Shown here: positions 1 through 64,000 of the stretch, one piece after another | Numbering within the stretch: the stretch's first letter is position 1 | Layout: each line of letters opens with the position of its first letter | Assembly (NCBI GenBank): GCA_964187785.1 | Contig: OZ076409.1 | Location: 16,308,001 to 16,372,000, forward strand | From: Amphiscolops sp. MND2022 | Lineage: Eukaryota | DNA: 64,000 nt | Reading direction: 5' to 3' | Notes under the pieces: model-generated | What the model saw: the letters and a program-made list of their open reading frames with translations, nothing else | What the model was told of the DNA's origin: nothing | Databases searched by the model: none | Program-made: the position numbers and the translations under genes

Positions 1-2718
1 CCAGCCTCGGCTGCACATCTGTTCACACACTATGATAAAAGGTATAATACATTTAGTCGTTTAGACTACTTTTTTACATCGAGTGTTGACTTCTCTCTCG
101 AAACTGAAGTCATTCCTTTTTCGGATCACAAGTTAATTAAGCTTTGTGAAGCGGCATCTTTTACTCCAGCAAACAGTCATTGGAAATTAAATGACAACAT
201 TCTGCAGTATCACCATGCAGTACGGGAGGTTTTGGTGAGTTCTATTGCATCCCGGTCTACGGATTCAGAGTGTATCCTATCGAACTATGATGTCATTAAA
301 AATCTTGTTAGGGATAAACTCCGTATCTTTTGTATCCAGAATCATAGACGTAATCTTTTTGAAGAAAATCACCTGAAAGAACTAATACTTGGTGCAGAGA
401 AATATCTACAAATTTTTGGCGTAGATTCCAAAACTATTTCTCGTCTTTCAGATTTAAATAAAAAATTGATGGAACTCCAGCACCAGAATGCTCGTAAATG
501 CCTTAAACAGGTGAAAATGTTTTATGTTGATGCCAATCATGGTGATCCTCAAGTTATTAAAAAACACCTTTCAAATATGAGAAAATCCGTACATATTTCT
601 CAAATACAAGACGACAATGGTGAGGTCTTGACTACTGATGAGCAGATTTTTGAAGCTTTTCATATGCATTACTCAGATCGTTTTTCCATTCCGCAGGTCA
701 ATATCAATAATGATTCCCATGTCAAGCAGCTGCAAGATGACATTATTGGTACTTTTTGTAGTGTTAAGAGATCTGATATTGAAAATATTCGCACTCTAAC
801 CAGAGACCGGGATATGATTAGTGAACAAGAAGTTATTAATGCCATTACCAAATTGAATTCTGAAAGTGCTCCTGGTCCTGATGGCCTCACTTCCAACTTT
901 TATAAAGCTCATCAGGAAGTTCTGAGTCCTCTACTCTGCAGGCTGTTTAACCAGATGGTTACTGATGGTTGGATGCCGCTATCTTTCTCCAGAGCCATTA
1001 TAAAACTGATTCCTAAAAAACCCAACGCCAATCGTGTTGAAGATTTTCGTCCCATCAGTCTTATTAATACAGACCAAAAAATACTCTCTCATATTTTGTC
1101 GGAACGAGTTCGCATTCCTGTTGATAAGCTTATTGGTCCCCACCAATCTGCTTATCTTCCTGGGCGTCACATACACTCTTCTTTATTGAAAGTCTCCTTA
1201 AACTTGGAAACCATGCCGTCAAATAATTCTCTCATCGCTATTGATTTTAGCAAAGCCTTTGATAAACTAAGTCGAACATTTATCTTTGCGTTATTAGAAA
1301 AAATTGGCTTGCACGAAAACACAGTCAAATTGATTCGCATCATGTATATGCATAATATTGCCTATCTTGACATCAATGGTCAACTCTCTCAACCTGTTCT
1401 TATGGAAAATGGAGTTAGGCAAGGCTGCCCTTTATCCGCGCTCATTTTTATTCTAGGCATTGAACCCCTTCTTCATGCAATTCAGCACTCCTTCAACATT
1501 AGATCGGATATGCCGTTTAAAATTATCTCGTATGCGGATGATCTTACTTGTGGTATTCACACTGATAATATTCAAGATCTTTTTGATATCATTGATACAT
1601 TTTCTGGCGTTACGAATTTATCTGTTAATCAATCTAAAACTGAAATTCTTACATTGAGTAGTCTTCGTCCTCCTCTCCAATCTTGTGACGTTGTTAAAAT
1701 ACTGGGTGTTCACTTTAGTTTGGGCAACTCTGCTAGACCTTTCTCTGACTTCATGAACTATGCGCAACGAAGTGGTCAGTATTGTAACAAATACAATACT
1801 CTAATAGCTCGTGCGCGAAATATTCATACATTTGTTATGCAAAAATTAGTTCATGAAATTCGCCATCTTTATGTCCTAAGGCCTCAATTAGACAAAATTG
1901 ATAGTATTTTCATTGATGCTATTTGGCTTGGCCGCAAACACAATCTAAGTAAATTTATTCTCCAGAGACCATGGTCGGCGATGGGTATTGGTCTTCGGAA
2001 TTTCCGTCAAACTATTGTTTCTTCCAAAATTATCGACTGCTTCAACTTTCTCTACGAAAACAATTTGCCCGATAATCTTAAACTGTTACTCCAATCTAGG
2101 TTTTTTAGAAATCTTAAATCCTTGTGTCGCACATTTAAATGCTCCATTTCCTTTCCAAACTCCACCACCTGTACTCTTTCTATTGATGACCGTCAACTTG
2201 TGATTTCCACCCCTCTTCCCACTAAAAAAATTTATCATTTTCTTACAGACCGGTCAACTTCGGCAGCTTTTTGCCGAATCTCTAGTATGGCAGAGAAATT
2301 ATCTGTTCCTGCTTTTTCTATCTTTTCCTTCATCCGTCACTTGTGGAAGCATCCCTCGTATGCTGCTTTCGAGAAAAATTATTTATATCTGTTTTTCCTT
2401 AATTGCTACTTAGAGAAAACCAAAAAACAAGATTTGGGCTTAGTGTTTTCAGCTCATTGCTGTTTTTGTGGTGTTGAAGACGAAACCTTCTCACATCTTA
2501 TTACTGAATGTCAGCATATTCCATCTCTCAATTTCTTTAAAACTCCTAGTGATTGCTGTCTAGATTTTCAAAACATGAATGCAATTTACCCTTTCAAACG
2601 TCTGATAGCTCTCCTAATTTCCTCATGGAGCGAAGATCCGCTCAGATTCTCTAAGTATTTTTTGAATTGTGTCTCCTTAAGGCATCCAACCATTCTTAAC
2701 CATCAGGCTGTAACGTAA
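1..2718 (+). CDS. Family A ORF2, partial (end of APE endonuclease, reverse transcriptase, C-terminal Cys/His finger); open throughout the visible part
   Basis: Frame open from base 1; SRLDY and FSDHK (APE), SAPGPDG, FRPISLIN, IDFSKAFD, GVRQGCPLS, YADD (1531), CCFC..H..C. Confidence 0.95.
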   Translation, partial: PASAAHLFTHYDKRYNTFSRLDYFFTSSVDFSLETEVIPFSDHKLIKLCEAASFTPANSHWKLNDNILQYHHAVREVLVSSIASRSTDSECILSNYDVIKNLVRDKLRIFCIQNHRRNLFEENHLKELILGAEKYLQIFGVDSKTISRLSDLNKKLMELQHQNARKCLKQVKMFYVDANHGDPQVIKKHLSNMRKSVHISQIQDDNGEVLTTDEQIFEAFHMHYSDRFSIPQVNINNDSHVKQLQDDIIGTFCSVKRSDIENIRTLTRDRDMISEQEVINAITKLNSESAPGPDGLTSNFYKAHQEVLSPLLCRLFNQMVTDGWMPLSFSRAIIKLIPKKPNANRVEDFRPISLINTDQKILSHILSERVRIPVDKLIGPHQSAYLPGRHIHSSLLKVSLNLETMPSNNSLIAIDFSKAFDKLSRTFIFALLEKIGLHENTVKLIRIMYMHNIAYLDINGQLSQPVLMENGVRQGCPLSALIFILGIEPLLHAIQHSFNIRSDMPFKIISYADDLTCGIHTDNIQDLFDIIDTFSGVTNLSVNQSKTEILTLSSLRPPLQSCDVVKILGVHFSLGNSARPFSDFMNYAQRSGQYCNKYNTLIARARNIHTFVMQKLVHEIRHLYVLRPQLDKIDSIFIDAIWLGRKHNLSKFILQRPWSAMGIGLRNFRQTIVSSKIIDCFNFLYENNLPDNLKLLLQSRFFRNLKSLCRTFKCSISFPNSTTCTLSIDDRQLVISTPLPTKKIYHFLTDRSTSAAFCRISSMAEKLSVPAFSIFSFIRHLWKHPSYAAFEKNYLYLFFLNCYLEKTKKQDLGLVFSAHCCFCGVEDETFSHLITECQHIPSLNFFKTPSDCCLDFQNMNAIYPFKRLIALLISSWSEDPLRFSKYFLNCVSLRHPTILNHQAVT

Positions 2719-2864
2719 CTAAGTTCAATTATATTTATATCTTGCAACCAATGAACCATTCACTTACTTTGATTAGCTACTGAATTGTCTGAATTATGAA
2801 CTTGGTCTACGCTATTTGATTGATTCATTTGTTCCTACTGATTTACTGTAATTAATTCTTTAAA
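1..2864 (+). mobile_element. Family A L1/Tx1-type non-LTR retrotransposon, copy A1 (5' part outside window)
   Basis: Near-identical to the 3' part of 9946-14879; ends ATTCTTTAAA followed by SL exon AGCCTAATTG. Confidence 0.95.
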
Positions 2865-2865
2865 A

Positions 2866-3000
2866 GCCTAATTGTTGTGATAAACTTATTAAATAGGTAA
2901 GTATTCCAACCCTATTGATAAGTTTTATTTGAAAGCAGACTGCGAAAGTGGTCTGCTGCCCAATTTTTGAACAAGGAACAAGCTAGTCTGCACTAACTTA
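2866..3000 (+). ncRNA. SL RNA sequence regenerated by TSD downstream of A1 (separated from its upstream flank)
   Basis: Exon 2866-2896, GT at 2897, Sm site 2962-2970. Confidence 0.75.
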
Positions 3001-3064
3001 AAAGTTACGCGTATTTTGACCGAGAAAATTTTCGTATCATTGTACGTAATTTTGTTGTTAAGCA

Positions 3065-3070
3065 TATAAA
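3065..3070 (+). promoter_or_regulatory. TATA-like element upstream of 5S (present in every unit)
   Basis: TATAAA at -27..-22 relative to the 5S start. Confidence 0.6.
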
Positions 3071-3091
3071 GCTATTGATTCTACAATGATC

Positions 3092-3210
3092 GACTACGAC
3101 CATACCATGTTGAATGCACCGGTTCTCGTCCGATCACCGAAGTTAAACAACATAGGGCCTGGTTAGTACTTGGATGGGAGACCGCTTGGGAACACCAGGT
3201 GTTGTAGCCT
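3092..3210 (+). rRNA. 5S rRNA: 5S rRNA (G>A at position 2 in this copy)
   Basis: Canonical eukaryotic 5S: CTACGACCATACC...CCGATCACCGAAGTTAA...TTAGTACTTGGATGGGAGACCGCTTGGGAACACCAGGTGTTGTAGCCT plus T-run. Confidence 0.98.
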
Positions 3211-3215
3211 TTTTT
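3210..3215 (+). terminator. Pol III terminator of 5S (every unit)
   Basis: T6 run at the 5S 3' end. Confidence 0.85.
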
Positions 3216-3220
3216 GTCAG

Positions 3221-3460
3221 AAATGTGGTTTAACTTCGGTGACAGTTTTGCAAAAGGGGTCAAATTGAAAAGATAGCAAAAAACGGACAACGCCATTAGA
3301 AAGAGCGTCCAAAAAAACCCCCATGCTGAAATTTTCGCCGCCATCACTTGAATTTTCATTGAGTTATGTCATTTTTACTATTTTCACAAAATGTGGTTTA
3401 ACTTCGGTGACAGTTTTGCAAAAGGGGTCAAAATGAACAGATAGCAAAAAACGGACAACG
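3221..3460. repeat. 72-bp direct subrepeat in the spacer (3221-3292 and 3389-3460; every unit)
   Basis: AAATGTGGTTTAACTTCGGTGACAG...CGGACAACG twice with 2 mismatches, 168-bp offset. Confidence 0.9.
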
Positions 3461-3769
3461 GCACTGGAAAGAGGGCCCAAAATTACCCCTAAAACGTGTT
3501 TTTCACACTCCTGAGTCGACTTTTGATAATACATGGAATTTCATTTTTAAGCTTACTAATTTATGCTTTTCAGCATACATTTTCGTAATAGAGTCAAAAT
3601 TTTGCTTTCTCACAATTTTTCTGGAATATTTTTGTTTCATCAGATGTCAATAACTTGAAACGTCGTCTTTTCATGAGAATTTCTCCTCAAAACAAGTTGT
3701 TGGCTGGTAATGGTAAGTCCGTACCGCAGATAGGACTCTCGCGCTCCAAAAATTGACTCTTTGCTTTTA

Positions 3770-3904
3770 GCCTAATTGTTGTGATAAACTTATTAAATAG
3801 GTAAGTATTCCAACGCTATTGATAAGTTTTATTTGAAAGCAGACTGCGAAAGTGGTCTGCTGCCCAATTTTTGAACAAGGAACAAGCTAGTCTGCACTAA
3901 CTTA
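3770..3904 (+). ncRNA. SL RNA gene, uninterrupted (ends approximate; the 5' end may extend to ACTCTTT about 14 nt upstream)
   Basis: AG|GTAAG donor in a long hairpin, GCAGACTGC-GAAA-GTGGTCTGC hairpin, Sm site AATTTTTGA, terminal hairpin; linked to 5S. Confidence 0.85.
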
Positions 3905-3995
3905 AAAGTTACGCGTATTTTGACCGAGAAAATTTTCGTATCATTGTACGTAATTTTGTTGTTAAGCATATAAAGCTATTGATTCTACAATGATC

Positions 3996-4114
3996 GGCTA
4001 CGACCATACCATGTTGAATGCACCGGTTCTCGTCCGATCACCGAAGTTAAACAACATAGGGCCTGGTTAGTACTTGGATGGGAGACCGCTTGGGAACACC
4101 AGGTGTTGTAGCCT
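3996..4114 (+). rRNA. 5S rRNA: 5S rRNA
   Basis: Canonical 5S sequence plus T6 terminator. Confidence 0.98.
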
Positions 4115-4689
4115 TTTTTGTCAGAAATGTGGTTTAACTTCGGTGACAGTTTTGCAAAAGGGGTCAAATTGAAAAGATAGCAAAAAACGGACAACGCCAT
4201 TAGAAAGAGCGTCCAAAAAAAACCCATGCTGAAATTTTCGCCGCCATCACTTGAATTTTCATTGAGTTATGTCATTTTTACTATTTTCACAAAATGTGGT
4301 TTAACTTCGGTGACAGTTTTGCAAAAGGGGTCAAAATGAACAGATAGCAAAAAACGGACAACGGCACTGGAAAGAGGGCCCAAAATTACCCCTAAAACGT
4401 GTTTTTCACACTCCTGAGTCGACTTTTGATAATACATGGAATTTCATTTTTAAGCTTACTAATTTATGCTTTTCAGCATACATTTTCGTAATAGAGTCAA
4501 AATTTTGCTTTCTCACAATTTTTCTGGAATATTTTTGTTTCATCAGATGTCAATAACTTGAAACGTCGTCTTTTCATGAGAATTTCTCCTCAAAACAAGT
4601 TGTTGGCTGGTAATGGTAAGTCCGTACCGCAGATAGGACTCTCGCGCTCCAAAAATTGACTCTTTGCTTTTAGCCTAATTGTTGTGATA

Positions 4690-6123
4690 CTGCGGTAGCA
4701 GCAATTATTTGACCAAATTCATTCTCTCTCGCATCTGCTGAGGCAGGGACGATTATCTCACTTGAAAGAATGCCTAATTTCCTTACATTGGACTTTATAA
4801 TACCTTACTCCAAAGAAGAAATTACTAATCCTTCTCTAAAGCTTGTTACTTACAAAAGCTTTCTTTGCTCGTTACTTAAATGTTTACCTAGTGACGCTGT
4901 TAAACGCGTGACCTGCATGAAATTGCACGTGTACAAACATGCGCCGCACGAAAAGAAACTTGAGAGCGTCAAAGTTATCGGTCCAATTTCATTACAAAAC
5001 GAGTTTAATTCCATTATTTCTGATGGAATTTTGTTCAAAAATCGCAAGATTTATGCTCTACAAAACCACGATGTTACGTCCAATGCTTACCCCAAGCAAT
5101 TTACGATCAAATTTCGTATTTTACCACACTTCTTTCCTGATACCGATGTTATTTCGGCTTGCAATTTGAAAGATTTCAAACTTTCAAAGTTACGACACCA
5201 ATTAGAGAAACTTTCTGAGGAAATTGAAACCTACACAGGCATTTGTTATGCGGATGTGGAAATCCAGGACGAAGCCCAATTACAACAGCTCATTTCATGG
5301 AATGAAACCAGCTTTTTGAACAAATACTATCTAGAAGAAATTCCATTTAAATGCCAAATTCAAACATTACTACAATGCGATTTCTGCAGACAAAAGAAGC
5401 TCCAGTTTTTGGGGCACCATGTACGCCAATGCAAAGCCAAAAAGACACAATTAGAACCAGAATCTGAGGAAGATAGCATCTCAACCACGAAAACAAATGA
5501 AGAAAAAGAACTAGAAGCCACAGATGCAAACAAGAATAACACAGAACATACTTTCTATATTGATTTAGAAAAATGCCAAATTCGAAACATACATGACATG
5601 GACGAACTCCATAAAGGATTTAGCAAGCTTCTTGCTTTACAGGAATGCAAGCCTGTGAATGTCTTGAATGACAACAATGTAGTGAAAAACCAACTACGAC
5701 ATGTGAAGAATATTACTGAAGAAAAACAGCGGAAGCTTTTCAAACAACAAAACAGATGGGGAAGTCCTTCATCAGACGTCCCAATCAAGAACTTCTCAGA
5801 GTTTTGTGAACTCCGGGGAAAGCTAGATGTGTTCTACGACTCAACAAAAGGCGAAGAAACCCTTTACCTGATGAACCTATCCAAGAAAGTGACCCACATT
5901 TTCAAAAAGAAACAACAACCAAACTAACAAAACTACATTATACTAATTTTCAAACTTTGATTTCCATGTTAAATCAAAACTCTCATATTATACAATCATC
6001 ACCAACCAAGTCTTTCATTTACTCAATACTATAAGTATGCTAAGTTATTCATACTCAACACTTTAGTATTAATGTAAAGACTATTTGATTTATAAAGGCA
6101 AATTTCCAAATACATTCTTTAAA
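4690..6123 (+). mobile_element. Family B ORF1-only (HAL1-like) non-autonomous element, copy B1 (1.43 kb)
   Basis: 18-bp TSD AGCCTAATTGTTGTGATA (4672-4689 and from 6124); single ORF; no RT; 3' end ATTCTTTAAA. Confidence 0.9.
4770..5927 (+). CDS. Family B ORF1-like protein (385 aa) with extra C-terminal domain
   Basis: YPK..IKFR.LPHF, YTG, CDFC-X9-H-HVRQ-C align with the ORF1s of A/C/D/E. Confidence 0.85.
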   Translation: MPNFLTLDFIIPYSKEEITNPSLKLVTYKSFLCSLLKCLPSDAVKRVTCMKLHVYKHAPHEKKLESVKVIGPISLQNEFNSIISDGILFKNRKIYALQNHDVTSNAYPKQFTIKFRILPHFFPDTDVISACNLKDFKLSKLRHQLEKLSEEIETYTGICYADVEIQDEAQLQQLISWNETSFLNKYYLEEIPFKCQIQTLLQCDFCRQKKLQFLGHHVRQCKAKKTQLEPESEEDSISTTKTNEEKELEATDANKNNTEHTFYIDLEKCQIRNIHDMDELHKGFSKLLALQECKPVNVLNDNNVVKNQLRHVKNITEEKQRKLFKQQNRWGSPSSDVPIKNFSEFCELRGKLDVFYDSTKGEETLYLMNLSKKVTHIFKKKQQPN

Positions 6124-6124
6124 A

Positions 6125-6259
6125 GCCTAATTGTTGTGATAAACTTATTAAATAGGTAAGTATTCCAACCCTATTGATAAGTTTTATTTGAAAGCAGACT
6201 GCGAAAGTGGTCTGCTGCCCAATTTTTGAACAAGGAACAAGCTAGTCTGCACTAACTTA
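6125..6259 (+). ncRNA. SL RNA sequence downstream of B1
   Basis: Same SL sequence. Confidence 0.75.
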
Positions 6260-6350
6260 AAAGTTACGCGTATTTTGACCGAGAAAATTTTCGTATCATT
6301 GTACGTAATTTTGTTGTTAAGCATATAAAGCTATTGATTCTACAATGATC

Positions 6351-6469
6351 GGCTACGACCATACCATGTTGAATGCACCGGTTCTCGTCCGATCACCGAA
6401 GTTAAACAACATAGGGCCTGGTTAGTACTTGGATGGGAGACCGCTTGGGAACACCAGGTGTTGTAGCCT
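6351..6469 (+). rRNA. 5S rRNA: 5S rRNA
   Basis: Same sequence. Confidence 0.98.
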
Positions 6470-7045
6470 TTTTTGTCAGAAATGTGGTTTAACTTCGGTG
6501 ACAGTTTTGCAAAAGGGGTCAAATTGAAAAGATAGCAAAAAACGGACAACGCCATTAGAAAGAGCGTCCAAAAAAACCCCCATGCTGAAATTTTCGCCGC
6601 CATCACTTGAATTTTCATTGAGTTATGTCATTTTTACTATTTTCACAAAATGTGGTTTAACTTCGGTGACAGTTTTGCAAAAGGGGTCAAAATGAACAGA
6701 TAGCAAAAAACGGACAACGGCACTGGAAAGAGGGCCCAAAATTACCCCTAAAACGTGTTTTTCACACTCCTGAGTCGACTTTTGATAATACATGGAATTT
6801 CATTTTTAAGCTTACTAATTTATGCTTTTCAGCATACATTTTCGTAATAGAGTCAAAATTTTGCTTTCTCACAATTTTTCTGGAATATTTTTGTTTCATC
6901 AGATGTCAATAACTTGAAACGTCGTCTTTTCATGAGAATTTCTCCTCAAAACAAGTTGTTGGCTGGTAATGGTAAGTCCGTACCGCAGATAGGACTCTCG
7001 CGCTCCAAAAATTGACTCTTTGCTTTTAGCCTAATTGTTGTGATA

Positions 7046-9027
7046 CGGCGTTACTCTGTCAGCCTGCAAACTTTGTTTGCACAGCGCCATCTTGCAAATT
7101 TTGCAGCAAAAGTTGCAAAAGTAATGACTAATTTGAACACGAGTGAGCTTGATCAACATCATAATGAAAATGTTGAGCAAAATTGTTACAAAAATGCAGT
7201 TATTTCCTTGTCGAAATCGAACTCAAATATGGACAAATTACCAATTATTATCAACTTTGCCTTACCACTGACATCTGAAATGTTCAAAAACAGCAAATTA
7301 CTGGATTCAATGTTTGTGGAAGCTGTTATGGCCGTCAAAAACCGACTTAACTCCAATGAAATTACCATCTTCAAAACTACAATTTTACGCAACAAAGGCA
7401 ATTTGAAGTGTATTACTGTGATCATTCCTTACAAACTTGAAAATGCAGCTTCCTCTCTTATTCACGAGGGCATTACTCTTCGCAATCGGAAAATACGGCC
7501 TTATTCTGTCAATTATTCCAACCCGAACAACAATGTCTATCCAAAAAGATTACCAATATCTTTCCGAAACCTACCACACTTTCTGACGGATGAGGATATT
7601 TTGAGTAGCTGTGGTCTTCAAAACTTCAAATTTAGTAGCAAAATTTTTCATCAACAACGACGACTTCCTGATAGCAGCCTTTTTTATACAGGAGAGGCAA
7701 GAATTACAGTTTTAATTGACAATGAGAATGAGGAAAGTTTACTACAAAACTGGGCCAATAATGCATATGACAAAATGTTTAGTTCCAGTGGCATTTTTTT
7801 CAAATGTTGCTGTATCCCACTCCTCGAATGCTCTTTATGCGTCAATGAGAACCTTCCCAGTGCTCATCAACAATCAAGATGCCCAAAACAACTATCAGAC
7901 GAACAGCAAATACAGAAAAACAGTGAATCTCAGAACCAGAAGTTAACAACTGACTACGTTATGGAAACTGCAGAAACAGAGCCAATGTCTAATGAACCTG
8001 AACTGTCAGATTCAGATGATGCTGAACCAATCTCAAAGGCACCAAAGCAGACCGATGATGGTACTGAAACCGAATGCAACAACAACGTGGCAGAAACTGA
8101 ACAACCATGCATTAACAACTCAAAGAAAGATACCATTCCTATGCAAAAACCTAAACTAATGCATCGCTCAACTGAATGGAAATCCTCAACAGACCTTGCC
8201 CGAAATCAAGCAGATGACCAACAGTCAACGGCAAAGCATGGATATCATGAATACCCATTCTTTTTGGAAAAGAAACAAAACAAAATACTGGCACCCGAAA
8301 CTATTTTCAACGAAATACCTCCTATAAAAGAACATGTGATCAAAACCCAACAAACTTCTGGCTACATCAATACACTAGACAAGGAAAAGAAAATTCAAAG
8401 GACCTTTTCACTCGTACAACCACTGAAGAAAGAAAAACTCGAAGATCTTTTATCTGAATCAAACTGGAAACATTCTGACTCTAACACTATTTTAACTTCT
8501 CATTTTGAATTTTACTCATTGATCCGGAAGTTTGATCCATTCTATGATGCTACAAACCACCAAATTTACACTATTAATCTGGAGAATAAAATTGTACAAG
8601 TTTTCACTGCAGTTGAAAACTTATACAATGAAAACAAAAACTAAACTGAAAAATTTCGGACCTTTTTGACTGGAACTTTAAAGTTCTAAATCTCTACAAT
8701 ACCATCATCAATCAACCCAATTCCCAATTCTTTTCGAGCACTAGTTGTTCGCAACCTGTATGCAAAAAACGGGTTTTGAAAACAAACTCCTTCCAGGAGC
8801 AAACATCTTTTTTTCATACATTCTCCAAACTACATTATACTAACTTCATACCTAAAAAAAAACATTCCCATTTTGGCGCTTTCTCAAAAATGCCATAACC
8901 AAGCATCTTCATCTACATACTTCAGCTTTTTCAACACTTCAGTTACTCATAAACTCATTTTATACCTATACCTTAGACTTCATTACTTTTTACTTGTAAA
9001 TTCTCAGTTTTCAATAAATTCTTTAAA
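7046..9027 (+). mobile_element. Family C ORF1-only non-autonomous element, copy C1 (1.98 kb)
   Basis: 18-bp TSD AGCCTAATTGTTGTGATA; single ORF; 3' end AATAAATTCTTTAAA. Confidence 0.9.
7124..8644 (+). CDS. Family C ORF1-like protein (506 aa from first ATG) with extra C-terminal domain
   Basis: YPKRLPISFRNLPHF, FYTGEARI, CSLC-X8-H-QQSR-C; the ORF-track start at 7040 is a GTG inside the TSD. Confidence 0.85.
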   Translation: MTNLNTSELDQHHNENVEQNCYKNAVISLSKSNSNMDKLPIIINFALPLTSEMFKNSKLLDSMFVEAVMAVKNRLNSNEITIFKTTILRNKGNLKCITVIIPYKLENAASSLIHEGITLRNRKIRPYSVNYSNPNNNVYPKRLPISFRNLPHFLTDEDILSSCGLQNFKFSSKIFHQQRRLPDSSLFYTGEARITVLIDNENEESLLQNWANNAYDKMFSSSGIFFKCCCIPLLECSLCVNENLPSAHQQSRCPKQLSDEQQIQKNSESQNQKLTTDYVMETAETEPMSNEPELSDSDDAEPISKAPKQTDDGTETECNNNVAETEQPCINNSKKDTIPMQKPKLMHRSTEWKSSTDLARNQADDQQSTAKHGYHEYPFFLEKKQNKILAPETIFNEIPPIKEHVIKTQQTSGYINTLDKEKKIQRTFSLVQPLKKEKLEDLLSESNWKHSDSNTILTSHFEFYSLIRKFDPFYDATNHQIYTINLENKIVQVFTAVENLYNENKN

Positions 9028-9028
9028 A

Positions 9029-9163
9029 GCCTAATTGTTGTGATAAACTTATTAAATAGGTAAGTATTCCAACCCTATTGATAAGTTTTATTTGAAAGCA
9101 GACTGCGAAAGTGGTCTGCTGCCCAATTTTTGAACAAGGAACAAGCTAGTCTGCACTAACTTA
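9029..9163 (+). ncRNA. SL RNA sequence downstream of C1
   Basis: Same SL sequence. Confidence 0.75.
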
Positions 9164-9254
9164 AAAGTTACGCGTATTTTGACCGAGAAAATTTTCGTAT
9201 CATTGTACGTAATTTTGTTGTTAAGCATATAAAGCTATTGATTCTACAATGATC

Positions 9255-9373
9255 GGCTACGACCATACCATGTTGAATGCACCGGTTCTCGTCCGATCAC
9301 CGAAGTTAAACAACATAGGGCCTGGTTAGTACTTGGATGGGAGACCGCTTGGGAACACCAGGTGTTGTAGCCT
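9255..9373 (+). rRNA. 5S rRNA: 5S rRNA
   Basis: Same sequence. Confidence 0.98.
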
Positions 9374-10163
9374 TTTTTGTCAGAAATGTGGTTTAACTTC
9401 GGTGACAGTTTTGCAAAAGGGGTCAAATTGAAAAGATAGCAAAAAACGGACAACGCCATTAGAAAGAGCGTCCAAAAAAACCCCCATGCTGAAATTTTCG
9501 CCGCCATCACTTGAATTTTCATTGAGTTATGTCATTTTTACTATTTTCACAAAATGTGGTTTAACTTCGGTGACAGTTTTGCAAAAGGGGTCAAAATGAA
9601 CAGATAGCAAAAAACGGACAACGGCACTGGAAAGAGGGCCCAAAATTACCCCTAAAACGTGTTTTTCACACTCCTGAGTCGACTTTTGATAATACATGGA
9701 ATTTCATTTTTAAGCTTACTAATTTATGCTTTTCAGCATACATTTTCGTAATAGAGTCAAAATTTTGCTTTCTCACAATTTTTCTGGAATATTTTTGTTT
9801 CATCAGATGTCAATAACTTGAAACGTCGTCTTTTCATGAGAATTTCTCCTCAAAACAAGTTGTTGGCTGGTAATGGTAAGTCCGTACCGCAGATAGGACT
9901 CTCGCGCTCCAAAAATTGACTCTTTGCTTTTAGCCTAATTGTTGTTCACGCGTCGGTTGGTTAGTTATCTTTGACTTTTGACTTCTGATTGTGAAAAACT
10001 TTTTTGACGAGTTTTTAACACATAGTACCGCTAAAACTCTAGAAGTTTAACGAAAAAATTGTTTATTTGGGTTTATACCCCTTTGCACTTTACCCCCTCT
10101 GGGTTTATACCCCCCCCCTTGGGTTTATACTCCCTTTTGGATAGAGGATAGGAAAACGACTTC

Positions 10164-11495
10164 ATGATTCTTGACGACGATGTTGCTTCTGGGAATGTGG
10201 ACGTAACAAAAATGCCGATGGATGGTCACGACAATACTGAATATATTCCACCTATTGAAAGCCTCAGCCTTGTTCAATTGTCGGAGCAATCGCAATCTGG
10301 GTCTCCGTCACTTACACCACCACCAACATCTTCTCTACAGAACATACAATCGGCAATAAACACGCAATTATACAGCGCTGTTGCAGGTGCCAACACTCCA
10401 CCATCTCGCACGACAGCAATAATTAAAATGAAAATCATTCCACCATTACAAAAACAACACTTCACAACCAAGGACAACTTCACTACTGCAACCAATCAAT
10501 GTTTTTCAGCAATTTTACGTTGCTTTCCACCTACATACAGACAACAGCTTACTATTTCAAAATCATTTACAATTGTCGGGACAAGACATTTGCATTCAAT
10601 TAATGTAGTGGCGCCTGTCACAGCCCAGGACATTGTATCAAAATTGCAAACAACAGGAATATCAATGCTTGGCAAAACTGTATTTCCATCGACAGACAAC
10701 TTTCTCACTAATTTACCTGGACTCTATCCACGATACACTCAAGTGAGACTTCTACATGCACCAGCACAATGCGATGACGAGACCTTAACAGAACTATTAC
10801 ATCTTCCGGCAGATACGACAATCATAGGATTCAAACGTCAGACAGACACGATTGATGGTATGTCCTTTTTCAATGGCAAAATAGCATGCACGATAAAAAT
10901 CAACAATACAACTCATGAAGAAGAACTACGACAATGGTCGTTGGATCAACATGAAAATCCCACAATGATTTGGGAGGAGATTCCTATCTTTGCATTTATT
11001 CCCTCACTTCACAATTGCACTTTCTGTAAACAACATAACAAACCTCACTTTGGACATGACATTGCCTGGTGCAAACATGCAAAAGCACATCCAACGACTC
11101 CACCATCACCTCCTCTACCACAACAGACATCAACTACAACTTCGCAGATGCCTCTGCCTCCTCCTTCTTCTTCTGCTACTCCATCTGTTATTGCGCCAAC
11201 TCCTCCTACTTTGGTTAACAACAACTTGGGTTTAGCTGACGTACCTGTTACAACGACTGATGATTGGCAACCTGTAACTAAGAAGACTTTCCCTAAACAC
11301 AGTTTGGTTAGAACGAGGTCTGTTATCAAGGCGAAAAGACCAAAACACCCGAGCCCTGTAACTGAAGTTAACCCCAATTTGACAGAACCTACGATGACGG
11401 CACCGTTCCTTCCGACTACACCCATTTACAATTCATTTGACAGCAAGCGGTATTCTAAATCTTCCAGGTCTAAACATGATAGTGTTCAGCCTTAA
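10164..11495 (+). CDS. Family A ORF1 (443 aa), nucleic-acid-binding protein with CCHC-like knuckle and Pro/Thr-rich tail
   Basis: Lies upstream of and overlaps ORF2; CTFC-X9-H-DIAW-C; homologous to D and E ORF1. Confidence 0.88.
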   Translation: MILDDDVASGNVDVTKMPMDGHDNTEYIPPIESLSLVQLSEQSQSGSPSLTPPPTSSLQNIQSAINTQLYSAVAGANTPPSRTTAIIKMKIIPPLQKQHFTTKDNFTTATNQCFSAILRCFPPTYRQQLTISKSFTIVGTRHLHSINVVAPVTAQDIVSKLQTTGISMLGKTVFPSTDNFLTNLPGLYPRYTQVRLLHAPAQCDDETLTELLHLPADTTIIGFKRQTDTIDGMSFFNGKIACTIKINNTTHEEELRQWSLDQHENPTMIWEEIPIFAFIPSLHNCTFCKQHNKPHFGHDIAWCKHAKAHPTTPPSPPLPQQTSTTTSQMPLPPPSSSATPSVIAPTPPTLVNNNLGLADVPVTTTDDWQPVTKKTFPKHSLVRTRSVIKAKRPKHPSPVTEVNPNLTEPTMTAPFLPTTPIYNSFDSKRYSKSSRSKHDSVQP

Positions 11496-14400
11496 TTGTA
11501 GAGGACTGAAGGATCCTCTTCGCCTTGCCATAACTCTGACTGCTTGTCAGCGTCATGGTGTGAAAAATTTTGTTCTTTTCCTACAAGAAACTAAGATTTC
11601 TGAATTTTCTATCAATCATAGAAAACTACTTACACAACACCATCTCTCGTACTGCATGGTTCCTGCCTCTGATACTGCAGGTGGATTGGTGACAATTTTT
11701 CCGTCTTCTTTCCACATAACTTACCGTTTTAACAATGAATCCATGCTCCTATTGCGTTTTCAAGAATATAATATCACTTTTAGCAACTGTTATGTCAATC
11801 CGCTTGATTTTCATCTGGAAAAGCTTAATCATGGTTTCCAACAGCTTTCTCTTCTATCTTCTAGTTCTCACATACTTGGTGGAGATTTTAACTGTTTATC
11901 AACCCGTGCTGACACATCTAATGTTAATATTCGAAGTAATGATTTCCGCTTACTTCGTTTTCGAAAACGTATGAATCTTATGCACCTGCTGGATGTCACA
12001 CCATGTGCTCCAGCCTCGGCTGCACATCTGTTCACACACTATGATAAAAGGTATAATACATTTAGTCGTTTAGACTACTTTTTTACATCGAGTGTTGACT
12101 TCTCTCTCGAAACTGAAGTCATTCCTTTTTCGGATCACAAGTTAATTAAGCTTTGTGAAGCGGCATCTTTTACTCCAGCAAACAGTCATTGGAAATTAAA
12201 TGACAACATTCTGCAGTATCACCATGCAGTACGGGAGGTTTTGGTGAGTTCTATTGCATCCCGGTCTACGGATTCAGAGTGTATCCTATCGAACTATGAT
12301 GTCATTAAAAATCTTGTTAGGGATAAACTCCGTATCTTTTGTATCCAGAATCATAGACGTAATCTTTTTGAAGAAAATCACCTGAAAGAACTAATACTTG
12401 ATGCAGAGAAATATCTACAAATTTTTGGCGTAGATTCCAAAACTATTTCTCGTCTTTCAGATTTAAATAAAAAATTGATGGAACTCCAGCACCAGAATGC
12501 TCGTAAATGCCTTAAACAGGTGAAAATGTTTTATGTTGATGCCAATCATGGTGATCCTCAAGTTATTAAAAAACACCTTTCAAATATGAGAAAATCCGTA
12601 CATATTTCTCAAATACAAGACGACAATGGTGAGGTCTTGACTACTGATGAGCAGATTTTTGAAGCTTTTCATATGCATTACTCAGATCGTTTTTCCATTC
12701 CGCAGGTCAATATCAATAATGATTCCCATGTCAAGCAGCTGCAAGATGACATTATTGGTACTTTTTGTAGTGTTAAGAGATCTGATATTGAAAATATTCG
12801 CACTCTAACCAGAGACCGGGATATGATTAGTGAACAAGAAGTTATTAATGCCATTACCAAATTGAATTCTGAAAGTGCTCCTGGTCCTGATGGCCTCACT
12901 TCCAACTTTTATAAAGCTCATCAGGAAGTTCTGAGTCCTCTACTCTGCAGGCTGTTTAACCAGATGGTTACTGATGGTTGGATGCCGCTATCTTTCTCCA
13001 GAGCCATTATAAAACTGATTCCTAAAAAACCCAACGCCAATCGTGTTGAAGATTTTCGTCCCATCAGTCTTATTAATACAGACCAAAAAATACTCTCTCA
13101 TATTTTGTCGGAACGAGTTCGCATTCCTGTTGATAAGCTTATTGGTCCCCACCAATCTGCTTATCTTCCTGGGCGTCACATACACTCTTCTTTATTGAAA
13201 GTCTCCTTAAACTTGGAAACCATGCCGTCAAATAATTCTCTCATCGCTATTGATTTTAGCAAAGCCTTTGATAAACTAAGTCGAACATTTATCTTTGCGT
13301 TATTAGAAAAAATTGGCTTGCACGAAAACACAGTCAAATTGATTCGCATCATGTATATGCATAATATTGCCTATCTTGACATCAATGGTCAACTCTCTCA
13401 ACCTGTTCTTATGGAAAATGGAGTTAGGCAAGGCTGCCCTTTATCCGCGCTCATTTTTATTCTAGGCATTGAACCCCTTCTTCATGCAATTCAGCACTCC
13501 TTCAACATTAGATCGGATATGCCGTTTAAAATTATCTCGTATGCGGATGATCTTACTTGTGGTATTCACACTGATAATATTCAAGATCTTTTTGATATCA
13601 TTGATACATTTTCTGGCGTTACGAATTTATCTGTTAATCAATCTAAAACTGAAATTCTTACATTGAGTAGTCTTCGTCCTCCTCTCCAATCTTGTGACGT
13701 TGTTAAAATACTGGGTGTTCACTTTAGTTTGGGCAACTCTGCTAGACCTTTCTCTGACTTCATGAACTTTGCGCAACGAAGTGGTCAGTATTGTAACAAA
13801 TACAATACTCTAATAGCTCGTGCGCGAAATATTCATACATTTGTTATGCAAAAATTAGTTCATGAAATTCGCCATCTTTATGTCCTAAGACCTCAATTAG
13901 ACAAAATTGATAGTATTTTCATTGATGCTATTTGGCTTGGCCGCAAACACAATCTAGGTAAATTTATTCTCCAGAGACCATGGTCGGCGATGGGTATTGG
14001 TCTTCGGAATTTCCGTCAAACTATTGTTTCTTCCAAAATTATCGACTGCTTCAACTTTCTCTACGAAAACAATTTGCCCGATAATCTTAAACTGTTACTC
14101 CAATCTAGGTTTTTTAGAAATCTTAAATCCTTGTGTCGCACATTTAAATGCTCCATTTCCTTTCCAAACTCCACCACCTGTACTCTTTCTATTGATGACC
14201 GTCAACTTGTGATTTCCACCCCTCTTCCCACTAAAAAAATTTATCATTTTCTTACAGACCGGTCAACTTCGGCAGCTTTTTGCCGAATCTCTAGTATGGC
14301 AGAGAAATTATCTGTTCCTGCTTTTTCTATCTTTTCCTTCATCCGTCACTTGTGGAAGCATCCCTCGTAGGCTGCTTTTGAGAAAAATTATTTATATCTG

Positions 14401-14727
14401 TTTTTCCTTAATTGCTACTTAGAGAAAACCAAAAAACAAGATTTGGGCTTAGTGTTTTCAGCTCATTGCTGTTTTTGTGGTGTTGAAGACGAAACCTTCT
14501 CACATCTTATTACTGAATGTCAGCATATTCCATCTCTCAATTTCTTTAAAACTCCTAGTGATTGCTGTCTAGATTTTCAAAACATGAATGCAATTTACCC
14601 TTTCAAACGTCTGATAGCTCTCCTAATTTCCTCATGGAGCGAAGATCCGCTCAGATTCTCTAAATATTTTTTGAATTGTGTCTCCTTAAGGCATCCAACC
14701 ATTCTTAACCATCAGGCTGTAACGTAA
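11476..14727 (+). pseudogene. Family A ORF2 (APE-RT, about 1083 aa) with premature TAG at 14368-14370
   Basis: SLNCRGL, LQET, GGDFN, SDH, YADD motifs; TAT in A1/A3 is TAG here, removing the C-terminal Cys/His finger. Confidence 0.9.
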
Positions 14728-14880
14728 CTAAGTTCAATTATATTTATATCTTGCAACCAATGAACCATACACTTACTTTGATTAGCTACTGAATTGTCTG
14801 AATTATGAACTTGGTCATGACCTACGCTATTTGATTGATTCATTTGTTCCTACTGATTTACTGTAATTAATTCTTTAAAA

Positions 14881-15015
14881 GCCTAATTGTTGTGATAAAC
14901 TTATTAAATAGGTAAGTATTCCAACCCTATTGATAAGTTTTATTTGAAAGCAGACTGCGAAAGTGGTCTGCTGCCCAATTTTTGAACAAGGAACAAGCTA
15001 GTCTGCACTAACTTA
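14881..15015 (+). ncRNA. SL RNA sequence downstream of A2
   Basis: Same SL sequence. Confidence 0.75.
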
Positions 15016-15106
15016 AAAGTTACGCGTATTTTGACCGAGAAAATTTTCGTATCATTGTACGTAATTTTGTTGTTAAGCATATAAAGCTATTGATTCTACA
15101 ATGATC

Positions 15107-15225
15107 GGCTACGACCATACCATGTTGAATGCACCGGTTCTCGTCCGATCACCGAAGTTAAACAACATAGGGCCTGGTTAGTACTTGGATGGGAGACCGC
15201 TTGGGAACACCAGGTGTTGTAGCCT
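15107..15225 (+). rRNA. 5S rRNA: 5S rRNA
   Basis: Same sequence. Confidence 0.98.
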
Positions 15226-16016
15226 TTTTTGTCAGAAATGTGGTTTAACTTCGGTGACAGTTTTGCAAAAGGGGTCAAATTGAAAAGATAGCAAAAAACG
15301 GACAACGCCATTAGAAAGAGCGTCCAAAAAACCCCCATGCTGAAATTTTCGCCGCCATCACTTGAATTTTCATTGAGTTATGTCATTTTTACTATTTTCA
15401 CAAAATGTGGTTTAACTTCGGTGACAGTTTTGCAAAAGGGGTCAAAATGAACAGATAGCAAAAAACGGACAACGGCACTGGAAAGAGGGCCCAAAATTAC
15501 CCCTAAAACGTGTTTTTCACACTCCTGAGTCGACTTTTGATAATACATGGAATTTCATTTTTAAGCTTACTAATTTATGCTTTTCAGCATACATTTTCGT
15601 AATAGAGTCAAAATTTTGCTTTCTCACAATTTTTCTGGAATATTTTTGTTTCATCAGATGTCAATAACTTGAAACGTCGTCTTTTCATGAGAATTTCTCC
15701 TCAAAACAAGTTGTTGGCTGGTAATGGTAAGTCCGTACCGCAGATAGGACTCTCGGGCTCCAAAAATTGACTCTTTGCTTTTAGCCTAATTGTTCACGCG
15801 TCGGTTGGTTAGTTATCTTTGACTTTTGACTTCTGATTGTGAAAAACTTTTTTGACGAGTTTTTAACACATAGTAAAAAAAACCGCTAAAACTCTAGAAG
15901 TTTAACGAAAAAATTGTTTATTTGGGTTTATACCCCTTTGCACTTTACCCCCTCTGGGTTTATACCCCCCCTTGGGTTTATACTCCCTTTTGGATAGAGG
16001 ATAGGAAAACGACTTC

Positions 16017-17348
16017 ATGATTCTTGACGACGATGTTGCTTCTGGTAATGTGGACGTAACAAAAATGCCGATGGATGGTCACGACAATACTGAATATATT
16101 CCACCTATTGAAAGCCTCAGCCTTGTTCAATTGTCGGAGCAATCGCAATCTGGGTCTCCGTCACTTACACCACCACCAACATCTTCTCTACAGAACATAC
16201 AATCGGCAATAAACACGCAATTATACAGCGCTGTTGCAGGTGCCAACACTCCACCATCTCGCACGACAGCAATAATTAAAATGAAAATCATTCCACCATT
16301 ACAAAAACAACACTTCACAACCAAGGACAACTTCACTACTGCAACCAATCAATGTTTTTCAGCAATTTTACGTTGCTTTCCACCTACATACAGACAACAG
16401 CTTACTATTTCAAAATCATTTACAATTGTTGGGACCAGACATTTGCATTCAATTAATGTAGTGGCGCCTGTCACAGCCCAGGACATTGTATCAAAATTGC
16501 AAACAACAGGAATATCAATGCTTGGCAAAACTGTATTTCCATCGACAGACAACTTTCTCACTAATTTACCTGGACTCTATCCACGATACACTCAAGTGAG
16601 ACTTCTACATGCACCAGCACAATGCGATGACGAGACCTTAACAGAACTATTACATCTTCCGGCAGATACGACAATCATAGGATTCAAACGTCAGACAGAC
16701 ACGATTGATGGTATGTCCTTTTTCAATGGCAAAATAGCATGCACGATAAAAATCAACAATACAACTCATGAAGAAGAACTACGACAATGGTCGTTGGATC
16801 AACATGAAAATCCCACAATGATTTGGGAGGAGATTCCTATCTTTGCATTTATTCCCTCACTTCACAATTGCACGTTCTGTAAACAACATAACAAACCTCA
16901 CTTTGGACATGACATTGCCTGGTGCAAACATGCAAAAGCACATCCAACGACTCCACCATCACCTCCTCTACCACAACAGACATCAACTACAACTTCGCAG
17001 ATGCCTCTGCCTCCTCCTTCTTCTTCTGCTACTCCATCTGTTATCGTGCCAACTCCTCCTACTTTGGTTAACAACAACTTGGGTTTAGCTGACGTACCTG
17101 TTACAACGACTGATGATTGGCAACCTGTAACTAAGAAGACTTTCCCTAAACACAGTTTGGTTAGAACGAGGTCTGTTATCAAGGCGAAAAGACCAAAACA
17201 CCCGAGCCCTGTAACTGAAGTTAACCCCAATTTGACAGAACCTACGATGACGGCACCGTTCCTTCCGACTACACCCATTTACAATTCATTTGACAGCAAG
17301 CGGTATTCTAAATCTTCCAGGTCTAAACATGATAGTGTTCAGCCTTAA
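16017..17348 (+). CDS. Family A ORF1 (443 aa)
   Basis: Near-identical to 10164-11495. Confidence 0.88.
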   Translation: MILDDDVASGNVDVTKMPMDGHDNTEYIPPIESLSLVQLSEQSQSGSPSLTPPPTSSLQNIQSAINTQLYSAVAGANTPPSRTTAIIKMKIIPPLQKQHFTTKDNFTTATNQCFSAILRCFPPTYRQQLTISKSFTIVGTRHLHSINVVAPVTAQDIVSKLQTTGISMLGKTVFPSTDNFLTNLPGLYPRYTQVRLLHAPAQCDDETLTELLHLPADTTIIGFKRQTDTIDGMSFFNGKIACTIKINNTTHEEELRQWSLDQHENPTMIWEEIPIFAFIPSLHNCTFCKQHNKPHFGHDIAWCKHAKAHPTTPPSPPLPQQTSTTTSQMPLPPPSSSATPSVIVPTPPTLVNNNLGLADVPVTTTDDWQPVTKKTFPKHSLVRTRSVIKAKRPKHPSPVTEVNPNLTEPTMTAPFLPTTPIYNSFDSKRYSKSSRSKHDSVQP

Positions 17349-20300
17349 TTGTAGAGGACTGAAGGATCCTCTTCGCCTTGCCATGACTCTGACTGCTTGT
17401 CAGCGTCATGGTGTGAAAAATTTTGTTCTTTTCCTACAAGAAACTAAGATTTCTGAATTTTCTATCAATCATAGAAAACTACTTACACAACACCATCTCT
17501 CGTACTGCATGGTTCCTGCCTCTGATACTGCAGGTGGATTGGTGACAATTTTTCCGTCTTCTTTCCACATAACTTACCGTTTTAACAATGAATCCATGCT
17601 CCTATTGCGTTTTCAAGAATATAATATCACTTTTAGCAACTGTTATGTCAATCCGCTTGATTTTCATCTGGAAAAGCTTAATCATGGTTTCCAACAGCTT
17701 TCTCTTCTATCTTCTAGTTCTCACATACTTGGTGGAGATTTTAACTGTTTATCAACCCGTGCTGACACATCTAATGTTAATATTCGAAGTAATGATTTCC
17801 GCTTACTTCGTTTTCGAAAACTTATGAATCTTATGCACCTGCTGGATGTCACACCATGTGCTCCAGCCTCGGCTGCACATCTGTTCACACACTATGATAA
17901 AAGGTATAATACATTTAGTCGTTTAGACTACTTTTTTACATCGAGTGTTGACTTCTCTCTCGAAACTGAAGTCATTCCTTTTTCGGATCACAAGTTAATG
18001 AGGCTTTGTGAAGCGGCATCTTTTACTCCAGCAAACAGTCATTGGAAATTAAATGACAACATTCTGCAGTATCACCATGCAGTGCGGGAGGTTTTGGTGA
18101 GTTCTATTGCATCCCGGTCTACGGATTCAGAGTGTATCCTATCGAACTATGATGTCATTAAAAATCTTGTTAGGGATAAACTCCGTATCTTTTGTATCCA
18201 GAATCATAGACGTAATCTTTTTGAAGAAAATCATCTGAAAGAACTAATACTTGATGCAGAGAAATATCTACAAATTTTTGGCGTAGATTCCAAAACTATT
18301 TCTCGTCTTTCAGATTTAAATAAAAAATTGATGGAACTCCAGCACCAGAATGCTCGTAAATGCCTTAAACAGGTGAAAATGTTTTATGTTGATGCCAATC
18401 ATGGTGATCCTCAAGTTATTAAAAAACACCTTTCAAATATGAGAAAATCCGTACATATTTCTCAAATACAAGACGACAATGGTGAGGTCTTGACTACTGA
18501 TGAGCAGATTTTTGAAGCTTTTCATATGCATTACTCAGATCGTTTTTCCATTCCGCAGGTCAATATCAATAATGATTCCCATGTCAAGCAGCTGCAAGAT
18601 GACATTATTGGTACTTTTTGTAGTGTTAAGAGATCTGATATTGAAAATATTCGCACTCTAACCAGAGACCGGGATATGATTAGTGAACAAGAAGTTATTA
18701 ATGCCATTACCAAATTGAATTCTGAAAGTGCTCCTGGTCCTGATGGCCTCACTTCCAACTTTTATAAAGCTCATCAGGAAGTTCTGAGTCCTCTACTCTG
18801 CAGGCTGTTTAACCAGATGGTTACTGATGGTTGGATGCCGCTATCTTTCTCCAGAGCCATTATAAAACTGATTCCTAAAAAACCCAACGCCAATCGTGTT
18901 GAAGATTTTCGTCCCATCAGTCTTATTAATACAGACCAAAAAATACTCTCTCATATTTTGTCGGAACGAGTTCGCATTCCTGTTGATAAGCTTATTGGTC
19001 CCCACCAATCTGCTTATCTTCCTGGGCGTCACATACACTCTTCTTTATTGAAAGTCTCCTTAAACTTGGAAACCATGCCGTCAAATAATTCTCTCATCGC
19101 TATTGATTTTAGCAAAGCCTTTGATAAACTAAGTCGAACATTTATCTTTGCGTTATTAGAAAAAATTGGCTTGCACGAAAACACAGTCAAATTGATTCGC
19201 ATCATGTATATGCATAATATTGCCTATCTTGACATCAATGGTCAACTCTCTCAACCTGTTCTTATGGAAAATGGAGTTAGGCAAGGCTGCCCTTTATCCG
19301 CGCTCATTTTTATTCTAGGCATTGAACCCCTTCTTCATGCAATTCAGCACTCCTTCAACATTAGATCGGATATGCCGTTTAAAATTATCTCGTATGCGGA
19401 TGATCTTACTTGTGGTATTCACACTGATAATATTCAAGATCTTTTTGATATCATTGATACATTTTCTGGCGTTACGAATTTATCTGTTAATCAATCTAAA
19501 ACTGAAATTCTTACATTGAGTAGTCTTCGTCCTCCTCTCCAATCTTGTGACGTTGTTAAAATACTGGGTGTTCACTTTAGTTTGGGCAACTCTGCTAGAC
19601 CTTTCTCTGACTTCATGAACTATGCGCAACGAAGTGGTCAGTATTGTAACAAATACAATACTCTAATAGCTCGTGCGCGAAATATTCATACATTTGTTAT
19701 GCAAAAATTAGTTCATGAAATTCGCCATCTTTATGTCCTAAGGCCTCAATTAGACAAAATTGATAGTATTTTCATTGATGCTATTTGGCTTGGCCGCAAA
19801 CACAATCTAAGTAAATTTATTCTCCAGAGACCATGGTCGGCGATGGGTATTGGTCTTCGGAATTTCCGTCAAACTATTGTTTCTTCCAAAATTATCGACT
19901 GCTTCAACTTTCTCTACGAAAACAATTTGCCCGATAATCTTAAACTGTTACTCCAATCTAGGTTTTTTAGAAATCTTAAATCCTTGTGTCGCACATTTAA
20001 ATGCTCCATTTCCTTTCCAAACTCCACCACCTGTACTCTTTCTATTGATGACCGTCAACTTGTGATTTCCACCCCTCTTCCCACTAAAAAAATTATCATT
20101 TTCTTACAGACCGGTCAACTTCGGCAGCTTTTTGCCGAATCTCTAGTATGGCAGAGAAATTATCTGTTCCTGCTTTTTCTATCTTTTCCTTCATCCGTCA
20201 CTTGTGGAAGCATCCCTCGTATGCTGCTTTTGAGAAAAATTATTTATATCTGTTTTTCCTTAATTGCTACTTAGAGAAAACCAAAAAACAAGATTTGGGC

Positions 20301-20579
20301 TTAGTGTTTTCAGCTCATTGCTGTTTTTGTGGTGTTGAAGACGAAACCTTCTCACATCTTATTACTGAATGTCAGCATATTCCATCTCTCAATTTCTTTA
20401 AAACTCCTAGTGATTGCTGTCTAGATTTTCAAAACATGAATGCAATTTACCCTTTCAAACGTCTGATAGCTCTCCTAATTTCCTCATGGAGCGAAGATCC
20501 GCTCAGATTCTCTAAGTATTTTTTGAATTGTGTCTCCTTAAGGCATCCAACCATTCTTAACCATCAGGCTGTAACGTAA
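17329..20579 (+). pseudogene. Family A ORF2 with 1-nt frameshift near 20092
   Basis: ACTAAAAAAATTATC versus ACTAAAAAAATTTATC in A1/A2; could be a homopolymer sequencing error. Confidence 0.85.
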
Positions 20580-20732
20580 CTAAGTTCAATTATATTTATA
20601 TCTTGCAACCAATGAACCATTCACTTACTTTGATTAGCTACTGAATTGTCTGAATTATGAACTTGGTCATGACCTACGCTATTTGATTGATTCATTTGTT
20701 CCTACTGATTTACTGTAATTAATTCTTTAAAA

Positions 20733-20867
20733 GCCTAATTGTTGTGATAAACTTATTAAATAGGTAAGTATTCCAACCCTATTGATAAGTTTTATTTGAA
20801 AGCAGACTGCGAAAGTGGTCTGCTGCCCAATTTTTGAACAAGGAACAAGCTAGTCTGCACTAACTTA
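20733..20867 (+). ncRNA. SL RNA sequence downstream of A3
   Basis: Same SL sequence. Confidence 0.75.
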
Positions 20868-20958
20868 AAAGTTACGCGTATTTTGACCGAGAAAATTTTC
20901 GTATCATTGTACGTAATTTTGTTGTTAAGCATATAAAGCTATTGATTCTACAATGATC

Positions 20959-21077
20959 GGCTACGACCATACCATGTTGAATGCACCGGTTCTCGTCCGA
21001 TCACCGAAGTTAAACAACATAGGGCCTGGTTAGTACTTGGATGGGAGACCGCTTGGGAACACCAGGTGTTGTAGCCT
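20959..21077 (+). rRNA. 5S rRNA: 5S rRNA
   Basis: Same sequence. Confidence 0.98.
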
Positions 21078-21653
21078 TTTTTGTCAGAAATGTGGTTTAA
21101 CTTCGGTGACAGTTTTGCAAAAGGGGTCAAATTGAAAAGATAGCAAAAAACGGACAACGCCATTAGAAAGAGCGTCCAAAAAAACCCCCATGCTGAAATT
21201 TTCGCCGCCATCACTTGAATTTTCATTGAGTTATGTCATTTTTACTATTTTCACAAAATGTGGTTTAACTTCGGTGACAGTTTTGCAAAAGGGGTCAAAA
21301 TGAACAGATAGCAAAAAACGGACAACGGCACTGGAAAGAGGGCCCAAAATTACCCCTAAAACGTGTTTTTCACACTCCTGAGTCGACTTTTGATAATACA
21401 TGGAATTTCATTTTTAAGCTTACTAATTTATGCTTTTCAGCATACATTTTCGTAATAGAGTCAAAATTTTGCTTTCTCACAATTTTTCTGGAATATTTTT
21501 GTTTCATCAGATGTCAATAACTTGAAACGTCGTCTTTTCATGAGAATTTCTCCTCAAAACAAGTTGTTGGCTGGTAATGGTAAGTCCGTACCGCAGATAG
21601 GACTCTCGCGCTCCAAAAATTGACTCTTTGCTTTTAGCCTAATTGTTGTGATA

Positions 21654-23635
21654 CGGCGTTACTCTGTCAGCCTGCAAACTTTGTTTGCACAGCGCCATCT
21701 TGCAAATTTTGCAGCAAAAGTTGCAAAAGTAATGACTAATTTGAACACGAGTGAGCTTGATCAACATCATAATGAAAATGTTGAGCAAAATTGTTACAAA
21801 AATGCAGTTATTTCCTTGTCGAAATCGAACTCAAATATGGACAAATTACCAATTATTATCAATTTTGCGTTACCACTGACATCTGAAATGTTCAAAAACA
21901 GCAAATTACTGGATTCAATATTTGTGGAAGCTGTTATGGCCGTCAAAAACCGACTTAACTCCAATGAAATTACCATCTTCAAAACTACAATTTTACGCAA
22001 CAAAGGCAATTTGAAGTGTATTACTGTGATCATTCCTTACAAACTTGAAAATGCAGCTTCCTCTCTTATTCACGAGGGCATTACTCTTCGCAATCGGAAA
22101 ATACGGCCTTATTCTGTCAATTATTCCAACCCGAACAACAATGTCTATCCAAAAAGATTACCAATATCTTTCCGAAACCTACCACACTTTCTGACGGATG
22201 AGGATATTTTGAGTAGCTGTGGTCTTCAAAACTTCAAATTTAGTAGCAAAATTTTTCATCAACAACGACGACTTCCTGATAGCAGCCTTTTTTATACAGG
22301 AGAGGCAAGAATTACAGTTTTAATTGACAATGAGAATGAGGAAAGTTTACTACAAAACTGGGCCAATAATGCATATGACAAAATGTTTAGTACCAGTGGC
22401 ATTTTCTTCAAATGTTGCTGTATCCCACTTCTCGAATGCTCTTTATGCGTCAATGAGAACCTTCCCAGTGCTCATCAACAATCAAGATGCCCAAAACAAC
22501 TATCAGACGAACAGCAAATACAGAAAAACAGTGAATCTCAGAACCAGAAGTTAACAACTGACTACGTTATGGAAACTGCAGAAACAGAACCAATGTCTAA
22601 TGAACCTGAACTGTCAGATTAAGATGATGCTGAACCAATCTCAAAGGCGCCAAAGCAGACCGATGATGGTACTGAAACCGAATGCAATAACAACGTGGCA
22701 GAAACTGAACAATCATGCATTAACAACTCAAAGAAACATACCATTCCTATGCAAAAACCTAAACTAATGCATCGCTCAACTGAATGGGAATCCTCAACAG
22801 ACCTTGCCCGAAATCAAGCAGATGACCAACAGTCAACGGCAAAGCATGGATATCATGAATACCCATTCTTTTTGGAAAAGAAACAAAACAAAATACTGGC
22901 ACCCGAAACTATTTTCAACGAAATACCTCCTATAAAAGAACATGTGATCAAAACCCAACAAACTTCTGGCTACATCAATACACTAGACAAGGAAAAGAAA
23001 ATTCAAAGGACCTTTTCACTCGTACAACCACTGAAGAAAGAAAAACTCGAAGATCTTTTATCTGAATCAAACTGGAAACATTCTGACTCTAACACTATTT
23101 TAACTTCTCATTTTGAATTTTACTCATTGATCCGGAAGTTTGATCCATTCTATGATGCTACAAACCACCAAATTTACACTATTAATCTGGAGAATAAAAT
23201 TGTACAAGTTTTCACTGCAGTTGAAAACTTATACAATGAAAACAAAAACTAAACCGAAAAAATTCGGACCTTTTGGAAAGGAACTTTAAAGTTCTAAATC
23301 TCTACAATACCATCATCAATCAACCCAATTCCCAATTCTTTTCGAGCACTAGTTGTTCGCAACCTGTATGCAAAAAACGGGTTTTGAGAACAAACTCCTT
23401 CCAGGAGCAAACATCTTTTTTTCATACATTCTCCAAACTACATTATACTAATTTCATACCAAAAAAAAAACATTCCCATTTTGGCGCTTTCTCAAAAATG
23501 CCATAACCAAGCATCTTCATCTACATACTTCAGCTTTTTCAACACTTCAGTTACTCATATACTCATTTTATACATATACCTTAGACTTCATTACTTTTTA
23601 CTTGTAAATTCTCAGTTTTCAATAAATTCTTTAAA
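21654..23635 (+). mobile_element. Family C element, copy C2
   Basis: Same junctions and TSD as C1. Confidence 0.9.
21732..23252 (+). pseudogene. Family C ORF with nonsense TCA>TAA at 22620-22622
   Basis: Comparison with C1. Confidence 0.85.
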
Positions 23636-23636
23636 A

Positions 23637-23771
23637 GCCTAATTGTTGTGATAAACATATTAAATAGGTAAGTATTCCAACCCTATTGATAAGTTTTATT
23701 TGAAAGCAGACTGCGAAAGTGGTCTGCTGCCCAATTTTTGAACAAGGAACAAGCTAGTCTGCACTAACTTA
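23637..23771 (+). ncRNA. SL RNA sequence downstream of C2
   Basis: Same SL sequence, one exon substitution. Confidence 0.75.
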
Positions 23772-23861
23772 AAGTTACGCGTATTTTGACCGAGAAAATT
23801 TTCGTATCATTGTACGTAATTTTGTTGTTAAGCATATAAAGCTATTGATTCTACAATGATC

Positions 23862-23980
23862 GGCTACGACCATACCATGTTGAATGCACCGGTTCTCGTC
23901 CGATCACCGAAGTTAAACAACATAGGGCCTGGTTAGTACTTGGATGGGAGACCGCTTGGGAACACCAGGTGTTGTAGCCT
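23862..23980 (+). rRNA. 5S rRNA: 5S rRNA
   Basis: Same sequence. Confidence 0.98.
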
Positions 23981-24556
23981 TTTTTGTCAGAAATGTGGTT
24001 TAACTTCGGTGACAGTTTTGCATAAGGGGTCAAATTGAAAAGATAGCAAAAAACGGACAACGCCATTAGAAAGAGCGTCCAAAAAAACCCCCATGCTGAA
24101 ATTTTCGCCGCCATCACTTGAATTTTCATTGAGTTATGTCATTTTTACTATTTTCACAAAATGTGGTTTAACTTCGGTGACAGTTTTGCAAAAGGGGTCA
24201 AAATGAACAGATAGCAAAAAACGGACAACGGCACTGGAAAGAGGGCCCAAAATTACCCCTAAAACGTGTTTTTCACACTCCTGAGTCGACTTTTGATAAT
24301 ACATGGAATTTCATTTTTAAGCTTACTAATTTATGCTTTTCAGCATACATTTTCGTAATAGAGTCAAAATTTTGCTTTCTCACAATTTTTCTGGAATATT
24401 TTTGTTTCATCAGATGTCAATAACTTGAAACGTCGTCTTTTCATGAGACTTTCTCCTCAAAACAAGTTGTTGGCTGGTAATGGTAAGTCCGTACCGCAGA
24501 TACGACTCTCGCGCTCCAAAAATTGACTCTTTGCTTTTAGCCTAATTGTTGTGATA

Positions 24557-26542
24557 CGGCGTTACTCTGTCAGCCTGCAAACTTTGTTTGCACAGCGCCA
24601 TCTTGCAAATTTTGCAGCAAAAGTTGCAAAAGTAATGACTAATTTGAACACGAGTGAGCTTGATCAACATCATAATGAAAATGTTGAGCAAAATTGTTAC
24701 AAAAATGCAGTTATTTCCTTGTCGAAATCGAACTCAAATATGGACAAATTACCAATTATTATCAACTTTGCCTTACCACTGACATCTGAAATGTTCAAAA
24801 ACAGCAAATTACTGGATTCAATGTTTGTGGAAGCTGTTATGGCCGTCAAAAACCGACTTAACTCCAATGAAATTACCATCTTCAAAACTACAATTTTACG
24901 CAACAAAGGCAATTTGAAGTGTATTACTGTGATCATTCCTTACAAACTTGAAAATGCAGCTTCCTCTCTTATTCACGAGGGCATTACTCTTCGCAATCGG
25001 AAAATACGGCCTTATTCTGTCAATTATTCCAACCCGAACAACAATGTCTATCCAAAAAGATTACCAATATCTTTCCGAAACCTACCACACTTTCTGACGG
25101 ATGAGGATATTTTGAGTAGCTGTGGTCTTCAAAACTTCAAATTTAGTAGCAAAATTTTTCATCAACAACGACGACTTCCTGATAGCAGCCTTTTTTATAC
25201 AGGAGAGGCAAGAATTACAGTTTTAATTGACAATGAGAATGAGGAAAGTTTACTACAAAACTGGGCCAATAATGCATATGACAAAATGTTTAGTTCCAGT
25301 GGCATTTTTTTCAAATGTTGCTGTATCCCACTCCTCGAATGCTCTTTATGCGTCAATGAGAACCTTCCCAGTGCTCATCAACAATCAAGATGCCCAAAAC
25401 AACTATCAGACGAACAGCAAATACAGAAAAACAGTGAATCTCAGAACCAGAAGTTAACAACTGACTACGTTATGGAAACTGCAGAAACAGAGCCAATGTC
25501 TAATGAACCTGAACTGTCAGATTCAGATGATGCTGAACCAATCTCAAAGGCACCAAAGCAGACCGATGATGGTACTGAAACCGAATGCAACAACAACGTG
25601 GCAGAAACTGAACAACCATGCATTAACAACTCAAAGAAAGATACCATTCCTATGCAAAAACCTAAACTAATGCATCGCTCAACTGAATGGAAATCCTCAA
25701 CAGACCTTGCCCGAAATCAAGCAGATGACCAACAGTCAACGGCAAAGCATGGATATCATGAATACCCATTCTTTTTGGAAAAGAAACAAAACAAAATACT
25801 GGCACCCGAAACTATTTTCAACGAAATACCTCCTATAAAAGAACATGTGATCAAAACCCAACAAACTTCTGGCTACATCAATACACTAGACAAGGAAAAG
25901 AAAATTCAAAGGACCTTTTCACTCGTACAACCACTGAAGAAAGAAAAACTCGAAGATCTTTTATCTGAATCAAACTGGAAACATTCTGACTCTAACACTA
26001 TTTTAACTTCTCATTTTGAATTTTACTCATTGATCCGGAAGTTTGATCCATTCTATGATGCTACAAACCACCAAATTTACACTATTAATCTGGAGAATAA
26101 AATTGTACAAGTTTTCACTGCAGTTGAAAACTTATACAATGAAAACAAAAACTAAACTGAAAAATTTCGGACCTTTTTGACTGGAACTTTAAAGTTCTAA
26201 ATCTCTACAATACCATCATCAATCAACCCAATTCCCAATTCTTTTCGAGCACTAGTTGTTTGCAACCTGTATGCAAAAAACGGGTTTTGAAAACAAACTC
26301 CTTCCAGGAGCAAACATCTTTTTTTCATACATTCTCCAAACTACATTATACTAACTTCATACCTAAAAAAAAAAAAACATTCCCATTTTGGCGCTTTCTC
26401 AAAAATGCCATAACCAAGCATCTTCATCTACATACTTCAGCTTTTTCAACACTTCAGTTACTCATATACTCATTTTATACCTATACCTTAGACTTCATTA
26501 CTTTTTACTTGTAAATTCTCAGTTTTCAATAAATTCTTTAAA
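24557..26542 (+). mobile_element. Family C element, copy C3
   Basis: Same junctions and TSD as C1. Confidence 0.9.
24635..26155 (+). CDS. Family C ORF1-like protein, intact
   Basis: Same protein as C1. Confidence 0.85.
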   Translation: MTNLNTSELDQHHNENVEQNCYKNAVISLSKSNSNMDKLPIIINFALPLTSEMFKNSKLLDSMFVEAVMAVKNRLNSNEITIFKTTILRNKGNLKCITVIIPYKLENAASSLIHEGITLRNRKIRPYSVNYSNPNNNVYPKRLPISFRNLPHFLTDEDILSSCGLQNFKFSSKIFHQQRRLPDSSLFYTGEARITVLIDNENEESLLQNWANNAYDKMFSSSGIFFKCCCIPLLECSLCVNENLPSAHQQSRCPKQLSDEQQIQKNSESQNQKLTTDYVMETAETEPMSNEPELSDSDDAEPISKAPKQTDDGTETECNNNVAETEQPCINNSKKDTIPMQKPKLMHRSTEWKSSTDLARNQADDQQSTAKHGYHEYPFFLEKKQNKILAPETIFNEIPPIKEHVIKTQQTSGYINTLDKEKKIQRTFSLVQPLKKEKLEDLLSESNWKHSDSNTILTSHFEFYSLIRKFDPFYDATNHQIYTINLENKIVQVFTAVENLYNENKN

Positions 26543-26543
26543 A

Positions 26544-26678
26544 GCCTAATTGTTGTGATAAACTTATTAAATAGGTAAGTATTCCAACCCTATTGATAAG
26601 TTTTATTTGAAAGCAGACTGCGAAAGTGGTCTGCTGCCCAATTTTTGAACAAGGAACAAGCTAGTCTGCACTAACTTA
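26544..26678 (+). ncRNA. SL RNA sequence downstream of C3
   Basis: Same SL sequence. Confidence 0.75.
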
Positions 26679-26769
26679 AAAGTTACGCGTATTTTGACCG
26701 AGAAAATTTTCGTATCATTGTACGTAATTTTGTTGTTAAGCATATAAAGCTATTGATTCTACAATGATC

Positions 26770-26888
26770 GGCTACGACCATACCATGTTGAATGCACCGG
26801 TTCTCGTCCGATCACCGAAGTTAAACAACATAGGGCCTGGTTAGTACTTGGATGGGAGACCGCTTGGGAACACCAGGTGTTGTAGCCT
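26770..26888 (+). rRNA. 5S rRNA: 5S rRNA
   Basis: Same sequence. Confidence 0.98.
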
Positions 26889-27464
26889 TTTTTGTCAGAA
26901 ATGTGGTTTAACTTCGGTGACAGTTTTGCAAAAGGGGTCAAATTGAAAAGATAGCAAAAAACGGACAACGCCATTAGAAAGAGCGTCCAAAAAAACCCCC
27001 ATGCTGAAATTTTCGCCGCCATCACTTGAATTTTCATTGAGTTATGTCATTTTTACTATTTTCACAAAATGTGGTTTAACTTCGGTGACAGTTTTGCAAA
27101 AGGGGTCAAAATGAACAGATAGCAAAAAACGGACAACGGCACTGGAAAGAGGGCCCAAAATTACCCCTAAAACGTGTTTTTCACACTCCTGAGTCGACTT
27201 TTGATAATACATGGAATTTCATTTTTAAGCTTACTAATTTATGCTTTTCAGCATACATTTTCGTAATAGAGTCAAAATTTTGCTTTCTCACAATTTTTCC
27301 GGAATATTTTTGTTTCATCAGATGTCAATAACTTGAAACGTCGTCTTTTCATGAGAATTTCTCCTCAAAACAAGTTGTCGGCTGGTAATGGTAAGTCCGT
27401 ACCGCAGATACGAGTCTCGCGCTCCAAAAATTGACTCTTTGCTTTTAGCCTAATTGTTGTGATA

Positions 27465-29444
27465 CGGCGTTACTCTGTCAGCCTGCAAACTTTGTTTGCA
27501 CAGCGCCATCTTGCAAATTTTGCAGCAAAAGTTGCAAAAGTAATGACTAATTTGAACACGAGTGAGCTTGATCAACATCATAATGAAAATGTTGAGCAAA
27601 ATTGTTACAAAAATGCAGTTACTTCCTTGTCGAAATCGAACTCAAATATGGACAAATTACCAATTATTATCAACTTTGCCTTACCACTGACATCTGAAAT
27701 GTTCAAAAACAGCAAATTACTGGATTCAATGTTTGTGGAAGCTGTTATGGCCGTCAAAAACCGACTTAACTCCAATGAAATTACCATCTTCAAAACTACA
27801 ATTTTACGCAACAAAGGCAATTTGAAGTGTATTACTGTGATCATTCCTTACAAACTTGAAAATGCAGCTTCCTCTCTTATTCACGAGGGCATTACTCTTC
27901 GCAATCGGAAAATACGGCCTTATTCTGTCAATTATTCCAACCCGAACAACAATGTCTATCCAAAAAGATTACCAATATCTTTCCGAAACCTACCACACTT
28001 TCTGACGGATGAGGATATTTTGAGTAGCTGTGGTCTTCAAAACTTCAAATTTAGTAGCAAAATTTTTCATCAACAACGACGACTTCCTGATAGCAGCCTT
28101 TTTTATACAGGAGAGGCAAGAATTACAGTTTTAATTGACAATGAGAATGAGGAAAGTTTACTACAAAACTGGGCCAATAATGCATATGACAAAATGTTTA
28201 GTTCCAGTGGCATTTTTTTCAAATGTTGCTGTATCCCACTCCTCGAATGCTCTTTATGCGTCAATGAGAACCTTCCCAGTGCTCATCAACAATCAAGATG
28301 CCCAAAACAACTATCAGACGAACAGCAAATACAGAAAAACAGTGAATCTCAGAACCAGAAGTTAACAACTGACTACGTTATGGAAACTGCAGAAACAGAG
28401 CCAATGTCTAATGAACCTGAACTGTCAGATTCAGATGATGCTGAACCAATCTCAAAGGCACCAAAGCAGACCGATGATGGTACTGAAACCGAATGCAACA
28501 ACAACGTGGCAGAAACTGAACAACCATGCATTAACAACTCAAAGAAAGATACAATTCCTATGCAAAAACTCAAACTAATGCATCGCTCAACTGAATGGAA
28601 ATCCTCAACAGACCTTGCCCGAAATCAAGCAGATGACCAACAGTCAACGGCAAAGCATGGATATCATGAATACCCATTCTTTTTGGAAAAGAAACAAAAC
28701 AAAATACTGGCACCCGAAACTATTTTCAACGAAATACCTCCTATAAAAGAACATGTGATCAAAACCCAACAAACTTCTGGCTACATCAATACACTAGACA
28801 AGGAAAAGAAAATTCAAAGGACCTTTTCACTCGTACAACCACTGAAGAAAGAAAAACTCGAAGATCTTTTATCTGAATCAAACTGGAAACATTCTGACTC
28901 TAACACTATTTTAACTTCTCATTTTGAATTTTACTCATTGATCCGGAAGTTTGATCCATTCTATGATGCTACAAACCACCAAATTTACACTATTAATCTG
29001 GAGAATAAAATTGTACAAGTTTTCACTGCAGTTGAAAACTTATACAATGAAAACAAAAACTAAACTGAAAAATTTCGGACCTTTTTGACTGGAACTTTAA
29101 AGTTCTAAATCTCTACAATACCATCATCAATCAACCCAATTCCCAATTCTTTTCGAGCACTAGTTGTTCGCAACCTGTATGCAAAAAACGGGTTTTGAAA
29201 ACAAACTCCTTCCAGGAGCAAACATCTTTTTTTCATACATTCTCCAAACTTCATTATACTAACTTCATACCAAAAAAAACATTCCCATTTTGGCGCTTTC
29301 TCAAAAATGCCATAACCAAGCATCTTCATCTACATACTTCAGCTTTTTCAACACTTCAGTTACTCATATACTCATTTTATACCTATACCTTAGACTTCAT
29401 TACTTTTTACTTGTAAATTCTCAGTTTTCAATAAATTCTTTAAA
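27465..29444 (+). mobile_element. Family C element, copy C4
   Basis: Same junctions and TSD as C1. Confidence 0.9.
27543..29063 (+). CDS. Family C ORF1-like protein, intact
   Basis: Near-identical to C1. Confidence 0.85.
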   Translation: MTNLNTSELDQHHNENVEQNCYKNAVTSLSKSNSNMDKLPIIINFALPLTSEMFKNSKLLDSMFVEAVMAVKNRLNSNEITIFKTTILRNKGNLKCITVIIPYKLENAASSLIHEGITLRNRKIRPYSVNYSNPNNNVYPKRLPISFRNLPHFLTDEDILSSCGLQNFKFSSKIFHQQRRLPDSSLFYTGEARITVLIDNENEESLLQNWANNAYDKMFSSSGIFFKCCCIPLLECSLCVNENLPSAHQQSRCPKQLSDEQQIQKNSESQNQKLTTDYVMETAETEPMSNEPELSDSDDAEPISKAPKQTDDGTETECNNNVAETEQPCINNSKKDTIPMQKLKLMHRSTEWKSSTDLARNQADDQQSTAKHGYHEYPFFLEKKQNKILAPETIFNEIPPIKEHVIKTQQTSGYINTLDKEKKIQRTFSLVQPLKKEKLEDLLSESNWKHSDSNTILTSHFEFYSLIRKFDPFYDATNHQIYTINLENKIVQVFTAVENLYNENKN

Positions 29445-29445
29445 A

Positions 29446-29580
29446 GCCTAATTGTTGTGATAAACTTATTAAATAGGTAAGTATTCCAACCCTATTGATA
29501 AGTTTTATTTGAAAGCACACTGCGAAAGTGGTCTGCTGCCCAATTTTTGAACAAGGAACAAGCTAGTCTGCACTAACTTA
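29446..29580 (+). ncRNA. SL RNA sequence downstream of C4
   Basis: Same SL sequence, one substitution in hairpin II. Confidence 0.75.
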
Positions 29581-29671
29581 AAAGTTACGCGTATTTTGAC
29601 CGAGAAAATTTTCGTATCATTGTACGTAATTTTGTTGTTAAGCATATAAAGCTATTGATTCTACAATGATC

Positions 29672-29790
29672 GGCTACGACCATACCATTTTGAATGCACC
29701 GGTTCTCGTCCGATCACCGAAGTTAAACAACATAGGGCCTGGTTAGTACTTGGATGGGAGACCGCTTGGGAACACCAGGTGTTGTAGCCT
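29672..29790 (+). rRNA. 5S rRNA: 5S rRNA (one G>T variant)
   Basis: Same sequence except CCATTTTGAA. Confidence 0.97.
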
Positions 29791-30365
29791 TTTTTGTCAG
29801 AAATGTGGTTTAACTTCGGTGACAGTTTTGCAAAAGGGGTCAAATTGAAAAGATAGCAAAAAACGGACAACGCCATTAGAAAGAGCGTCCAAAAAACCCC
29901 CATGCTGAAATTTTCGCCGCCATCACTTGAATTTTCATTGAGTTATGTCATTTTTACTATTTTCACAAAATGTGGTTTAACTTCGGTGACAGTTTTGCAA
30001 AAGGTGTCAAAATGAACAGATAGCAAAAAACGGACAACGGCACTGGAAAGAGGGCCCAAAATTACCCCTAAAACGTGTTTTTCACACTCCTGAGTCGACT
30101 TTTGATAATACATGGAATTTCATTTTTAAGCTTACTAATTTATGCTTTTCAGCATACATTTTCGTAATAGAGTCAAAATTTTGCTTTCTCACAATTTTTC
30201 TGGAATATTTTTGTTTCATCAGATGTCAATAACTTGAAACGTCGTCTTTTCATGAGAATTTCTCCTCAAAACAAGTTGTTGGCTGGTAATGGTAAGTCCG
30301 TACCGCAGATAGGAGTCTCGCGCTCCAAAAATTGACTCTTTGCTTTTAGCCTAATTGTTGTGATA

Positions 30366-32346
30366 CGGCGTTACTCTGTCAGCCTGCAAACTTTGTTTGC
30401 ACAGCGCCATCTTGCAAATTTTGCAGCAAAAGTTGCAAAAGTAATGACTAATTTGAACACGAGTGAGCTTGATCAACATCATAATGAAAATGTTGAGCAA
30501 AATTGTTACAAAAATGCAGTTATTTCCTTGTCGAAATCGAACTCAAATATGGACAAATTACCAATTATTATCAACTTTGCCTTACCACTGACATCTGAAA
30601 TGTTCAAAAACAGCAAATTACTGGATTCAATGTTTGTGGAAGCTGTTATGGCCGTCAAAAACCGACTTAACTCCAATGAAATTACCATCTTCAAAACTAC
30701 AATTTTACGCAACAAAGGCAATTTGAAGTGTATTACTGTGATCATTCCTTACAAACTTGAAAATGCAGCTTCCTCTCTTATTCACGAGGGCATTACTCTT
30801 CGCAATCGGAAAATACGGCCTTATTCTGTCAATTATTCCAACCCGAACAACAATGTCTATCCAAAAAGATTACCAATATCTTTCCGAAACCTACCACACT
30901 TTCTGACGGATGAGGATATTTTGAGTAGCTGTGGTCTTCAAAACTTCAAATTTAGTAGCAAAATTTTTCATCAACAACGACGACTTCCTGATAGCAGCCT
31001 TTTTTATACAGGAGAGGCAAGAATTACAGTTTTAATTGACAATTAGAATGAGGAAAGTTTACTACAAAACTGGGCCAATAATGCATATGACAAAATGTTT
31101 AGTTCCAGTGGCATTTTTTTCAAATGTTGCTGTATCCCACTTCTCGAATGCTCTTTATGCGTCAATGAGAACCTTCCCAGTGCTCATCAACAATCAAGAT
31201 GCCCAAAACAACTATCAGACGAACAGCAAATACAGAAAAACAGTGAATCTCAGAACCAGAAGTTAACAACTGACTACGTTATGGAAACTGCAGAAACAGA
31301 GCCAATGTCTAATGAACCTGAACTGTCAGATTCAGATGATGCTGAACCAATCTCAAAGGCGCCAAAGCAGACCGATGATGGTACTGAAACCGAATGCAAT
31401 AACAACGTGGCAGAAACTGAACAACCATGCATTAACAACTCAAAGAAAGATACCATTCCTATGCAAAAACCTAAACTAATACATCGCTCAACTGAATGGG
31501 AATCCTCAACAGACCTTGCCCGAAATCAAGCAGATGACCAACAGTCAACGGCAAAGCATGGATATCATGAATACCCATTCTTTTTGGAAAAGAAACAAAA
31601 CAAAATACTGGCACCCGAAACTATTTTCAACGAAATACCTCCTATAAAAGAACATGTGATCAAAACCCAACAAACTTCTGGCTACATCAATACACTAGAC
31701 AAGGAAAAGAAAATTCAAAGGACCTTTTCACTCGTACAACCACTGAAGAAAGAAAAACTCGAAGATCTTTTATCTGAATCAAACTGGAAACATTCTGACT
31801 CTAACACTATTTTAACTTCTCATTTTGAATTTTACTCATTGATCCGGAAGTTTGATCCATTCTATGATGCTACAAACCACCAAATTTACACTATTAATCT
31901 GGAGAATAAAATTGTACAAGTTTTCACTGCAGTTGAAAACTTATACAATGAAAACAAAAACTAAACTGAAAAATTTCGGACCTTTTTGACTGGAACTTTA
32001 AAGTTCTAAATCTCTACAATACCATCATCAATCAACCCAATTCCCAATTCTTTTCGAGCACTAGTTGTTCGCAACCTGTATGCAAAAAACGGGTTTTGAG
32101 AACAAACTCCTTCCAGGAGCAAACATCTTTTTTTCATACATTCTCCAAACTTCATTATACTAACTTCATACCAAAAAAAAACATTCCCATTTTGGCGCTT
32201 TCTCAAAAATGTCATAACCAAGCATCTTCATCTACATACTTCAGCTTTTTCAACACTTCAGTTACTCATATACTCATTTTATACATATACCTTAGACTTC
32301 ATTACTTTTTACTTGTAAATTCTCAGTTTTCAATAAATTCTTTAAA
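30366..32346 (+). mobile_element. Family C element, copy C5
   Basis: Same junctions and TSD as C1. Confidence 0.9.
30444..31964 (+). pseudogene. Family C ORF with nonsense GAG>TAG at 31044-31046
   Basis: Comparison with C1. Confidence 0.85.
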
Positions 32347-32347
32347 A

Positions 32348-32482
32348 GCCTAATTGTTGTGATAAACTTATTAAATAGGTAAGTATTCCAACCCTATTGA
32401 TAAGTTTTATTTGAAAGCAGACTGCGAAAGTGGTCTGCTGCCCAATTTTTGAACAAGGAACAAGCTAGTCTGCACTAACTTA
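32348..32482 (+). ncRNA. SL RNA sequence downstream of C5
   Basis: Same SL sequence. Confidence 0.75.
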
Positions 32483-32573
32483 AAAGTTACGCGTATTTTG
32501 ACCGAGAAAATTTTCGTATCATTGTACGTAATTTTGTTGTTAAGCATATAAAGCTATTGATTCTACAATGATC

Positions 32574-32692
32574 GGCTACGACCATACCATGTTGAATGCA
32601 CCGGTTCTCGTCCGATCACCGAAGTTAAACAACATAGGGCCTGGTTAGTACTTGGATGGGAGACCGCTTGGGAACACCAGGTGTTGTAGCCT
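32574..32692 (+). rRNA. 5S rRNA: 5S rRNA
   Basis: Same sequence. Confidence 0.98.
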
Positions 32693-33268
32693 TTTTTGTC
32701 AGAAATGTGGTTTAACTTCGGTGACAGTTTTGCAAAAGGGGTCAAATTGAAAAGATAGCAAAAAACGGACAACGCCATTAGAAAGAGCGTCCAAAAAAAA
32801 CCCCATGCTGAAATTTTCGCCGCCATCACTTGAATTTTCATTGAGTTATGTCATTTTTACTATTTTCACAAAATGTGGTTTAACTTCGGTGACAGTTTTG
32901 CAAAAGGGGTCAAAATGAACAGATAGCAAAAAACGGACAACGGCACTGGAAAGAGGGCCCAAAATTACCCCTAAAACGTGTTTTTCACACTCCTGAGTCG
33001 ACTTTTGATAATACATGGAATTTCATTTTTAAGCTTACTAATTTATGCTTTTCAGCATACATTTTCGTAATAGAGTCAAAATTTTGCTTTCTCACAATTT
33101 TTCTGGAATATTTTTGTTTCATCAGATGTCAATAACTTGAAACGTCGTCTTTTCATGAGAATTTCTCCTCAAAACAAGTTGTTGGCTGGTAATGGTAAGT
33201 CCGTACCGCAGATAGGAGTCTCGCGCTCCAAAAATTGACTCTTTGCTTTTAGCCTAATTGTTGTGATA

Positions 33269-35249
33269 CGGCGTTACTCTGTCAGCCTGCAAACTTTGTT
33301 TGCACAGCGCCATCTTGCAAATTTTGCAGCAAAAGTTGCAAAAGTAATGACTAATTTGAACACGAGTGAGCTTGATCAACATCATAATGAAAATGTTGAG
33401 CAAAATTGCTACAAAAATGCAGTTATTTCCTTGTCGAAATCGAACTCAAATATGGACAAATTACCAATTATTATCAACTTTGCGTTACCACTGACATCTG
33501 AAATGTTCAAAAACAGCAAATTACTGGATTCAATATTTGTGGAAGCTGTTATGGCCGTCAAACCCGACTTAACTCCAATGAAATTACCATCTTCAAAACT
33601 ACAATTTTACGCAACAAAGGCAATTTGAAGTGTATTACTGTGATCATTCCTTACAAACTTGAAAATGCAGCTTCCTCTCTTATTCACGAGGGCATTACTC
33701 TTCGCAATCGGAAAATACGGCCTTATTCTGTCAATTATTCCAACCCGAACAACAATGTCTATCCAAAAAGATTACCAATATCTTTCCGAAACCTACCACA
33801 CTTTCTGACGGATGAGGATATTTTGAGTAGCTGTGGTCTTCAAAACTTCAAATTTAGTAGCAAAATTTTTCATCAACAACGACGACTTCCTGATAGCAGC
33901 CTTTTTTATACAGGAGAGGCAAGAATTACAGTTTTAATTGACAATGAGTATGAGGAAAGTTTACTACAAAACTGGGCCAATAATGCATATGACAAAATGT
34001 TTAGTACCAGTGGCATTTTTTTCAAATGTTGCTGTATCCCACTTCTCGAATGCTCTTTATGCGTCAATGAGAACCTTCCCAGTGCTCATCAACAATCAAG
34101 ATGCCCAAAACAACTATCAGACGAACAGCAAATACAGAAAAACAGTGAATCTCAGAACCAGAAGTTAACAACTGACTACGTTATGGAAACTGCAGAAACA
34201 GAGCCAATGTCTAATGAACCTGAACTGTCAGATTCAGATGATGCTGAACCAATCTCAAAGGCGCCAAAGCAGACCGATGATGGTACTGAAACCGAATGCA
34301 ATAACAACGTGGCAGAAACTGAACAATCATGCATTAACAACTCAAAGAAACATACCATTCCTATGCAAAAACCTAAACTAATGCATCGCTCAACTGAATG
34401 GGAATCCTCAACAGACCTTGCCCGAAATCAAGCAGATGACCAACAGTCAACGGCAAAGCATGGATATCATGAATACCCATTCTTTTTGGAAAAGAAACAA
34501 AACAAAATACTGGCACCCGAAACTATTTTCAACGAAATACCTCCTATAAAAGAACATGTGATCAAAACCCAACAAACTTCTGGCTACATCAATACACTAG
34601 ACAAGGAAAAGAAAATTCAAAGGACCTTTTCACTCGTACAACCACTGAAGAAAGAAAAACTCGAAGATCTTTTATCTGAATCAAACTGGAAACATTCTGA
34701 CTCTAACACTATTTTAACTTCTCATTTTGAATTTTACTCATTGATTCGGAAGTTTGATCCATTCTATGATGCTACAAACCACCAAATTTACACTATTAAT
34801 CTGGAGAATAAAATTGTACAAGTTTTCACTGCAGTTGAAAACTTATACAATGAAAACAAAAACTAAACTGAAAAATTTCGGACCTTTTTGACTGGAACTT
34901 TAAAGTTCTAAATCTCTACAATACCATCATCAATCAACCCAATTCCCAATTCTTTTCGAGCACTAGTTGTTCGCAACCTGTATGCAAAAAACGGGTTTTG
35001 AAAACAAACTCCTTCCAGGAGCAAACATCTTTTTTTCATACATTCTCCAAACTACATTATACTAACTTCATACCTAAAAAAAAACATTCCCATTTTGGCG
35101 CTTTCTCAAAAATGCCATAACCAAGCATCTTCATCTACATACTTCAGCTTTTTCAACACTTCAGTTACTCATATACTCATTTTATACCTATACCTTAGAC
35201 TTCATTACTTTTTACTTGTAAATTCTCAGTTTTCAATAAATTTTTTAAA
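33269..35249 (+). mobile_element. Family C element, copy C6
   Basis: Same 5' junction as C1; 3' end variant AATTTTTTAAA and one substitution in the downstream TSD. Confidence 0.9.
33347..34866 (+). pseudogene. Family C ORF with frameshift near 33562
   Basis: GTCAAACCCGA versus GTCAAAAACCGA in other copies. Confidence 0.85.
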
Positions 35250-35250
35250 A

Positions 35251-35385
35251 GCCTAACTGTTGTGATAAACTTATTAAATAGGTAAGTATTCCAACCCTAT
35301 TGATAAGTTTTATTTGAAAGCAGACTGCGAAAGTGGTCTGCTGCCCAATTTTTGAACAAGGAACAAGCTAGTCTGCACTAACTTA
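35251..35385 (+). ncRNA. SL RNA sequence downstream of C6
   Basis: Same SL sequence, one exon substitution. Confidence 0.75.
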
Positions 35386-35476
35386 AAAGTTACGCGTATT
35401 TTGACCGAGAAAATTTTCGTATCATTGTACGTAATTTTGTTGTTAAGCATATAAAGCTATTGATTTTACAATGATC

Positions 35477-35595
35477 GGCTACGACCATACCATGTTGAAT
35501 GCACCGGTTCTCGTCCGATCACCGAAGTTAAACAACATAGGGCCTGGTTAGTACTTGGATGGGAGACCGCTTGGGAACACCAGGTGTTGTAGCCT
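35477..35595 (+). rRNA. 5S rRNA: 5S rRNA
   Basis: Same sequence. Confidence 0.98.
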
Positions 35596-36170
35596 TTTTT
35601 GTCAGAAATGTGGTTTAACTTCGGTGACAGTTTTGCAAAAGGGGTCAAATTGAAAAGATAGCAAAAAACGGACAACGCCATTAGAAAGAGCGTCCAAAAA
35701 AACCCCCATGCTGAAATTTTCGCCGCCATCACTTGAATTTTCATTGAGTTATGTCATTTTTACTATTTTCACAAAATGTGGTTTAACTTCGGTGACAGTT
35801 TTGCAAAAGGGGTCAAAATGAACAGATAGCAAAAAACGGACAACGGCACTGGAAAGAGGGCCCAAAATTACCCCTAAAACGTGTTTTCACACTCCTGAGT
35901 CGACTTTTGATAATACATGGAATTTCATTTTTAAGCTTACTAATTTATGCTTTTCAGCATACATTTTCGTAATAGAGTCAAAATTTTGCTTTCTCACAAT
36001 TTTTCTGGAATATTTTTGTTTCATCAGATGTCAATAACTTGAAACGTCGTCTTTTCATGAGAATTTCTCCTCAAAACAAGTTGTTGGCTGGTAATGGTAA
36101 GTCCGTACCGCAGATAGGACTCTCGCGCTCCAAAAATTGACTCTTTGCTTTTAGCCTAATTGTTGTGATA

Positions 36171-37600
36171 CTGCGGTAGCAGCAATTATTTGACCAAATT
36201 CATTCTCTCTCGCATCTGCTGAGGCAGGGACGATTATCTCACTTGAAAGAATGCCTAATTTCCTTACATTGGACTTTATAATACCTTACTCCAAAGAAGA
36301 AATTACTAATCCTTCTCTAAAGCTTGTTACTTACAAAAGCTTTCTTTGCTCGTTACTTAAATGTTTACCTAGTGACGCTGTTAAACGCGTGACCTGCATG
36401 AAATCGCACGTGTACAAACATGCGCCGCACGAAAAGAAACTTGAGAGCGTCAAAGTTATCGGTCCAATTTCATTACAAAACGAGTTTAATTCCATTATTT
36501 CTGATGGAATTTTGTTCAAAAATCGCAAGATTTATGCTCTACAAAACCATGATGTTACGTCCAATGCTTACCCCAAGCAATTTACGATCAAATTTCGTAA
36601 TTTACCACACTTCTTTCCTGATACCGATGTTATTTCGGCTTGCAATTTGAAAGATTTCAAACTTTCAAAGTTACGACACCAATTAGAGAAACTTTCTGAG
36701 GAAATTGAAACCTACACAGGCATTTGTTATGCGGATGTGGAAATCCAGGACGAAGCCCAATTACAACAGCTCATTTCATGGAATGAAACCAGCTTTTTGA
36801 ACAAATACTATCTAGAAGAAATTCCATTTAAATGCCAAATTCAAACATTACTACAATGCGATTTCTGCAGACAAAAGAAGCTCCAGTTTTTGGGGCACCA
36901 TGTACGCCAATGCAAAGCCAAAAAGACACAATTAGAACCAGAATCTGAGGAAGATAGCATCTCAACCACGAAAACAAATGAAGAAAAAGAACTAGAAGCC
37001 ACAGATGCAAACAAGAACAACACAGAACATACTTTCTATATTGATTTAGAAAAATGCCAAATTCGAAACATACATGACATGGACGAACTCCATAAAGGAT
37101 TTAGCAAGCTTCTTGCTTTGCAGGAATGCAAGCCTGTGAATGTCTTGAATGACAACAATGTAGTGATAAATCAACTACGACATGTGAAGAATATTACTGA
37201 AGAAAAACAGCGGAAGCTTTTCAAACAACAAAACAGATGGGGAAGTCCTTCATCAGACGTCCCAATCAAGAACTTCTCAGAGTTTTGTGAACTCCGGGGA
37301 AAGCTAGATGTGTTCTACGACTCAACAAAAGGCGAAGAAACCCTTTACCTGATGAACCTATCCAAGAAAGTGACCCACATTTTCAAAAAGAAACAACAAC
37401 CACACTAACAAAACTACATTATACTAATTTTCAAACTTTGATTTCCATGTTAAATCAAAACTCTCATATTATACACTCATCACCAAGTCTTTCATTTACT
37501 CAATACTATAAGTATGCTAAGTTATTCATACTCAACACTTTAGTATTAATGTAAAGACTATTTGATTTATAAAGGCAAATTTCCAAATACATTCTTTAAA
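36171..37600 (+). mobile_element. Family B element, copy B2
   Basis: Same junctions and TSD as B1; near-identical. Confidence 0.9.
36251..37408 (+). CDS. Family B ORF1-like protein (385 aa)
   Basis: Intact; few substitutions versus B1. Confidence 0.85.
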   Translation: MPNFLTLDFIIPYSKEEITNPSLKLVTYKSFLCSLLKCLPSDAVKRVTCMKSHVYKHAPHEKKLESVKVIGPISLQNEFNSIISDGILFKNRKIYALQNHDVTSNAYPKQFTIKFRNLPHFFPDTDVISACNLKDFKLSKLRHQLEKLSEEIETYTGICYADVEIQDEAQLQQLISWNETSFLNKYYLEEIPFKCQIQTLLQCDFCRQKKLQFLGHHVRQCKAKKTQLEPESEEDSISTTKTNEEKELEATDANKNNTEHTFYIDLEKCQIRNIHDMDELHKGFSKLLALQECKPVNVLNDNNVVINQLRHVKNITEEKQRKLFKQQNRWGSPSSDVPIKNFSEFCELRGKLDVFYDSTKGEETLYLMNLSKKVTHIFKKKQQPH

Positions 37601-37601
37601 A

Positions 37602-37731
37602 GCCTAATTGTTGTGATAAACTTATTAAATAGGTAAGTATTCCAACCCTATTGATAAGTTTTATTTGAAAGCAGACTGCGAAAGTGATCTGCTTTTTTTG
37701 AACAAGGAACAAGCTAGTCTGCACTAACTTA
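37602..37731 (+). pseudogene. SL RNA sequence downstream of B2 with damaged Sm site
   Basis: TGCCCAATTTTTG replaced by TTTTTTTG (net -5 bp). Confidence 0.7.
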
Positions 37732-37822
37732 AAAGTTACGCGTATTTTGACCGAGAAAATTTTCGTATCATTGTACGTAATTTTGTTGTTAAGCATATAA
37801 AGCTATTGATTCTACAATGATC

Positions 37823-37941
37823 GGCTACGACCATACCATGTTGAATGCACCGGTTCTCGTCCGATCACCGAAGTTAAACAACATAGGGCCTGGTTAGTAC
37901 TTGGATGGGAGACCGCTTGGGAACACCAGGTGTTGTAGCCT
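37823..37941 (+). rRNA. 5S rRNA: 5S rRNA
   Basis: Same sequence. Confidence 0.98.
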
Positions 37942-38499
37942 TTTTTGTCAGAAATGTGGTTTAACTTCAGTGACAGTTTTGCAAAAGGGGTCAAATTGAA
38001 AAGATAGCAAAAACGGACAACGCCATTAGAAAGAGCGTCCAAAAAAACCCCCATGCTGAAATTTTCGCCGCCATCACTTGAATTTTCATTGAGTTATGTC
38101 ATTTTTACTATTTTCACAAAATGTGGTTTAACTTCGGTGACAGTTTTGCAAAAGGGGTCAAAATGAACAGATAGCAAAAAACGGACAACGGCACTGGAAA
38201 GAGGGCCCAAAATTACACCTAAAACGTGTTTTTCACACTCCTGAGTCGACTTTTGATAATACATGGAATTTCATTTTTAAGCTTACTAATTTATGCTTTT
38301 CAGCATACATTTTCGTAATAGAGTCAAAATTTTGCTTTCTCACAATTTTTCTGGAATATTTTTGTTTCATCAGATGTCAATATCTTGAAACGTCGTCTTT
38401 TCATGAGAATTTCTCCTCAAAACAAGTTGTTGGCTGGTAATGGTAAGTCCGTACCGCAGATAGGAGTCTCGCGCTCCAAAAATTGACTCTTTGCTTTTA

Positions 38500-38634
38500 G
38501 CCTAATTGTTGTGATAAACTTATTAAATAGGTAAGTATTCCAACCCTATTGATAAGTTTTATTTGAAAGCAGACTGCGAAAGTGGTCTGCTGCCCAATTT
38601 TTGAACAAGGAACAAGCTAGTCTGCACTAACTTA
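38500..38634 (+). ncRNA. SL RNA gene, uninterrupted
   Basis: As 3770-3904. Confidence 0.85.
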
Positions 38635-38725
38635 AAAGTTACGCGTATTTTGACCGAGAAAATTTTCGTATCATTGTACGTAATTTTGTTGTTAAGCATA
38701 TAAAGCTATTGATTCTACAATGATC

Positions 38726-38844
38726 GGCTACGACCATACCATGTTGAATGCACCGGTTCTCGTCCGATCACCGAAGTTAAACAACATAGGGCCTGGTTAG
38801 TACTTGGATGGGAGACCGCTTGGGAACACCAGGTGTTGTAGCCT
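38726..38844 (+). rRNA. 5S rRNA: 5S rRNA
   Basis: Same sequence. Confidence 0.98.
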
Positions 38845-39871
38845 TTTTTGTCAGAAATGTGGTTTAACTTCGGTGACAGTTTTGCAAAAGGGATCAAATT
38901 GAAAAGATAGCAAAAAACGGACAACGCCATTAGAAAGAGCGTCCAAAAAAACCCCCATGCTGAAATTGTCGCCGCCATCACTTGAATTTTCATTGAGTTA
39001 TGTCATTTTTACTATTTTCACAAAATGTGGTTTAACTTCGGTGACAGTTTTGCAAAAGGGGTCAAAATGAACAGATAGCAAAAAACGGACAACGGCACTG
39101 GAAAGAGGGCCCAAAATTACCCCTAAAACGTGTTTTTCACACTCCTGAGTCGACTTTTGATAATACATGGAATTTCATTTTTAAGCTTACTAATTTATGC
39201 TTTTCAGCATACATTTTCGTAATAGAGTCAAAATTTTGCTTTCTCACAATTTTTCTGGAATATTTTTGTTTCATCAGATGTCAATAACTTGAAACGTCGT
39301 CTTTTCATGAGAATTTCTCCTCAAAACAAGTTGTTGGCTGGTAATGGTAAGTCCGTACAGCAGATAGGAGTCTCGCGCTCCAAAAATTGACTCTTTGCTT
39401 TTAGCCTAATTGTTGTGATTAAGCTCATACACCTTAATTCCTCACGGTATCATCTGTATAGTATCCTGTTTGGTTATACGGTGATTCCACCCCTTTTAAA
39501 CCCTGTCGTGGGACAAAGGGAGAGCCATCTCCTGCTACGGCGCTCGCTGGGTAAGGGATTTCTTGCTAATCAGCTCGTGTGTGGTTGACGTTGCTTGAGA
39601 TCCTGAAAAACCGAGAGCATTGTCCCCCAATTTGGCCTGAGGACCAAGTTGAAGCTTCCTTGGCGGGTGGCTGTTAGCAGTCCTCAAAACGCTACCAGTC
39701 TTAACGTCGTTTCCTCGGCCGTGGAAAGCCTTGGACCGTTCGTTTCCCCCTAAACTCGTCTTACTTTTTCTCCCCTTCTGAGGCTCTTGAAACTAGCGAA
39801 AGTTACTTCAATCCTCCCTATTTTCCTTTTTACCTCAGTTACTTTGAATCGATTACCAATTGTTACGAAAA

Positions 39872-41146
39872 ATGTCGAAAAAAACTGCCAGACAGAAACA
39901 ACAAGAATACATAAACTCTTTACCTGATTGTGCGATAGTAAACGAAAACGAGAATTCAACGGAAAACCCTCAGGAAAAACTCGCTAGCCGCCAGCCTGAC
40001 GAAACTAAAATTACCGAAAAAACCGCGCAAACGATGAACTTCAGTAAAGCTGTTACCAACAGTGCTTACGAATTCAAACATGTCGACGTGCAGCAAGTGC
40101 TGAAAATGAAAATTATACCTCCACTAACGAAGGAACTTTTCACCGATGGCGCTGCTCTCGAAACGGCAATGTCAATAGCTTATAAAGACATCCTCAGCGT
40201 GTTCAATCCTCGTTACCGGGAAATGATTACAATTTCACGAACTAACATGAAACTGGGAGAAAAGAAGCTACAGGTCCTACTGGTAATCGCCCCAATCGAA
40301 GCGGAAGAAGACGTTGCTCGCATTAAGCTAAATGGACTCAAAATTATGAATCGAACTGTTTTTCCGACAGCTGAAGACACCTGGATGGTCAGGACATCTG
40401 CCTTCCCAAAAGTACATGACGTCAGAATAAACAACTTGCCAGCACTCTGTGACGACAAGCAGTTAATGGAACTACTGCAAGTCCCTGACTTTGCAGAACT
40501 AGGGGAAATTCAACGGGAACGTCAGAGAACTGAACTCGGCACGTTCTACACAGGCAAAGCTAAAATTGCGGTTAAAATTAACAACCACGAAGAGCAAGAA
40601 CAATTGGAAAACTGGTCAAAGGCACGAGCTTCCTCAGACATTGCTTACTGGTGTGAGCTTCCAATCTATGCTAGCATTCCTGCTCTGCATGAATGCCAAA
40701 AATGCAAAGAAGAGAAGAGACAACGCTACCGAGGACACCATGAAGACTGGTGTAGAATCAACCGAAAACCAAAACCTATCGAAAAACCAGAGACTGATCA
40801 CCCTGCAGAAATGGAAAGAGAGGAAGGGAAACTACGAATTGTGGAGGATGAAAATAGCAGCACCCATACAGACTCAGAAACTAGCTCTGATACTGAAGAA
40901 GACGAGCAAACCGAAGCTACGAATGACACAATAACGACAAATATGGAACCAGACGAGGCTGCTAATGATTGGACAAAAGTAACTACAAGAACCACGAAAC
41001 GAAATAGAAGTGAAATTGGAGAAGAATCCAGTACAAACTCCTCAAACAGGAAAAAACAAATAAAAAGAGCCAAAAAACTGCAAACACAAATAGAAAAACT
41101 TTCAAAAGAAGTCAATGGAACTACCTCTTTACAAACTGATGGCTGA
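39872..41146 (+). CDS. Family D ORF1 (about 424 aa)
   Basis: KMKIIPPL shared with family A ORF1; CQKC-X10-H-HEDW-C; acidic then basic tail. Confidence 0.88.
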   Translation: MSKKTARQKQQEYINSLPDCAIVNENENSTENPQEKLASRQPDETKITEKTAQTMNFSKAVTNSAYEFKHVDVQQVLKMKIIPPLTKELFTDGAALETAMSIAYKDILSVFNPRYREMITISRTNMKLGEKKLQVLLVIAPIEAEEDVARIKLNGLKIMNRTVFPTAEDTWMVRTSAFPKVHDVRINNLPALCDDKQLMELLQVPDFAELGEIQRERQRTELGTFYTGKAKIAVKINNHEEQEQLENWSKARASSDIAYWCELPIYASIPALHECQKCKEEKRQRYRGHHEDWCRINRKPKPIEKPETDHPAEMEREEGKLRIVEDENSSTHTDSETSSDTEEDEQTEATNDTITTNMEPDEAANDWTKVTTRTTKRNRSEIGEESSTNSSNRKKQIKRAKKLQTQIEKLSKEVNGTTSLQTDG

Positions 41147-44100
41147 TTTGATTGAAATTTTTTGTGTGAACGTCCGCGGTCTAGCTAATTCAACTAAGTT
41201 AATTCAGCTTTTAGAAAAAATTGAGAAAAATCGAAAGACGAAAACGTTCTGCATTTTAATACAAGAAACTGATCTTTGGAAATTACGCGAAGAACATGAA
41301 AAAATTTTAAAACTTAACAAATTGAAGTATGAAACTGTACCAGCAATAATGAACTCAGGTGGTCTCATGACAATATTTCCTGAACACTGTGTATACGAGG
41401 TTATTGGAAAAACTAATACGTGTCTCACTGCCACTCTAACGGTTGAAAACCAAACTACCAGTAAATACTACCAAACTACCAAACTATAGTAAATACTTAT
41501 ATTAACCCAAAAGACACTTTAGCAGAAAACTTCATTGCTTCCATTGAAGAATTGAATCTTGAATACCACCAAAATCTCATCATTGCTGGTGACTTCAATG
41601 CCATTGACTTTGAAGACTATGAAAATTTGAATGAAAAAGTCAAGTCAAACGATATCAGAGTATTGAGGCATCGAGCTATCATTACCAAACTAAATGAATA
41701 TGTTTTAAAAGATATTGGAAAAAAGCAGATCCCAGTCAGTACCACGCATTATGATAGGCGTTCTAAAAAACATAGTAGAATTGACTATTGCTTTTTAAAT
41801 TCTAATGAACAAAACCTAGAGCTCTCAGTTCTGTTTTTGCCTTTTTCCGACCACAAACTTTTGCACTTGTATCGGAACCAAAATAATTTCAAAAATGGAT
41901 ACTTCAAGCTTAATGACTCAGTCCTAGAAAATAAACAGGCTGTTACTGAAATATTGAAAACGAGCTTGACTGCATTGGAAAACACGATAAGTTTGTCAAA
42001 AAGATACGATGTTTTCAAAGCTAGGCTAAGAGACTCCCTGAGACTCTTATGTATCAAAGAAAAACGTAAAAAAGTAATAACGGAAGAAAACCTTGTACGT
42101 GAAATTGAAAAACTAGAATCAGATATGAAAAATACCAATGATTCTCATAAAAAATCTGAACTTTTGGAATTTTTAGACTCAAAAACATCTGCGCTTTCAG
42201 AGATAAAAATGTCTGAGGCAAAATTAGAGATGAAAAAAATTAAAAACCTTTTCATGGAGGCCAATGAAGGTGACCCAAAATTTGCAAAACAGTTAGCCAC
42301 AACCTTAAGACCTGAATTCAAAATAAAAGAATTTGAGGCTTCAAATGGATCAATAATCAATGACAAGAGCAAAATCTTTGATGAATTAGTAGGCTTCTAT
42401 GCTAAACAATTTGAAGCTCGCCCAAAAAACCAAGAAACAGATGAACAACAAAATAAATTCTTGGAAATGTTTTTTAAGGAAAAACGAGAAAAATTATGTC
42501 AATTTCATGAAACAAATGACTTAGAACATGAAGAAATAACGGAATTTGAAGTTGAAAGAGCAATTAACAAACTCAACAAAGATAGTGCTCCTGGTCCTGA
42601 TGGCTTAACTTCTAACCTCTATAAAAAGTACTCTGATCTGTTTGTTCAGCTTTTGACAGATGTTTTCAACGATATAATCAAAACAGGAGTGGCTCCTCCA
42701 TCTTTCAATATGGCTATTATAAAACTTATTCCCAAAAAATTTTTAATGGTAAAGAAAGTGTCGGACCTTCGACCATTAAGCTTAATTAACTCCGATCAAA
42801 AAATTCTTTCACATATTCTAGCGTTCAGAATAAAACCGATCTGCAACGCAATAATCGAAAATCATCAATACGCTCATTTCCCAAAAAGAGATATTCACTC
42901 GGCTTTAACCAAAATTAGACAATACTCAATAGAATTGAAAAAAGATGATTTATTATGTGCCCTTGATTTTTCAAAAGCTTTTGACTGTGTAGACAGAGAT
43001 TTCATGTTGAAAATGCTTGAATACTCGGCAATTGATAATAGCACAATGTCTCTAATAAAAACTCTCTATGCAGACACCAAATCAATTATTGATTTCAATT
43101 CTGAATTTTCCGAAATTTTGGAGATCACTAGAGGTGTCAGACAAGGCTGCCCTTTATCTGCGCTACTTTTCAACCTGGTAATGGAGCCACTCTTAGAGAG
43201 AATTCAAAACTCGAAGAAAATATTAAGTAGTCAAAAACAAAAAGTCATTGCATACGCGGATGATATAACAGTAGCAATGAAAGCTACTTCAATTAATCGG
43301 TTACTAAAAATTTTGGAAAAATTCCAAGCGTTAACTGGACTAGCAATCAATTATGACAAATCAGAGATCTTAGCAAAAACGAGAACAATCCCAAATACTG
43401 ATGAGAACAAACAGATCAAAGTAGTAGACTGTGTGAAAATTCTCGGAGTTAAAACGACCACTAAAGGAACTATGGACCCAGAAACTAGGAATGAAATATG
43501 GAAAACAATCAACCAAATTCCAAAATTCATTAATAAAAACACTTCATTTAGAGCCAGAGCGATCAACATCGAAACTTTCGTTCTATCCAAAATAATATAC
43601 AAGCTAAGACATTTTACACAACTAAAGACGTTCTTGAAAAAATTGAATTCCAAAATGGTAGACAATTTCTGGCTACAGAAAAAACATAATGTTAGTCAAG
43701 ACGTAATACACACGGAAAGAAGAGATGGTGGAATAGGTTTTAAAAACTTGAACAAAGCAGTATCAGTGGCTAAGATAATGAATGTTAAAGTTTCATTAGC
43801 AAACGAACCTGAAAAAAACTTTCAAAAATCGAAATGGTTCAAAATGATAACAAGTGACCTGAAAAAAGACAAAATTGAGATGACTATAAATACAGATAAT
43901 ACGATCATTCTCCATTATTTTTTTCAAAATCTCACCATAAATGTTGACACGAAATCAAAAGAAGTGTATGATTTCCTAAATTCTAGCCTGATAAACATAT
44001 CTTGCTTGCCAAGAATTGCCAAAACAGCCTTTTCGCAAAATATTGACACAAACATACTGGATTTGTTTGTCAAAAAGTTATGGAACAATACACAACTCCA

Positions 44101-44416
44101 GTCCTTTGACAAAAACTATATCTATCTTTTTATAATGAATGCATACCCTGATAAACAGGAAAAATGGCTTCAGAACTTGGTACCTCATCCCCTTTGTTTT
44201 GCATGTGAAACCGAATTTGAAAGTTGGCAACATCTTTTCTTTGATTGTGAAAAAATCCAAAACATCAAAACTTTTCTTAACTTACGAAATTGGCAAGACA
44301 TATGGTTAAACGAAAATCCACTAGCCCAGAAACTAGTTGTAGCATTACTTCTTTCATCGTGGTCGGAATATGAAGGAAAATACTTGAAATATATCAAAGC
44401 TCGATGCCAAGTCTAA
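41139..44416 (+). pseudogene. Family D ORF2 (APE-RT) frameshifted by a micro-duplication at about 41449-41489
   Basis: CVNVRGL, IQET in one frame; AGDFN, SDH, SAPGPDG, QGCPLS, YADD, CFAC..H..C in another; repeated ACCAAACTACCA/GTAAATACT at the break. Confidence 0.9.
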
Positions 44417-44594
44417 ATCTCGACCGATAACTTCACACAAATTCATGATGCTATTCTTTTATTCTTTTCATCTGTGTTTCTATTATCTTTGAAAAGTCAG
44501 CCATGAATATTTTGTAACAATGCTAAATTTTTGTAGCTGTAGTGTAAATTGGTTTTGACTTATATATCAAAAAAGGTAAATTAATTCTTTAGAA

Positions 44595-44729
44595 GCCTAA
44601 TTGTTGTGATAAACTTAATAAATAGGTAAGTATTCCAACCCTATTGATAAGTTTTATTTGAAAGCAGACTGCGAAAGTGGTCTGCTGCCCAATTTTTGAA
44701 CAAGGAACAAGCTAGTCTGCACTAACTTA
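44595..44729 (+). ncRNA. SL RNA sequence downstream of D
   Basis: Same SL sequence, one exon substitution. Confidence 0.75.
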
Positions 44730-44820
44730 AAAGTTACGCGTATTTTGACCGAGAAAATTTTCGTATCATTGTACGTAATTTTGTTGTTAAGCATATAAAG
44801 CTATTGATTCTACAATGATC

Positions 44821-44939
44821 GGCTACGACCATACCATGTTGAATGCACCGGTTCTCGTCCGATCACCGAAGTTAAACAACATAGGGCCTGGTTAGTACTT
44901 GGATGGGAGACCGCTTGGGAACACCAGGTGTTGTAGCCT
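44821..44939 (+). rRNA. 5S rRNA: 5S rRNA
   Basis: Same sequence. Confidence 0.98.
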
Positions 44940-45498
44940 TTTTTGTCAGAAATGTGGTTTAACTTCGGTGACAGTTTTGCAAAAGGGGTCAAATTGAAAA
45001 GATAGCAAAAAACGGACAACGCCATTAGAAAGAGCGTCCAAAAAAACCCCCATGCTGAAATTTTCGCCGCCATCACTTGAATTTTCATTGAGTTATGTCA
45101 TTTTTACTATTTTCACAAAATGTGGTTTAACTTCGGTGACAGTTTTGCAAAAGGGGTCAAAATGAACAGATAGCAAAAAACGGACAACGGCACTGGAAAG
45201 AGGGCCCAAAATTACCCCTAAAGCGTGTTTTTCACACTCCTGAGTCGACTTTTGATAATACATGGAATTTCATTTTTAAGCTTACTAATTTATGCTTTTC
45301 AGCATACATTTTCGTAATAGAGTCAAAATTTTGCTTTCTCACAATTTTTCTGGAATATTTTTGTTTCATCAGATGTCAATAACTTGAAACGTCGTCTTTT
45401 CATGAGAATTTCTCCTCAAAACAAGTTGTTGGCTGGTAATGGTAAGTCCGTACCGCAGATAGGAGTCTCGCGCTCCAAAAATTGACTCTTTGCTTTTA

Positions 45499-45633
45499 GC
45501 CTAATTGTTGTGATAAACTTATTAAATAGGTAAGTATTCCAACCCTATTGATAAGTTTTATTTGAAAGCAGACTGCGAAAGTGGTCTGCTGCCCAATTTT
45601 TGAACAAGGAACAAGCTAGTCTGCACTAACTTA
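45499..45633 (+). ncRNA. SL RNA gene, uninterrupted
   Basis: As 3770-3904. Confidence 0.85.
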
Positions 45634-45724
45634 AAAGTTACGCGTATTTTGACCGAGAAAATTTTCGTATCATTGTACGTAATTTTGTTGTTAAGCATAT
45701 AAAGCTATTGATTCTACAATGATC

Positions 45725-45843
45725 GGCTACGACCATACCATGTTGAATGCACCGGTTCTCGTCCGATCACCGAAGTTAAACAACATAGGGCCTGGTTAGT
45801 ACTTGGATGGGAGACCGCTTGGGAACACCAGGTGTTGTAGCCT
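45725..45843 (+). rRNA. 5S rRNA: 5S rRNA
   Basis: Same sequence. Confidence 0.98.
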
Positions 45844-46418
45844 TTTTTGTCAGAAATGTGGTTTAACTTCGGTGACAGTTTTGCAAAAGGGGTCAAATTG
45901 AAAAGATAGCAAAAAACGGACAACGCCATTAGAAAGAGCGTCCAAAAAACCCCCATGCTGAAATTTTCGTTGCCATCACTTGAATTTTCATTGAGTTATG
46001 TCATTTTTACTATTTTCACAAAATGTGGTTTAACTTCGGTGACAGTTTTGCAAAAGGGGTCAAAATGAACAGATAGCAAAAAACGGACAACGGCACTGGA
46101 AAGAGGGCCCAAAATTACCCCTAAAACGTGTTTTTCACACTCCTGAGTCGACTTTTGATAATACATGGAATTTCATTTTTAAGCTTACTAATTTATGCTT
46201 TTCAGCATACATTTTCGTAATAGAGTCAAAATTTTGCTTTCTCACAATTTTTCTGGAATATTTTTGTTTCATCAGATGTCAATAACTTGAAACGTCGTCT
46301 TTTCATGAGAATTTCTCCTCAAAACAAGTTGTTGGCTGGTAATGGTAAGTCCGTACCGCAGATAGGAGTCTCGCGCTCCAAAAATTGACTCTTTGCTTTT
46401 AGCCTAATTGTTGTGATA

Positions 46419-48400
46419 CGGCGTTACTCTGTCAGCCTGCAAACTTTGTTTGCACAGCGCCATCTTGCAAAATTTGCAGCAAAAGTTGCAAAAGTAATGA
46501 CTAATTTGAACACGAGTGAGCTTGATCAACATCATAATGAAAATGTTGAGCAAAATTGTTACAAAAATGCAGTTATTTCCTTGTCGAAATCGAACTCAAA
46601 TATGGACAAATTACCAATTATTATCAACTTTGCGTTACCACTGACATCTGAAATGTTCAAAAACAGCAAATTACTGGATTCAATATTTGTGGAAGCTGTT
46701 ATGGCCGTCAAAAACCGACTTAACTCCAATGAAATTACCATCTTCAAAACAACAATTTTACGCAACAAAAGCAATTTGAAGTGTATTACTGTGATCATTC
46801 CTTACAAACTTGAAAATGCAGCTTCCTCTCTTATTCATGAGGGCATTACTCTTCGCAATCGGAAAATACGGCCTTATTCTGTCAATTATTCCAACCCGAA
46901 CAACAATGTCTATCCAAAAAGATTACCAATATCTTTCCGAAACCTACCACACTTTCTGACGGATGAGGATATTTTGAGTAGCTGTGGTCTTCAAAACTTC
47001 AAATTTAGTAGCAAAATTTTTCATCAACAACGACGACTTCCTGATAGCAGCCTTTTTTATACAGGAGAGGCAAGAATTACAGTTTTAATTGACAATGAGA
47101 ATGAGGAAAGTTTACTACAAAACTGGGCCAATAATGCATATGACAAAATGTTTAGTTCCAGTGGCATTTTTTTCAAATGTTGCTGTATCCCACTCCTCGA
47201 ATGCTCTTTATGCGTCAATGAGAACCTTCCCAGTGCTCATCAACAATCAAGATGCCCAAAACAACTATCAGACGAACAGCAAATACAGAAAAACAGTGAA
47301 TCTCAGAACCAGAAGTTAACAACTGACTACGTTATGGAAACTGCAGAAACAGAGCCAATGTCTAATGAACCTGAACTGTCAGATTCAGATGATGCTGAAC
47401 CAATCTCAAAGGCGCCAAAGCAGACCGATGATGGTACTGAAACCGAATGCAATAACAACGTGGCAGAAACTGAACAACCATGCATTAACAACTCAAAGAA
47501 ACATACCATTCCTATGCAAAAACCTAAACTAATGCATCGCTCAACTGAATGGGAATCCTCAACAGACCTTGCCCGAAATCAAGCAGATGACCAACAGTCA
47601 ACGGCAAAGCATGGATATCATGAATACCCATTCTTTTTGGAAAAGAAACAAAACAAAATACTGGCACCCGAAACTATTTTCAACGAAATACCTCCTATAA
47701 AAGAACATGTGATCAAAACCCAACAAACTTCTGGCTACATCAATACACTAGACAAGGAAAAGAAAATTCAAAGGACCTTTTCACTCGTACAACCACTGAA
47801 GAAAGAAAAACTCGAAGATCTTTTATCTGAATCAAACTGGAAACATTCTGACTCTAACACTATTTTAACTTCTCATTTTGAATTTTACTCATTGATCCGG
47901 AAGTTTGATCCATTCTATGATGCTACAAACCACCAAATTTACACTATTAATCTGGAGAATAAAATTGTACAAGTTTTCACTGCAGTTGAAAACATATACA
48001 ATGAAAACAAAAACTAAACCGAAAAAATTCGGACCTTTTTGACTGGAACTTTAAAGTTCTAAATCTCTACAATACCATCTTCAATCAACCCCATTCCCAA
48101 TTCTTCTCGAGCACTAGTTGTTCGCAACCTGTATGCAAAAAACGGGTTTTGAGAACAAACTCCTTCCAGGAGCAAACATCTTTTTTTTCATACATTCTCC
48201 AAACTACATTATACTAACTTCATACCAAAAAAAACATTCCCATTTTGGCGCTTTCTCAAAAATGCCATAACCAAACATCTTCATCTACATACTTCAGCTT
48301 TTTCAACACTTCAGTTACTCATATACTCATTTTTATACATATACCTTAGACTTCATTACTTTTTACTTGTAAATTCTCATTTTTCAATAAATTCTTTAAA
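46419..48400 (+). mobile_element. Family C element, copy C7
   Basis: Same junctions and TSD as C1. Confidence 0.9.
46497..48017 (+). CDS. Family C ORF1-like protein, intact
   Basis: Near-identical to C1. Confidence 0.85.
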   Translation: MTNLNTSELDQHHNENVEQNCYKNAVISLSKSNSNMDKLPIIINFALPLTSEMFKNSKLLDSIFVEAVMAVKNRLNSNEITIFKTTILRNKSNLKCITVIIPYKLENAASSLIHEGITLRNRKIRPYSVNYSNPNNNVYPKRLPISFRNLPHFLTDEDILSSCGLQNFKFSSKIFHQQRRLPDSSLFYTGEARITVLIDNENEESLLQNWANNAYDKMFSSSGIFFKCCCIPLLECSLCVNENLPSAHQQSRCPKQLSDEQQIQKNSESQNQKLTTDYVMETAETEPMSNEPELSDSDDAEPISKAPKQTDDGTETECNNNVAETEQPCINNSKKHTIPMQKPKLMHRSTEWESSTDLARNQADDQQSTAKHGYHEYPFFLEKKQNKILAPETIFNEIPPIKEHVIKTQQTSGYINTLDKEKKIQRTFSLVQPLKKEKLEDLLSESNWKHSDSNTILTSHFEFYSLIRKFDPFYDATNHQIYTINLENKIVQVFTAVENIYNENKN

Positions 48401-48401
48401 A

Positions 48402-48536
48402 GCCTAATTGTTGTGATAAACTTATTAAATAGGTAAGTATTCCAACCCTATTGATAAGTTTTATTTGAAAGCAGACTGCGAAAGTGGTCTGCTGCCCAAT
48501 TTTTGAACAAGGAACAAGCTAGTCTGCACTAACTTA
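48402..48536 (+). ncRNA. SL RNA sequence downstream of C7
   Basis: Same SL sequence. Confidence 0.75.
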
Positions 48537-48627
48537 AAAGTTACGCGTATTTTGACCGAGAAAATTTTCGTATCATTGTACGTAATTTTGTTGTTAAGCA
48601 TATAAAGCTATTGATTCTACAATGATC

Positions 48628-48746
48628 GGCTACGACCATACCATGTTGAATGCACCGGTTCTCGTCCGATCACCGAAGTTAAACAACATAGGGCCTGGTT
48701 AGTACTTGGATGGGAGACCGCTTGGGAACACCAGGTGTTGTAGCCT
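48628..48746 (+). rRNA. 5S rRNA: 5S rRNA
   Basis: Same sequence. Confidence 0.98.
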
Positions 48747-49305
48747 TTTTTGTCAGAAATGTGGTTTAACTTCGGTGACAGTTTTGCAAAAGGGGTCAAA
48801 TTGAAAAGATAGCAAAAAACGGACAACACCATTAGAAAGAGCGTCCAAAAAAACCCCCATGCTGAAATTTTCGCCGCCATCACTTGAATTATCATTGAGT
48901 TATGTCATTTTTACTATTTTCACAAAATGTGGTTTAACTTCGGTGACAGTTTTGCAAAAGGGGTCAAAATGAACAGATAGCAAAAAACGGACAACGGCAC
49001 TGGAAAGAGGGCCCAAAATTACCCCTAAAACGTGTTTTTCACACTCCTGAGTCGACTTTTGATAATACATGGAATTTCATTTTTAAGCTTACTAATTTAT
49101 GCTTTTCAGCATACATTTTCGTAATAGAGTCAAAATTTTGCTTTCTCACAATTTCTCTGGAATATTTTTGTTTCATCAGATGTCAATAACTTGAAACGTC
49201 GTCTTTTCATGAGAATTTCTCCTCAAAACAAGTTGTTGGCTGGTAATGGTAAGTCCGTACCGCAGATAGGAGTCTCGCGCTCCAAAAATTGACTCTTTGC
49301 TTTTA

Positions 49306-49440
49306 GCCTAATTGTTGTGATAAACTTATTAAATAGGTAAGTATTCCAACCCTATTGATAAGTTTTATTTGAAAGCAGACTGCGAAAGTGGTCTGCTGCC
49401 CAATTTTTGAACAAGGAACAAGCTAGTCTGCACTAACTTA
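49306..49440 (+). ncRNA. SL RNA gene, uninterrupted
   Basis: As 3770-3904. Confidence 0.85.
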
Positions 49441-49531
49441 AAAGTTACGCGTATTTTGACCGAGAAAATTTTCGTATCATTGTACGTAATTTTGTTGTTA
49501 AGCATATAAAGCTATTGATTCTACAATGATC

Positions 49532-49650
49532 GGCTACGACCATACCATGTTGAATGCACCGGTTCTCGTCCGATCACCGAAGTTAAACAACATAGGGCCT
49601 GGTTAGTACTTGGATGGGAGACCGCTTGGGAACACCAGGTGTTGTAGCCT
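49532..49650 (+). rRNA. 5S rRNA: 5S rRNA
   Basis: Same sequence. Confidence 0.98.
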
Positions 49651-50209
49651 TTTTTGTCAGAAATGTGGTTTAACTTCGGTGACAGTTTTGCAAAAGGGGT
49701 CAAATTGAAAAGATAGCAAAAAACGGACAACACCATTAGAAAGAGCGTCCAAAAAAACCCCCATGCTGAAATTTTCGCCGCCATCACTTGAATTTTCATT
49801 GAGTTATGTCATTTTTACTATTTTCACAAAATGTGGTTTAACTTCGGTGACAGTTTTGCAAAAGGGATCAAAATGAACAGATAGCAAAAAACGGACAACG
49901 GCACTGGAAAGAGGGCCCAAAATTACCCCTAAAACGTGTTTTTCACACTCCTGAGTCGACTTTTGATAATACATGGAATTTCATTTTTAAGCTTACTAAT
50001 TTATGCTTTTCAGCATACATTTTCGTAATAGAGTCAAAATTTTGCTTTCTCACAATTTTTCTGGAATATTTTTGTTTCATCAGATGTCAATAACTTGAAA
50101 CGTCGTCTTTTCATGAGAATTTCTCCTCAAAACAAGTTGTTGGCTGGTAATGGTAAGTCCGTACCGCAGATAGGAGTCTCGCGCTCCAAAAATTGACTCT
50201 TTGCTTTTA

Positions 50210-50344
50210 GCCTAATTGTTGTGATAAACTTATTAAATAGGTAAGTATTCCAACCCTATTGATAAGTTTTATTTGAAAGCAGACTGCGAAAGTGGTCTGC
50301 TGCCCAATTTTTGAACAAGGAACAAGCTAGTGTGCACTAACTTA
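50210..50344 (+). ncRNA. SL RNA gene, uninterrupted
   Basis: As 3770-3904. Confidence 0.85.
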
Positions 50345-50435
50345 AAAGTTACGCGTATTTTGACCGAGAAAATTTTCGTATCATTGTACGTAATTTTGTT
50401 GTTAACCATATAAAGCTATTGATTCTACAATGATC

Positions 50436-50554
50436 GGCTACGACCATACCATGTTGAATGCACCGGTTCTCGTCCGATCACCGAAGTTAAACAACATAGG
50501 GCCTGGTTAGTACTTGGATGGGAGACCGCTTGGGAACACCAGGTGTTGTAGCCT
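50436..50554 (+). rRNA. 5S rRNA: 5S rRNA
   Basis: Same sequence. Confidence 0.98.
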
Positions 50555-51113
50555 TTTTTGTCAGAAATGTGGTTTAACTTCGGTGACAGTTTTGCAAAAG
50601 GGGTCAAATTGAAAAGATAGCAAAAAACGGACAACGCCATTAGAAAGAGCGTCCAAAAAAACCTCCATGCTGAAATTTTCGCCGCCATCACTTGAATTTT
50701 CATTGAGTTATGTCATTTTTACTATTTTCACAAAATGTGGTTTAACTTCGGTGACAGTTTTGCAAAAGGGGTCAAAATGAACAGATAGCAAAAAACGGAC
50801 AACGGCACTGGAAAGAAGGCCCAAAATTACCCCTAAAACGTGTTTTTCACACTCCTGAGTCGACTTTTGATAATACATGGAATTTCATTTTTAAGCTTAC
50901 TAATTTATGCTTTTCAGCATACATTTTCGTAATAGAGTCAAAATTTTGCTTTCTCACAATTTTTCTGGAATATTTTTGTTTCATCAGATGTCAATAACTT
51001 GAAACGTCGTCTTTTCATGAGAATTTCTCCTCAAAACAAGTTGTTGGCTGGTAATGGTAAGTCCGTACCGCAGATAGGAGTCTCGCGCTCCAAAAATTGA
51101 CTCTTTGCTTTTA

Positions 51114-51248
51114 GCCTAATTGTTGTGATAAACTTATTAAATAGGTAAGTATTCCAACCCTATTGATAAGTTTTATTTGAAAGCAGACTGCGAAAGTGGT
51201 CTGCTGCCCAATTTTTGAACAAGGAACAAGCTAGTCTGCACTAACTTA
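51114..51248 (+). ncRNA. SL RNA gene, uninterrupted
   Basis: As 3770-3904. Confidence 0.85.
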
Positions 51249-51339
51249 AAAGTTACGCGTATTTTGACCGAGAAAATTTTCGTATCATTGTACGTAATTT
51301 TGTTGTTAAGCATATAAAGCTATTGATTCTACAATGATC

Positions 51340-51458
51340 GGCTACGACCATACCATGTTGAATGCACCGGTTCTCGTCCGATCACCGAAGTTAAACAACA
51401 TAGGGCCTGGTTAGTACTTGGATGGGAGACCGCTTGGGAACACCAGGTGTTGTAGCCT
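51340..51458 (+). rRNA. 5S rRNA: 5S rRNA
   Basis: Same sequence. Confidence 0.98.
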
Positions 51459-52017
51459 TTTTTGTCAGAAATGTGGTTTAACTTCGGTGACAGTTTTGCA
51501 AAAGGGGTCAAACTGAAAAGATAGCAAAAAACGGACAACGCCATTAGAAAGAGCGTCCAAAAAAACCTCCATGCTGAAATTTTCGCCGCCATCACTTGAA
51601 TTTTCATTGAGTTATGTCATTTTTACTATTTTCACAAAATGTGGTTTAACTTCGGTGACAGTTTTGCAAAAGGGGTCAAAATGAACAGATAGCAAAAAAC
51701 GGACAACGGCACTGGAAAGAGGGCCCAAAATTACCCCTAAAACGTGTTTTTCACACTCCTGAGTCGACTTTTGATAATACATGGAATTTCATTTTTAAGC
51801 TTACTAATTTATGCTTTTCAGCATACATTTTCGTAATAGAGTCAAAATTTTGCTTTCTCACAATTTTTCTGGAATATTTTTGTTTCATCAGATGTCAATA
51901 ACTTGAAACGTCGTCTTTTCATGAGAATTTCTCCTCAAAACAAGTTGTTGGCTGGTAATGGTAAGTCCGTACCGCAGATAGGAGTCTCGCGCTCCAAAAA
52001 TTGACTCTTTGCTTTTA

Positions 52018-52282
52018 GCCTAATTGTTGTGATAAACTTATTAAATAGGTAAGTATTCCAACCTTGGAATATTTCTTGCCTGTTTGAGGTGTGAATCACA
52101 CTTACTTATCAATAGGGCCCAAAAGCCAGTAACCAAAAACCAGTAACCAATAACCAACCTGTACTTACTGTTTGAAAGGTAAGTATTCCAACCCTATTGA
52201 TAAGTTTTATTTGAAAGCAGACTGCGAAAGTGGTCTGCTGCCCAATTTTTGAACAAGGAACAAGCTAGTCTGCACTAACTTA
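52018..52282 (+). ncRNA. SL RNA gene carrying insertion F (duplicated donor site)
   Basis: SL sequence with 130 bp extra. Confidence 0.75.
52064..52176 (+). mobile_element. 113-bp non-coding insertion (F) at the SL splice donor with 17-bp TSD
   Basis: AGGTAAGTATTCCAACC at 52047-52063 and 52177-52193; this unit is 1034 = 904+130 bp. Confidence 0.75.
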
Positions 52283-52373
52283 AAAGTTACGCGTATTTTG
52301 ACCGAGAAAATTTTCGTATCATTGTACGTAATTTTGTTGTTAAGCATATAAAGCTATTGATTCTACAATGATC

Positions 52374-52492
52374 GGCTACGACCATACCATGTTGAATGCA
52401 CCGGTTCTCGTCCGATCACCGAAGTTAAACAACATAGGGCCTGGTTAGTACTTGGATGGGAGACCGCTTGGGAACACCAGGTGTTGTAGCCT
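52374..52492 (+). rRNA. 5S rRNA: 5S rRNA
   Basis: Same sequence. Confidence 0.98.
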
Positions 52493-53068
52493 TTTTTGTC
52501 AGAAATGTGGTTTAACTTCGGTGACAGTTTTGCAAAAGGGGTCAAATTGAAAAGATAGCAAAAAACGGACAACGCCATTAGAAAGAGCGTCCAAAAAAAC
52601 CCCCATGCTGAAATTTTCGCCGCCATCACTTGAATTTTCATTGAGTTATGTCATTTTTACTATTTTCACAAAATGTGGTTTAACTTCGGTGACAGTTTTG
52701 CAAAAGGGGTCAAAATGAACAGATAGCAAAAAACGGACAACGGCACTGGAAAGAGGGCCCAAAATTACCCCTAAAACGTGTTTTTCACACTCCTGAGTCG
52801 ACTTTTGATAATACATGGAATTTCATTTTTAAGCTTACTAATTTATGCTTTTCAGCATACATTTTCGTAATAGAGTCAAAATTTTGCTTTCTCACAATTT
52901 TTCTGGAATATTTTTGTTTCATCAGATGTCAATAACTTGAAACGTCGTCTTTTTATGAGAATTTCTCCTCAAAACAAGTTGTTGGCTGGTAATGGTAAGT
53001 CCGTACCGCAGATAGGAGTCTCGCGCTCCAAAAATTGACTCTTTGCTTTTAGCCTAATTGTTGTGATA

Positions 53069-55052
53069 CGGCGTTACTCTGTCAGCCTGCAAACTTTGTT
53101 TGCACAGCGCCATCTTGCAATTTTTGCAGCAAAAGTTGCAAAAGTAATGACTAATTTGAACACGAGTGAGCTTGATCAACATCATAATGAAAATGTTGAG
53201 CAAAATTGTTACAAAAATGCAGTTATTTCCTTGTCGAAATCGAACTCAAATATGGACAAATTACCAATTATTATCAACTTTGCCTTACCACTGACATCTG
53301 AAATGTTCAAAAACAGCAAATTACTGGACTCAATGTTTGTGGAAGCTGTTATGGCCGTCAAAAACCGACTTAACTCCAATGAAATTACCATCTTCAAAAC
53401 TACAATTTTACGCAACAAAGGCAATTTGAAGTGTATTACTGTGATCATTCCTTACAAACTTGAAAATGCAGCTTCCTCTCTTATTCACGAGGGCATTACT
53501 CTTCGCAATCGGAAAATACGGCCTTATTCTGTCAATTATTCCAACCCGAACAACAATGTCTATCCAAAAAGATTACCAATATCTTTCCGAAACCTACCAC
53601 ACTTTCTGACGGATGAGGATATTTTGAGTAGCTGTGGTCTTCAAAACTTCAAATTTAGTAGCAAAATTTTTCATCAACAACGACGACTTCCTGATAGCAG
53701 CCTTTTTTATACAGGAGAGGCAAGAATTACAGTTTTAATTGACAATGAGAATGAGGAAAGTTTACTACAAAACTGGGCCAATAATGCATATGACAAAATG
53801 TTTAGTTCCAGTGGCATTTTTTTCAAATGTTGCTGTATCCCACTCCTCGAATGCTCTTTATGCGTCAATGAGAACCTTCGCAGTGCTCATCAACAATCAA
53901 GATGCCCAAAACAACTATCAGACGAACAGCAAATACAGAAAAACAGTGAATCTCAGAACCAGAAGTTAACAACTGACTACGTTATGGAAACTGCAGAAAC
54001 AGAGCCAATGTCTAATGAACCTGAACTGTCAGATTCAGATGATGCTGAACCAATCTCAAAGGCACCAAAGCAGACCGATGATGGTACTAAAACCGAATGC
54101 AACAACAACGTGGCAGAAACTGAACAACCATGCATTAACAACTCAAAGAAAGATACCATTCCTATGCAAAAACCTAAACTAATGCATCGCTCAACTGAAT
54201 GGAAATCCTCACCAGACCTTGCCCGAAATCAAGCAGATGACCAACAGTCAACGGCAAAGCATGGATATCATGAATACCCATTCTTTTTGGAAAAGAAACA
54301 AAACAAAATACTGGCACCCGAAACTATTTTCAACGAAATACCTCCTATAAAAGAACATGTGATCAAAACCCAACAAACTTCTGGCTACATCAATACACTA
54401 GACAAGGAAAAGAAAATTCAAAGGACCTTTTCACTCGTACAACCACTGAAGAAAGAAAAACTCGAAGATCTTTTATCTGAATCAAACTGGAAACATTCTG
54501 ACTCTAACACTATTTTAACTTTTGAATTTTGAATTTTACTCATTGATCCGGAAGTTTGATCCATTCTATGATGCTACAAACCACCAAATTTACACTATTA
54601 ATCTGGAGAATAAAATTGTACAAGTTTTCACTGCAGTTGAAAACTTATACAATGAAAACAAAAACTAAACCGAAAAAATTCGGACCTTTTTGACTGGAAC
54701 TTTAAAGTTCTAAATCTCTACAATACCATCTTCAATCAACCCCATTCCCAATTCTTCTCGAGCACTAGTTGTTCGCAACCTGTATGCAAAAAACGGGTTT
54801 TGAGAACAAACTCCTTCCAGGAGCAAACATCTTTTTTTTTCATACATTCTCCAAACTACATTATACTAACTTCATACCAAAAAAAACATTCCCATTTTGG
54901 CGCTTTCTCAAAAATGCCATAACCAAACATCTTCATCTACATACTTCAGCTTTTTCAACACTTCAGTTACTCATATACTCATTTTTATACATATACCTTA
55001 GACTTCATTACTTTTTACTTGTAAATTCTCAGTTTTCAATAAATTCTTTAAA
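53069..55052 (+). mobile_element. Family C element, copy C8
   Basis: Same junctions and TSD as C1. Confidence 0.9.
53147..54668 (+). pseudogene. Family C ORF truncated at 54532 by a local TTTTGAA duplication/frameshift
   Basis: ACTTTTGAATTTTGAATT versus ACTTCTCATTTTGAATT. Confidence 0.8.
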
Positions 55053-55053
55053 A

Positions 55054-55188
55054 GCCTAATTGTTGTGATAAACTTATTAAATAGGTAAGTATTCCAACCC
55101 TATTGATAAGTTTTATTTGAAAGCAGACTGCGAAAGTGGTCTGCTGCCCAATTTTTGAACAAGGAACAAGCTAGTCTGCACTAACTTA
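55054..55188 (+). ncRNA. SL RNA sequence downstream of C8
   Basis: Same SL sequence. Confidence 0.75.
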
Positions 55189-55279
55189 AAAGTTACGCGT
55201 ATTTTGACCGAGAAAATTTTCGTATCATTGTACGTAATTTTGTTGTTAAGCATATAAAGCTATTGATTCTACAATGATC

Positions 55280-55398
55280 GGCTACGACCATACCATGTTG
55301 AATGCACCGGTTCTCGTCCGATCACCGAAGTTAAACAACATAGGGCCTGGTTAGTACTTGGATGGGAGACCGCTTGGGAACACCAGGTGTTGTAGCCT
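55280..55398 (+). rRNA. 5S rRNA: 5S rRNA
   Basis: Same sequence. Confidence 0.98.
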
Positions 55399-55957
55399 TT
55401 TTTGTCAGAAATGTGGTTTAACTTCGGTGACAGTTTTGCAAAAGGGGTCAAATTGAAAAGATAGCAAAAAACGGACAACACCATTAGAAAGAGCGTCCAA
55501 AAAAACCCCCATGCTGAAATTTTCGCCGCCATCACTTGAATTTTCATTGAGTTATGTCATTTTTACTATTTTCACAAAATGTGGTTTAACTTCGGTGACA
55601 GTTTTGCAAAAGGGGTCAAAATGAACAGATAGCAAAAAACGGACAACGGCACTGGAAAGAGGGCCCAAAATTACCCCTAAAACGTGTTTTTCACACTCCT
55701 GAGTCGACTTTTGATAATACATGGAATTTCATTTTTAAGCTTACTAATTTATGCTTTTCAGCATACATTTTCGTAATAGAGTCAAAATTTTGCTTTCTCA
55801 CAATTTTTCTGGAATATTTTTGTTTCATCAGATGTCAATAACTTGAAACGTCGTCTTTTCATGAGAATTTCTCCTCAAAACAAGTTGTTGGCTGGTAATG
55901 GTAAGTCCGTACCGCAGATAGGAGTCTCGCGCTCCAAAAATTGACTCTTTGCTTTTA

Positions 55958-56092
55958 GCCTAATTGTTGTGATAAACTTATTAAATAGGTAAGTATTCCA
56001 ACCCTATTGATAAGTTTTATTTGAAAGCAGACTGCGAAAGTGGTCTGCTGCCCAATTTTTGAACAAGGAACAAGCTAGTCTGCACTAACTTA
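55958..56092 (+). ncRNA. SL RNA gene, uninterrupted
   Basis: As 3770-3904. Confidence 0.85.
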
Positions 56093-56183
56093 AAAGTTAC
56101 GCGTATTTTGACCGAGAAAATTTTCGTATCATTGTACGTAATTTTGTTGTTAAGCATATAAAGCTATTGATTCTACAATGATC

Positions 56184-56302
56184 GGCTACGACCATACCAT
56201 GTTGAATGCACCGGTTCTCGTCCGATCACCGAAGTTAAACAACATAGGGCCTGGTTAGTACTTGGATGGGAGACCGCTTGGGAACACCAGGTGTTGTAGC
56301 CT
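56184..56302 (+). rRNA. 5S rRNA: 5S rRNA
   Basis: Same sequence. Confidence 0.98.
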
Positions 56303-56878
56303 TTTTTGTCAGAAATGTGGTTTAACTTCGGTGACAGTTTTGCAAAAGGGGTCAAATTGAAAAGATAGCAAAAAACGGACAACGCCATTAGAAAGAGCGT
56401 CCAAAAAAACCCCCATGCTGAAATTTTCGCCGCCATCACTTGAATTTTCATTGAGTTATGTCATTTTTACTATTTTCACAAAATGTGGTTTAACTTCGGT
56501 GACAGTTTTGCAAAAGGGGTCAAAATGAACAGATAGCAAAAAACGGACAACGGCACTGGAAAGAGGGCCCAAAATTACCCCTAAAACGTGTTTTTCACAC
56601 TCCTGAGTCGACTTTTGATAATACATGGAATTTCATTTTTAAGCTTACTAATTTATGCTTTTCAGCATACATTTTCGTAATACAGTCAAAATTTTGCTTT
56701 CTCACAATTTTTCTGGAATATTTTTGTTTCATCAGATGTCAATAACTTGAAACGTCGTCTTTTCATGAGAATTTCTCCTCAAAACAAGTTGTTGGCTGGT
56801 AATGGTAAGTCCGTACCGCAGATAGGAGTCTCGCGCTCCAAAAATTGACTCTTTGCTTTTAGCCTAATTGTTGTGATA

Positions 56879-58860
56879 CGGCGTTACTCTGTCAGCCTGC
56901 AAACTTTGTTTGCACAGCGCCATCTTGCAATTTTTGCAGCAAAAGTTGCAAAAGTAATGACTAATTTGAACACGAGTGAGCTTGATCAACATCATAATGA
57001 AAATGTTGAGCAAAATTGTTACAAAAATGCAGTTATTTCCTTGTCGAAATCGAACTCAAATATGGACAAATTACCAATTATTATCAACTTTGCCTTACCA
57101 CTGACATCTGAAATGTTCAAAAACAGCAAATTACTGGACTCAATGTTTGTGGAAGCTGTTATGGCCGTCAAAAACCGACTTAACTCCAATGAAATTACCA
57201 TCTTCAAAACTACAATTTTACGCAACAAAGGCAATTTGAAGTGTATTACTGTGATCATTCCTTACAAACTTGAAAATGCAGCTTCCTCTCTTATTCACGA
57301 GGGCATTACTCTTCGCAATCGGAAAATACGGCCTTATTCTGTCAATTATTCCAACCCGAACAACAATGTCTATCCAAAAAGATTACCAATATCTTTCCGA
57401 AACCTACCACACTTTCTGACGGATGAGGATATTTTGAGTAGCTGTGGTCTTCAAAACTTCAAATTTAGTAGCAAAATTTTTCATCAACAACGACGACTTC
57501 CTGATAGCAGCCTTTTTTATACAGGAGAGGCAAGAATTACAGTTTTAATTGACAATGAGAATGAGGAAAGTTTACTACAAAACTGGGCCAATAATGCATA
57601 TGACAAAATGTTTAGTTCCAGTGGCATTTTTTTCAAATGTTGCTGTATCCCACTCCTCGAATGCTCTTTATGCGTCAATGAGAACCTTCCCAGTGCTCAT
57701 CAACAATCAAGATGCCCAAAACAACTATCAGACGAACAGCAAATACAGAAAAACAGTGAATCTCAGAACCAGAAGTTAACAACTGACTACGTTATGGAAA
57801 CTGCAGAAACAGAGCCAATGTCTAATGAACCTGAACTGTCAGATTCAGATGATGCTGAACCAATCTCAAAGGCACCAAAGCAGACCGATGATGGTACTGA
57901 AACCGAATGCAACAACAACGTGGCAGAAACTGAACAACCATGCATTAACAACTCAAAGAAAGATACCATTCCTATGCAAAAACCTAAACTAATGCATCGC
58001 TCAACTGAATGGAAATCCTCAACAGACCTTGCCCGAAATCAAGCAGATGACCAACAGTCAACGGCAAAGCATGGATATCATGAATACCCATTCTTTTTGG
58101 AAAAGAAACAAAACAAAATACTGGCACCCGAAACTATTTTCAACGAAATACCTCCTATAAAAGAACATGTGATCAAAACCCAACAAACTTCTGGCTACAT
58201 CAATACACTAGACAAGGAAAAGAAAATTCAAAGGACCTTTTCACTCGTACAACCACTGAAGAAAGAAAAACTCGAAGATCTTTTATCTGAATCAAACTGG
58301 AAACATTCTGACTCTAACACTATTTTAACTTCTCATTTTGAATTTTACTCATTGATCCGGAAGTTTGATCCATTCTATGATGCTACAAACCACCAAATTT
58401 ACACTATTAATCTGGAGAATAAAATTGTACAAGTTTTCACTGCAGTTGAAAACTTATACAATGAAAACAAAAACTAAACTGAAAAATTTCGGACCTTTTT
58501 GACTGGAACTTTAAAGTTCTAAATCTCTACAATACCATCATCAATCAACCCAATTCCCAATTCTTTTCGAGCACTAGTTGTTCGCAACCTGTATGCAAAA
58601 AACGGGTTTTGAAAACAAACTCCTTCCAGGAGCAAACATCTTTTTTTCATACATTCTCCAAACTACATTATACTAACTTCATACCTAAAAAAAAACATTC
58701 CCATTTTGGCGCTTTCTCAAAAATGCCATAACCAAGCATCTTCATCTACATACTTCAGCTTTTTCAACACTTCAGTTACTCATATACTCATTTTATACCT
58801 ATACCTTAGACTTCATTACTTTTTACTTGTAAATTCTCAGTTTTCAATAAATTCTTTAAA
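56879..58860 (+). mobile_element. Family C element, copy C9
   Basis: Same junctions and TSD as C1. Confidence 0.9.
56957..58477 (+). CDS. Family C ORF1-like protein, intact
   Basis: Same protein as C1 from the first ATG. Confidence 0.85.
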   Translation: MTNLNTSELDQHHNENVEQNCYKNAVISLSKSNSNMDKLPIIINFALPLTSEMFKNSKLLDSMFVEAVMAVKNRLNSNEITIFKTTILRNKGNLKCITVIIPYKLENAASSLIHEGITLRNRKIRPYSVNYSNPNNNVYPKRLPISFRNLPHFLTDEDILSSCGLQNFKFSSKIFHQQRRLPDSSLFYTGEARITVLIDNENEESLLQNWANNAYDKMFSSSGIFFKCCCIPLLECSLCVNENLPSAHQQSRCPKQLSDEQQIQKNSESQNQKLTTDYVMETAETEPMSNEPELSDSDDAEPISKAPKQTDDGTETECNNNVAETEQPCINNSKKDTIPMQKPKLMHRSTEWKSSTDLARNQADDQQSTAKHGYHEYPFFLEKKQNKILAPETIFNEIPPIKEHVIKTQQTSGYINTLDKEKKIQRTFSLVQPLKKEKLEDLLSESNWKHSDSNTILTSHFEFYSLIRKFDPFYDATNHQIYTINLENKIVQVFTAVENLYNENKN

Positions 58861-58861
58861 A

Positions 58862-58996
58862 GCCTAATTGTTGTGATAAACTTATTAAATAGGTAAGTAT
58901 TCCAACCCTATTGATAAGTTTTATTTGAAAGCAGACTGCGAAAGTGGTCTGCTGCCCAATTTTTGAACAAGGAACAAGCTAGTCTGCACTAACTTA
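58862..58996 (+). ncRNA. SL RNA sequence downstream of C9
   Basis: Same SL sequence. Confidence 0.75.
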
Positions 58997-59087
58997 AAAG
59001 TTACGCGTATTTTGACCGAGAAAATTTTCGTATCATTGTACGTAATTTTGTTGTTAAGCATATAAAGCTATTGATTCTACAATGATC

Positions 59088-59206
59088 GGCTACGACCATA
59101 CCATGTTGAATGCACCGGTTCTCGTCCGATCACCGAAGTTAAACAACATAGGGCCTGGTTAGTACTTGGATGGGAGACCGCTTGGGAACACCAGGTGTTG
59201 TAGCCT
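59088..59206 (+). rRNA. 5S rRNA: 5S rRNA
   Basis: Same sequence. Confidence 0.98.
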
Positions 59207-59765
59207 TTTTTGTCAGAAATGTGGTTTAACTTCGGTGACAGTTTTGCAAAAGGGGTCAAATTGAAAAGATAGCAAAAAACGGACAACGCCATTAGAAAGA
59301 GCGTCCAAAAAAACCCCCATGCTGAAATTTTCGCCGCCATCACTTGAATTTTCATTGAGTTATGTCATTTTTACTATTTTCACAAAATGTGGTTTAACTT
59401 CGGTGACAGTTTTGCAAAAGGGGTCAAAATGAACAGATAGCAAAAAACGGACAACGGCACTGGAAAGAGGGCCCAAAATTACCCCTAAAACGTGTTTTTC
59501 ACACTCCTGAGTCGACTTTTGATAATACATGGAATTTCATTTTTAAGCTTACTAATTTATGCTTTTCAGCATACATTTTCGTAATAGAGTCAAAATTTTG
59601 CTTTCTCACAATTTTTCTGGATTATTTTTGTTTCATCAGATGTCAATAACTTGAAACGTCGTCTTTTCATGAGAATGTCTCCTCAAAACAAGTTGTTGGC
59701 TGGTAATGGTAAGTCCGTACCGCAGATAGGAGTCTCGCGCTCCAAAAATTGACTCTTTGCTTTTA

Positions 59766-59900
59766 GCCTAATTGTTGTGATAAACTTATTAAATAGGTAA
59801 GTATTCCAACCCTATTGATAAGTTTTATTTGAAAGCAGACTGCGAAAGTGGTCTGCTGCCCAATTTTTGAACAAGGAAAAAGCTAGTCTGCACTAACTTA
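59766..59900 (+). ncRNA. SL RNA gene, uninterrupted
   Basis: As 3770-3904. Confidence 0.85.
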
Positions 59901-59991
59901 AAAGTTACGCGTATTTTGACCGAGAAAATTTTCGTATCATTGTACGTAATTTTGTTGTTAAGCATATAAAGCTATTGATTCTACAATGATC

Positions 59992-60110
59992 GGCTACGAC
60001 CATACCATGTTGAATGCACCGGTTCTCGTCCGATCACCGAAGTTAAACAACATAGGGCCTGGTTAGTACTTGGATGGGAGACCGCTTGGGAACACCAGGT
60101 GTTGTAGCCT
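59992..60110 (+). rRNA. 5S rRNA: 5S rRNA
   Basis: Same sequence. Confidence 0.98.
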
Positions 60111-60687
60111 TTTTTGTCAGAAATGTGGTTTAACTTCGGTGACAGTTTTGCAAAAGGGGTCAAATTGAAAAGATAGCAAAAAACGGACAACGCCATTAGA
60201 AAGAGCGTCCAAAAAAACCCCCATGCTGAAATTTTCGCCGCCATCACTTGAATTTTCATTGAGTTATGTCATTTTTACTATTTTCACAAAATGTGGTTTA
60301 ACTTCGGTGACAGTTTTGCAAAAGGGGTCAAAATGAACAGATAGCAAAAAACGGACAACGGCACTGGAAAGAGGGCCCAAAATTACCCCTAAAACGTGTT
60401 TTTCACACTCCTGAGTCGACTTTTGATAATACATGGAACTTCATTTTTAAGCTTACTAATTTATGCTTTTCAGCATACATTTTCGTAATAGAGTCAAAAT
60501 TTTGCTTTCTCACAATTTTTCTGGAATATTTTTGTTTCATCAGATGTCAATAACTTGAAACGTCGTCTTTTCATGAGAATTTCTCCTCAAAACAAGTTGT
60601 TGGCTGGTAATGGTAAGTCCGTACCGCAGATAGGAGTCTCGCGCTCCAAAAATTGACTCTTTGCTTTTAGCCTAATTGTTGTGATAA

Positions 60688-61748
60688 TCAAAAAAACGTT
60701 GTTCTGTAATCAAAAAAACGTAGTCGTAAACAAAATCTTCCGGTTGAAAATTGTACCTCCTTTTCGCAAAGAACATTTCGAAAACAAAAATGCCCTCGAA
60801 ACTGAGATAGCAAAAGCTTATGCTGAAATCCTAAAACCATTCAAACCTCAAGTGCGAATGTACATTACAATTTCGAGAACTTTTGAAGAAAAATGGGGAA
60901 AACGACTTCACATTTTACATGTAACTGCCCCTGAAGAAGCGGAAGAAGACATCGAAAACATTAAAACTAAAGGTTTACAAATAATGGGCAGAACAGTATT
61001 TCCAACTGGAGACGATTTTTACCAAGTTCGTAATAGTCAATTTCCCCGGAAAGTGTGGGTAAAGATTAACAATTTGCCGTTTCTTTGCAGCGATGAAGTT
61101 TTACTCAGTCTACTAGACCTCCCAGAAGGAGTTGAGATTAGTGAAAATGTAACAAGAGAAACGATACAAACCGAAAATGGCACCATCCACAACGGAAAGG
61201 CAAAACTGTCAGTTGTGGTCCCAGACAGTGATAAACTCAAAGAACTCAAACAGTGGTCTTTGGAGAAAAGTCACATTTGCGTCACAAAATGGTTCGAAAT
61301 TCCGATTTATATGTCGACCCCAAGCCTGCACAAATGTGACGCTTGTGAAAAAGAAAATCGGAAATCGTACATTGGCCACGACATAGCGTGGTGCAGGGTT
61401 TTAAGGAAACCTGAAAAAACTGAGGAAGCTCCCGAAAGCTGCCAAGAAGAAACAGCGGACGAGTCACAAGCTGAACAAGAAAACGAAGTATGGGCTGACG
61501 CACCAACAAAATCCTTTCCAAACACAAACAAAAAGAACAAGAAAAGATCGAAGTCGAAATCCAAAGAGACCACCAGCCCTGGATTGATGCAGCAGAATAA
61601 ATTTCAGCTTCTTTCTACATCCAGTGACCAACCTGAAGCAATTCTAAGCGCAACGTCAACAATACAAATCCAGCCACCAAATCCAAAGAACCCGCAGCAC
61701 CCGGAAACGCCCTGTGAAGCACCCCTGGAAAGAAGCGACCATGGATGA
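60688..61748 (+). pseudogene. Family E ORF1 lacking its N-terminus/ATG
   Basis: RLKIVPP, GRTVFPT, INNLP, CDAC-X10-H-DIAW-C; no ATG before the conserved core. Confidence 0.8.
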
Positions 61749-64000
61749 AGAAATAGAAATTTTTTCAATTAATGCTAGAGGGTTAGCCTCAAATAAATCA
61801 AAATTAATTGAGATTTGCAACATTGTTAAGAAAAATAAAAAACATGAAACATTTTATGTACTGATACAAGAGACTAAGCTGGAAAAAATGAAACCGGAAC
61901 TTCTTAAAATAATTCAATATAACAATTTGTCTTTTTAAATAGTTCCCTCAGAAAATAAAAGTGGAGGTCTAATGATACTTTATGATAAAAACACCGAAAT
62001 AGAATTACTTGACAAGAACCAATGTTCCCTAACAATTCGAGACAAAAAATCGGATTCAATAATTATAAATACTTATGTGAATCCAAAACAGTACAATTTT
62101 CAGCCTCTCAAAGATACTATTGAAACACTAGAACTAACATGTGATCAAACTATTTATATGGGAGGGGATTTCAATGCCATCGATCCTTCAGATATCAATG
62201 AAGAAAACAAAACGTTCAATATGACTGTAAAATCAAATGATATTCGACTATTGCGATCCAAAAAACTAATACATTTGAACTCAAGTCTCCTTCTGATAGA
62301 TCTTGCGCAACTCTTACAGAATCGCCAACCAACGCATTTTGAAACACGGTCTGGAAAACAAAGCCGCATCGATTATATTTTTAGTAATAACCAAAATCTC
62401 ACCATCGAAAAAAAACAGGATCGAAACATTGCCCTTTGCTTTTTCCGACCACAAATGCCTCCACCTTTTTCGAAATAGCAACTATCAGTATTCTCAAAAA
62501 CTTTGGAAGCTCGATAACATTGTATTTAACTATCCGGAGAAAGTGAAGGAAATACTAGAAACATCTAAAGTCGCATCCGAAAAATTTGGGAACATTGTGT
62601 CTTGTCATGATATCTTTAAAGCGAAATTAAGAGATCAACTAAAATACCTTAGTGCTACAAGCAGGAAGATGCTAGTGAAACAAAAAGAAAAAATTCAGAT
62701 GGATATTGAAAAACTTGAAGAAAATGGTTCTAAGGGAAATTGTTCTGACCAACAGATCAAACAGAACTTAGAGCACCTGACATGCCTCAAAAATAATCTT
62801 CAATTGATCAAAAATGAAGAATCTGAAAATTCATTTCAACAAATCAAAAAATTCTTCAGGGAAGCCAATGATGGAAACACAAAAAATATCAAATGCTTAG
62901 CAAAAGCCTCAAGCTTAGCTAAGGATATCAAAAAGATTGAAAAACAAGATGGATCATTCACAGAAGATCCTGACGAAATTTTAAATGAATTCAAATCTTT
63001 TTATGAGAAACTTAGCCAACCAAAATGGAAACCAACAGAAACATCCTCGAAATCTCAGGATAAATTCATTGAAAAGTTTTTTAAACAAAAAAGGAAAAGC
63101 ATTGAAAACATTGAAAAATTGTTCAAAGAAACGTTGGAGGACCCCGACAACGAAATCACAGTATATGAAGTTGAAAAAGCTATCTCTAAACTGAACTCAA
63201 ACAGTGCTCCTGGATCGGATGGACTTACAAGTCAATTATACCAAAACCACAAAAACTTTTTTGCCCCGTATCTTTCAAATCTATTTAATAAAATCAATGA
63301 AAATGGAGAAGTTCCGGACTCATTTAAACATGCAATCATCAAAGTAATTCCTAAGAAGAATAATTCACTGAAGGTATCCGAATTTCGGCCAATTAGTCTC
63401 ATTAATACGGATCAAAAAATTCTTTCTCATGTTCTAGCAGAAAGACTTAAACCTATTTTATCAATATTAATTGGTAATCATCAAAACGCTCATTTACCAA
63501 ATAGAAATATACACATTGCCATACAAAAAATTCAGCATTACGCCCATGAAACTACTCGTAGTCAATCACTTATCGCTATTGACTTCAGTAAAGCTTGCGA
63601 CTGTGTAGAGCGTAGCTTTTTACAAAAACTGATTGAAAAAAGTCCAATCGATAAATTTACTCAAGAAATGATTTTACTTACGTACAAGGATACTTATGCT
63701 TTCATTGGAATGAAAAATGGAATTTCCACAAAATTCAAAATAGATAGAGGGGTGAGACAAGGCTGTCCTCTCTCAGCATTGATTTTCAATCTTTGCCTCG
63801 AACCTCTTCTACAAAGAATTCAAAAATCAAAATACATAAAATCAAAACAACAAACAAAATGTATCGCCTACGCAGATGATATAACGATCAGCCTCTACAA
63901 CAAATCTCTTCGGAAGCTATTGATAATATTGGATCATTTTCACGAAATAGCAGGCTTAGAAGTTAATTTAGCCAAAACTGAAATCCTTTCGAAAGCGGAC
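61741..64000 (+). pseudogene. Family E ORF2 (APE-RT) with in-frame TAA (61936-61938) and a frameshift near 62400-62440
   Basis: SINARGL, IQET, GGDFN, SRIDY, then SDHK, SAPGSDG, QGCPLS and YADD (63869) in another frame. Confidence 0.9.

Follow-up and report, generated by a model that had tools for sequence, protein, structure and literature searches.

L1-group LINEs with a probable home in the spliced-leader RNA genes of Amphiscolops sp. MND2022

The elements in this 64,000-nucleotide stretch of DNA (the window) are read here as site-specific LINEs of the L1 group, with an APE endonuclease and a reverse transcriptase (RT), that are at home in the SL RNA gene and insert by the steps proposed below; we put the probability of this reading at about 0.8. 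The window contains family A in three copies, B in nine, C in two, and D and E in one each. The initial annotation of five families at one site holds for the window and is a lower bound for the genome, in which the SL site carries at least 8 autonomous and at least 3 ORF1-only families. A literature search gave no earlier description of APE-based LINEs that target SL genes, in agreement with the novelty already proposed for the lineage.

The SL-5S array and the insertion point

The array consists of head-to-tail 904-bp units, each made of one SL RNA gene and one 5S rRNA gene. An Rfam search of the window finds 24 5S rRNA genes, all on the plus strand, scoring 113 to 117.5 bits, and the TTTTAGCCTAATTG motif occurs 24 times on that strand versus 0.03 expected from shuffles. 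There are 25 SL loci, 24 with a visible upstream half and one cut at the window start. Nine are empty (motif starts at 3765, 38495, 45494, 49301, 50205, 51109, 52013, 55953 and 59761) and 16 are occupied, always in the sense orientation relative to the SL gene, so that our recount agrees with the original one. The reference empty exon, as read from the sequence, is the 32-nt AGCC...AAATAG at 49305..49336 (plus strand), followed by a GTAAGT donor and then an Sm-like AATTTTTG site, and its unit has the 5S rRNA gene at 49532..49650 (plus strand; Rfam RF00001, 117.5 bits). No Rfam SL family scores above threshold in the window. Apart from its last base, the leader reported for the acoel Symsagittifera roscoffensis is contained whole in the window exon.

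Across the genome, 1143 empty sites are identical to the reference exon, and 132 of 1275 SL sites (about 10%) are occupied. The base before dispersed complete SL exons is A in at least 196 cases and another base in 43, which is consistent with an RNA whose first base is the A of AGCC; the first exon base is probably the transcription start of the SL gene.

Each of the 15 3' junctions that the window shows reads ...|AGCCTAATTG, with a single T>C change in the exon copy downstream of one element (B6), and the family E junction, which lies past the window end, is identical on the genome contig. The insertion point is directly 5' of base 49305 or of 49306, a 1-nt ambiguity (TTTT|AGCC or TTTTA|GCC). 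The single 3' junction noticed at the outset is thus confirmed, but it is at the first exon base rather than within the exon. Tails of the form TTYRRA|AGCC are common to the 132 occupied sites genome-wide, and the families with this junction in common have RT cores 40-54% identical to that of A. At the 5' side, exon bases are repeated: 12 in A2, 14 in A1, 17 in D, 18 in B and C, and 19 in E. A repeat had been described as an 11-19 bp duplication; it is there, measures 12-19 bp, and represents, at least in part, a 5' leader borne by the RNA rather than a simple target-site duplication. All B copies in the window have the same 18-nt junction.

The occupied loci are not 16 independent insertions, since ten of the 16 copies lie in a recent segmental duplicate. 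This block (1..33264, no strand), with A0, C1, B1, A1, A2 and B2 to B6, has its counterpart in the same array, some 36 kb further upstream, where window 1-9945 and 9028-33264 match at 99.9% over 9,945 and 24,239 bp and the element junctions come in the same order. Array duplication rather than insertion gave rise to many copies, and the 16/25 occupancy reflects a duplicated hot spot. Element copies are 98-100% identical to one another, and the families may be active at present.

Autonomous families, ORF1-only families and their kin

Family A measures 4.95 kb and D 5.19 kb; E is 4490 bp in full on the genome contig. A0 (1..2864, plus strand) is cut in its 5' part by the window start, with the C-terminal part of ORF2 open, and has a stop-to-stop frame of the long type (1109 aa), which is open in 13 of 20 A copies in the genome. 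A1 (9932..14879, plus strand) is full-length (4948 bp, 14 nt of which are SL leader) and encodes ORF1 of 443 aa (10164-11495) and ORF2 of 964 aa with APE and RT (11476-14370); its stop-to-stop frame, 990 aa, is below that of most A copies. A2 (15783..20731, plus strand; 4949 bp, 12-nt leader) is also full-length and is a separate insertion event from A1, because the 5' junctions differ. D1 (39403..44593, plus strand; 5191 bp) has a 17-nt leader, the tail ...AATTCTTTAGA, an ORF1 of 424 aa (39872-41146) and an RT-bearing frame (42125-44416), with the APE part interrupted in this copy. E1 (60669..64000, plus strand), cut by the window end, has a 19-nt leader and the tail ...AATTTTTGAA, with ORF1 at 60858-61748, an APE fragment at 61972-62478 and an RT frame starting at 62669.

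Pfam places Exo_endo_phos at residues 5-221 of A ORF2 (E = 1e-07) and RVT_1 at 515-750 (E = 2.5e-29), finds RVT_1 in D (7e-32), an APE fragment and RVT_1 in E, and no nuclease family other than APE in the elements. For a C-terminal Cys/His domain of the zf-RVT type (PF13966), scores are 21.6 bits in A0 and 22.5 bits in D, short of the Pfam cut-off of 27.5 bits. Of the solved retroelement proteins, the one closest to A ORF2 is human L1 ORF2p (E = 7.5e-57, residues 130-848); R2 proteins match at 4e-21 or weaker. By their predicted proteins, A, D and E, each with ORF1, APE endonuclease and RT, are L1-group non-LTR retrotransposons, and at ORF2 identities of 34% (A-D), 40% (A-E) and 48% (D-E) they are as diverged from each other as had been thought. 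A further family, G, has an ORF2 of 1090 aa that aligns end to end with that of A.

The ORF1-only families are shorter, with B at 2.0 kb and C at 1.45 kb. B1 (7028..9027, plus strand; 2000 bp, 18-nt leader) has an ORF of 506 aa at 7124-8644, and further plus-strand B copies lie at 21636-23635, 24539-26542, 27447-29444, 30348-32346, 33251-35249, 46401-48400, 53051-55052 and 56861-58860. C1 (4672..6123, plus strand; 1452 bp, 18-nt leader) has an ORF of 385 aa at 4770-5927, and C2 is at 36153-37600 (plus strand). The 506-aa ORF is intact in 5 of 9 window copies and in 19 of 24 B copies overall. It has no Pfam family, and the ORF1-only families have no Pfam RT or EN. By blastp, the B ORF is 20-29% identical to ORF1 of A, D, E and C, and the ORFs of B, C and F match ORF1 of A, D and E at E values of 1e-7 to 1e-28; C and F, with end-to-end frames of 385 and 387 aa, are 46% identical. 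Leader, site and a 3' box (WWTYTTYRAA) are common to B, C, F and the autonomous families, and the last 34-45 nt or so of B are found in autonomous family I. B and C, going by the homology of their putative proteins, are diverged ORF1-only non-autonomous dependents, so the parasites suspected earlier are indeed present, and the ORF2 proteins of the autonomous families presumably mobilise B, C and F in trans. Variants of the B ORF (27 synonymous and 54 non-synonymous, in copies that are related and not independent) and variable columns (5.3% of CDS versus 7.9% of UTR, with the same dependence among copies) hint weakly at selection.

In an RT tree whose outgroups are unlabelled proteins, none of them labelled Tx1, the SL families fall into two subclades, both well supported, within a single genome-specific clade (stem 0.68, support 100/100). 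The subclades speak in part for the independent origin and diversification in place that were first proposed, but the clade, the base of which is unresolved in the tree, has further members, namely a family associated with U2 and others that seem to be unspecific. In the U2-associated family, x1, which lies outside the window, both of the two copies examined adjoin a U2 snRNA gene (Rfam 135 and 40 bits), and U2 resumes after the element at about nt 19 (GGCTAAG), for a junction at about nt 18|19. An assignment of x1 as a Keno-type insertion is ruled out by this position, U2 resuming at nt 39 in Keno/Utopia according to the available part of PMC4640811.

That the SL elements are ordinary members of the Tx1 clade that gained one more target, with no independently evolved lineage, we hold to be an even proposition. 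Tx1-clade targets, as given in the accessible portions of PMC4494074 and PMC4640811, include U2 snRNA (Keno), 5S rRNA (Mutsu), tRNA arrays (Dewa), microsatellites (Kibi/Koshi) and, for Tx1L, Tx1D; these are multicopy genes and repeats (PMC4494074, in part). The elements here resemble them in having APE, RT and two ORFs including ORF1, in sense insertion at a single nucleotide of a small-RNA gene present in many copies, with a 3' junction that is precise and lacks poly(A), in needing no promoter of their own where the target is transcribed, and in having a sister family at U2 genes, like Keno. The genome-specific clade also groups, weakly (91/56), with zf-RVT-bearing invertebrate and vertebrate proteins and not with vertebrate L1-type ORF2 proteins, and sequence-specific insertion is typical of Tx1, although not defining. 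Against membership are the long stem, the best matches outside the clade at 25-27% identity, the U2 position unlike that of Keno/Utopia, and the absence of SL from the target lists in the parts of PMC4494074 and PMC4640811 at hand. Also unlike Tx1 LINEs, at least 8 autonomous families plus ORF1-only dependents occupy one site here.

Off-target copies and a proposed route of insertion

Families differ in fidelity. In A, the SL exon follows exactly at 18 of 20 3' ends, the other 2 being also in arrays, and all 20 of the A-family RT matches are on array-bearing contigs; in B, all 40 of the 3' ends that were scored are in array regions. Half of the ten youngest D 3' ends, by comparison, are outside SL genes at CTTTY|GCC-like sites, and the genome also contains an off-target E copy and an I relative. 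SL targeting, as first claimed for this APE-type lineage, is what genome-wide mapping of flanks returns for A and B, but specificity is leaky in the D/E/G/I subclade and not absolute.

All four full-length off-target D copies, 99-100% identical and flanked by unrelated DNA, begin with the start of the SL exon (17 nt in C9, 16 in C3, 15 in C7 and 14 in C5), with the same SL|D joint as in SL-resident D. The leader would thus be carried in the element RNA, and transcription would begin at the SL start site. Three off-target sites could be reconstructed, GGTGCTTTT|GCC, GTGTGCTTTC|GCCT and GTTTTATT|GCCT, the SL gene counterpart being CTTTGCTTTT|AGCCT, and each of the five off-target 3' junctions is the tail plus AGCC(T). 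Target duplications at off-target insertions are very long, 177 bp by measurement at one insertion and about 600 and 670 bp by extrapolation at two, with none found within 400 bp at another; such lengths suggest that second-strand events differ from those at SL sites.

In the route we propose, the element endonuclease would make a bottom-strand nick at CTTTT|(A)GCC, where the SL promoter meets the first base of the exon, and cDNA synthesis from that nick would give the invariant 3' junction without poly(A). A resident copy, 12-19 nt downstream of the SL start, would be transcribed from the SL promoter as an RNA of SL nt 1 to about 17 plus element, a use of the promoter that we infer from DNA copies. 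The leader would travel with the RNA and may pair with the homologous target strand, sealing the 5' junction at SL targets, which would make the apparent "TSD" length a family trait. The RNA probably extends by a few bases into the SL copy downstream, where pairing could help to register priming. Autonomous ORF2 proteins would move B, C and F, and segmental duplication of the array would further raise copy number in the window.

A loose, L1-like nuclease, with specificity mainly from homology between RNA and target (the 5' SL leader and the 3' read-through), seems unlikely to us, although SL nt 1-17 carried by the RNA, AGCC(T) microhomology at all off-target 3' junctions and a leader length fixed within each family would suit it. 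The nick preference of L1 is T/A-rich, and the proposed bottom-strand cut, 5'-GGCT/AAAA-3', is similar. However, the three off-target sites are SL-like upstream of the nick too (GCTTTT, GCTTTC, TTTATT), where the RNA cannot pair in priming, and 3-4 nt of homology is too short for the 20/20 (A) and 40/40 (B) on-target copies. Very improbable is that the elements are relics of a few ancient insertions copied by unequal crossing-over or gene conversion, none now active or truly site-specific: the 99.9% duplicate block of 33 kb, the one 18-nt junction of B, and head-to-tail element pairs that unequal exchange could yield would fit, but the same junction recurs in 12 or more unrelated families, the 5' junctions of A are of two kinds, the same families sit in arrays on at least 4 chromosome-scale contigs, near-identical D copies with SL leaders are on five other chromosomes, and many ORFs are intact.

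Comparison with other target-specific elements

CRE1, CRE2, SLACS and CZAR of trypanosomatids and NeSL-1 of nematodes also occupy the SL exon of tandem SL genes in the same orientation, with some of the exon preceding the element. The SL promoter is said to drive SLACS transcription, and SLACS and CZAR insert between SL nt 11 and 12, inside the exon, whereas the cut here is at exon base 1. These elements have a C-terminal restriction-like endonuclease (RLE) and no APE, according to the part of PMC4640811 available; those of the window have an N-terminal APE, no other Pfam nuclease and an L1-like RT, and are thereby ruled out as CRE/NeSL members. The likeness is convergence on a target, not kinship.

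R1 and R2 in 28S rDNA, different in target and clade, are similar as diverged lineages that coexist long at one tandem-multigene site and are co-transcribed with it, array recombination shaping copy number. R2 RNA is freed by a ribozyme; the copies described here keep the leader, and a search of the window against Rfam gives no ribozyme family. Target-homologous RNA ends are used by R1/R2 in junction formation (work cited in PMC4494074, in part).

Between the U2 site, CCTTTT|GGCTAA, and that in SL genes, GCTTTT|AGCCTAA, there is a resemblance on which we base a proposal of target switching between Sm-class RNA genes. At slightly less than even odds, we would join this to the rest as a self-contained guild in an animal genome, made up of at least 8 autonomous and at least 3 ORF1-only LINE families that lives only in SL RNA genes, uses the SL promoter, keeps the first 17 or so SL nt as a homing and repair leader and has a common 3' box of about 10 nt. 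If true, SL parasitism was invented a second time, on an APE basis and convergently with the RLE-based CRE/NeSL, and the ORF1-only lines are long-lived coding parasites of the guild.

A parallel to those lines is HAL1 ("half-L1"), the ORF1-only L1 derivatives of mammals. B, C and F likewise have an intact ORF1 homologue without ORF2, and the insertion site and 3' end of autonomous elements. Unlike HAL1 they are site-specific, and they form at least two deeply diverged lines (B and C/F), with 20-29% identity to the autonomous ORF1s here.

The array, the SL gene and the resident families

The window is a head-to-tail array on the + strand with a 904-bp unit and a GC content of about 37%, each unit containing a 5S rRNA gene (24 Rfam matches at 113-117 bits in the window) and an SL RNA gene. 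As read from the sequence, the SL exon runs AGCC...AAATAG and is followed by GTAAGT, with an Sm-like AATTTTTG site further on that has a stem at its flanks. PMC9911081 gives a reconstruction of the trans-spliced leader of the acoel Symsagittifera roscoffensis, and this exon contains that leader. The GC content of the window is likewise in line with the S. roscoffensis genome, so that the window very probably belongs to this species or to one closely related. The main text and supplement of that paper make no mention of 5S linkage or of insertions in SL genes. One SL intron has a 130-bp insert (52064-52193), which holds intron sequence in inverted orientation and has a 16-bp direct repeat at its flanks; the resulting unit variant measures 1034 bp, a spacing that recurs elsewhere in the array.

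Parsing of all SL halves gives 25 SL loci in the window, 9 empty and 16 with an element, all in SL sense, just as the initial annotation had counted them. The junction motif occurs 24 times in the window, against 0.03 expected by chance. The residents belong to family A (3 copies, 4.95 kb), B (9 copies, 2.0 kb), C (2 copies, 1.45 kb), D (1 copy, 5.19 kb), and E (1 copy, cut by the window end, with a length of 4490 bp elsewhere in the genome). The claim of one common 3' junction is confirmed, as it reads tail|AGCCTAATTG in 15 of the 15 cases visible in the window, and the E junction beyond the window is identical. On the 5' side, 12 to 19 exon bases stand in front of the element.

A, D, and E each encode an ORF1 and an ORF2, the latter with Pfam APE and RT domains, and their ORF2 proteins are 34-48% identical, which agrees with their earlier description as clearly diverged APE-plus-RT elements. 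A ORF2 matches human L1 ORF2p with E = 7.5e-57, and R2 proteins are matched far more weakly. A 1109-aa ORF2 frame is found in 13 of 20 A copies, among them the one at the window start, and the stop-to-stop ORF2 frames of the other two window copies are 990 aa (11476-14370) and 1007 aa (17329-20274). The ORF2 frames of D and E are interrupted in the window copies, but copies elsewhere in the genome have frames about 1100 and 1139 aa long, respectively.

Copies, events and genome-wide occupancy

Positions 1-33264 of the window duplicate, at 99.9% identity and apart from one empty unit, a stretch that lies about 36 kb upstream, and the family order A, C, B, A, A, B, B, B is seen again in genome-wide junction lists, so the local copy count is inflated by array duplication. 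Independent insertion events are nonetheless shown by the five families having no DNA-level relatedness, by the 2 distinct A 5' joints (14 and 12 nt), by the presence of the same families in arrays of several chromosome-scale contigs, and by additional families at the same site.

Across the assembly searched (1.07 Gb, 1929 contigs) there are 1143 exact empty SL sites, and an element-type tail TTYRRA precedes 132 sites, with 3 of the first 100 listed lying outside arrays. Comparing the 132 tailed with the 1143 empty sites gives an occupancy of about 10%, and the window is part of the densest patch. The flanks were mapped genome-wide, as had been proposed, with family counts that are lower bounds. 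The SL exon follows exactly after 18 of 20 A 3' ends, the remaining 2 also being within arrays, and A-type RT matches are on array-bearing contigs in 20 of 20 cases. All 40 scored B 3' ends, taken from 90 candidates, are within array regions, but of the 10 youngest D 3' ends only 5 are in SL genes and 5 are off target on other chromosomes.

Classification covered 68 junctions in about 230 kb of array DNA, and an RT search of the genome scored 87 of 5454 candidates. Further autonomous residents of the SL site are families G (6019 bp, with an ORF1 of 730 aa and an ORF2 of 1090 aa), H, I, J, and K, together with a D-like family, and a further ORF1-only resident is family F in 2 variants; the count of 5 families thus holds for the window but not for the genome. 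In the C1 array beyond the window (excerpts C1big at 14578, 26712, and 39794, and C1m_a at 6802), there are element pairs arranged head to tail, with an 18-19-nt SL leader alone as the spacer. Such pairs would result either from insertion at the SL copy that follows an element already in place or from unequal exchange between units.

Transcription start, leader and target site

Four of the off-target D copies are full length, and all 4 open with the first 14-17 nt of the SL exon, in unrelated flanks, with an SL|D joint exactly that of the SL-resident D. A leader and an identical joint in unrelated DNA suggest that the retrotransposing RNA has its start at SL +1, the SL transcription start, or right beside it. 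The D RNA would then be a co-transcript from the SL promoter, and we infer from these DNA copies that the 12-19 bp "duplication" is RNA-borne; exon bases are indeed repeated upstream of the elements, as had been noted, but the term duplication probably misdescribes them. A template switch onto SL RNA is rejected as the origin of the leader, since only nt 1-17 are found and the joint is that of the SL-resident D. No 5' ribozyme is found in the window at the Rfam gathering threshold, where 5S is the only match, and the retention of the leader in off-target copies argues against 5' processing. At an SL target, the leader-complementary cDNA end could pair with the target, which would hold the repeat length constant within a family. 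The evidence for capture of the SL promoter is unusually direct, and the off-target copies are rare DNA-level evidence for where a LINE transcript starts.

Complete SL exons are also dispersed outside the arrays; the base in front of the exon is A in at least 196 of them and not A in 43. Should they derive from SL-bearing RNAs by retrocopying, the SL RNA would start at the A of AGCC, and the element 3' junction would be within one base of the transcription start and not internal to the SL exon, where the initial annotation had placed the insertion. The dispersed exons number several hundred genome-wide, with none in the window, and resemble either retrocopied trans-spliced RNAs or SL-carrying transposon families. 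In the 10 that were read (L108-L117), the exon is joined straight to unrelated sequence in every case, with TTTC(A/C) next in 6, and several run into Cys/His-rich ORFs. In genome annotation, both these copies and the arrays will distort counts of SL genes and maps of trans-splicing.

Three off-target D pre-integration sites were rebuilt from long flanking duplications, of 177 bp as measured and about 600 and 670 bp as extrapolated, compared with the 12-19-nt leader at SL sites. They read GGTGCTTTT|GCC, GTGTGCTTTC|GCCT, and GTTTTATT|GCCT, and the equivalent position in the SL gene reads CTTTGCTTTT|AGCCT. The likeness to the SL gene continues on the upstream side of the nick, in a stretch with which the priming RNA cannot pair, and so points to an endonuclease preference of about CTTTY|GCC. 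The off-target D 3' joints read tail+A+GCC(T) in 5 of 5 cases at targets without that A, which fits an RNA 3' end reaching into the SL copy; the D RNA would extend at least 1 base into the downstream SL copy. The DNA around one off-target D copy (C7) is similar to the 5' region of family B.

Relatives, dependents and novelty

In the RT-core tree (41 rows, LG+G4, unlabelled outgroups), a single clade (100/100) on a long stem takes in all 18 sequences that come from this genome or from its nearest relatives in the database. One SL subclade joins A, H, and one database protein (99/98); a second joins D, J, K, E, G, and I (100/99), and it also contains a relative of I at 90% identity and an E copy that is off target; the remaining clade members are dispersed. 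Since the tree gives no clear branching order at the clade base, the proposal that the lineage diversified in place can be kept within each SL subclade but not for all SL families jointly. Matches outside the clade have only 25-27% identity, and a Tx1 over an L1 placement is weakly favored, as the clade groups, with weak support, apart from vertebrate L1-type proteins and has a target-specific habit.

A member of the same clade, x1, adjoins U2 snRNA genes (Rfam 135 and 40 bits) in both copies examined (C5:28.06 Mb, L104; C4:81.1 Mb, L105), with a tail ...AAATTATTTAAA after which U2 resumes at about nt 19, a position different from that of Keno/Utopia as given in the accessible part of PMC4640811. 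The x1 site, CCTTTT|GGCTAA, is similar to that in the SL gene, and the SL, U2, and off-target sites together define a short motif, offering a natural experiment in how an L1-type endonuclease gains single-site specificity. The clade members x2/x3 have an A-rich tail at the 3' end and unrelated flanks. Despite deeply diverged RTs, at least 12 SL families and x1 all follow WWTYTTYRAA in their terminal 10-12 nt (window 14868-14879, 9016-9027, 6112-6123, and 44582-44593; excerpt L021 4547-4558). The E and H tails also bear an apparent likeness to the -18..-6 segment of the SL gene itself.

Target-specific APE LINEs are an already known kind, and SL genes are not among the Tx1 targets given in the accessible parts of PMC4494074 and PMC4640811. 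The SL-specific LINEs found in full-text literature searches are only of the restriction-like-endonuclease type, namely the trypanosomatid and nematode elements CRE, SLACS, CZAR, and NeSL, whereas the guild here uses APE, so that its presence at SL genes is a convergent choice of "safe harbour". What appears to be new is the SL target for target-specific APE LINEs, the large multi-family guild, and its coding dependents. It is also a natural experiment in how many rival lineages and protein-coding dependents a niche of about 1,300 sites can hold, and in host tolerance of about 10% SL gene loss.

The dependents B and C have ORFs of 506 and 385 aa and no other coding content. These are distant homologs of the A, D, and E ORF1 (20-29% identity), which rules out a SINE-like nature. 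The F ORF (387 aa) aligns end to end with that of C at 46% identity, and by this comparison selection for coding evidently acts on both, as 2 frames could not otherwise stay open through such divergence. The full ORF is retained in 19 of 24 B copies, with a weak codon-position signal. B and the autonomous family I have about 34-45 terminal bases in common, the pattern expected of a dependent element and its partner. The earlier suggestion that the lineage carries its own parasites stands as far as B and C being ORF1-only and the B tail being shared with I; mobilization in trans would be the further step. ORF1 matches no family in Pfam at E <= 0.01 and, by sequence, nothing in the PDB at E <= 1. 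Its AlphaFold model, from 5 sequences, has a pLDDT of 70.7 and a pTM of 0.40, and resembles tandem RRM proteins (HuR, probability 0.99) with a TM score of only 0.20-0.27. A Cys/His motif, C-x2-C-x10-H-x4-5-C, follows the modeled core, which is provisionally described as 2 RRM-like domains with a Cys/His knuckle.

Follow-up and report, generated by a model that had tools for sequence, protein, structure and literature searches.

The ORF1-only elements B and C of Amphiscolops sp. MND2022 belong to a set of at least eight ORF1-only families in the SL/5S arrays of this genome; the set is a single clade, and its proteins have an additional C-terminal domain (CTD). We consider it probable (about 0.7) that the clade is old and consists of non-autonomous non-LTR retrotransposons that code for protein, are transcribed by the SL promoter and are mobilised by the ORF2 of autonomous helper families, which would be recruited via the 3' tails of the elements. 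An earlier, sequence-only reading of the same DNA had described B and C as two separate oddities and had missed the domain. The DNA analysed, hereafter the window, is a stretch of 64,000 nt (assembly GCA_964187785.1, contig OZ076409.1, positions 16,308,001–16,372,000, forward strand); its features are listed in Table 1.

Table 1. Features of the window, in window coordinates.
Feature	Position	Strand	Remarks
SL exon, uninterrupted, in empty unit	3770..3800	+	GT donor at 3801 directly after
5S rRNA gene of repeat unit	3996..4114	+	Rfam
B copy 1, left 18-bp duplication	4672..4689	+	SL gene -1..+17 (published-leader numbering)
B copy 1, ORF1-only	4690..6123	+	1434 bp, intact ORF
B ORF	4770..5927	+	385 aa: tandem RRM (~aa 4-196), CX2C..H..C knuckle, acidic linker, CTD
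B CTD	5538..5918	+	Specific to the ORF1-only families; no Foldseek match at E≤0.001
B 3'UTR motif	5932..5946	+	15 nt
B 3' tail	6089..6123	+	Exact pattern on the 8 B copies only
B copy 1, right 18-bp duplication	6124-6141
C copy 1, ORF1-only	7046..9027	+	1982 bp; duplications 7028-7045 and 9028-9045
C 5'UTR	7046..7123	+	93-96% common to K and H; resembles head of autonomous family N
C ORF	7124..8644	+	506 aa, architecture as in B
C CTD	8246..8623	+
C 3'UTR motif	8829..8843	+	Common with B, F, K, H
C 3' tail	8993..9027	+	32/35 nt as in autonomous N and N', both outside the window
A, autonomous	9946..14879	+	ORF1 + APE-RT ORF2, L1 group; tail unlike B or C
A, further copies	15795-20731 and 1-2864 (partial)
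C copy 2	21654..23635	+	Premature stop, also in twin 35.3 kb upstream
C copy 3	24557..26542	+	Intact
C copy 4	27465..29444	+	Intact
C copy 5	30366..32346	+	Premature stop
C copy 6	33269..35249	+	Frame broken near start; one mismatch in right duplication
B copy 2	36171..37600	+	Intact, 1430 bp
D, autonomous	39420..44593	+
C copy 7	46419..48400	+	Intact
C copy 8	53069..55052	+	Frameshift within CTD, 461 aa
C copy 9	56879..58860	+	Intact
E, autonomous	60687..64000	+	Runs off window

The anatomy of the two families agrees with what the sequence-only reading had reported. The window contains two copies of B and nine of C (1980–1986 bp), and the open reading frame is intact in seven of the 11 (both B copies and five of nine C copies). 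No ORF2 remnant was found in either family: tblastn of the ORF2 regions of A, D and E, in three frames, against B and C gave a best E value of 0.11 among the matches listed, and Pfam detected no EN or RT domain in B or C. The 18-bp target-site duplication, AGCCTAATTGTTGTGATA, is exact in ten of the 11 window copies and carries one mismatch in the C copy at 33269.

The copies are inserted in an array with a repeat unit of about 904 bp, each unit of which also contains a 5S rRNA gene. A stretch near 3866–3874 of the empty unit is, judged by the general Sm consensus, an Sm-like site. An Rfam search (E≤1) of positions 2700–10200 for known RNA families or ribozymes in the element heads brought up nothing but 5S. 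The target of B and C was identified as the SL RNA gene because the duplicated sequence matches the beginning of a published acoel spliced leader, as given in the accessible text of PMC9911081; every B and C copy is inserted after nucleotide +17 of such a gene.

The ORF1 of the clade consists of a tandem RRM, usually a zinc knuckle (five of eight families; absent in G, H and P), and a terminal CTD of ~125 residues. The ORF1 model matches tandem-RRM structures (E 4e-4). An Atlas search of ORF1 returned CCHC and ZCCHC3-like clusters (0.88–0.90), which serve as a lead only. The CTD profile matches all complete ORF1-only proteins with E values of 1e-31 to 1e-48 and none of the ten autonomous ORF1s searched (best score 2 bits). 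The predicted CTD fold is confident (pLDDT 91), and Foldseek found no structural match at E≤0.001 in the PDB and viral libraries (best VIA-align Z 4.1). The domain possibly lacks any structural counterpart, an absence that in itself is no proof of a new fold. Pfam gave no significant match and Atlas no usable one. Weak rows with Z of about 3 that pointed to small DNA-binding domains were not accepted, and an origin as a piece of ORF2 was rejected (best blastp E >1.9 among the matches listed; no profile match in the fetched autonomous elements). Of 96 candidates searched for longer fused forms of the CTD, one matched, and this proved to be a B copy, which is weak evidence.

Monophyly of the ORF1-only proteins has a support of 98/95 (bootstrap/SH-aLRT) in a tree of 18 genome ORF1s and of 94.6/98 (SH-aLRT/bootstrap) in an alignment of 56 rows, 38 of them database proteins. 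They group with a LINE lineage not specific to SL genes (lineage X) and not with the SL-specific LINEs; a joint clade with the SL LINE ORF1s is rejected with p-AU of 0.002, for a group named after the tree was seen. B and C ORF1s are 29% identical to each other and 20–27% to those of A, D and E, as distant as the earlier reading had held. Given this divergence and the grouping with lineage X, B and C were rejected as internal-deletion derivatives of the LINE that mobilises them.

The open reading frame of the ORF1-only elements is under purifying selection, and the earlier proposal that they are long-lived is supported. Within this genome, dN/dS of the RRM core is 0.12–0.28 where dS is computable. 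Two unsaturated pairs, both ORF1-only, give 0.14 (K versus J) and 0.28 (H22 versus H23), and comparisons between families give 0.12–0.24 with dS near saturation; for most between-family pairs dS is saturated or undefined. Within families, overall pN/pS is 0.40–0.61, with transition bias left uncorrected. Constraint is weaker on the CTD and the linker (0.23–0.68 for the CTD where computable; >1 for the linker of H). Frames are open in 34 of 42 full-length C copies, 13 of 16 F copies and all eight B copies.

The genome was also searched for autonomous elements with a B- or C-like ORF1. CTD searches, in which all candidates were scored (119/119, 55/55 and 14/14), and full-length protein searches, in which 85 of 521 and 107 of 311 were, yielded no intact CTD-bearing ORF1 linked to an ORF2 among the fetched contexts. 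Two broken loci were found. At L034, the rear part of a D-like ORF1 runs straight into a B/F-like CTD, which is followed by EN and RT fragments; L032 is a broken fusion of an autonomous-type and a B-like ORF1. The chimera at L034 could be taken to mean that every family arose by deletion from its own autonomous parent with a CTD, missing from the assembly or recently extinct, so that the selection would predate the loss of ORF2. Repeated ORF2 loss is indeed common at fly telomeres (PMC13534243, accessible text), and the arrays are hard to assemble, with the counts from searches being lower bounds. This explanation would, however, require at least eight missing parents, while the CTD searches that scored every candidate gave no intact ORF2-linked context among those fetched, and young pairs of ORF1-only elements also show selection. 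The contigs of many database relatives measure 1.4–2.1 kb, the size of the elements, although short contigs are common anyway. We regard lost parents as the least probable of the explanations considered.

The claim that ORF1-only elements outnumber autonomous ones holds in the window (11 copies versus five: three of A, one of them partial, one of D and a partial E) and genome-wide, where the excess is smaller (~2:1 at 100 of 141 junctions) and partly due to array duplication. Near-identical twins lie 35–36 kb upstream of six of the 11 ORF1-only copies and of all three A copies; the former stem from duplicated blocks of 21.7 and 12.4 kb at +35.3 and +36.2 kb. Together with the clustering of tail types by region, these blocks would fit old, immobile insertions whose number grew through unequal crossing-over and gene conversion alone, the common tails being conversion tracts. 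Such passive copying would not be expected to yield the signs of target-primed insertion that were found. Among 97 inserts, two of 44 C copies and one of 17 F copies (none of eight B copies) are truncated at the 5' end with an intact 3' end and the usual perfect duplication, and some inserts lie in tandem with only one duplication between them. Off-target copies exist for H (305, 180 and ~885 bp) and for the autonomous families N' and D (576 and 175 bp), and five of six loci tested have the same signature, namely SL sequence at the head, AAGCC at the end and long duplications of the flank that start at GCC. The off-target H copies are young, their flank duplications being 98–99.7% identical. 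As the frames are, in addition, mostly open with dN/dS below 1, passive copying alone is very unlikely. Mobilisation in trans is instead suggested by the truncated copies and their perfect duplications, by the off-target signature that ORF1-only and autonomous copies have in common, and by the tails described below.

At least seven autonomous SL-specific families coexist with the clade. Pfam identifies an APE domain in the ORF2 of A and E, and the solved structure nearest to helper ORF2 is that of human L1 ORF2p. The sequence-only reading had suggested testing the ORF2 of A or D for mobilisation in trans. The last 35 nt of C agree with those of A and D at only 16–22 positions, within the range observed between different autonomous families (12–25/35), but match N/N' at 32/35 in 30 copies and M at 31/35 in the 14 copies with the second tail type. 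F tails match autonomous L or O according to tail type, the identity with L being complete (35/35, extending to 43 nt). The K tail agrees with N' at 32/35 and the H tail with N/N' at 30–32/35. For B, the best of nine autonomous tails reaches 25/35, which is background level, and no matching helper tail was found for P or for one F tail type. The helpers of C and F are therefore likely to be autonomous families outside the window (N or M and L or O, respectively) and not A or D. The M-tailed C copies, found on three contigs, cluster by body sequence (three label changes versus 12.1 in shuffled data, 0/500). Tail identity could also be explained by gene conversion between neighbours, without function.

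The 3'UTR is thus the elements' own, as had been claimed, in its body but not in the last ~35–43 nt, which match autonomous families, or in a 15-nt motif common to ORF1-only families. The motif lies 193–218 nt from the 3' end in B, C, F, K and H, and was not found in A, D, E, L, M, N, O or X29, nor in G, P or I. At the other end, a plausible stem can be drawn from an alignment of the C, K, H and N heads, although covariation in it is slight.

The mobilisation of the clade may proceed as follows. Since every copy sits after SL nucleotide +17, the SL promoter would transcribe each of them. Judging from the ends of the off-target copies, the element RNA would start with the first 16–17 nt of the leader and extend into the downstream SL copy by a few bases. 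This RNA would be translated into its own ORF1 protein, which would package it in cis, while its last ~35–43 nt would recruit a helper ORF2, whose nick in the SL gene would prime reverse transcription. The tails would derive from N or M for C, from L or O for F and from an N-like source for K and H; occasional replacement would allow a family to change its helper, and unequal exchange in the array would then add further copies. The net effect would be parasitism.

LINE proteins normally prefer their own RNA (cis-preference). A more specific version, which we put forward tentatively and regard as less likely true than not, is a satellite lineage whose ORF1, of foreign LINE origin, gained a CTD, possibly of a new fold, that overrides the cis-preference of helpers and recruits the ORF2 of several families, tails being swapped as address labels after the active helper. 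If so, the CTD would be a natural adaptor through which a site-specific reverse transcriptase is loaded with cargo RNA.

Mobilisation in trans need not be parasitic. The ORF1-only protein could cooperate, aiding delivery of helper RNPs to the SL arrays, or restrict, poisoning helper RNPs and limiting damage to SL genes. That it has been kept for long under purifying selection and has a domain of its own would fit either role, as would the coexistence of the clade with the helper families; locus L028, where a dispersed D copy is directly joined to a K copy, fits shared RNPs. A precedent is HeT-A Gag, for which improved delivery has been proposed (PMC5537684, accessible text). However, all helper families examined have their own open ORF1, autonomous copies reach the same site with no sign of needing help, and the ORF1-only elements differ from domesticated genes in being mobile, present in many copies and often broken. 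Cooperation or restriction is therefore unlikely, and we retain mobilisation by helper ORF2, which would be parasitic.

ORF1-only, site-specific and abundant elements are already known (HeT-A, HAL1); the private domain, the mixed ancestry and the tail swapping are new. Among the papers listed in searches of the openly accessible literature, none described these elements or APE-type LINEs at acoel SL genes, and the present data point to such LINEs in an acoel-type animal. With at least seven helper and eight passenger families at one target, natural tail swaps (N/M in C, L/O in F) provide built-in specificity controls, and the conserved CTD is present in all complete passenger proteins and in no helper tested. 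This system allows direct tests of what governs trans-mobilisation and of what a passenger's ORF1 does, which is relevant to engineering site-specific retrotransposons for insertion of cargo RNA.

CRE, SLACS and CZAR elements insert into SL genes by means of a restriction-like endonuclease, and Tx1-type ORF1 contains two RRMs plus a CCHC knuckle. Tx1 features found here are this type of ORF1 and, in the helpers, a target-specific ORF2 with APE and RT. NeSL also inserts into SL genes but, in contrast to the APE helpers described here, has a restriction-like endonuclease (PMC4640811, accessible text). Target-specific Tx1 elements (Keno/U2, and Tx1-Mar with SINEU) resemble the present system in having APE-RT, small-RNA gene targets, passengers at the same target and a proposed co-transcription from it. 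The Tx1 targets described in the accessible text are U2, U5, 5S, microsatellites and transposons, with no SL genes among them, and the SINEU passengers of Tx1-Mar, unlike B and C, encode no protein (PMC4494074).

Among ORF1-only elements, as far as the accessible parts of the cited papers describe them, Ag-Sponge is a non-autonomous LINE that differs in being CR1-derived and of the CR1 clade (PMC5786205). HAL1 is likewise non-autonomous, with ORF1p only and an L1-group helper, but is an internal-deletion derivative of L1 with several origins in mammals (PMC5753468, PMC5786205). Here, unlike in HAL1, helpers share only short ends and no ORF1 or UTR body, and insertion is site-specific and without a poly(A) tail. 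HeT-A-type elements of Drosophila are a closer precedent than HAL1: they are ORF1-only and site-specific with autonomous partners alongside, and ~40% of fly telomeric families are ORF1-only, in monophyletic clades of two to six families (PMC5537684, PMC13534243). They differ in belonging to the Jockey clade and residing at chromosome ends, whereas the probable helpers of the present elements are L1-group APE elements at an internal nick site with duplication. HeT-A Gag is, moreover, close to TAHRE Gag (PMC5537684, PMC13534243), while the ORF1 described here groups apart from its putative helpers and carries an extra domain.

The ORF1-only element families B and C are real, and both match their description in the sequence-only reading. 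The window holds two copies of B (1430–1434 bp) and nine of C (1980–1986 bp), the 18-bp target site duplication is exact in 10 of these 11 copies, and 7 of the 11 ORFs are intact. The claim that neither family carries an ORF2 remnant is also borne out: Pfam finds no EN or RT trace in B or C, and a translated comparison with the ORF2s of the autonomous spliced leader (SL)-specific LINE families A, D and E gives a best E of 0.11 among the matches listed. The B and C proteins are, as had been proposed, far diverged from the A, D and E ORF1s, with a measured identity of 20–27%, and are 29% identical to each other.

The window (16308001–16372000 on contig C1 of a 1.07-Gb assembly) consists of ~904-bp units in tandem, and every unit contains one SL RNA gene and one 5S rRNA gene. 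The target is identical to the acoel leader as given in PMC9911081, on whose numbering the 18-bp duplication spans −1 to +17, so the inserts are located just within the SL gene's 5′ end. Across the assembly, 141 instances of the shared 3′ junction are present. Among the 100 of them that were listed, sorted by hand from the tail and neighbouring ORF hits, 65 are ORF1-only, 33 autonomous and 2 unclear, and C is the commonest single family. ORF1-only elements are the commoner class among these junctions, as had been claimed, but their number is partly a product of array turnover. Blocks of 21.7 kb and 12.4 kb are duplicated in the window array, and six of the 11 ORF1-only window copies and all three A copies are twins resulting from block duplication; copy number is thus a mixture of transposition and array turnover.

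Features of the array and of dispersed loci (L, further genome stretches examined)
Location	Feature
Window 4131-4380	Spacer 3′ of 5S: internal direct repeat of ~100 bp; short stretch matching 5S in reverse
Window 6124-6240	Example of right junction: whole SL RNA coding region persists downstream, as at every insertion; element tail replaces its former upstream region
Window 9933-9946, 15784-15795	Family A duplication, 12–14 bp, shorter than in other families
Window 52018-52177	Internal deletion right after SL donor site in one repeat unit
L028:584-7701	Dispersed full-length D, 3′ end joined straight to 5′-clipped copy of ORF1-only family K
L034:2614-2630	A-like 5′ head on decayed B/F-like family Q

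A second region common to B and C, overlooked in the sequence-only reading, lies at the C-terminus (E 1e-6). The profile of this C-terminal domain (CTD, ~125 residues) strongly matches every complete ORF1-only protein and none of 10 autonomous ORF1s, and in 17 additional loci neither EN nor RT adjoins the profile matches. The model of the B protein (pLDDT 74, built on an eight-sequence alignment) has an N-terminal tandem RRM similar to that of HuD/HuR (E 4e-4), followed by a knuckle, an acidic linker that is disordered, and the CTD. Modelled alone, the CTD reaches a pLDDT of 90.7 and a pTM of 0.83; searches of PDB, BFVD, Pfam and Atlas gave no convincing match. The knuckle, unlike the CTD, has been lost from the ORF1-only families G, P and H, and CTD-bearing relatives are present in other public datasets.

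Genome searches and 77 examined genome stretches bring the number of ORF1-only families to at least eight (B, F, C, K, I, G, P, H), not counting decayed ones, and that of autonomous, SL-specific families to at least seven (A, D, E, L, M, N, O); the full-length genome searches had 85 of 521, 107 of 311, 150 of 331 and 150 of 325 candidates scored. The ORF1-only proteins are monophyletic among 18 genome rows (bootstrap/SH-aLRT 98/95) and among 56 rows (SH-aLRT/bootstrap 94.6/98), the latter combining the genome rows with 38 of 44 near-full-core database proteins, six near-duplicates being omitted. Their sister in the unrooted 56-row tree is lineage X (94.6/99), which consists of autonomous LINEs with neither SL head nor array context in the loci seen. 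The RT tree likewise separates X from the SL LINEs. A constrained clade of ORF1-only proteins and SL LINEs is rejected (p-AU 0.002, for a group named post hoc from the unrooted tree). A 15-nt 3′UTR motif is common to B, C, F, K and H and absent from the eight autonomous elements searched and from G, P and I. The closest approach to a CTD-bearing ORF1 linked to an ORF2 is L034, where the rear portion of a D-like ORF1 is fused to a B/F-like CTD and EN and RT fragments follow; riddled with stops, this locus looks like a decayed recombinant.

In the arrays of contigs C1, C12 and C13 (L041-L080, L100), one SL-gene site is common to at least seven, probably at least eight, diverged autonomous L1-group families with RT identities to A of ~44–47%. 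The ORF1s of L, M, N and O are long (670–810 residues), with low-complexity N-terminal extensions. More autonomous families, dispersed ones (L102-L106), have an ORF1 of the same type and no SL head or tail motif. The 3′ ends of lineage X (L029, L035) carry a TCTTTTT(C/G)AAGCCT-like stretch, a short hairpin and GT, in loose likeness to the SL junction. L032, L098 and L107 are tandem arrays, now decayed, in which the ORF1-only elements are chimeric or carry internal deletions (period 2.5–3.1 kb).

The ORF1-only core is constrained, with dN/dS of 0.14 (K vs J, both ORF1-only) and 0.28 (H22 vs H23, two H copies) in young pairs and 0.12–0.24 between families where dS (1.4–3.4) is computable, three pairs being undefined. 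The CTD is less constrained (0.23–0.68) and the linker near neutral. Within-family pN/pS (0.40–0.61) is weak evidence because transition bias is uncorrected. Full-length copies with an open frame number 34 of 42 in C, 13 of 16 in F and 8 of 8 in B.

The 97 inserts surveyed in 14 array regions, a biased sample picked for ORF1-only hits, include three copies truncated at the 5′ end (two C, one F) whose 3′ end is intact and whose duplication is the usual one; several of the inserts stand in tandem, with a single duplication between them. Off-target copies are more telling than these truncations for retrotransposition in trans. Three H copies, together with autonomous copies of N′ and D (L022, L023, L026, L101, L108) begin with the first 16–17 leader nucleotides and terminate at AAGCC. 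Their flank duplications start at that GCC, which matches element 3′ read-through, and measure 305, 180 and ~885 bp (H) and 576 and 175 bp (N′, D), versus 18 bp on target. One H copy is 5′-clipped. At a sixth off-target locus, where D and K lie in tandem, no clean duplication could be made out, and an SL head is missing from two further autonomous copies at dispersed sites. The head, the AAGCC end and the GCC duplications shared by the off-target copies suggest that one machinery serves both classes, that element RNA begins at SL +1 and that the nicked target pairs with a few bases of read-through. The D–K junction at L028 is either a template jump or a tandem insertion.

Tails (the last 35–43 nt) point to likely helpers, the autonomous LINEs proposed to lend ORF2. 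The ORF1-only elements may be parasites of these helpers, as had been proposed, or cooperators. Within the last 35 nt, the C tail shares 32 with N and N′, a second C tail type 31 with M, the K tail 32 with N′, the H tail 30–32 with N/N′, and the F tail all 35 with L, where identity runs 43 nt. Matches of ORF1-only tails to A and D number 16–23, and those among autonomous families 12–25. Of 44 C copies, 30 are N-like and 14 M-like in the tail; the M-tailed ones group by body sequence, across three contigs. Two F copies acquired an O tail by the joining of a 28-nt piece at a site resembling the target, which shows one route of tail change. The B tail is present solely on the eight B copies and so points to no helper. 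The terminal TYTTYRRAAG motif is common to all families, which makes some cross-use of helpers possible. A-like 5′ heads occur on P as well as Q, so borrowing may extend from tails to heads.

ORF1-only LINEs have been described before, among them HeT-A, HAL1 and Ag-Sponge (PMC5786205, PMC5753468). HeT-A inserts site-specifically and is believed to rely on the Pol of TART or TAHRE (PMC5537684), and ~40% of fly telomeric families are described as ORF1-only, in monophyletic clades of 2–6 families (PMC13534243). Also on record are target-specific Tx1 elements and non-coding passengers (PMC4494074) and SL-specific NeSL elements, with an endonuclease of a different type (PMC4640811). The literature searches yielded no L1-group, SL-targeted radiation with such passengers, though the repeat table of the acoel paper (PMC9911081) may list these elements. 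The ORF1-only site-specific lifestyle is itself already known and B and C are a variant of it: they resemble HeT-A in lifestyle but belong neither to HeT-A nor to HAL1. Absent from the search results is the combination of passengers that have a private domain, an ORF1 lineage other than that of their helpers and interchangeable tails, within an L1-group, SL-targeted radiation.

Follow-up and report, generated by a model that had tools for sequence, protein, structure and literature searches.

A conserved C-terminal domain accompanies the absence of ORF2 in ORF1-only LINEs of acoel spliced-leader gene arrays

Non-LTR elements that interrupt the spliced-leader (SL) genes of Amphiscolops sp. MND2022 include a set of ORF1-only lineages whose proteins end in a conserved C-terminal domain (CTD), predicted to fold independently. 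The CTD tracks the loss of ORF2, with no ORF2 behind 60 of 62 CTD matches. Our preferred reading, to which we assign a probability of roughly 40%, is that the CTD is a protein-binding adaptor giving the parasite RNP access to the machinery of autonomous helper elements.

The window, i.e., the whole analyzed stretch of 64,000 nucleotides, is a tandem array whose 904-bp unit carries an SL RNA gene and a 5S rRNA gene, as seen from the unit map. Rfam returned 24 matches to 5S rRNA across it, and one host unit of this target array occupies 6125–7028 (5S rRNA at 6351–6469) on the forward strand, as do all window features given below. The SL exon corresponds to the published leader of the acoel Symsagittifera roscoffensis (PMC9911081). 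It is interrupted by 16 elements, five of autonomous type with APE and RT detected by Pfam (three of family A, one each of D and E) and 11 with ORF1 only (two of family B, nine of C); the ORF is unbroken in both B copies and in 5/9 C copies. The host unit at 52018–53051 measures 1034 bp rather than 904, and its divergence begins just past the SL splice donor.

The initial annotation regarded B and C as non-autonomous, and both elements (4673–6124 and 7029–9028, respectively) indeed lie between SL starts without an ORF2. A complete SL start follows the 2.0-kb C element, which itself begins with SL nucleotides 1–17. The C ORF1 protein comprises an N-terminal region with two RRM-like domains, assigned by alignment to B (7241–7819), a CCHC zinc knuckle (7829–7882), a 122-aa acidic linker without a strong basic cluster (7883–8248) and the CTD (8249–8644), which makes up the last 131 aa, its folded core being approximately the first 120. 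The 3' tail (8979–9028) resembles that of the autonomous family L086 (z 6.5) and is likely a helper-recognition signal. The 1.45-kb B element encodes a single ORF1 (ATG at 4770, stop at 5927) whose last 126 aa form the CTD (5547–5927), and a second B copy with an intact ORF is found at 36154–37601 (CTD at 37025–37408). Five more C copies lie within 21637–35250 (starts at 21637, 24540, 27448, 30349 and 33252), with the CTD in every one and the ORF intact in two, and three more within 46402–58861 (starts at 46402, 53052 and 56862), the copy at 53052 having a frameshift within the CTD.

The N-terminal model of B resembles tandem RRMs (Foldseek E 4e-4), and its linker is predicted to be disordered (pLDDT under 50). 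The resulting RRM-RRM-CCHC architecture is that of type I LINE ORF1 proteins, defined by one or more RRMs immediately followed by a CCHC knuckle (PMC4120745); with a LINE-derived ORF1 kept and ORF2 absent, the B/C kind belongs to the ORF1-only LINEs. An assignment to HAL1 proper, an L1-type element with a type II, Transposase_22 ORF1p, was rejected on this architecture and on the finding of no Pfam family above the cut-off in B/C ORF1p.

The residues from which a similarity of the two CTDs had been proposed are present in both domains (8249–8644 and 5547–5927), and the similarity holds against shuffled controls, with a local score of 97 versus 31.7 ± 5.5 and 0/5000 shuffles as high. The domains share 23/83 identical residues (BLASTP E 8e-9). 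The suggestion that ORF2 contains no counterpart was likewise sustained, as pieces of the A, D and E ORF1s and ORF2s all gave |z| < 1.5 (18 tests). At the sequence level, hhalign comparison of the CTD with the APE, RT and post-RT regions of ORF2 yielded E 0.25–0.59, and an 18-sequence ORF2 profile E 0.31–0.5. An origin of the CTD as an ORF2p fragment was rejected on this sequence-level comparison, given that the CTD subgroups match one another at E 2.5e-5 to 7e-18.

AlphaFold2 modeling of the B CTD on a 14-row alignment, the structural check that had been proposed, gave a confident predicted alpha/beta fold of seven strands and four helices (pLDDT 87, pTM 0.80), and the C domain is its homolog. 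In the model of the full B protein the fold reappears beyond the disordered linker, and the whole-protein pTM of 0.54 suggests that the CTD does not pack on the N-terminal part. Pfam and fold searches identified no clear match of the CTD to a known family or solved fold, the fold matches being weak and not exclusive, with HutX/ChuX as one candidate fold; the L1 ORF1p C-terminal domain was absent among the matches listed, and the CTD may represent an unclassified fold. The domain is under purifying selection, with dN/dS of 0.22–0.32 between diverged lineages: 0.27 (0.14–0.50), 0.22 (0.11–0.44) and 0.32 (0.16–0.55). Four other pairs, short or very recent, gave 0.36, 0.47, 0.70 and 1.4 (the last for N versus L058) and were uninformative; four further pairs were saturated. 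In three of the seven within-lineage estimates, all beyond the main three, the interval spans 1.

To assess the distribution of the CTD, five distinct CTDs plus two N-terminal regions were used as genome queries. The claim that only B and C carry the domain holds within the window but not in the genome, where at least ten CTD lineages occur; the further ORF1-only lineages are F, G, K/H, I, J, N, O, Q, L062 and diverged B- and C-like copies. The CTD lineages are almost all located in, or derived from, SL/5S arrays. In a census of fetched loci and the window, sampled from the search matches and not de-duplicated, 46 of the 62 CTD matches run into a closing SL start or tail without ORF2, 14 lack such a closure and have no ORF2 within 1.5 kb, and two have an APE downstream. 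One of these two exceptions is a broken out-of-frame junction of a G copy to a D-like element, and in the other an SL start intervenes, so that the APE belongs to a separate element. Among 47 ORF1s followed by an APE, none carries the CTD even at E < 1, and the domain is thus no standard part of autonomous ORF1s. It is absent from the autonomous lineages seen (SL, U1, U2, U5 and tRNA neighbours) and from all 32 related ORF1s taken from databases (best E 0.011 in this 32-sequence search), and no homologous host gene was found. Two unusual loci were encountered: a single-copy, open 179-aa frame containing linker and CTD only, probably 5'-truncated (L038:3261-3797, minus strand), and tandem chimeras outside SL arrays in which an L085-like ORF1 continues in frame into a knuckle and CTD of K type (L032:4158-8741, minus strand).

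The ORF1 phylogeny was built from 46 N-terminal regions, one per 88% cluster, with fragments under 140 profile positions excluded. All 15 CTD-bearing rows form one group (99/97), in agreement with the common ancestry of B and C envisaged by the initial annotation; SH-aLRT is 93 after 12 decayed or partial rows were dropped and five database rows added. This clade adjoins autonomous elements inserting in U5 snRNA genes, and both groups are set apart by a long branch from the families that target SL genes and from those neighboring U1, U2 and tRNA genes. A grouping of CTD rows with SL-autonomous rows was rejected (p-AU 3e-8, for a grouping tested after the tree had been seen), and with it the descent of B/C ORF1s from the A/D/E lineage. 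Derivation from a single autonomous parent by internal deletion was also rejected, since the ORF1 lies outside the SL-autonomous group by the same AU test while the tails match its members; such a parent may, however, have gone extinct.

The CTD was likely gained once, on the branch losing ORF2. The earlier proposal of a parasite-specific gain fits the distribution (0/47 ORF1-plus-ORF2 elements with a CTD), but the tree has no firm root, which makes a single gain together with ORF2 loss the simplest reading rather than a proven one. It seems very improbable that the CTD instead predates ORF2 loss and is the relic of a lost or unsampled autonomous lineage, simply kept. The uncertain root, the deep split between the two CTD subclades and a survey confined to one genome, with limited candidates scored by searches, would be compatible with such a relic; its absence from every autonomous lineage seen and from the database relatives argues against it. 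A tree of the CTD itself recovers the B-side clade (92/92) and places J differently from the N-terminal tree, which hints at shuffling among the parasites.

The autonomous families of the window lack the CTD. Family A, with ORF1 and an APE/RT ORF2, occupies 9933–14880 (other copies at 1–2865 and 15784–20732), D 39404–44594, and E, running off the window, 60670–64000. Every A, D or E copy with an ORF2 start within the window has breaks in this frame, possibly through assembly error; intact ORF2s occur elsewhere in the genome (L083–L086 and L093). Helper ORF2p best matches human L1 ORF2p (E 6e-130, versus 1e-49 for R2). Autonomous ORF1s end in a disordered tail of 115–145 aa, and the initial description of the A, D and E tails as low-complexity and unlike the CTD agrees with this but overlooked a common motif: one W preceding a basic cluster, seen in 13/16 autonomous tails (window ORFs 10152–11495, 39848–41146 and 60657–61748; L083–L093). 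The U5 group has an ESLG-like motif in its place. Parasite ORF1s keep the acidic part, and the CTD stands where the rest of the autonomous tail would be.

This replacement bears on a close rival reading, unlikely though it is by itself, in which the CTD binds a host factor to enter the nucleus, attach to SL-gene chromatin, dock on ribosomes or counter silencing. The lost W motif and basic cluster may be a localization signal, the HeT-A Gag is described as bringing itself and its helpers to telomeres (PMC5537684), and a fast-diverging domain would suit host conflict too. On the other hand, helpers that share these arrays are exposed to the same host and have no CTD, no host-like homolog was found, and family I copies are dispersed outside the arrays, so targeting is loose.

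The autonomous radiation in this one genome covers at least five small-RNA targets. L1-like lineages (L074, L075, L077, L080, L125 and L133) have their insertion sites in U5 snRNA genes, within the loop region, and U5 genes form a tandem array of ~680-bp units at G000:C6:35.07-35.13 Mb, and related lineages (L092, L094, L088 and L089) lie beside U2, U1 and tRNA genes. At L123:1300-1520, a ~200-bp insert between duplicated U5 loop motifs resembles a 5'-truncated insertion.

Sequence comparison indicates that the RNA ends of CTD elements come from SL-targeting autonomous families. The F tail is identical to that of L083 over 43/43 nt, and the tails of C, O, I and M match L086 (z 6.5–12.5, C being the lowest, 0/200 shuffles each); the other eight of the 13 tails tested had no clear partner (best z for B 2.4), and the D tail is weakly like the B-type tail. 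Common 5' ends, read by eye, link N with L056, J with L084 and G with A. Shared tails are described as an established sign of a helper–parasite pair (PMC3747384), and the 3' UTR alone is reported to be enough for trans-mobilization by SART1 (PMC7265360). Since the C tail matches L086, the A, D and E ORF2s proposed for pull-down with C would be the wrong partners. Tails also cross CTD lineages, being common to K and N and to B and J despite distant CTDs, and two different tails occur on F copies whose CTD is the same. Within-family swaps were seen at L026, L042 and L043, where the end of a C copy resembles that of L084 and F copies have a tail of the B/K type. Helper choice thus seems, on tail similarity, to lie in the swapped 3' RNA tails, which may be exchanged by template switching or recombination in the array, and we infer selection for this exchange.

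Several copies bear signs of their own retrotransposition: a 5'-truncated F copy at an SL start (L043), direct C–C junctions, and dispersed family I copies with distinct flanks. Three of the latter (L048:3830, L049:3484 and L067:3162) start with SL nucleotides 1–17 in non-SL DNA, with only 3–4 matching bases after the element and no matching 3' duplication. The apparent 17-bp duplication would thus travel with the RNA, which implies transcription from the SL start.

The character of the CTD itself points to a binding module rather than an enzyme or a general nucleic-acid binder, as judged from its residues. Conserved columns are mainly hydrophobic, with one invariant Asn and no catalytic-looking invariant set; net charge spans −8 to +6; the CTD diverges faster than the RRM region in 23/28 pairs (mean identity 26% versus 39%, the pairs not being independent), although this could reflect relaxed constraint instead; and the domain outlasts the zinc knuckle in lineages I, N and Q. 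That last loss, set against knuckles retained in 16/16 autonomous ORF1s examined, could also mean that the CTD is an accessory RNA-binding module packaging the element's own RNA, much as the L1 ORF1p CTD assists its RRM. A conserved R-x-K patch upstream of the D-V-F-Y strand and the packaging of mRNA by knuckles in SART1 (PMC4120745) speak for such a role, a close rival of the preferred reading. We nevertheless consider it somewhat unlikely, because most families have a CTD of negative or almost neutral net charge, tails are exchanged freely across CTD lineages and no RNA-binding fold stands out among the weak, non-exclusive fold matches.

Binding to helper machinery is favored because the CTD appears only where ORF2 is missing. 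According to the adaptor model, elements would be transcribed from the SL promoter, the RRMs would coat the element's own RNA, and the choice of the helper ORF2p that copies this RNA would fall to the 3' tail. Tethered by the acidic linker, the CTD would then bind helper ORF2p, or the helper particle, at a shared surface and offset the helper's preference for its own RNA. In favor of the model, an ORF1 from outside the helpers' lineage may make poor native contacts with them, and ORF1-only elements have been proposed to work by multimerizing with helper proteins (PMC5786205). The same CTD occurs with different tails and so cannot set helper specificity. By analogy, the sufficiency of the 3' UTR for SART1 and the success of HeT-A and HAL1 without a described extra fold would weigh against an adaptor. 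It is improbable that the CTD serves instead for self-association, whether to increase avidity or to form particles of the parasite only, which might poison those of the helpers. Extending the adaptor model, we tentatively consider that a new fold captured the RT of unrelated helpers with tails choosing among them, and that the clade changed helper lineage and target and radiated into more than 10 families as a protein-coded form of piracy.

ORF1-only LINEs are already known as HeT-A, HAL1 and Ag-Sponge (PMC5786205, PMC5537684). HAL1 and Ag-Sponge are likewise non-autonomous, encode ORF1p only and need helper ORF2p; by description (PMC5786205) they are internal-deletion derivatives of their own helper, whereas the acoel ORF1 comes from outside the helpers' lineage, and the acoel elements, compared with HAL1 by its description, have RNA ends from several helpers and an added domain. 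HeT-A is also ORF1-only, shares one niche with autonomous partners and has a protein under selection, but is described as a telomeric, host-serving member of the Jockey clade with targeting in Gag (PMC5537684); the acoel parasites comprise at least ten lineages in SL genes. Stringent-type SINE/LINE pairs similarly involve a parasite copying the helper 3' end (PMC3747384), whereas the acoel parasites encode a protein and swap tails between helpers. No stable RNA fold was found in the acoel parasite tails. NeSL and SLACS, the latter with an enzyme of the restriction-like endonuclease type, likewise insert in spliced-leader genes. NeSL is placed in the restriction-like endonuclease clade (PMC4640811), and the acoel helpers differ from both in using an APE. 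The helpers A, D, E and their kin resemble the Tx1 clade (Keno and relatives) in their APE-type, L1-like ORF2 with an L1-group RT and their sequence-specific insertion in multicopy small-RNA genes, a placing by features. Tx1-clade targets include U2, U5 and 5S, and the SL-exon target and ORF1-only derivatives are absent from the Tx1 description given in PMC4494074.

In the open-access literature searched (including PMC8869645, PMC4640811 and PMC5605252), neither ORF1-only LINEs in SL genes nor these acoel elements were reported, and no added domain or fold in ORF1-only LINEs was described. The presence of a discrete and deletable domain throughout the ORF2-less CTD clade bears on why ORF1-only elements keep any protein. 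The circumvention of LINE cis preference by non-autonomous elements has so far been explained mainly by RNA tricks such as tails, the SRP link of Alu being one. With tails pointing to natural parasite–helper pairs (F and L083, C and L086), the question is directly testable in this system. If the adaptor reading is true, a trans-recruiting adaptor would be of interest for gene-insertion tools based on site-specific retrotransposons.
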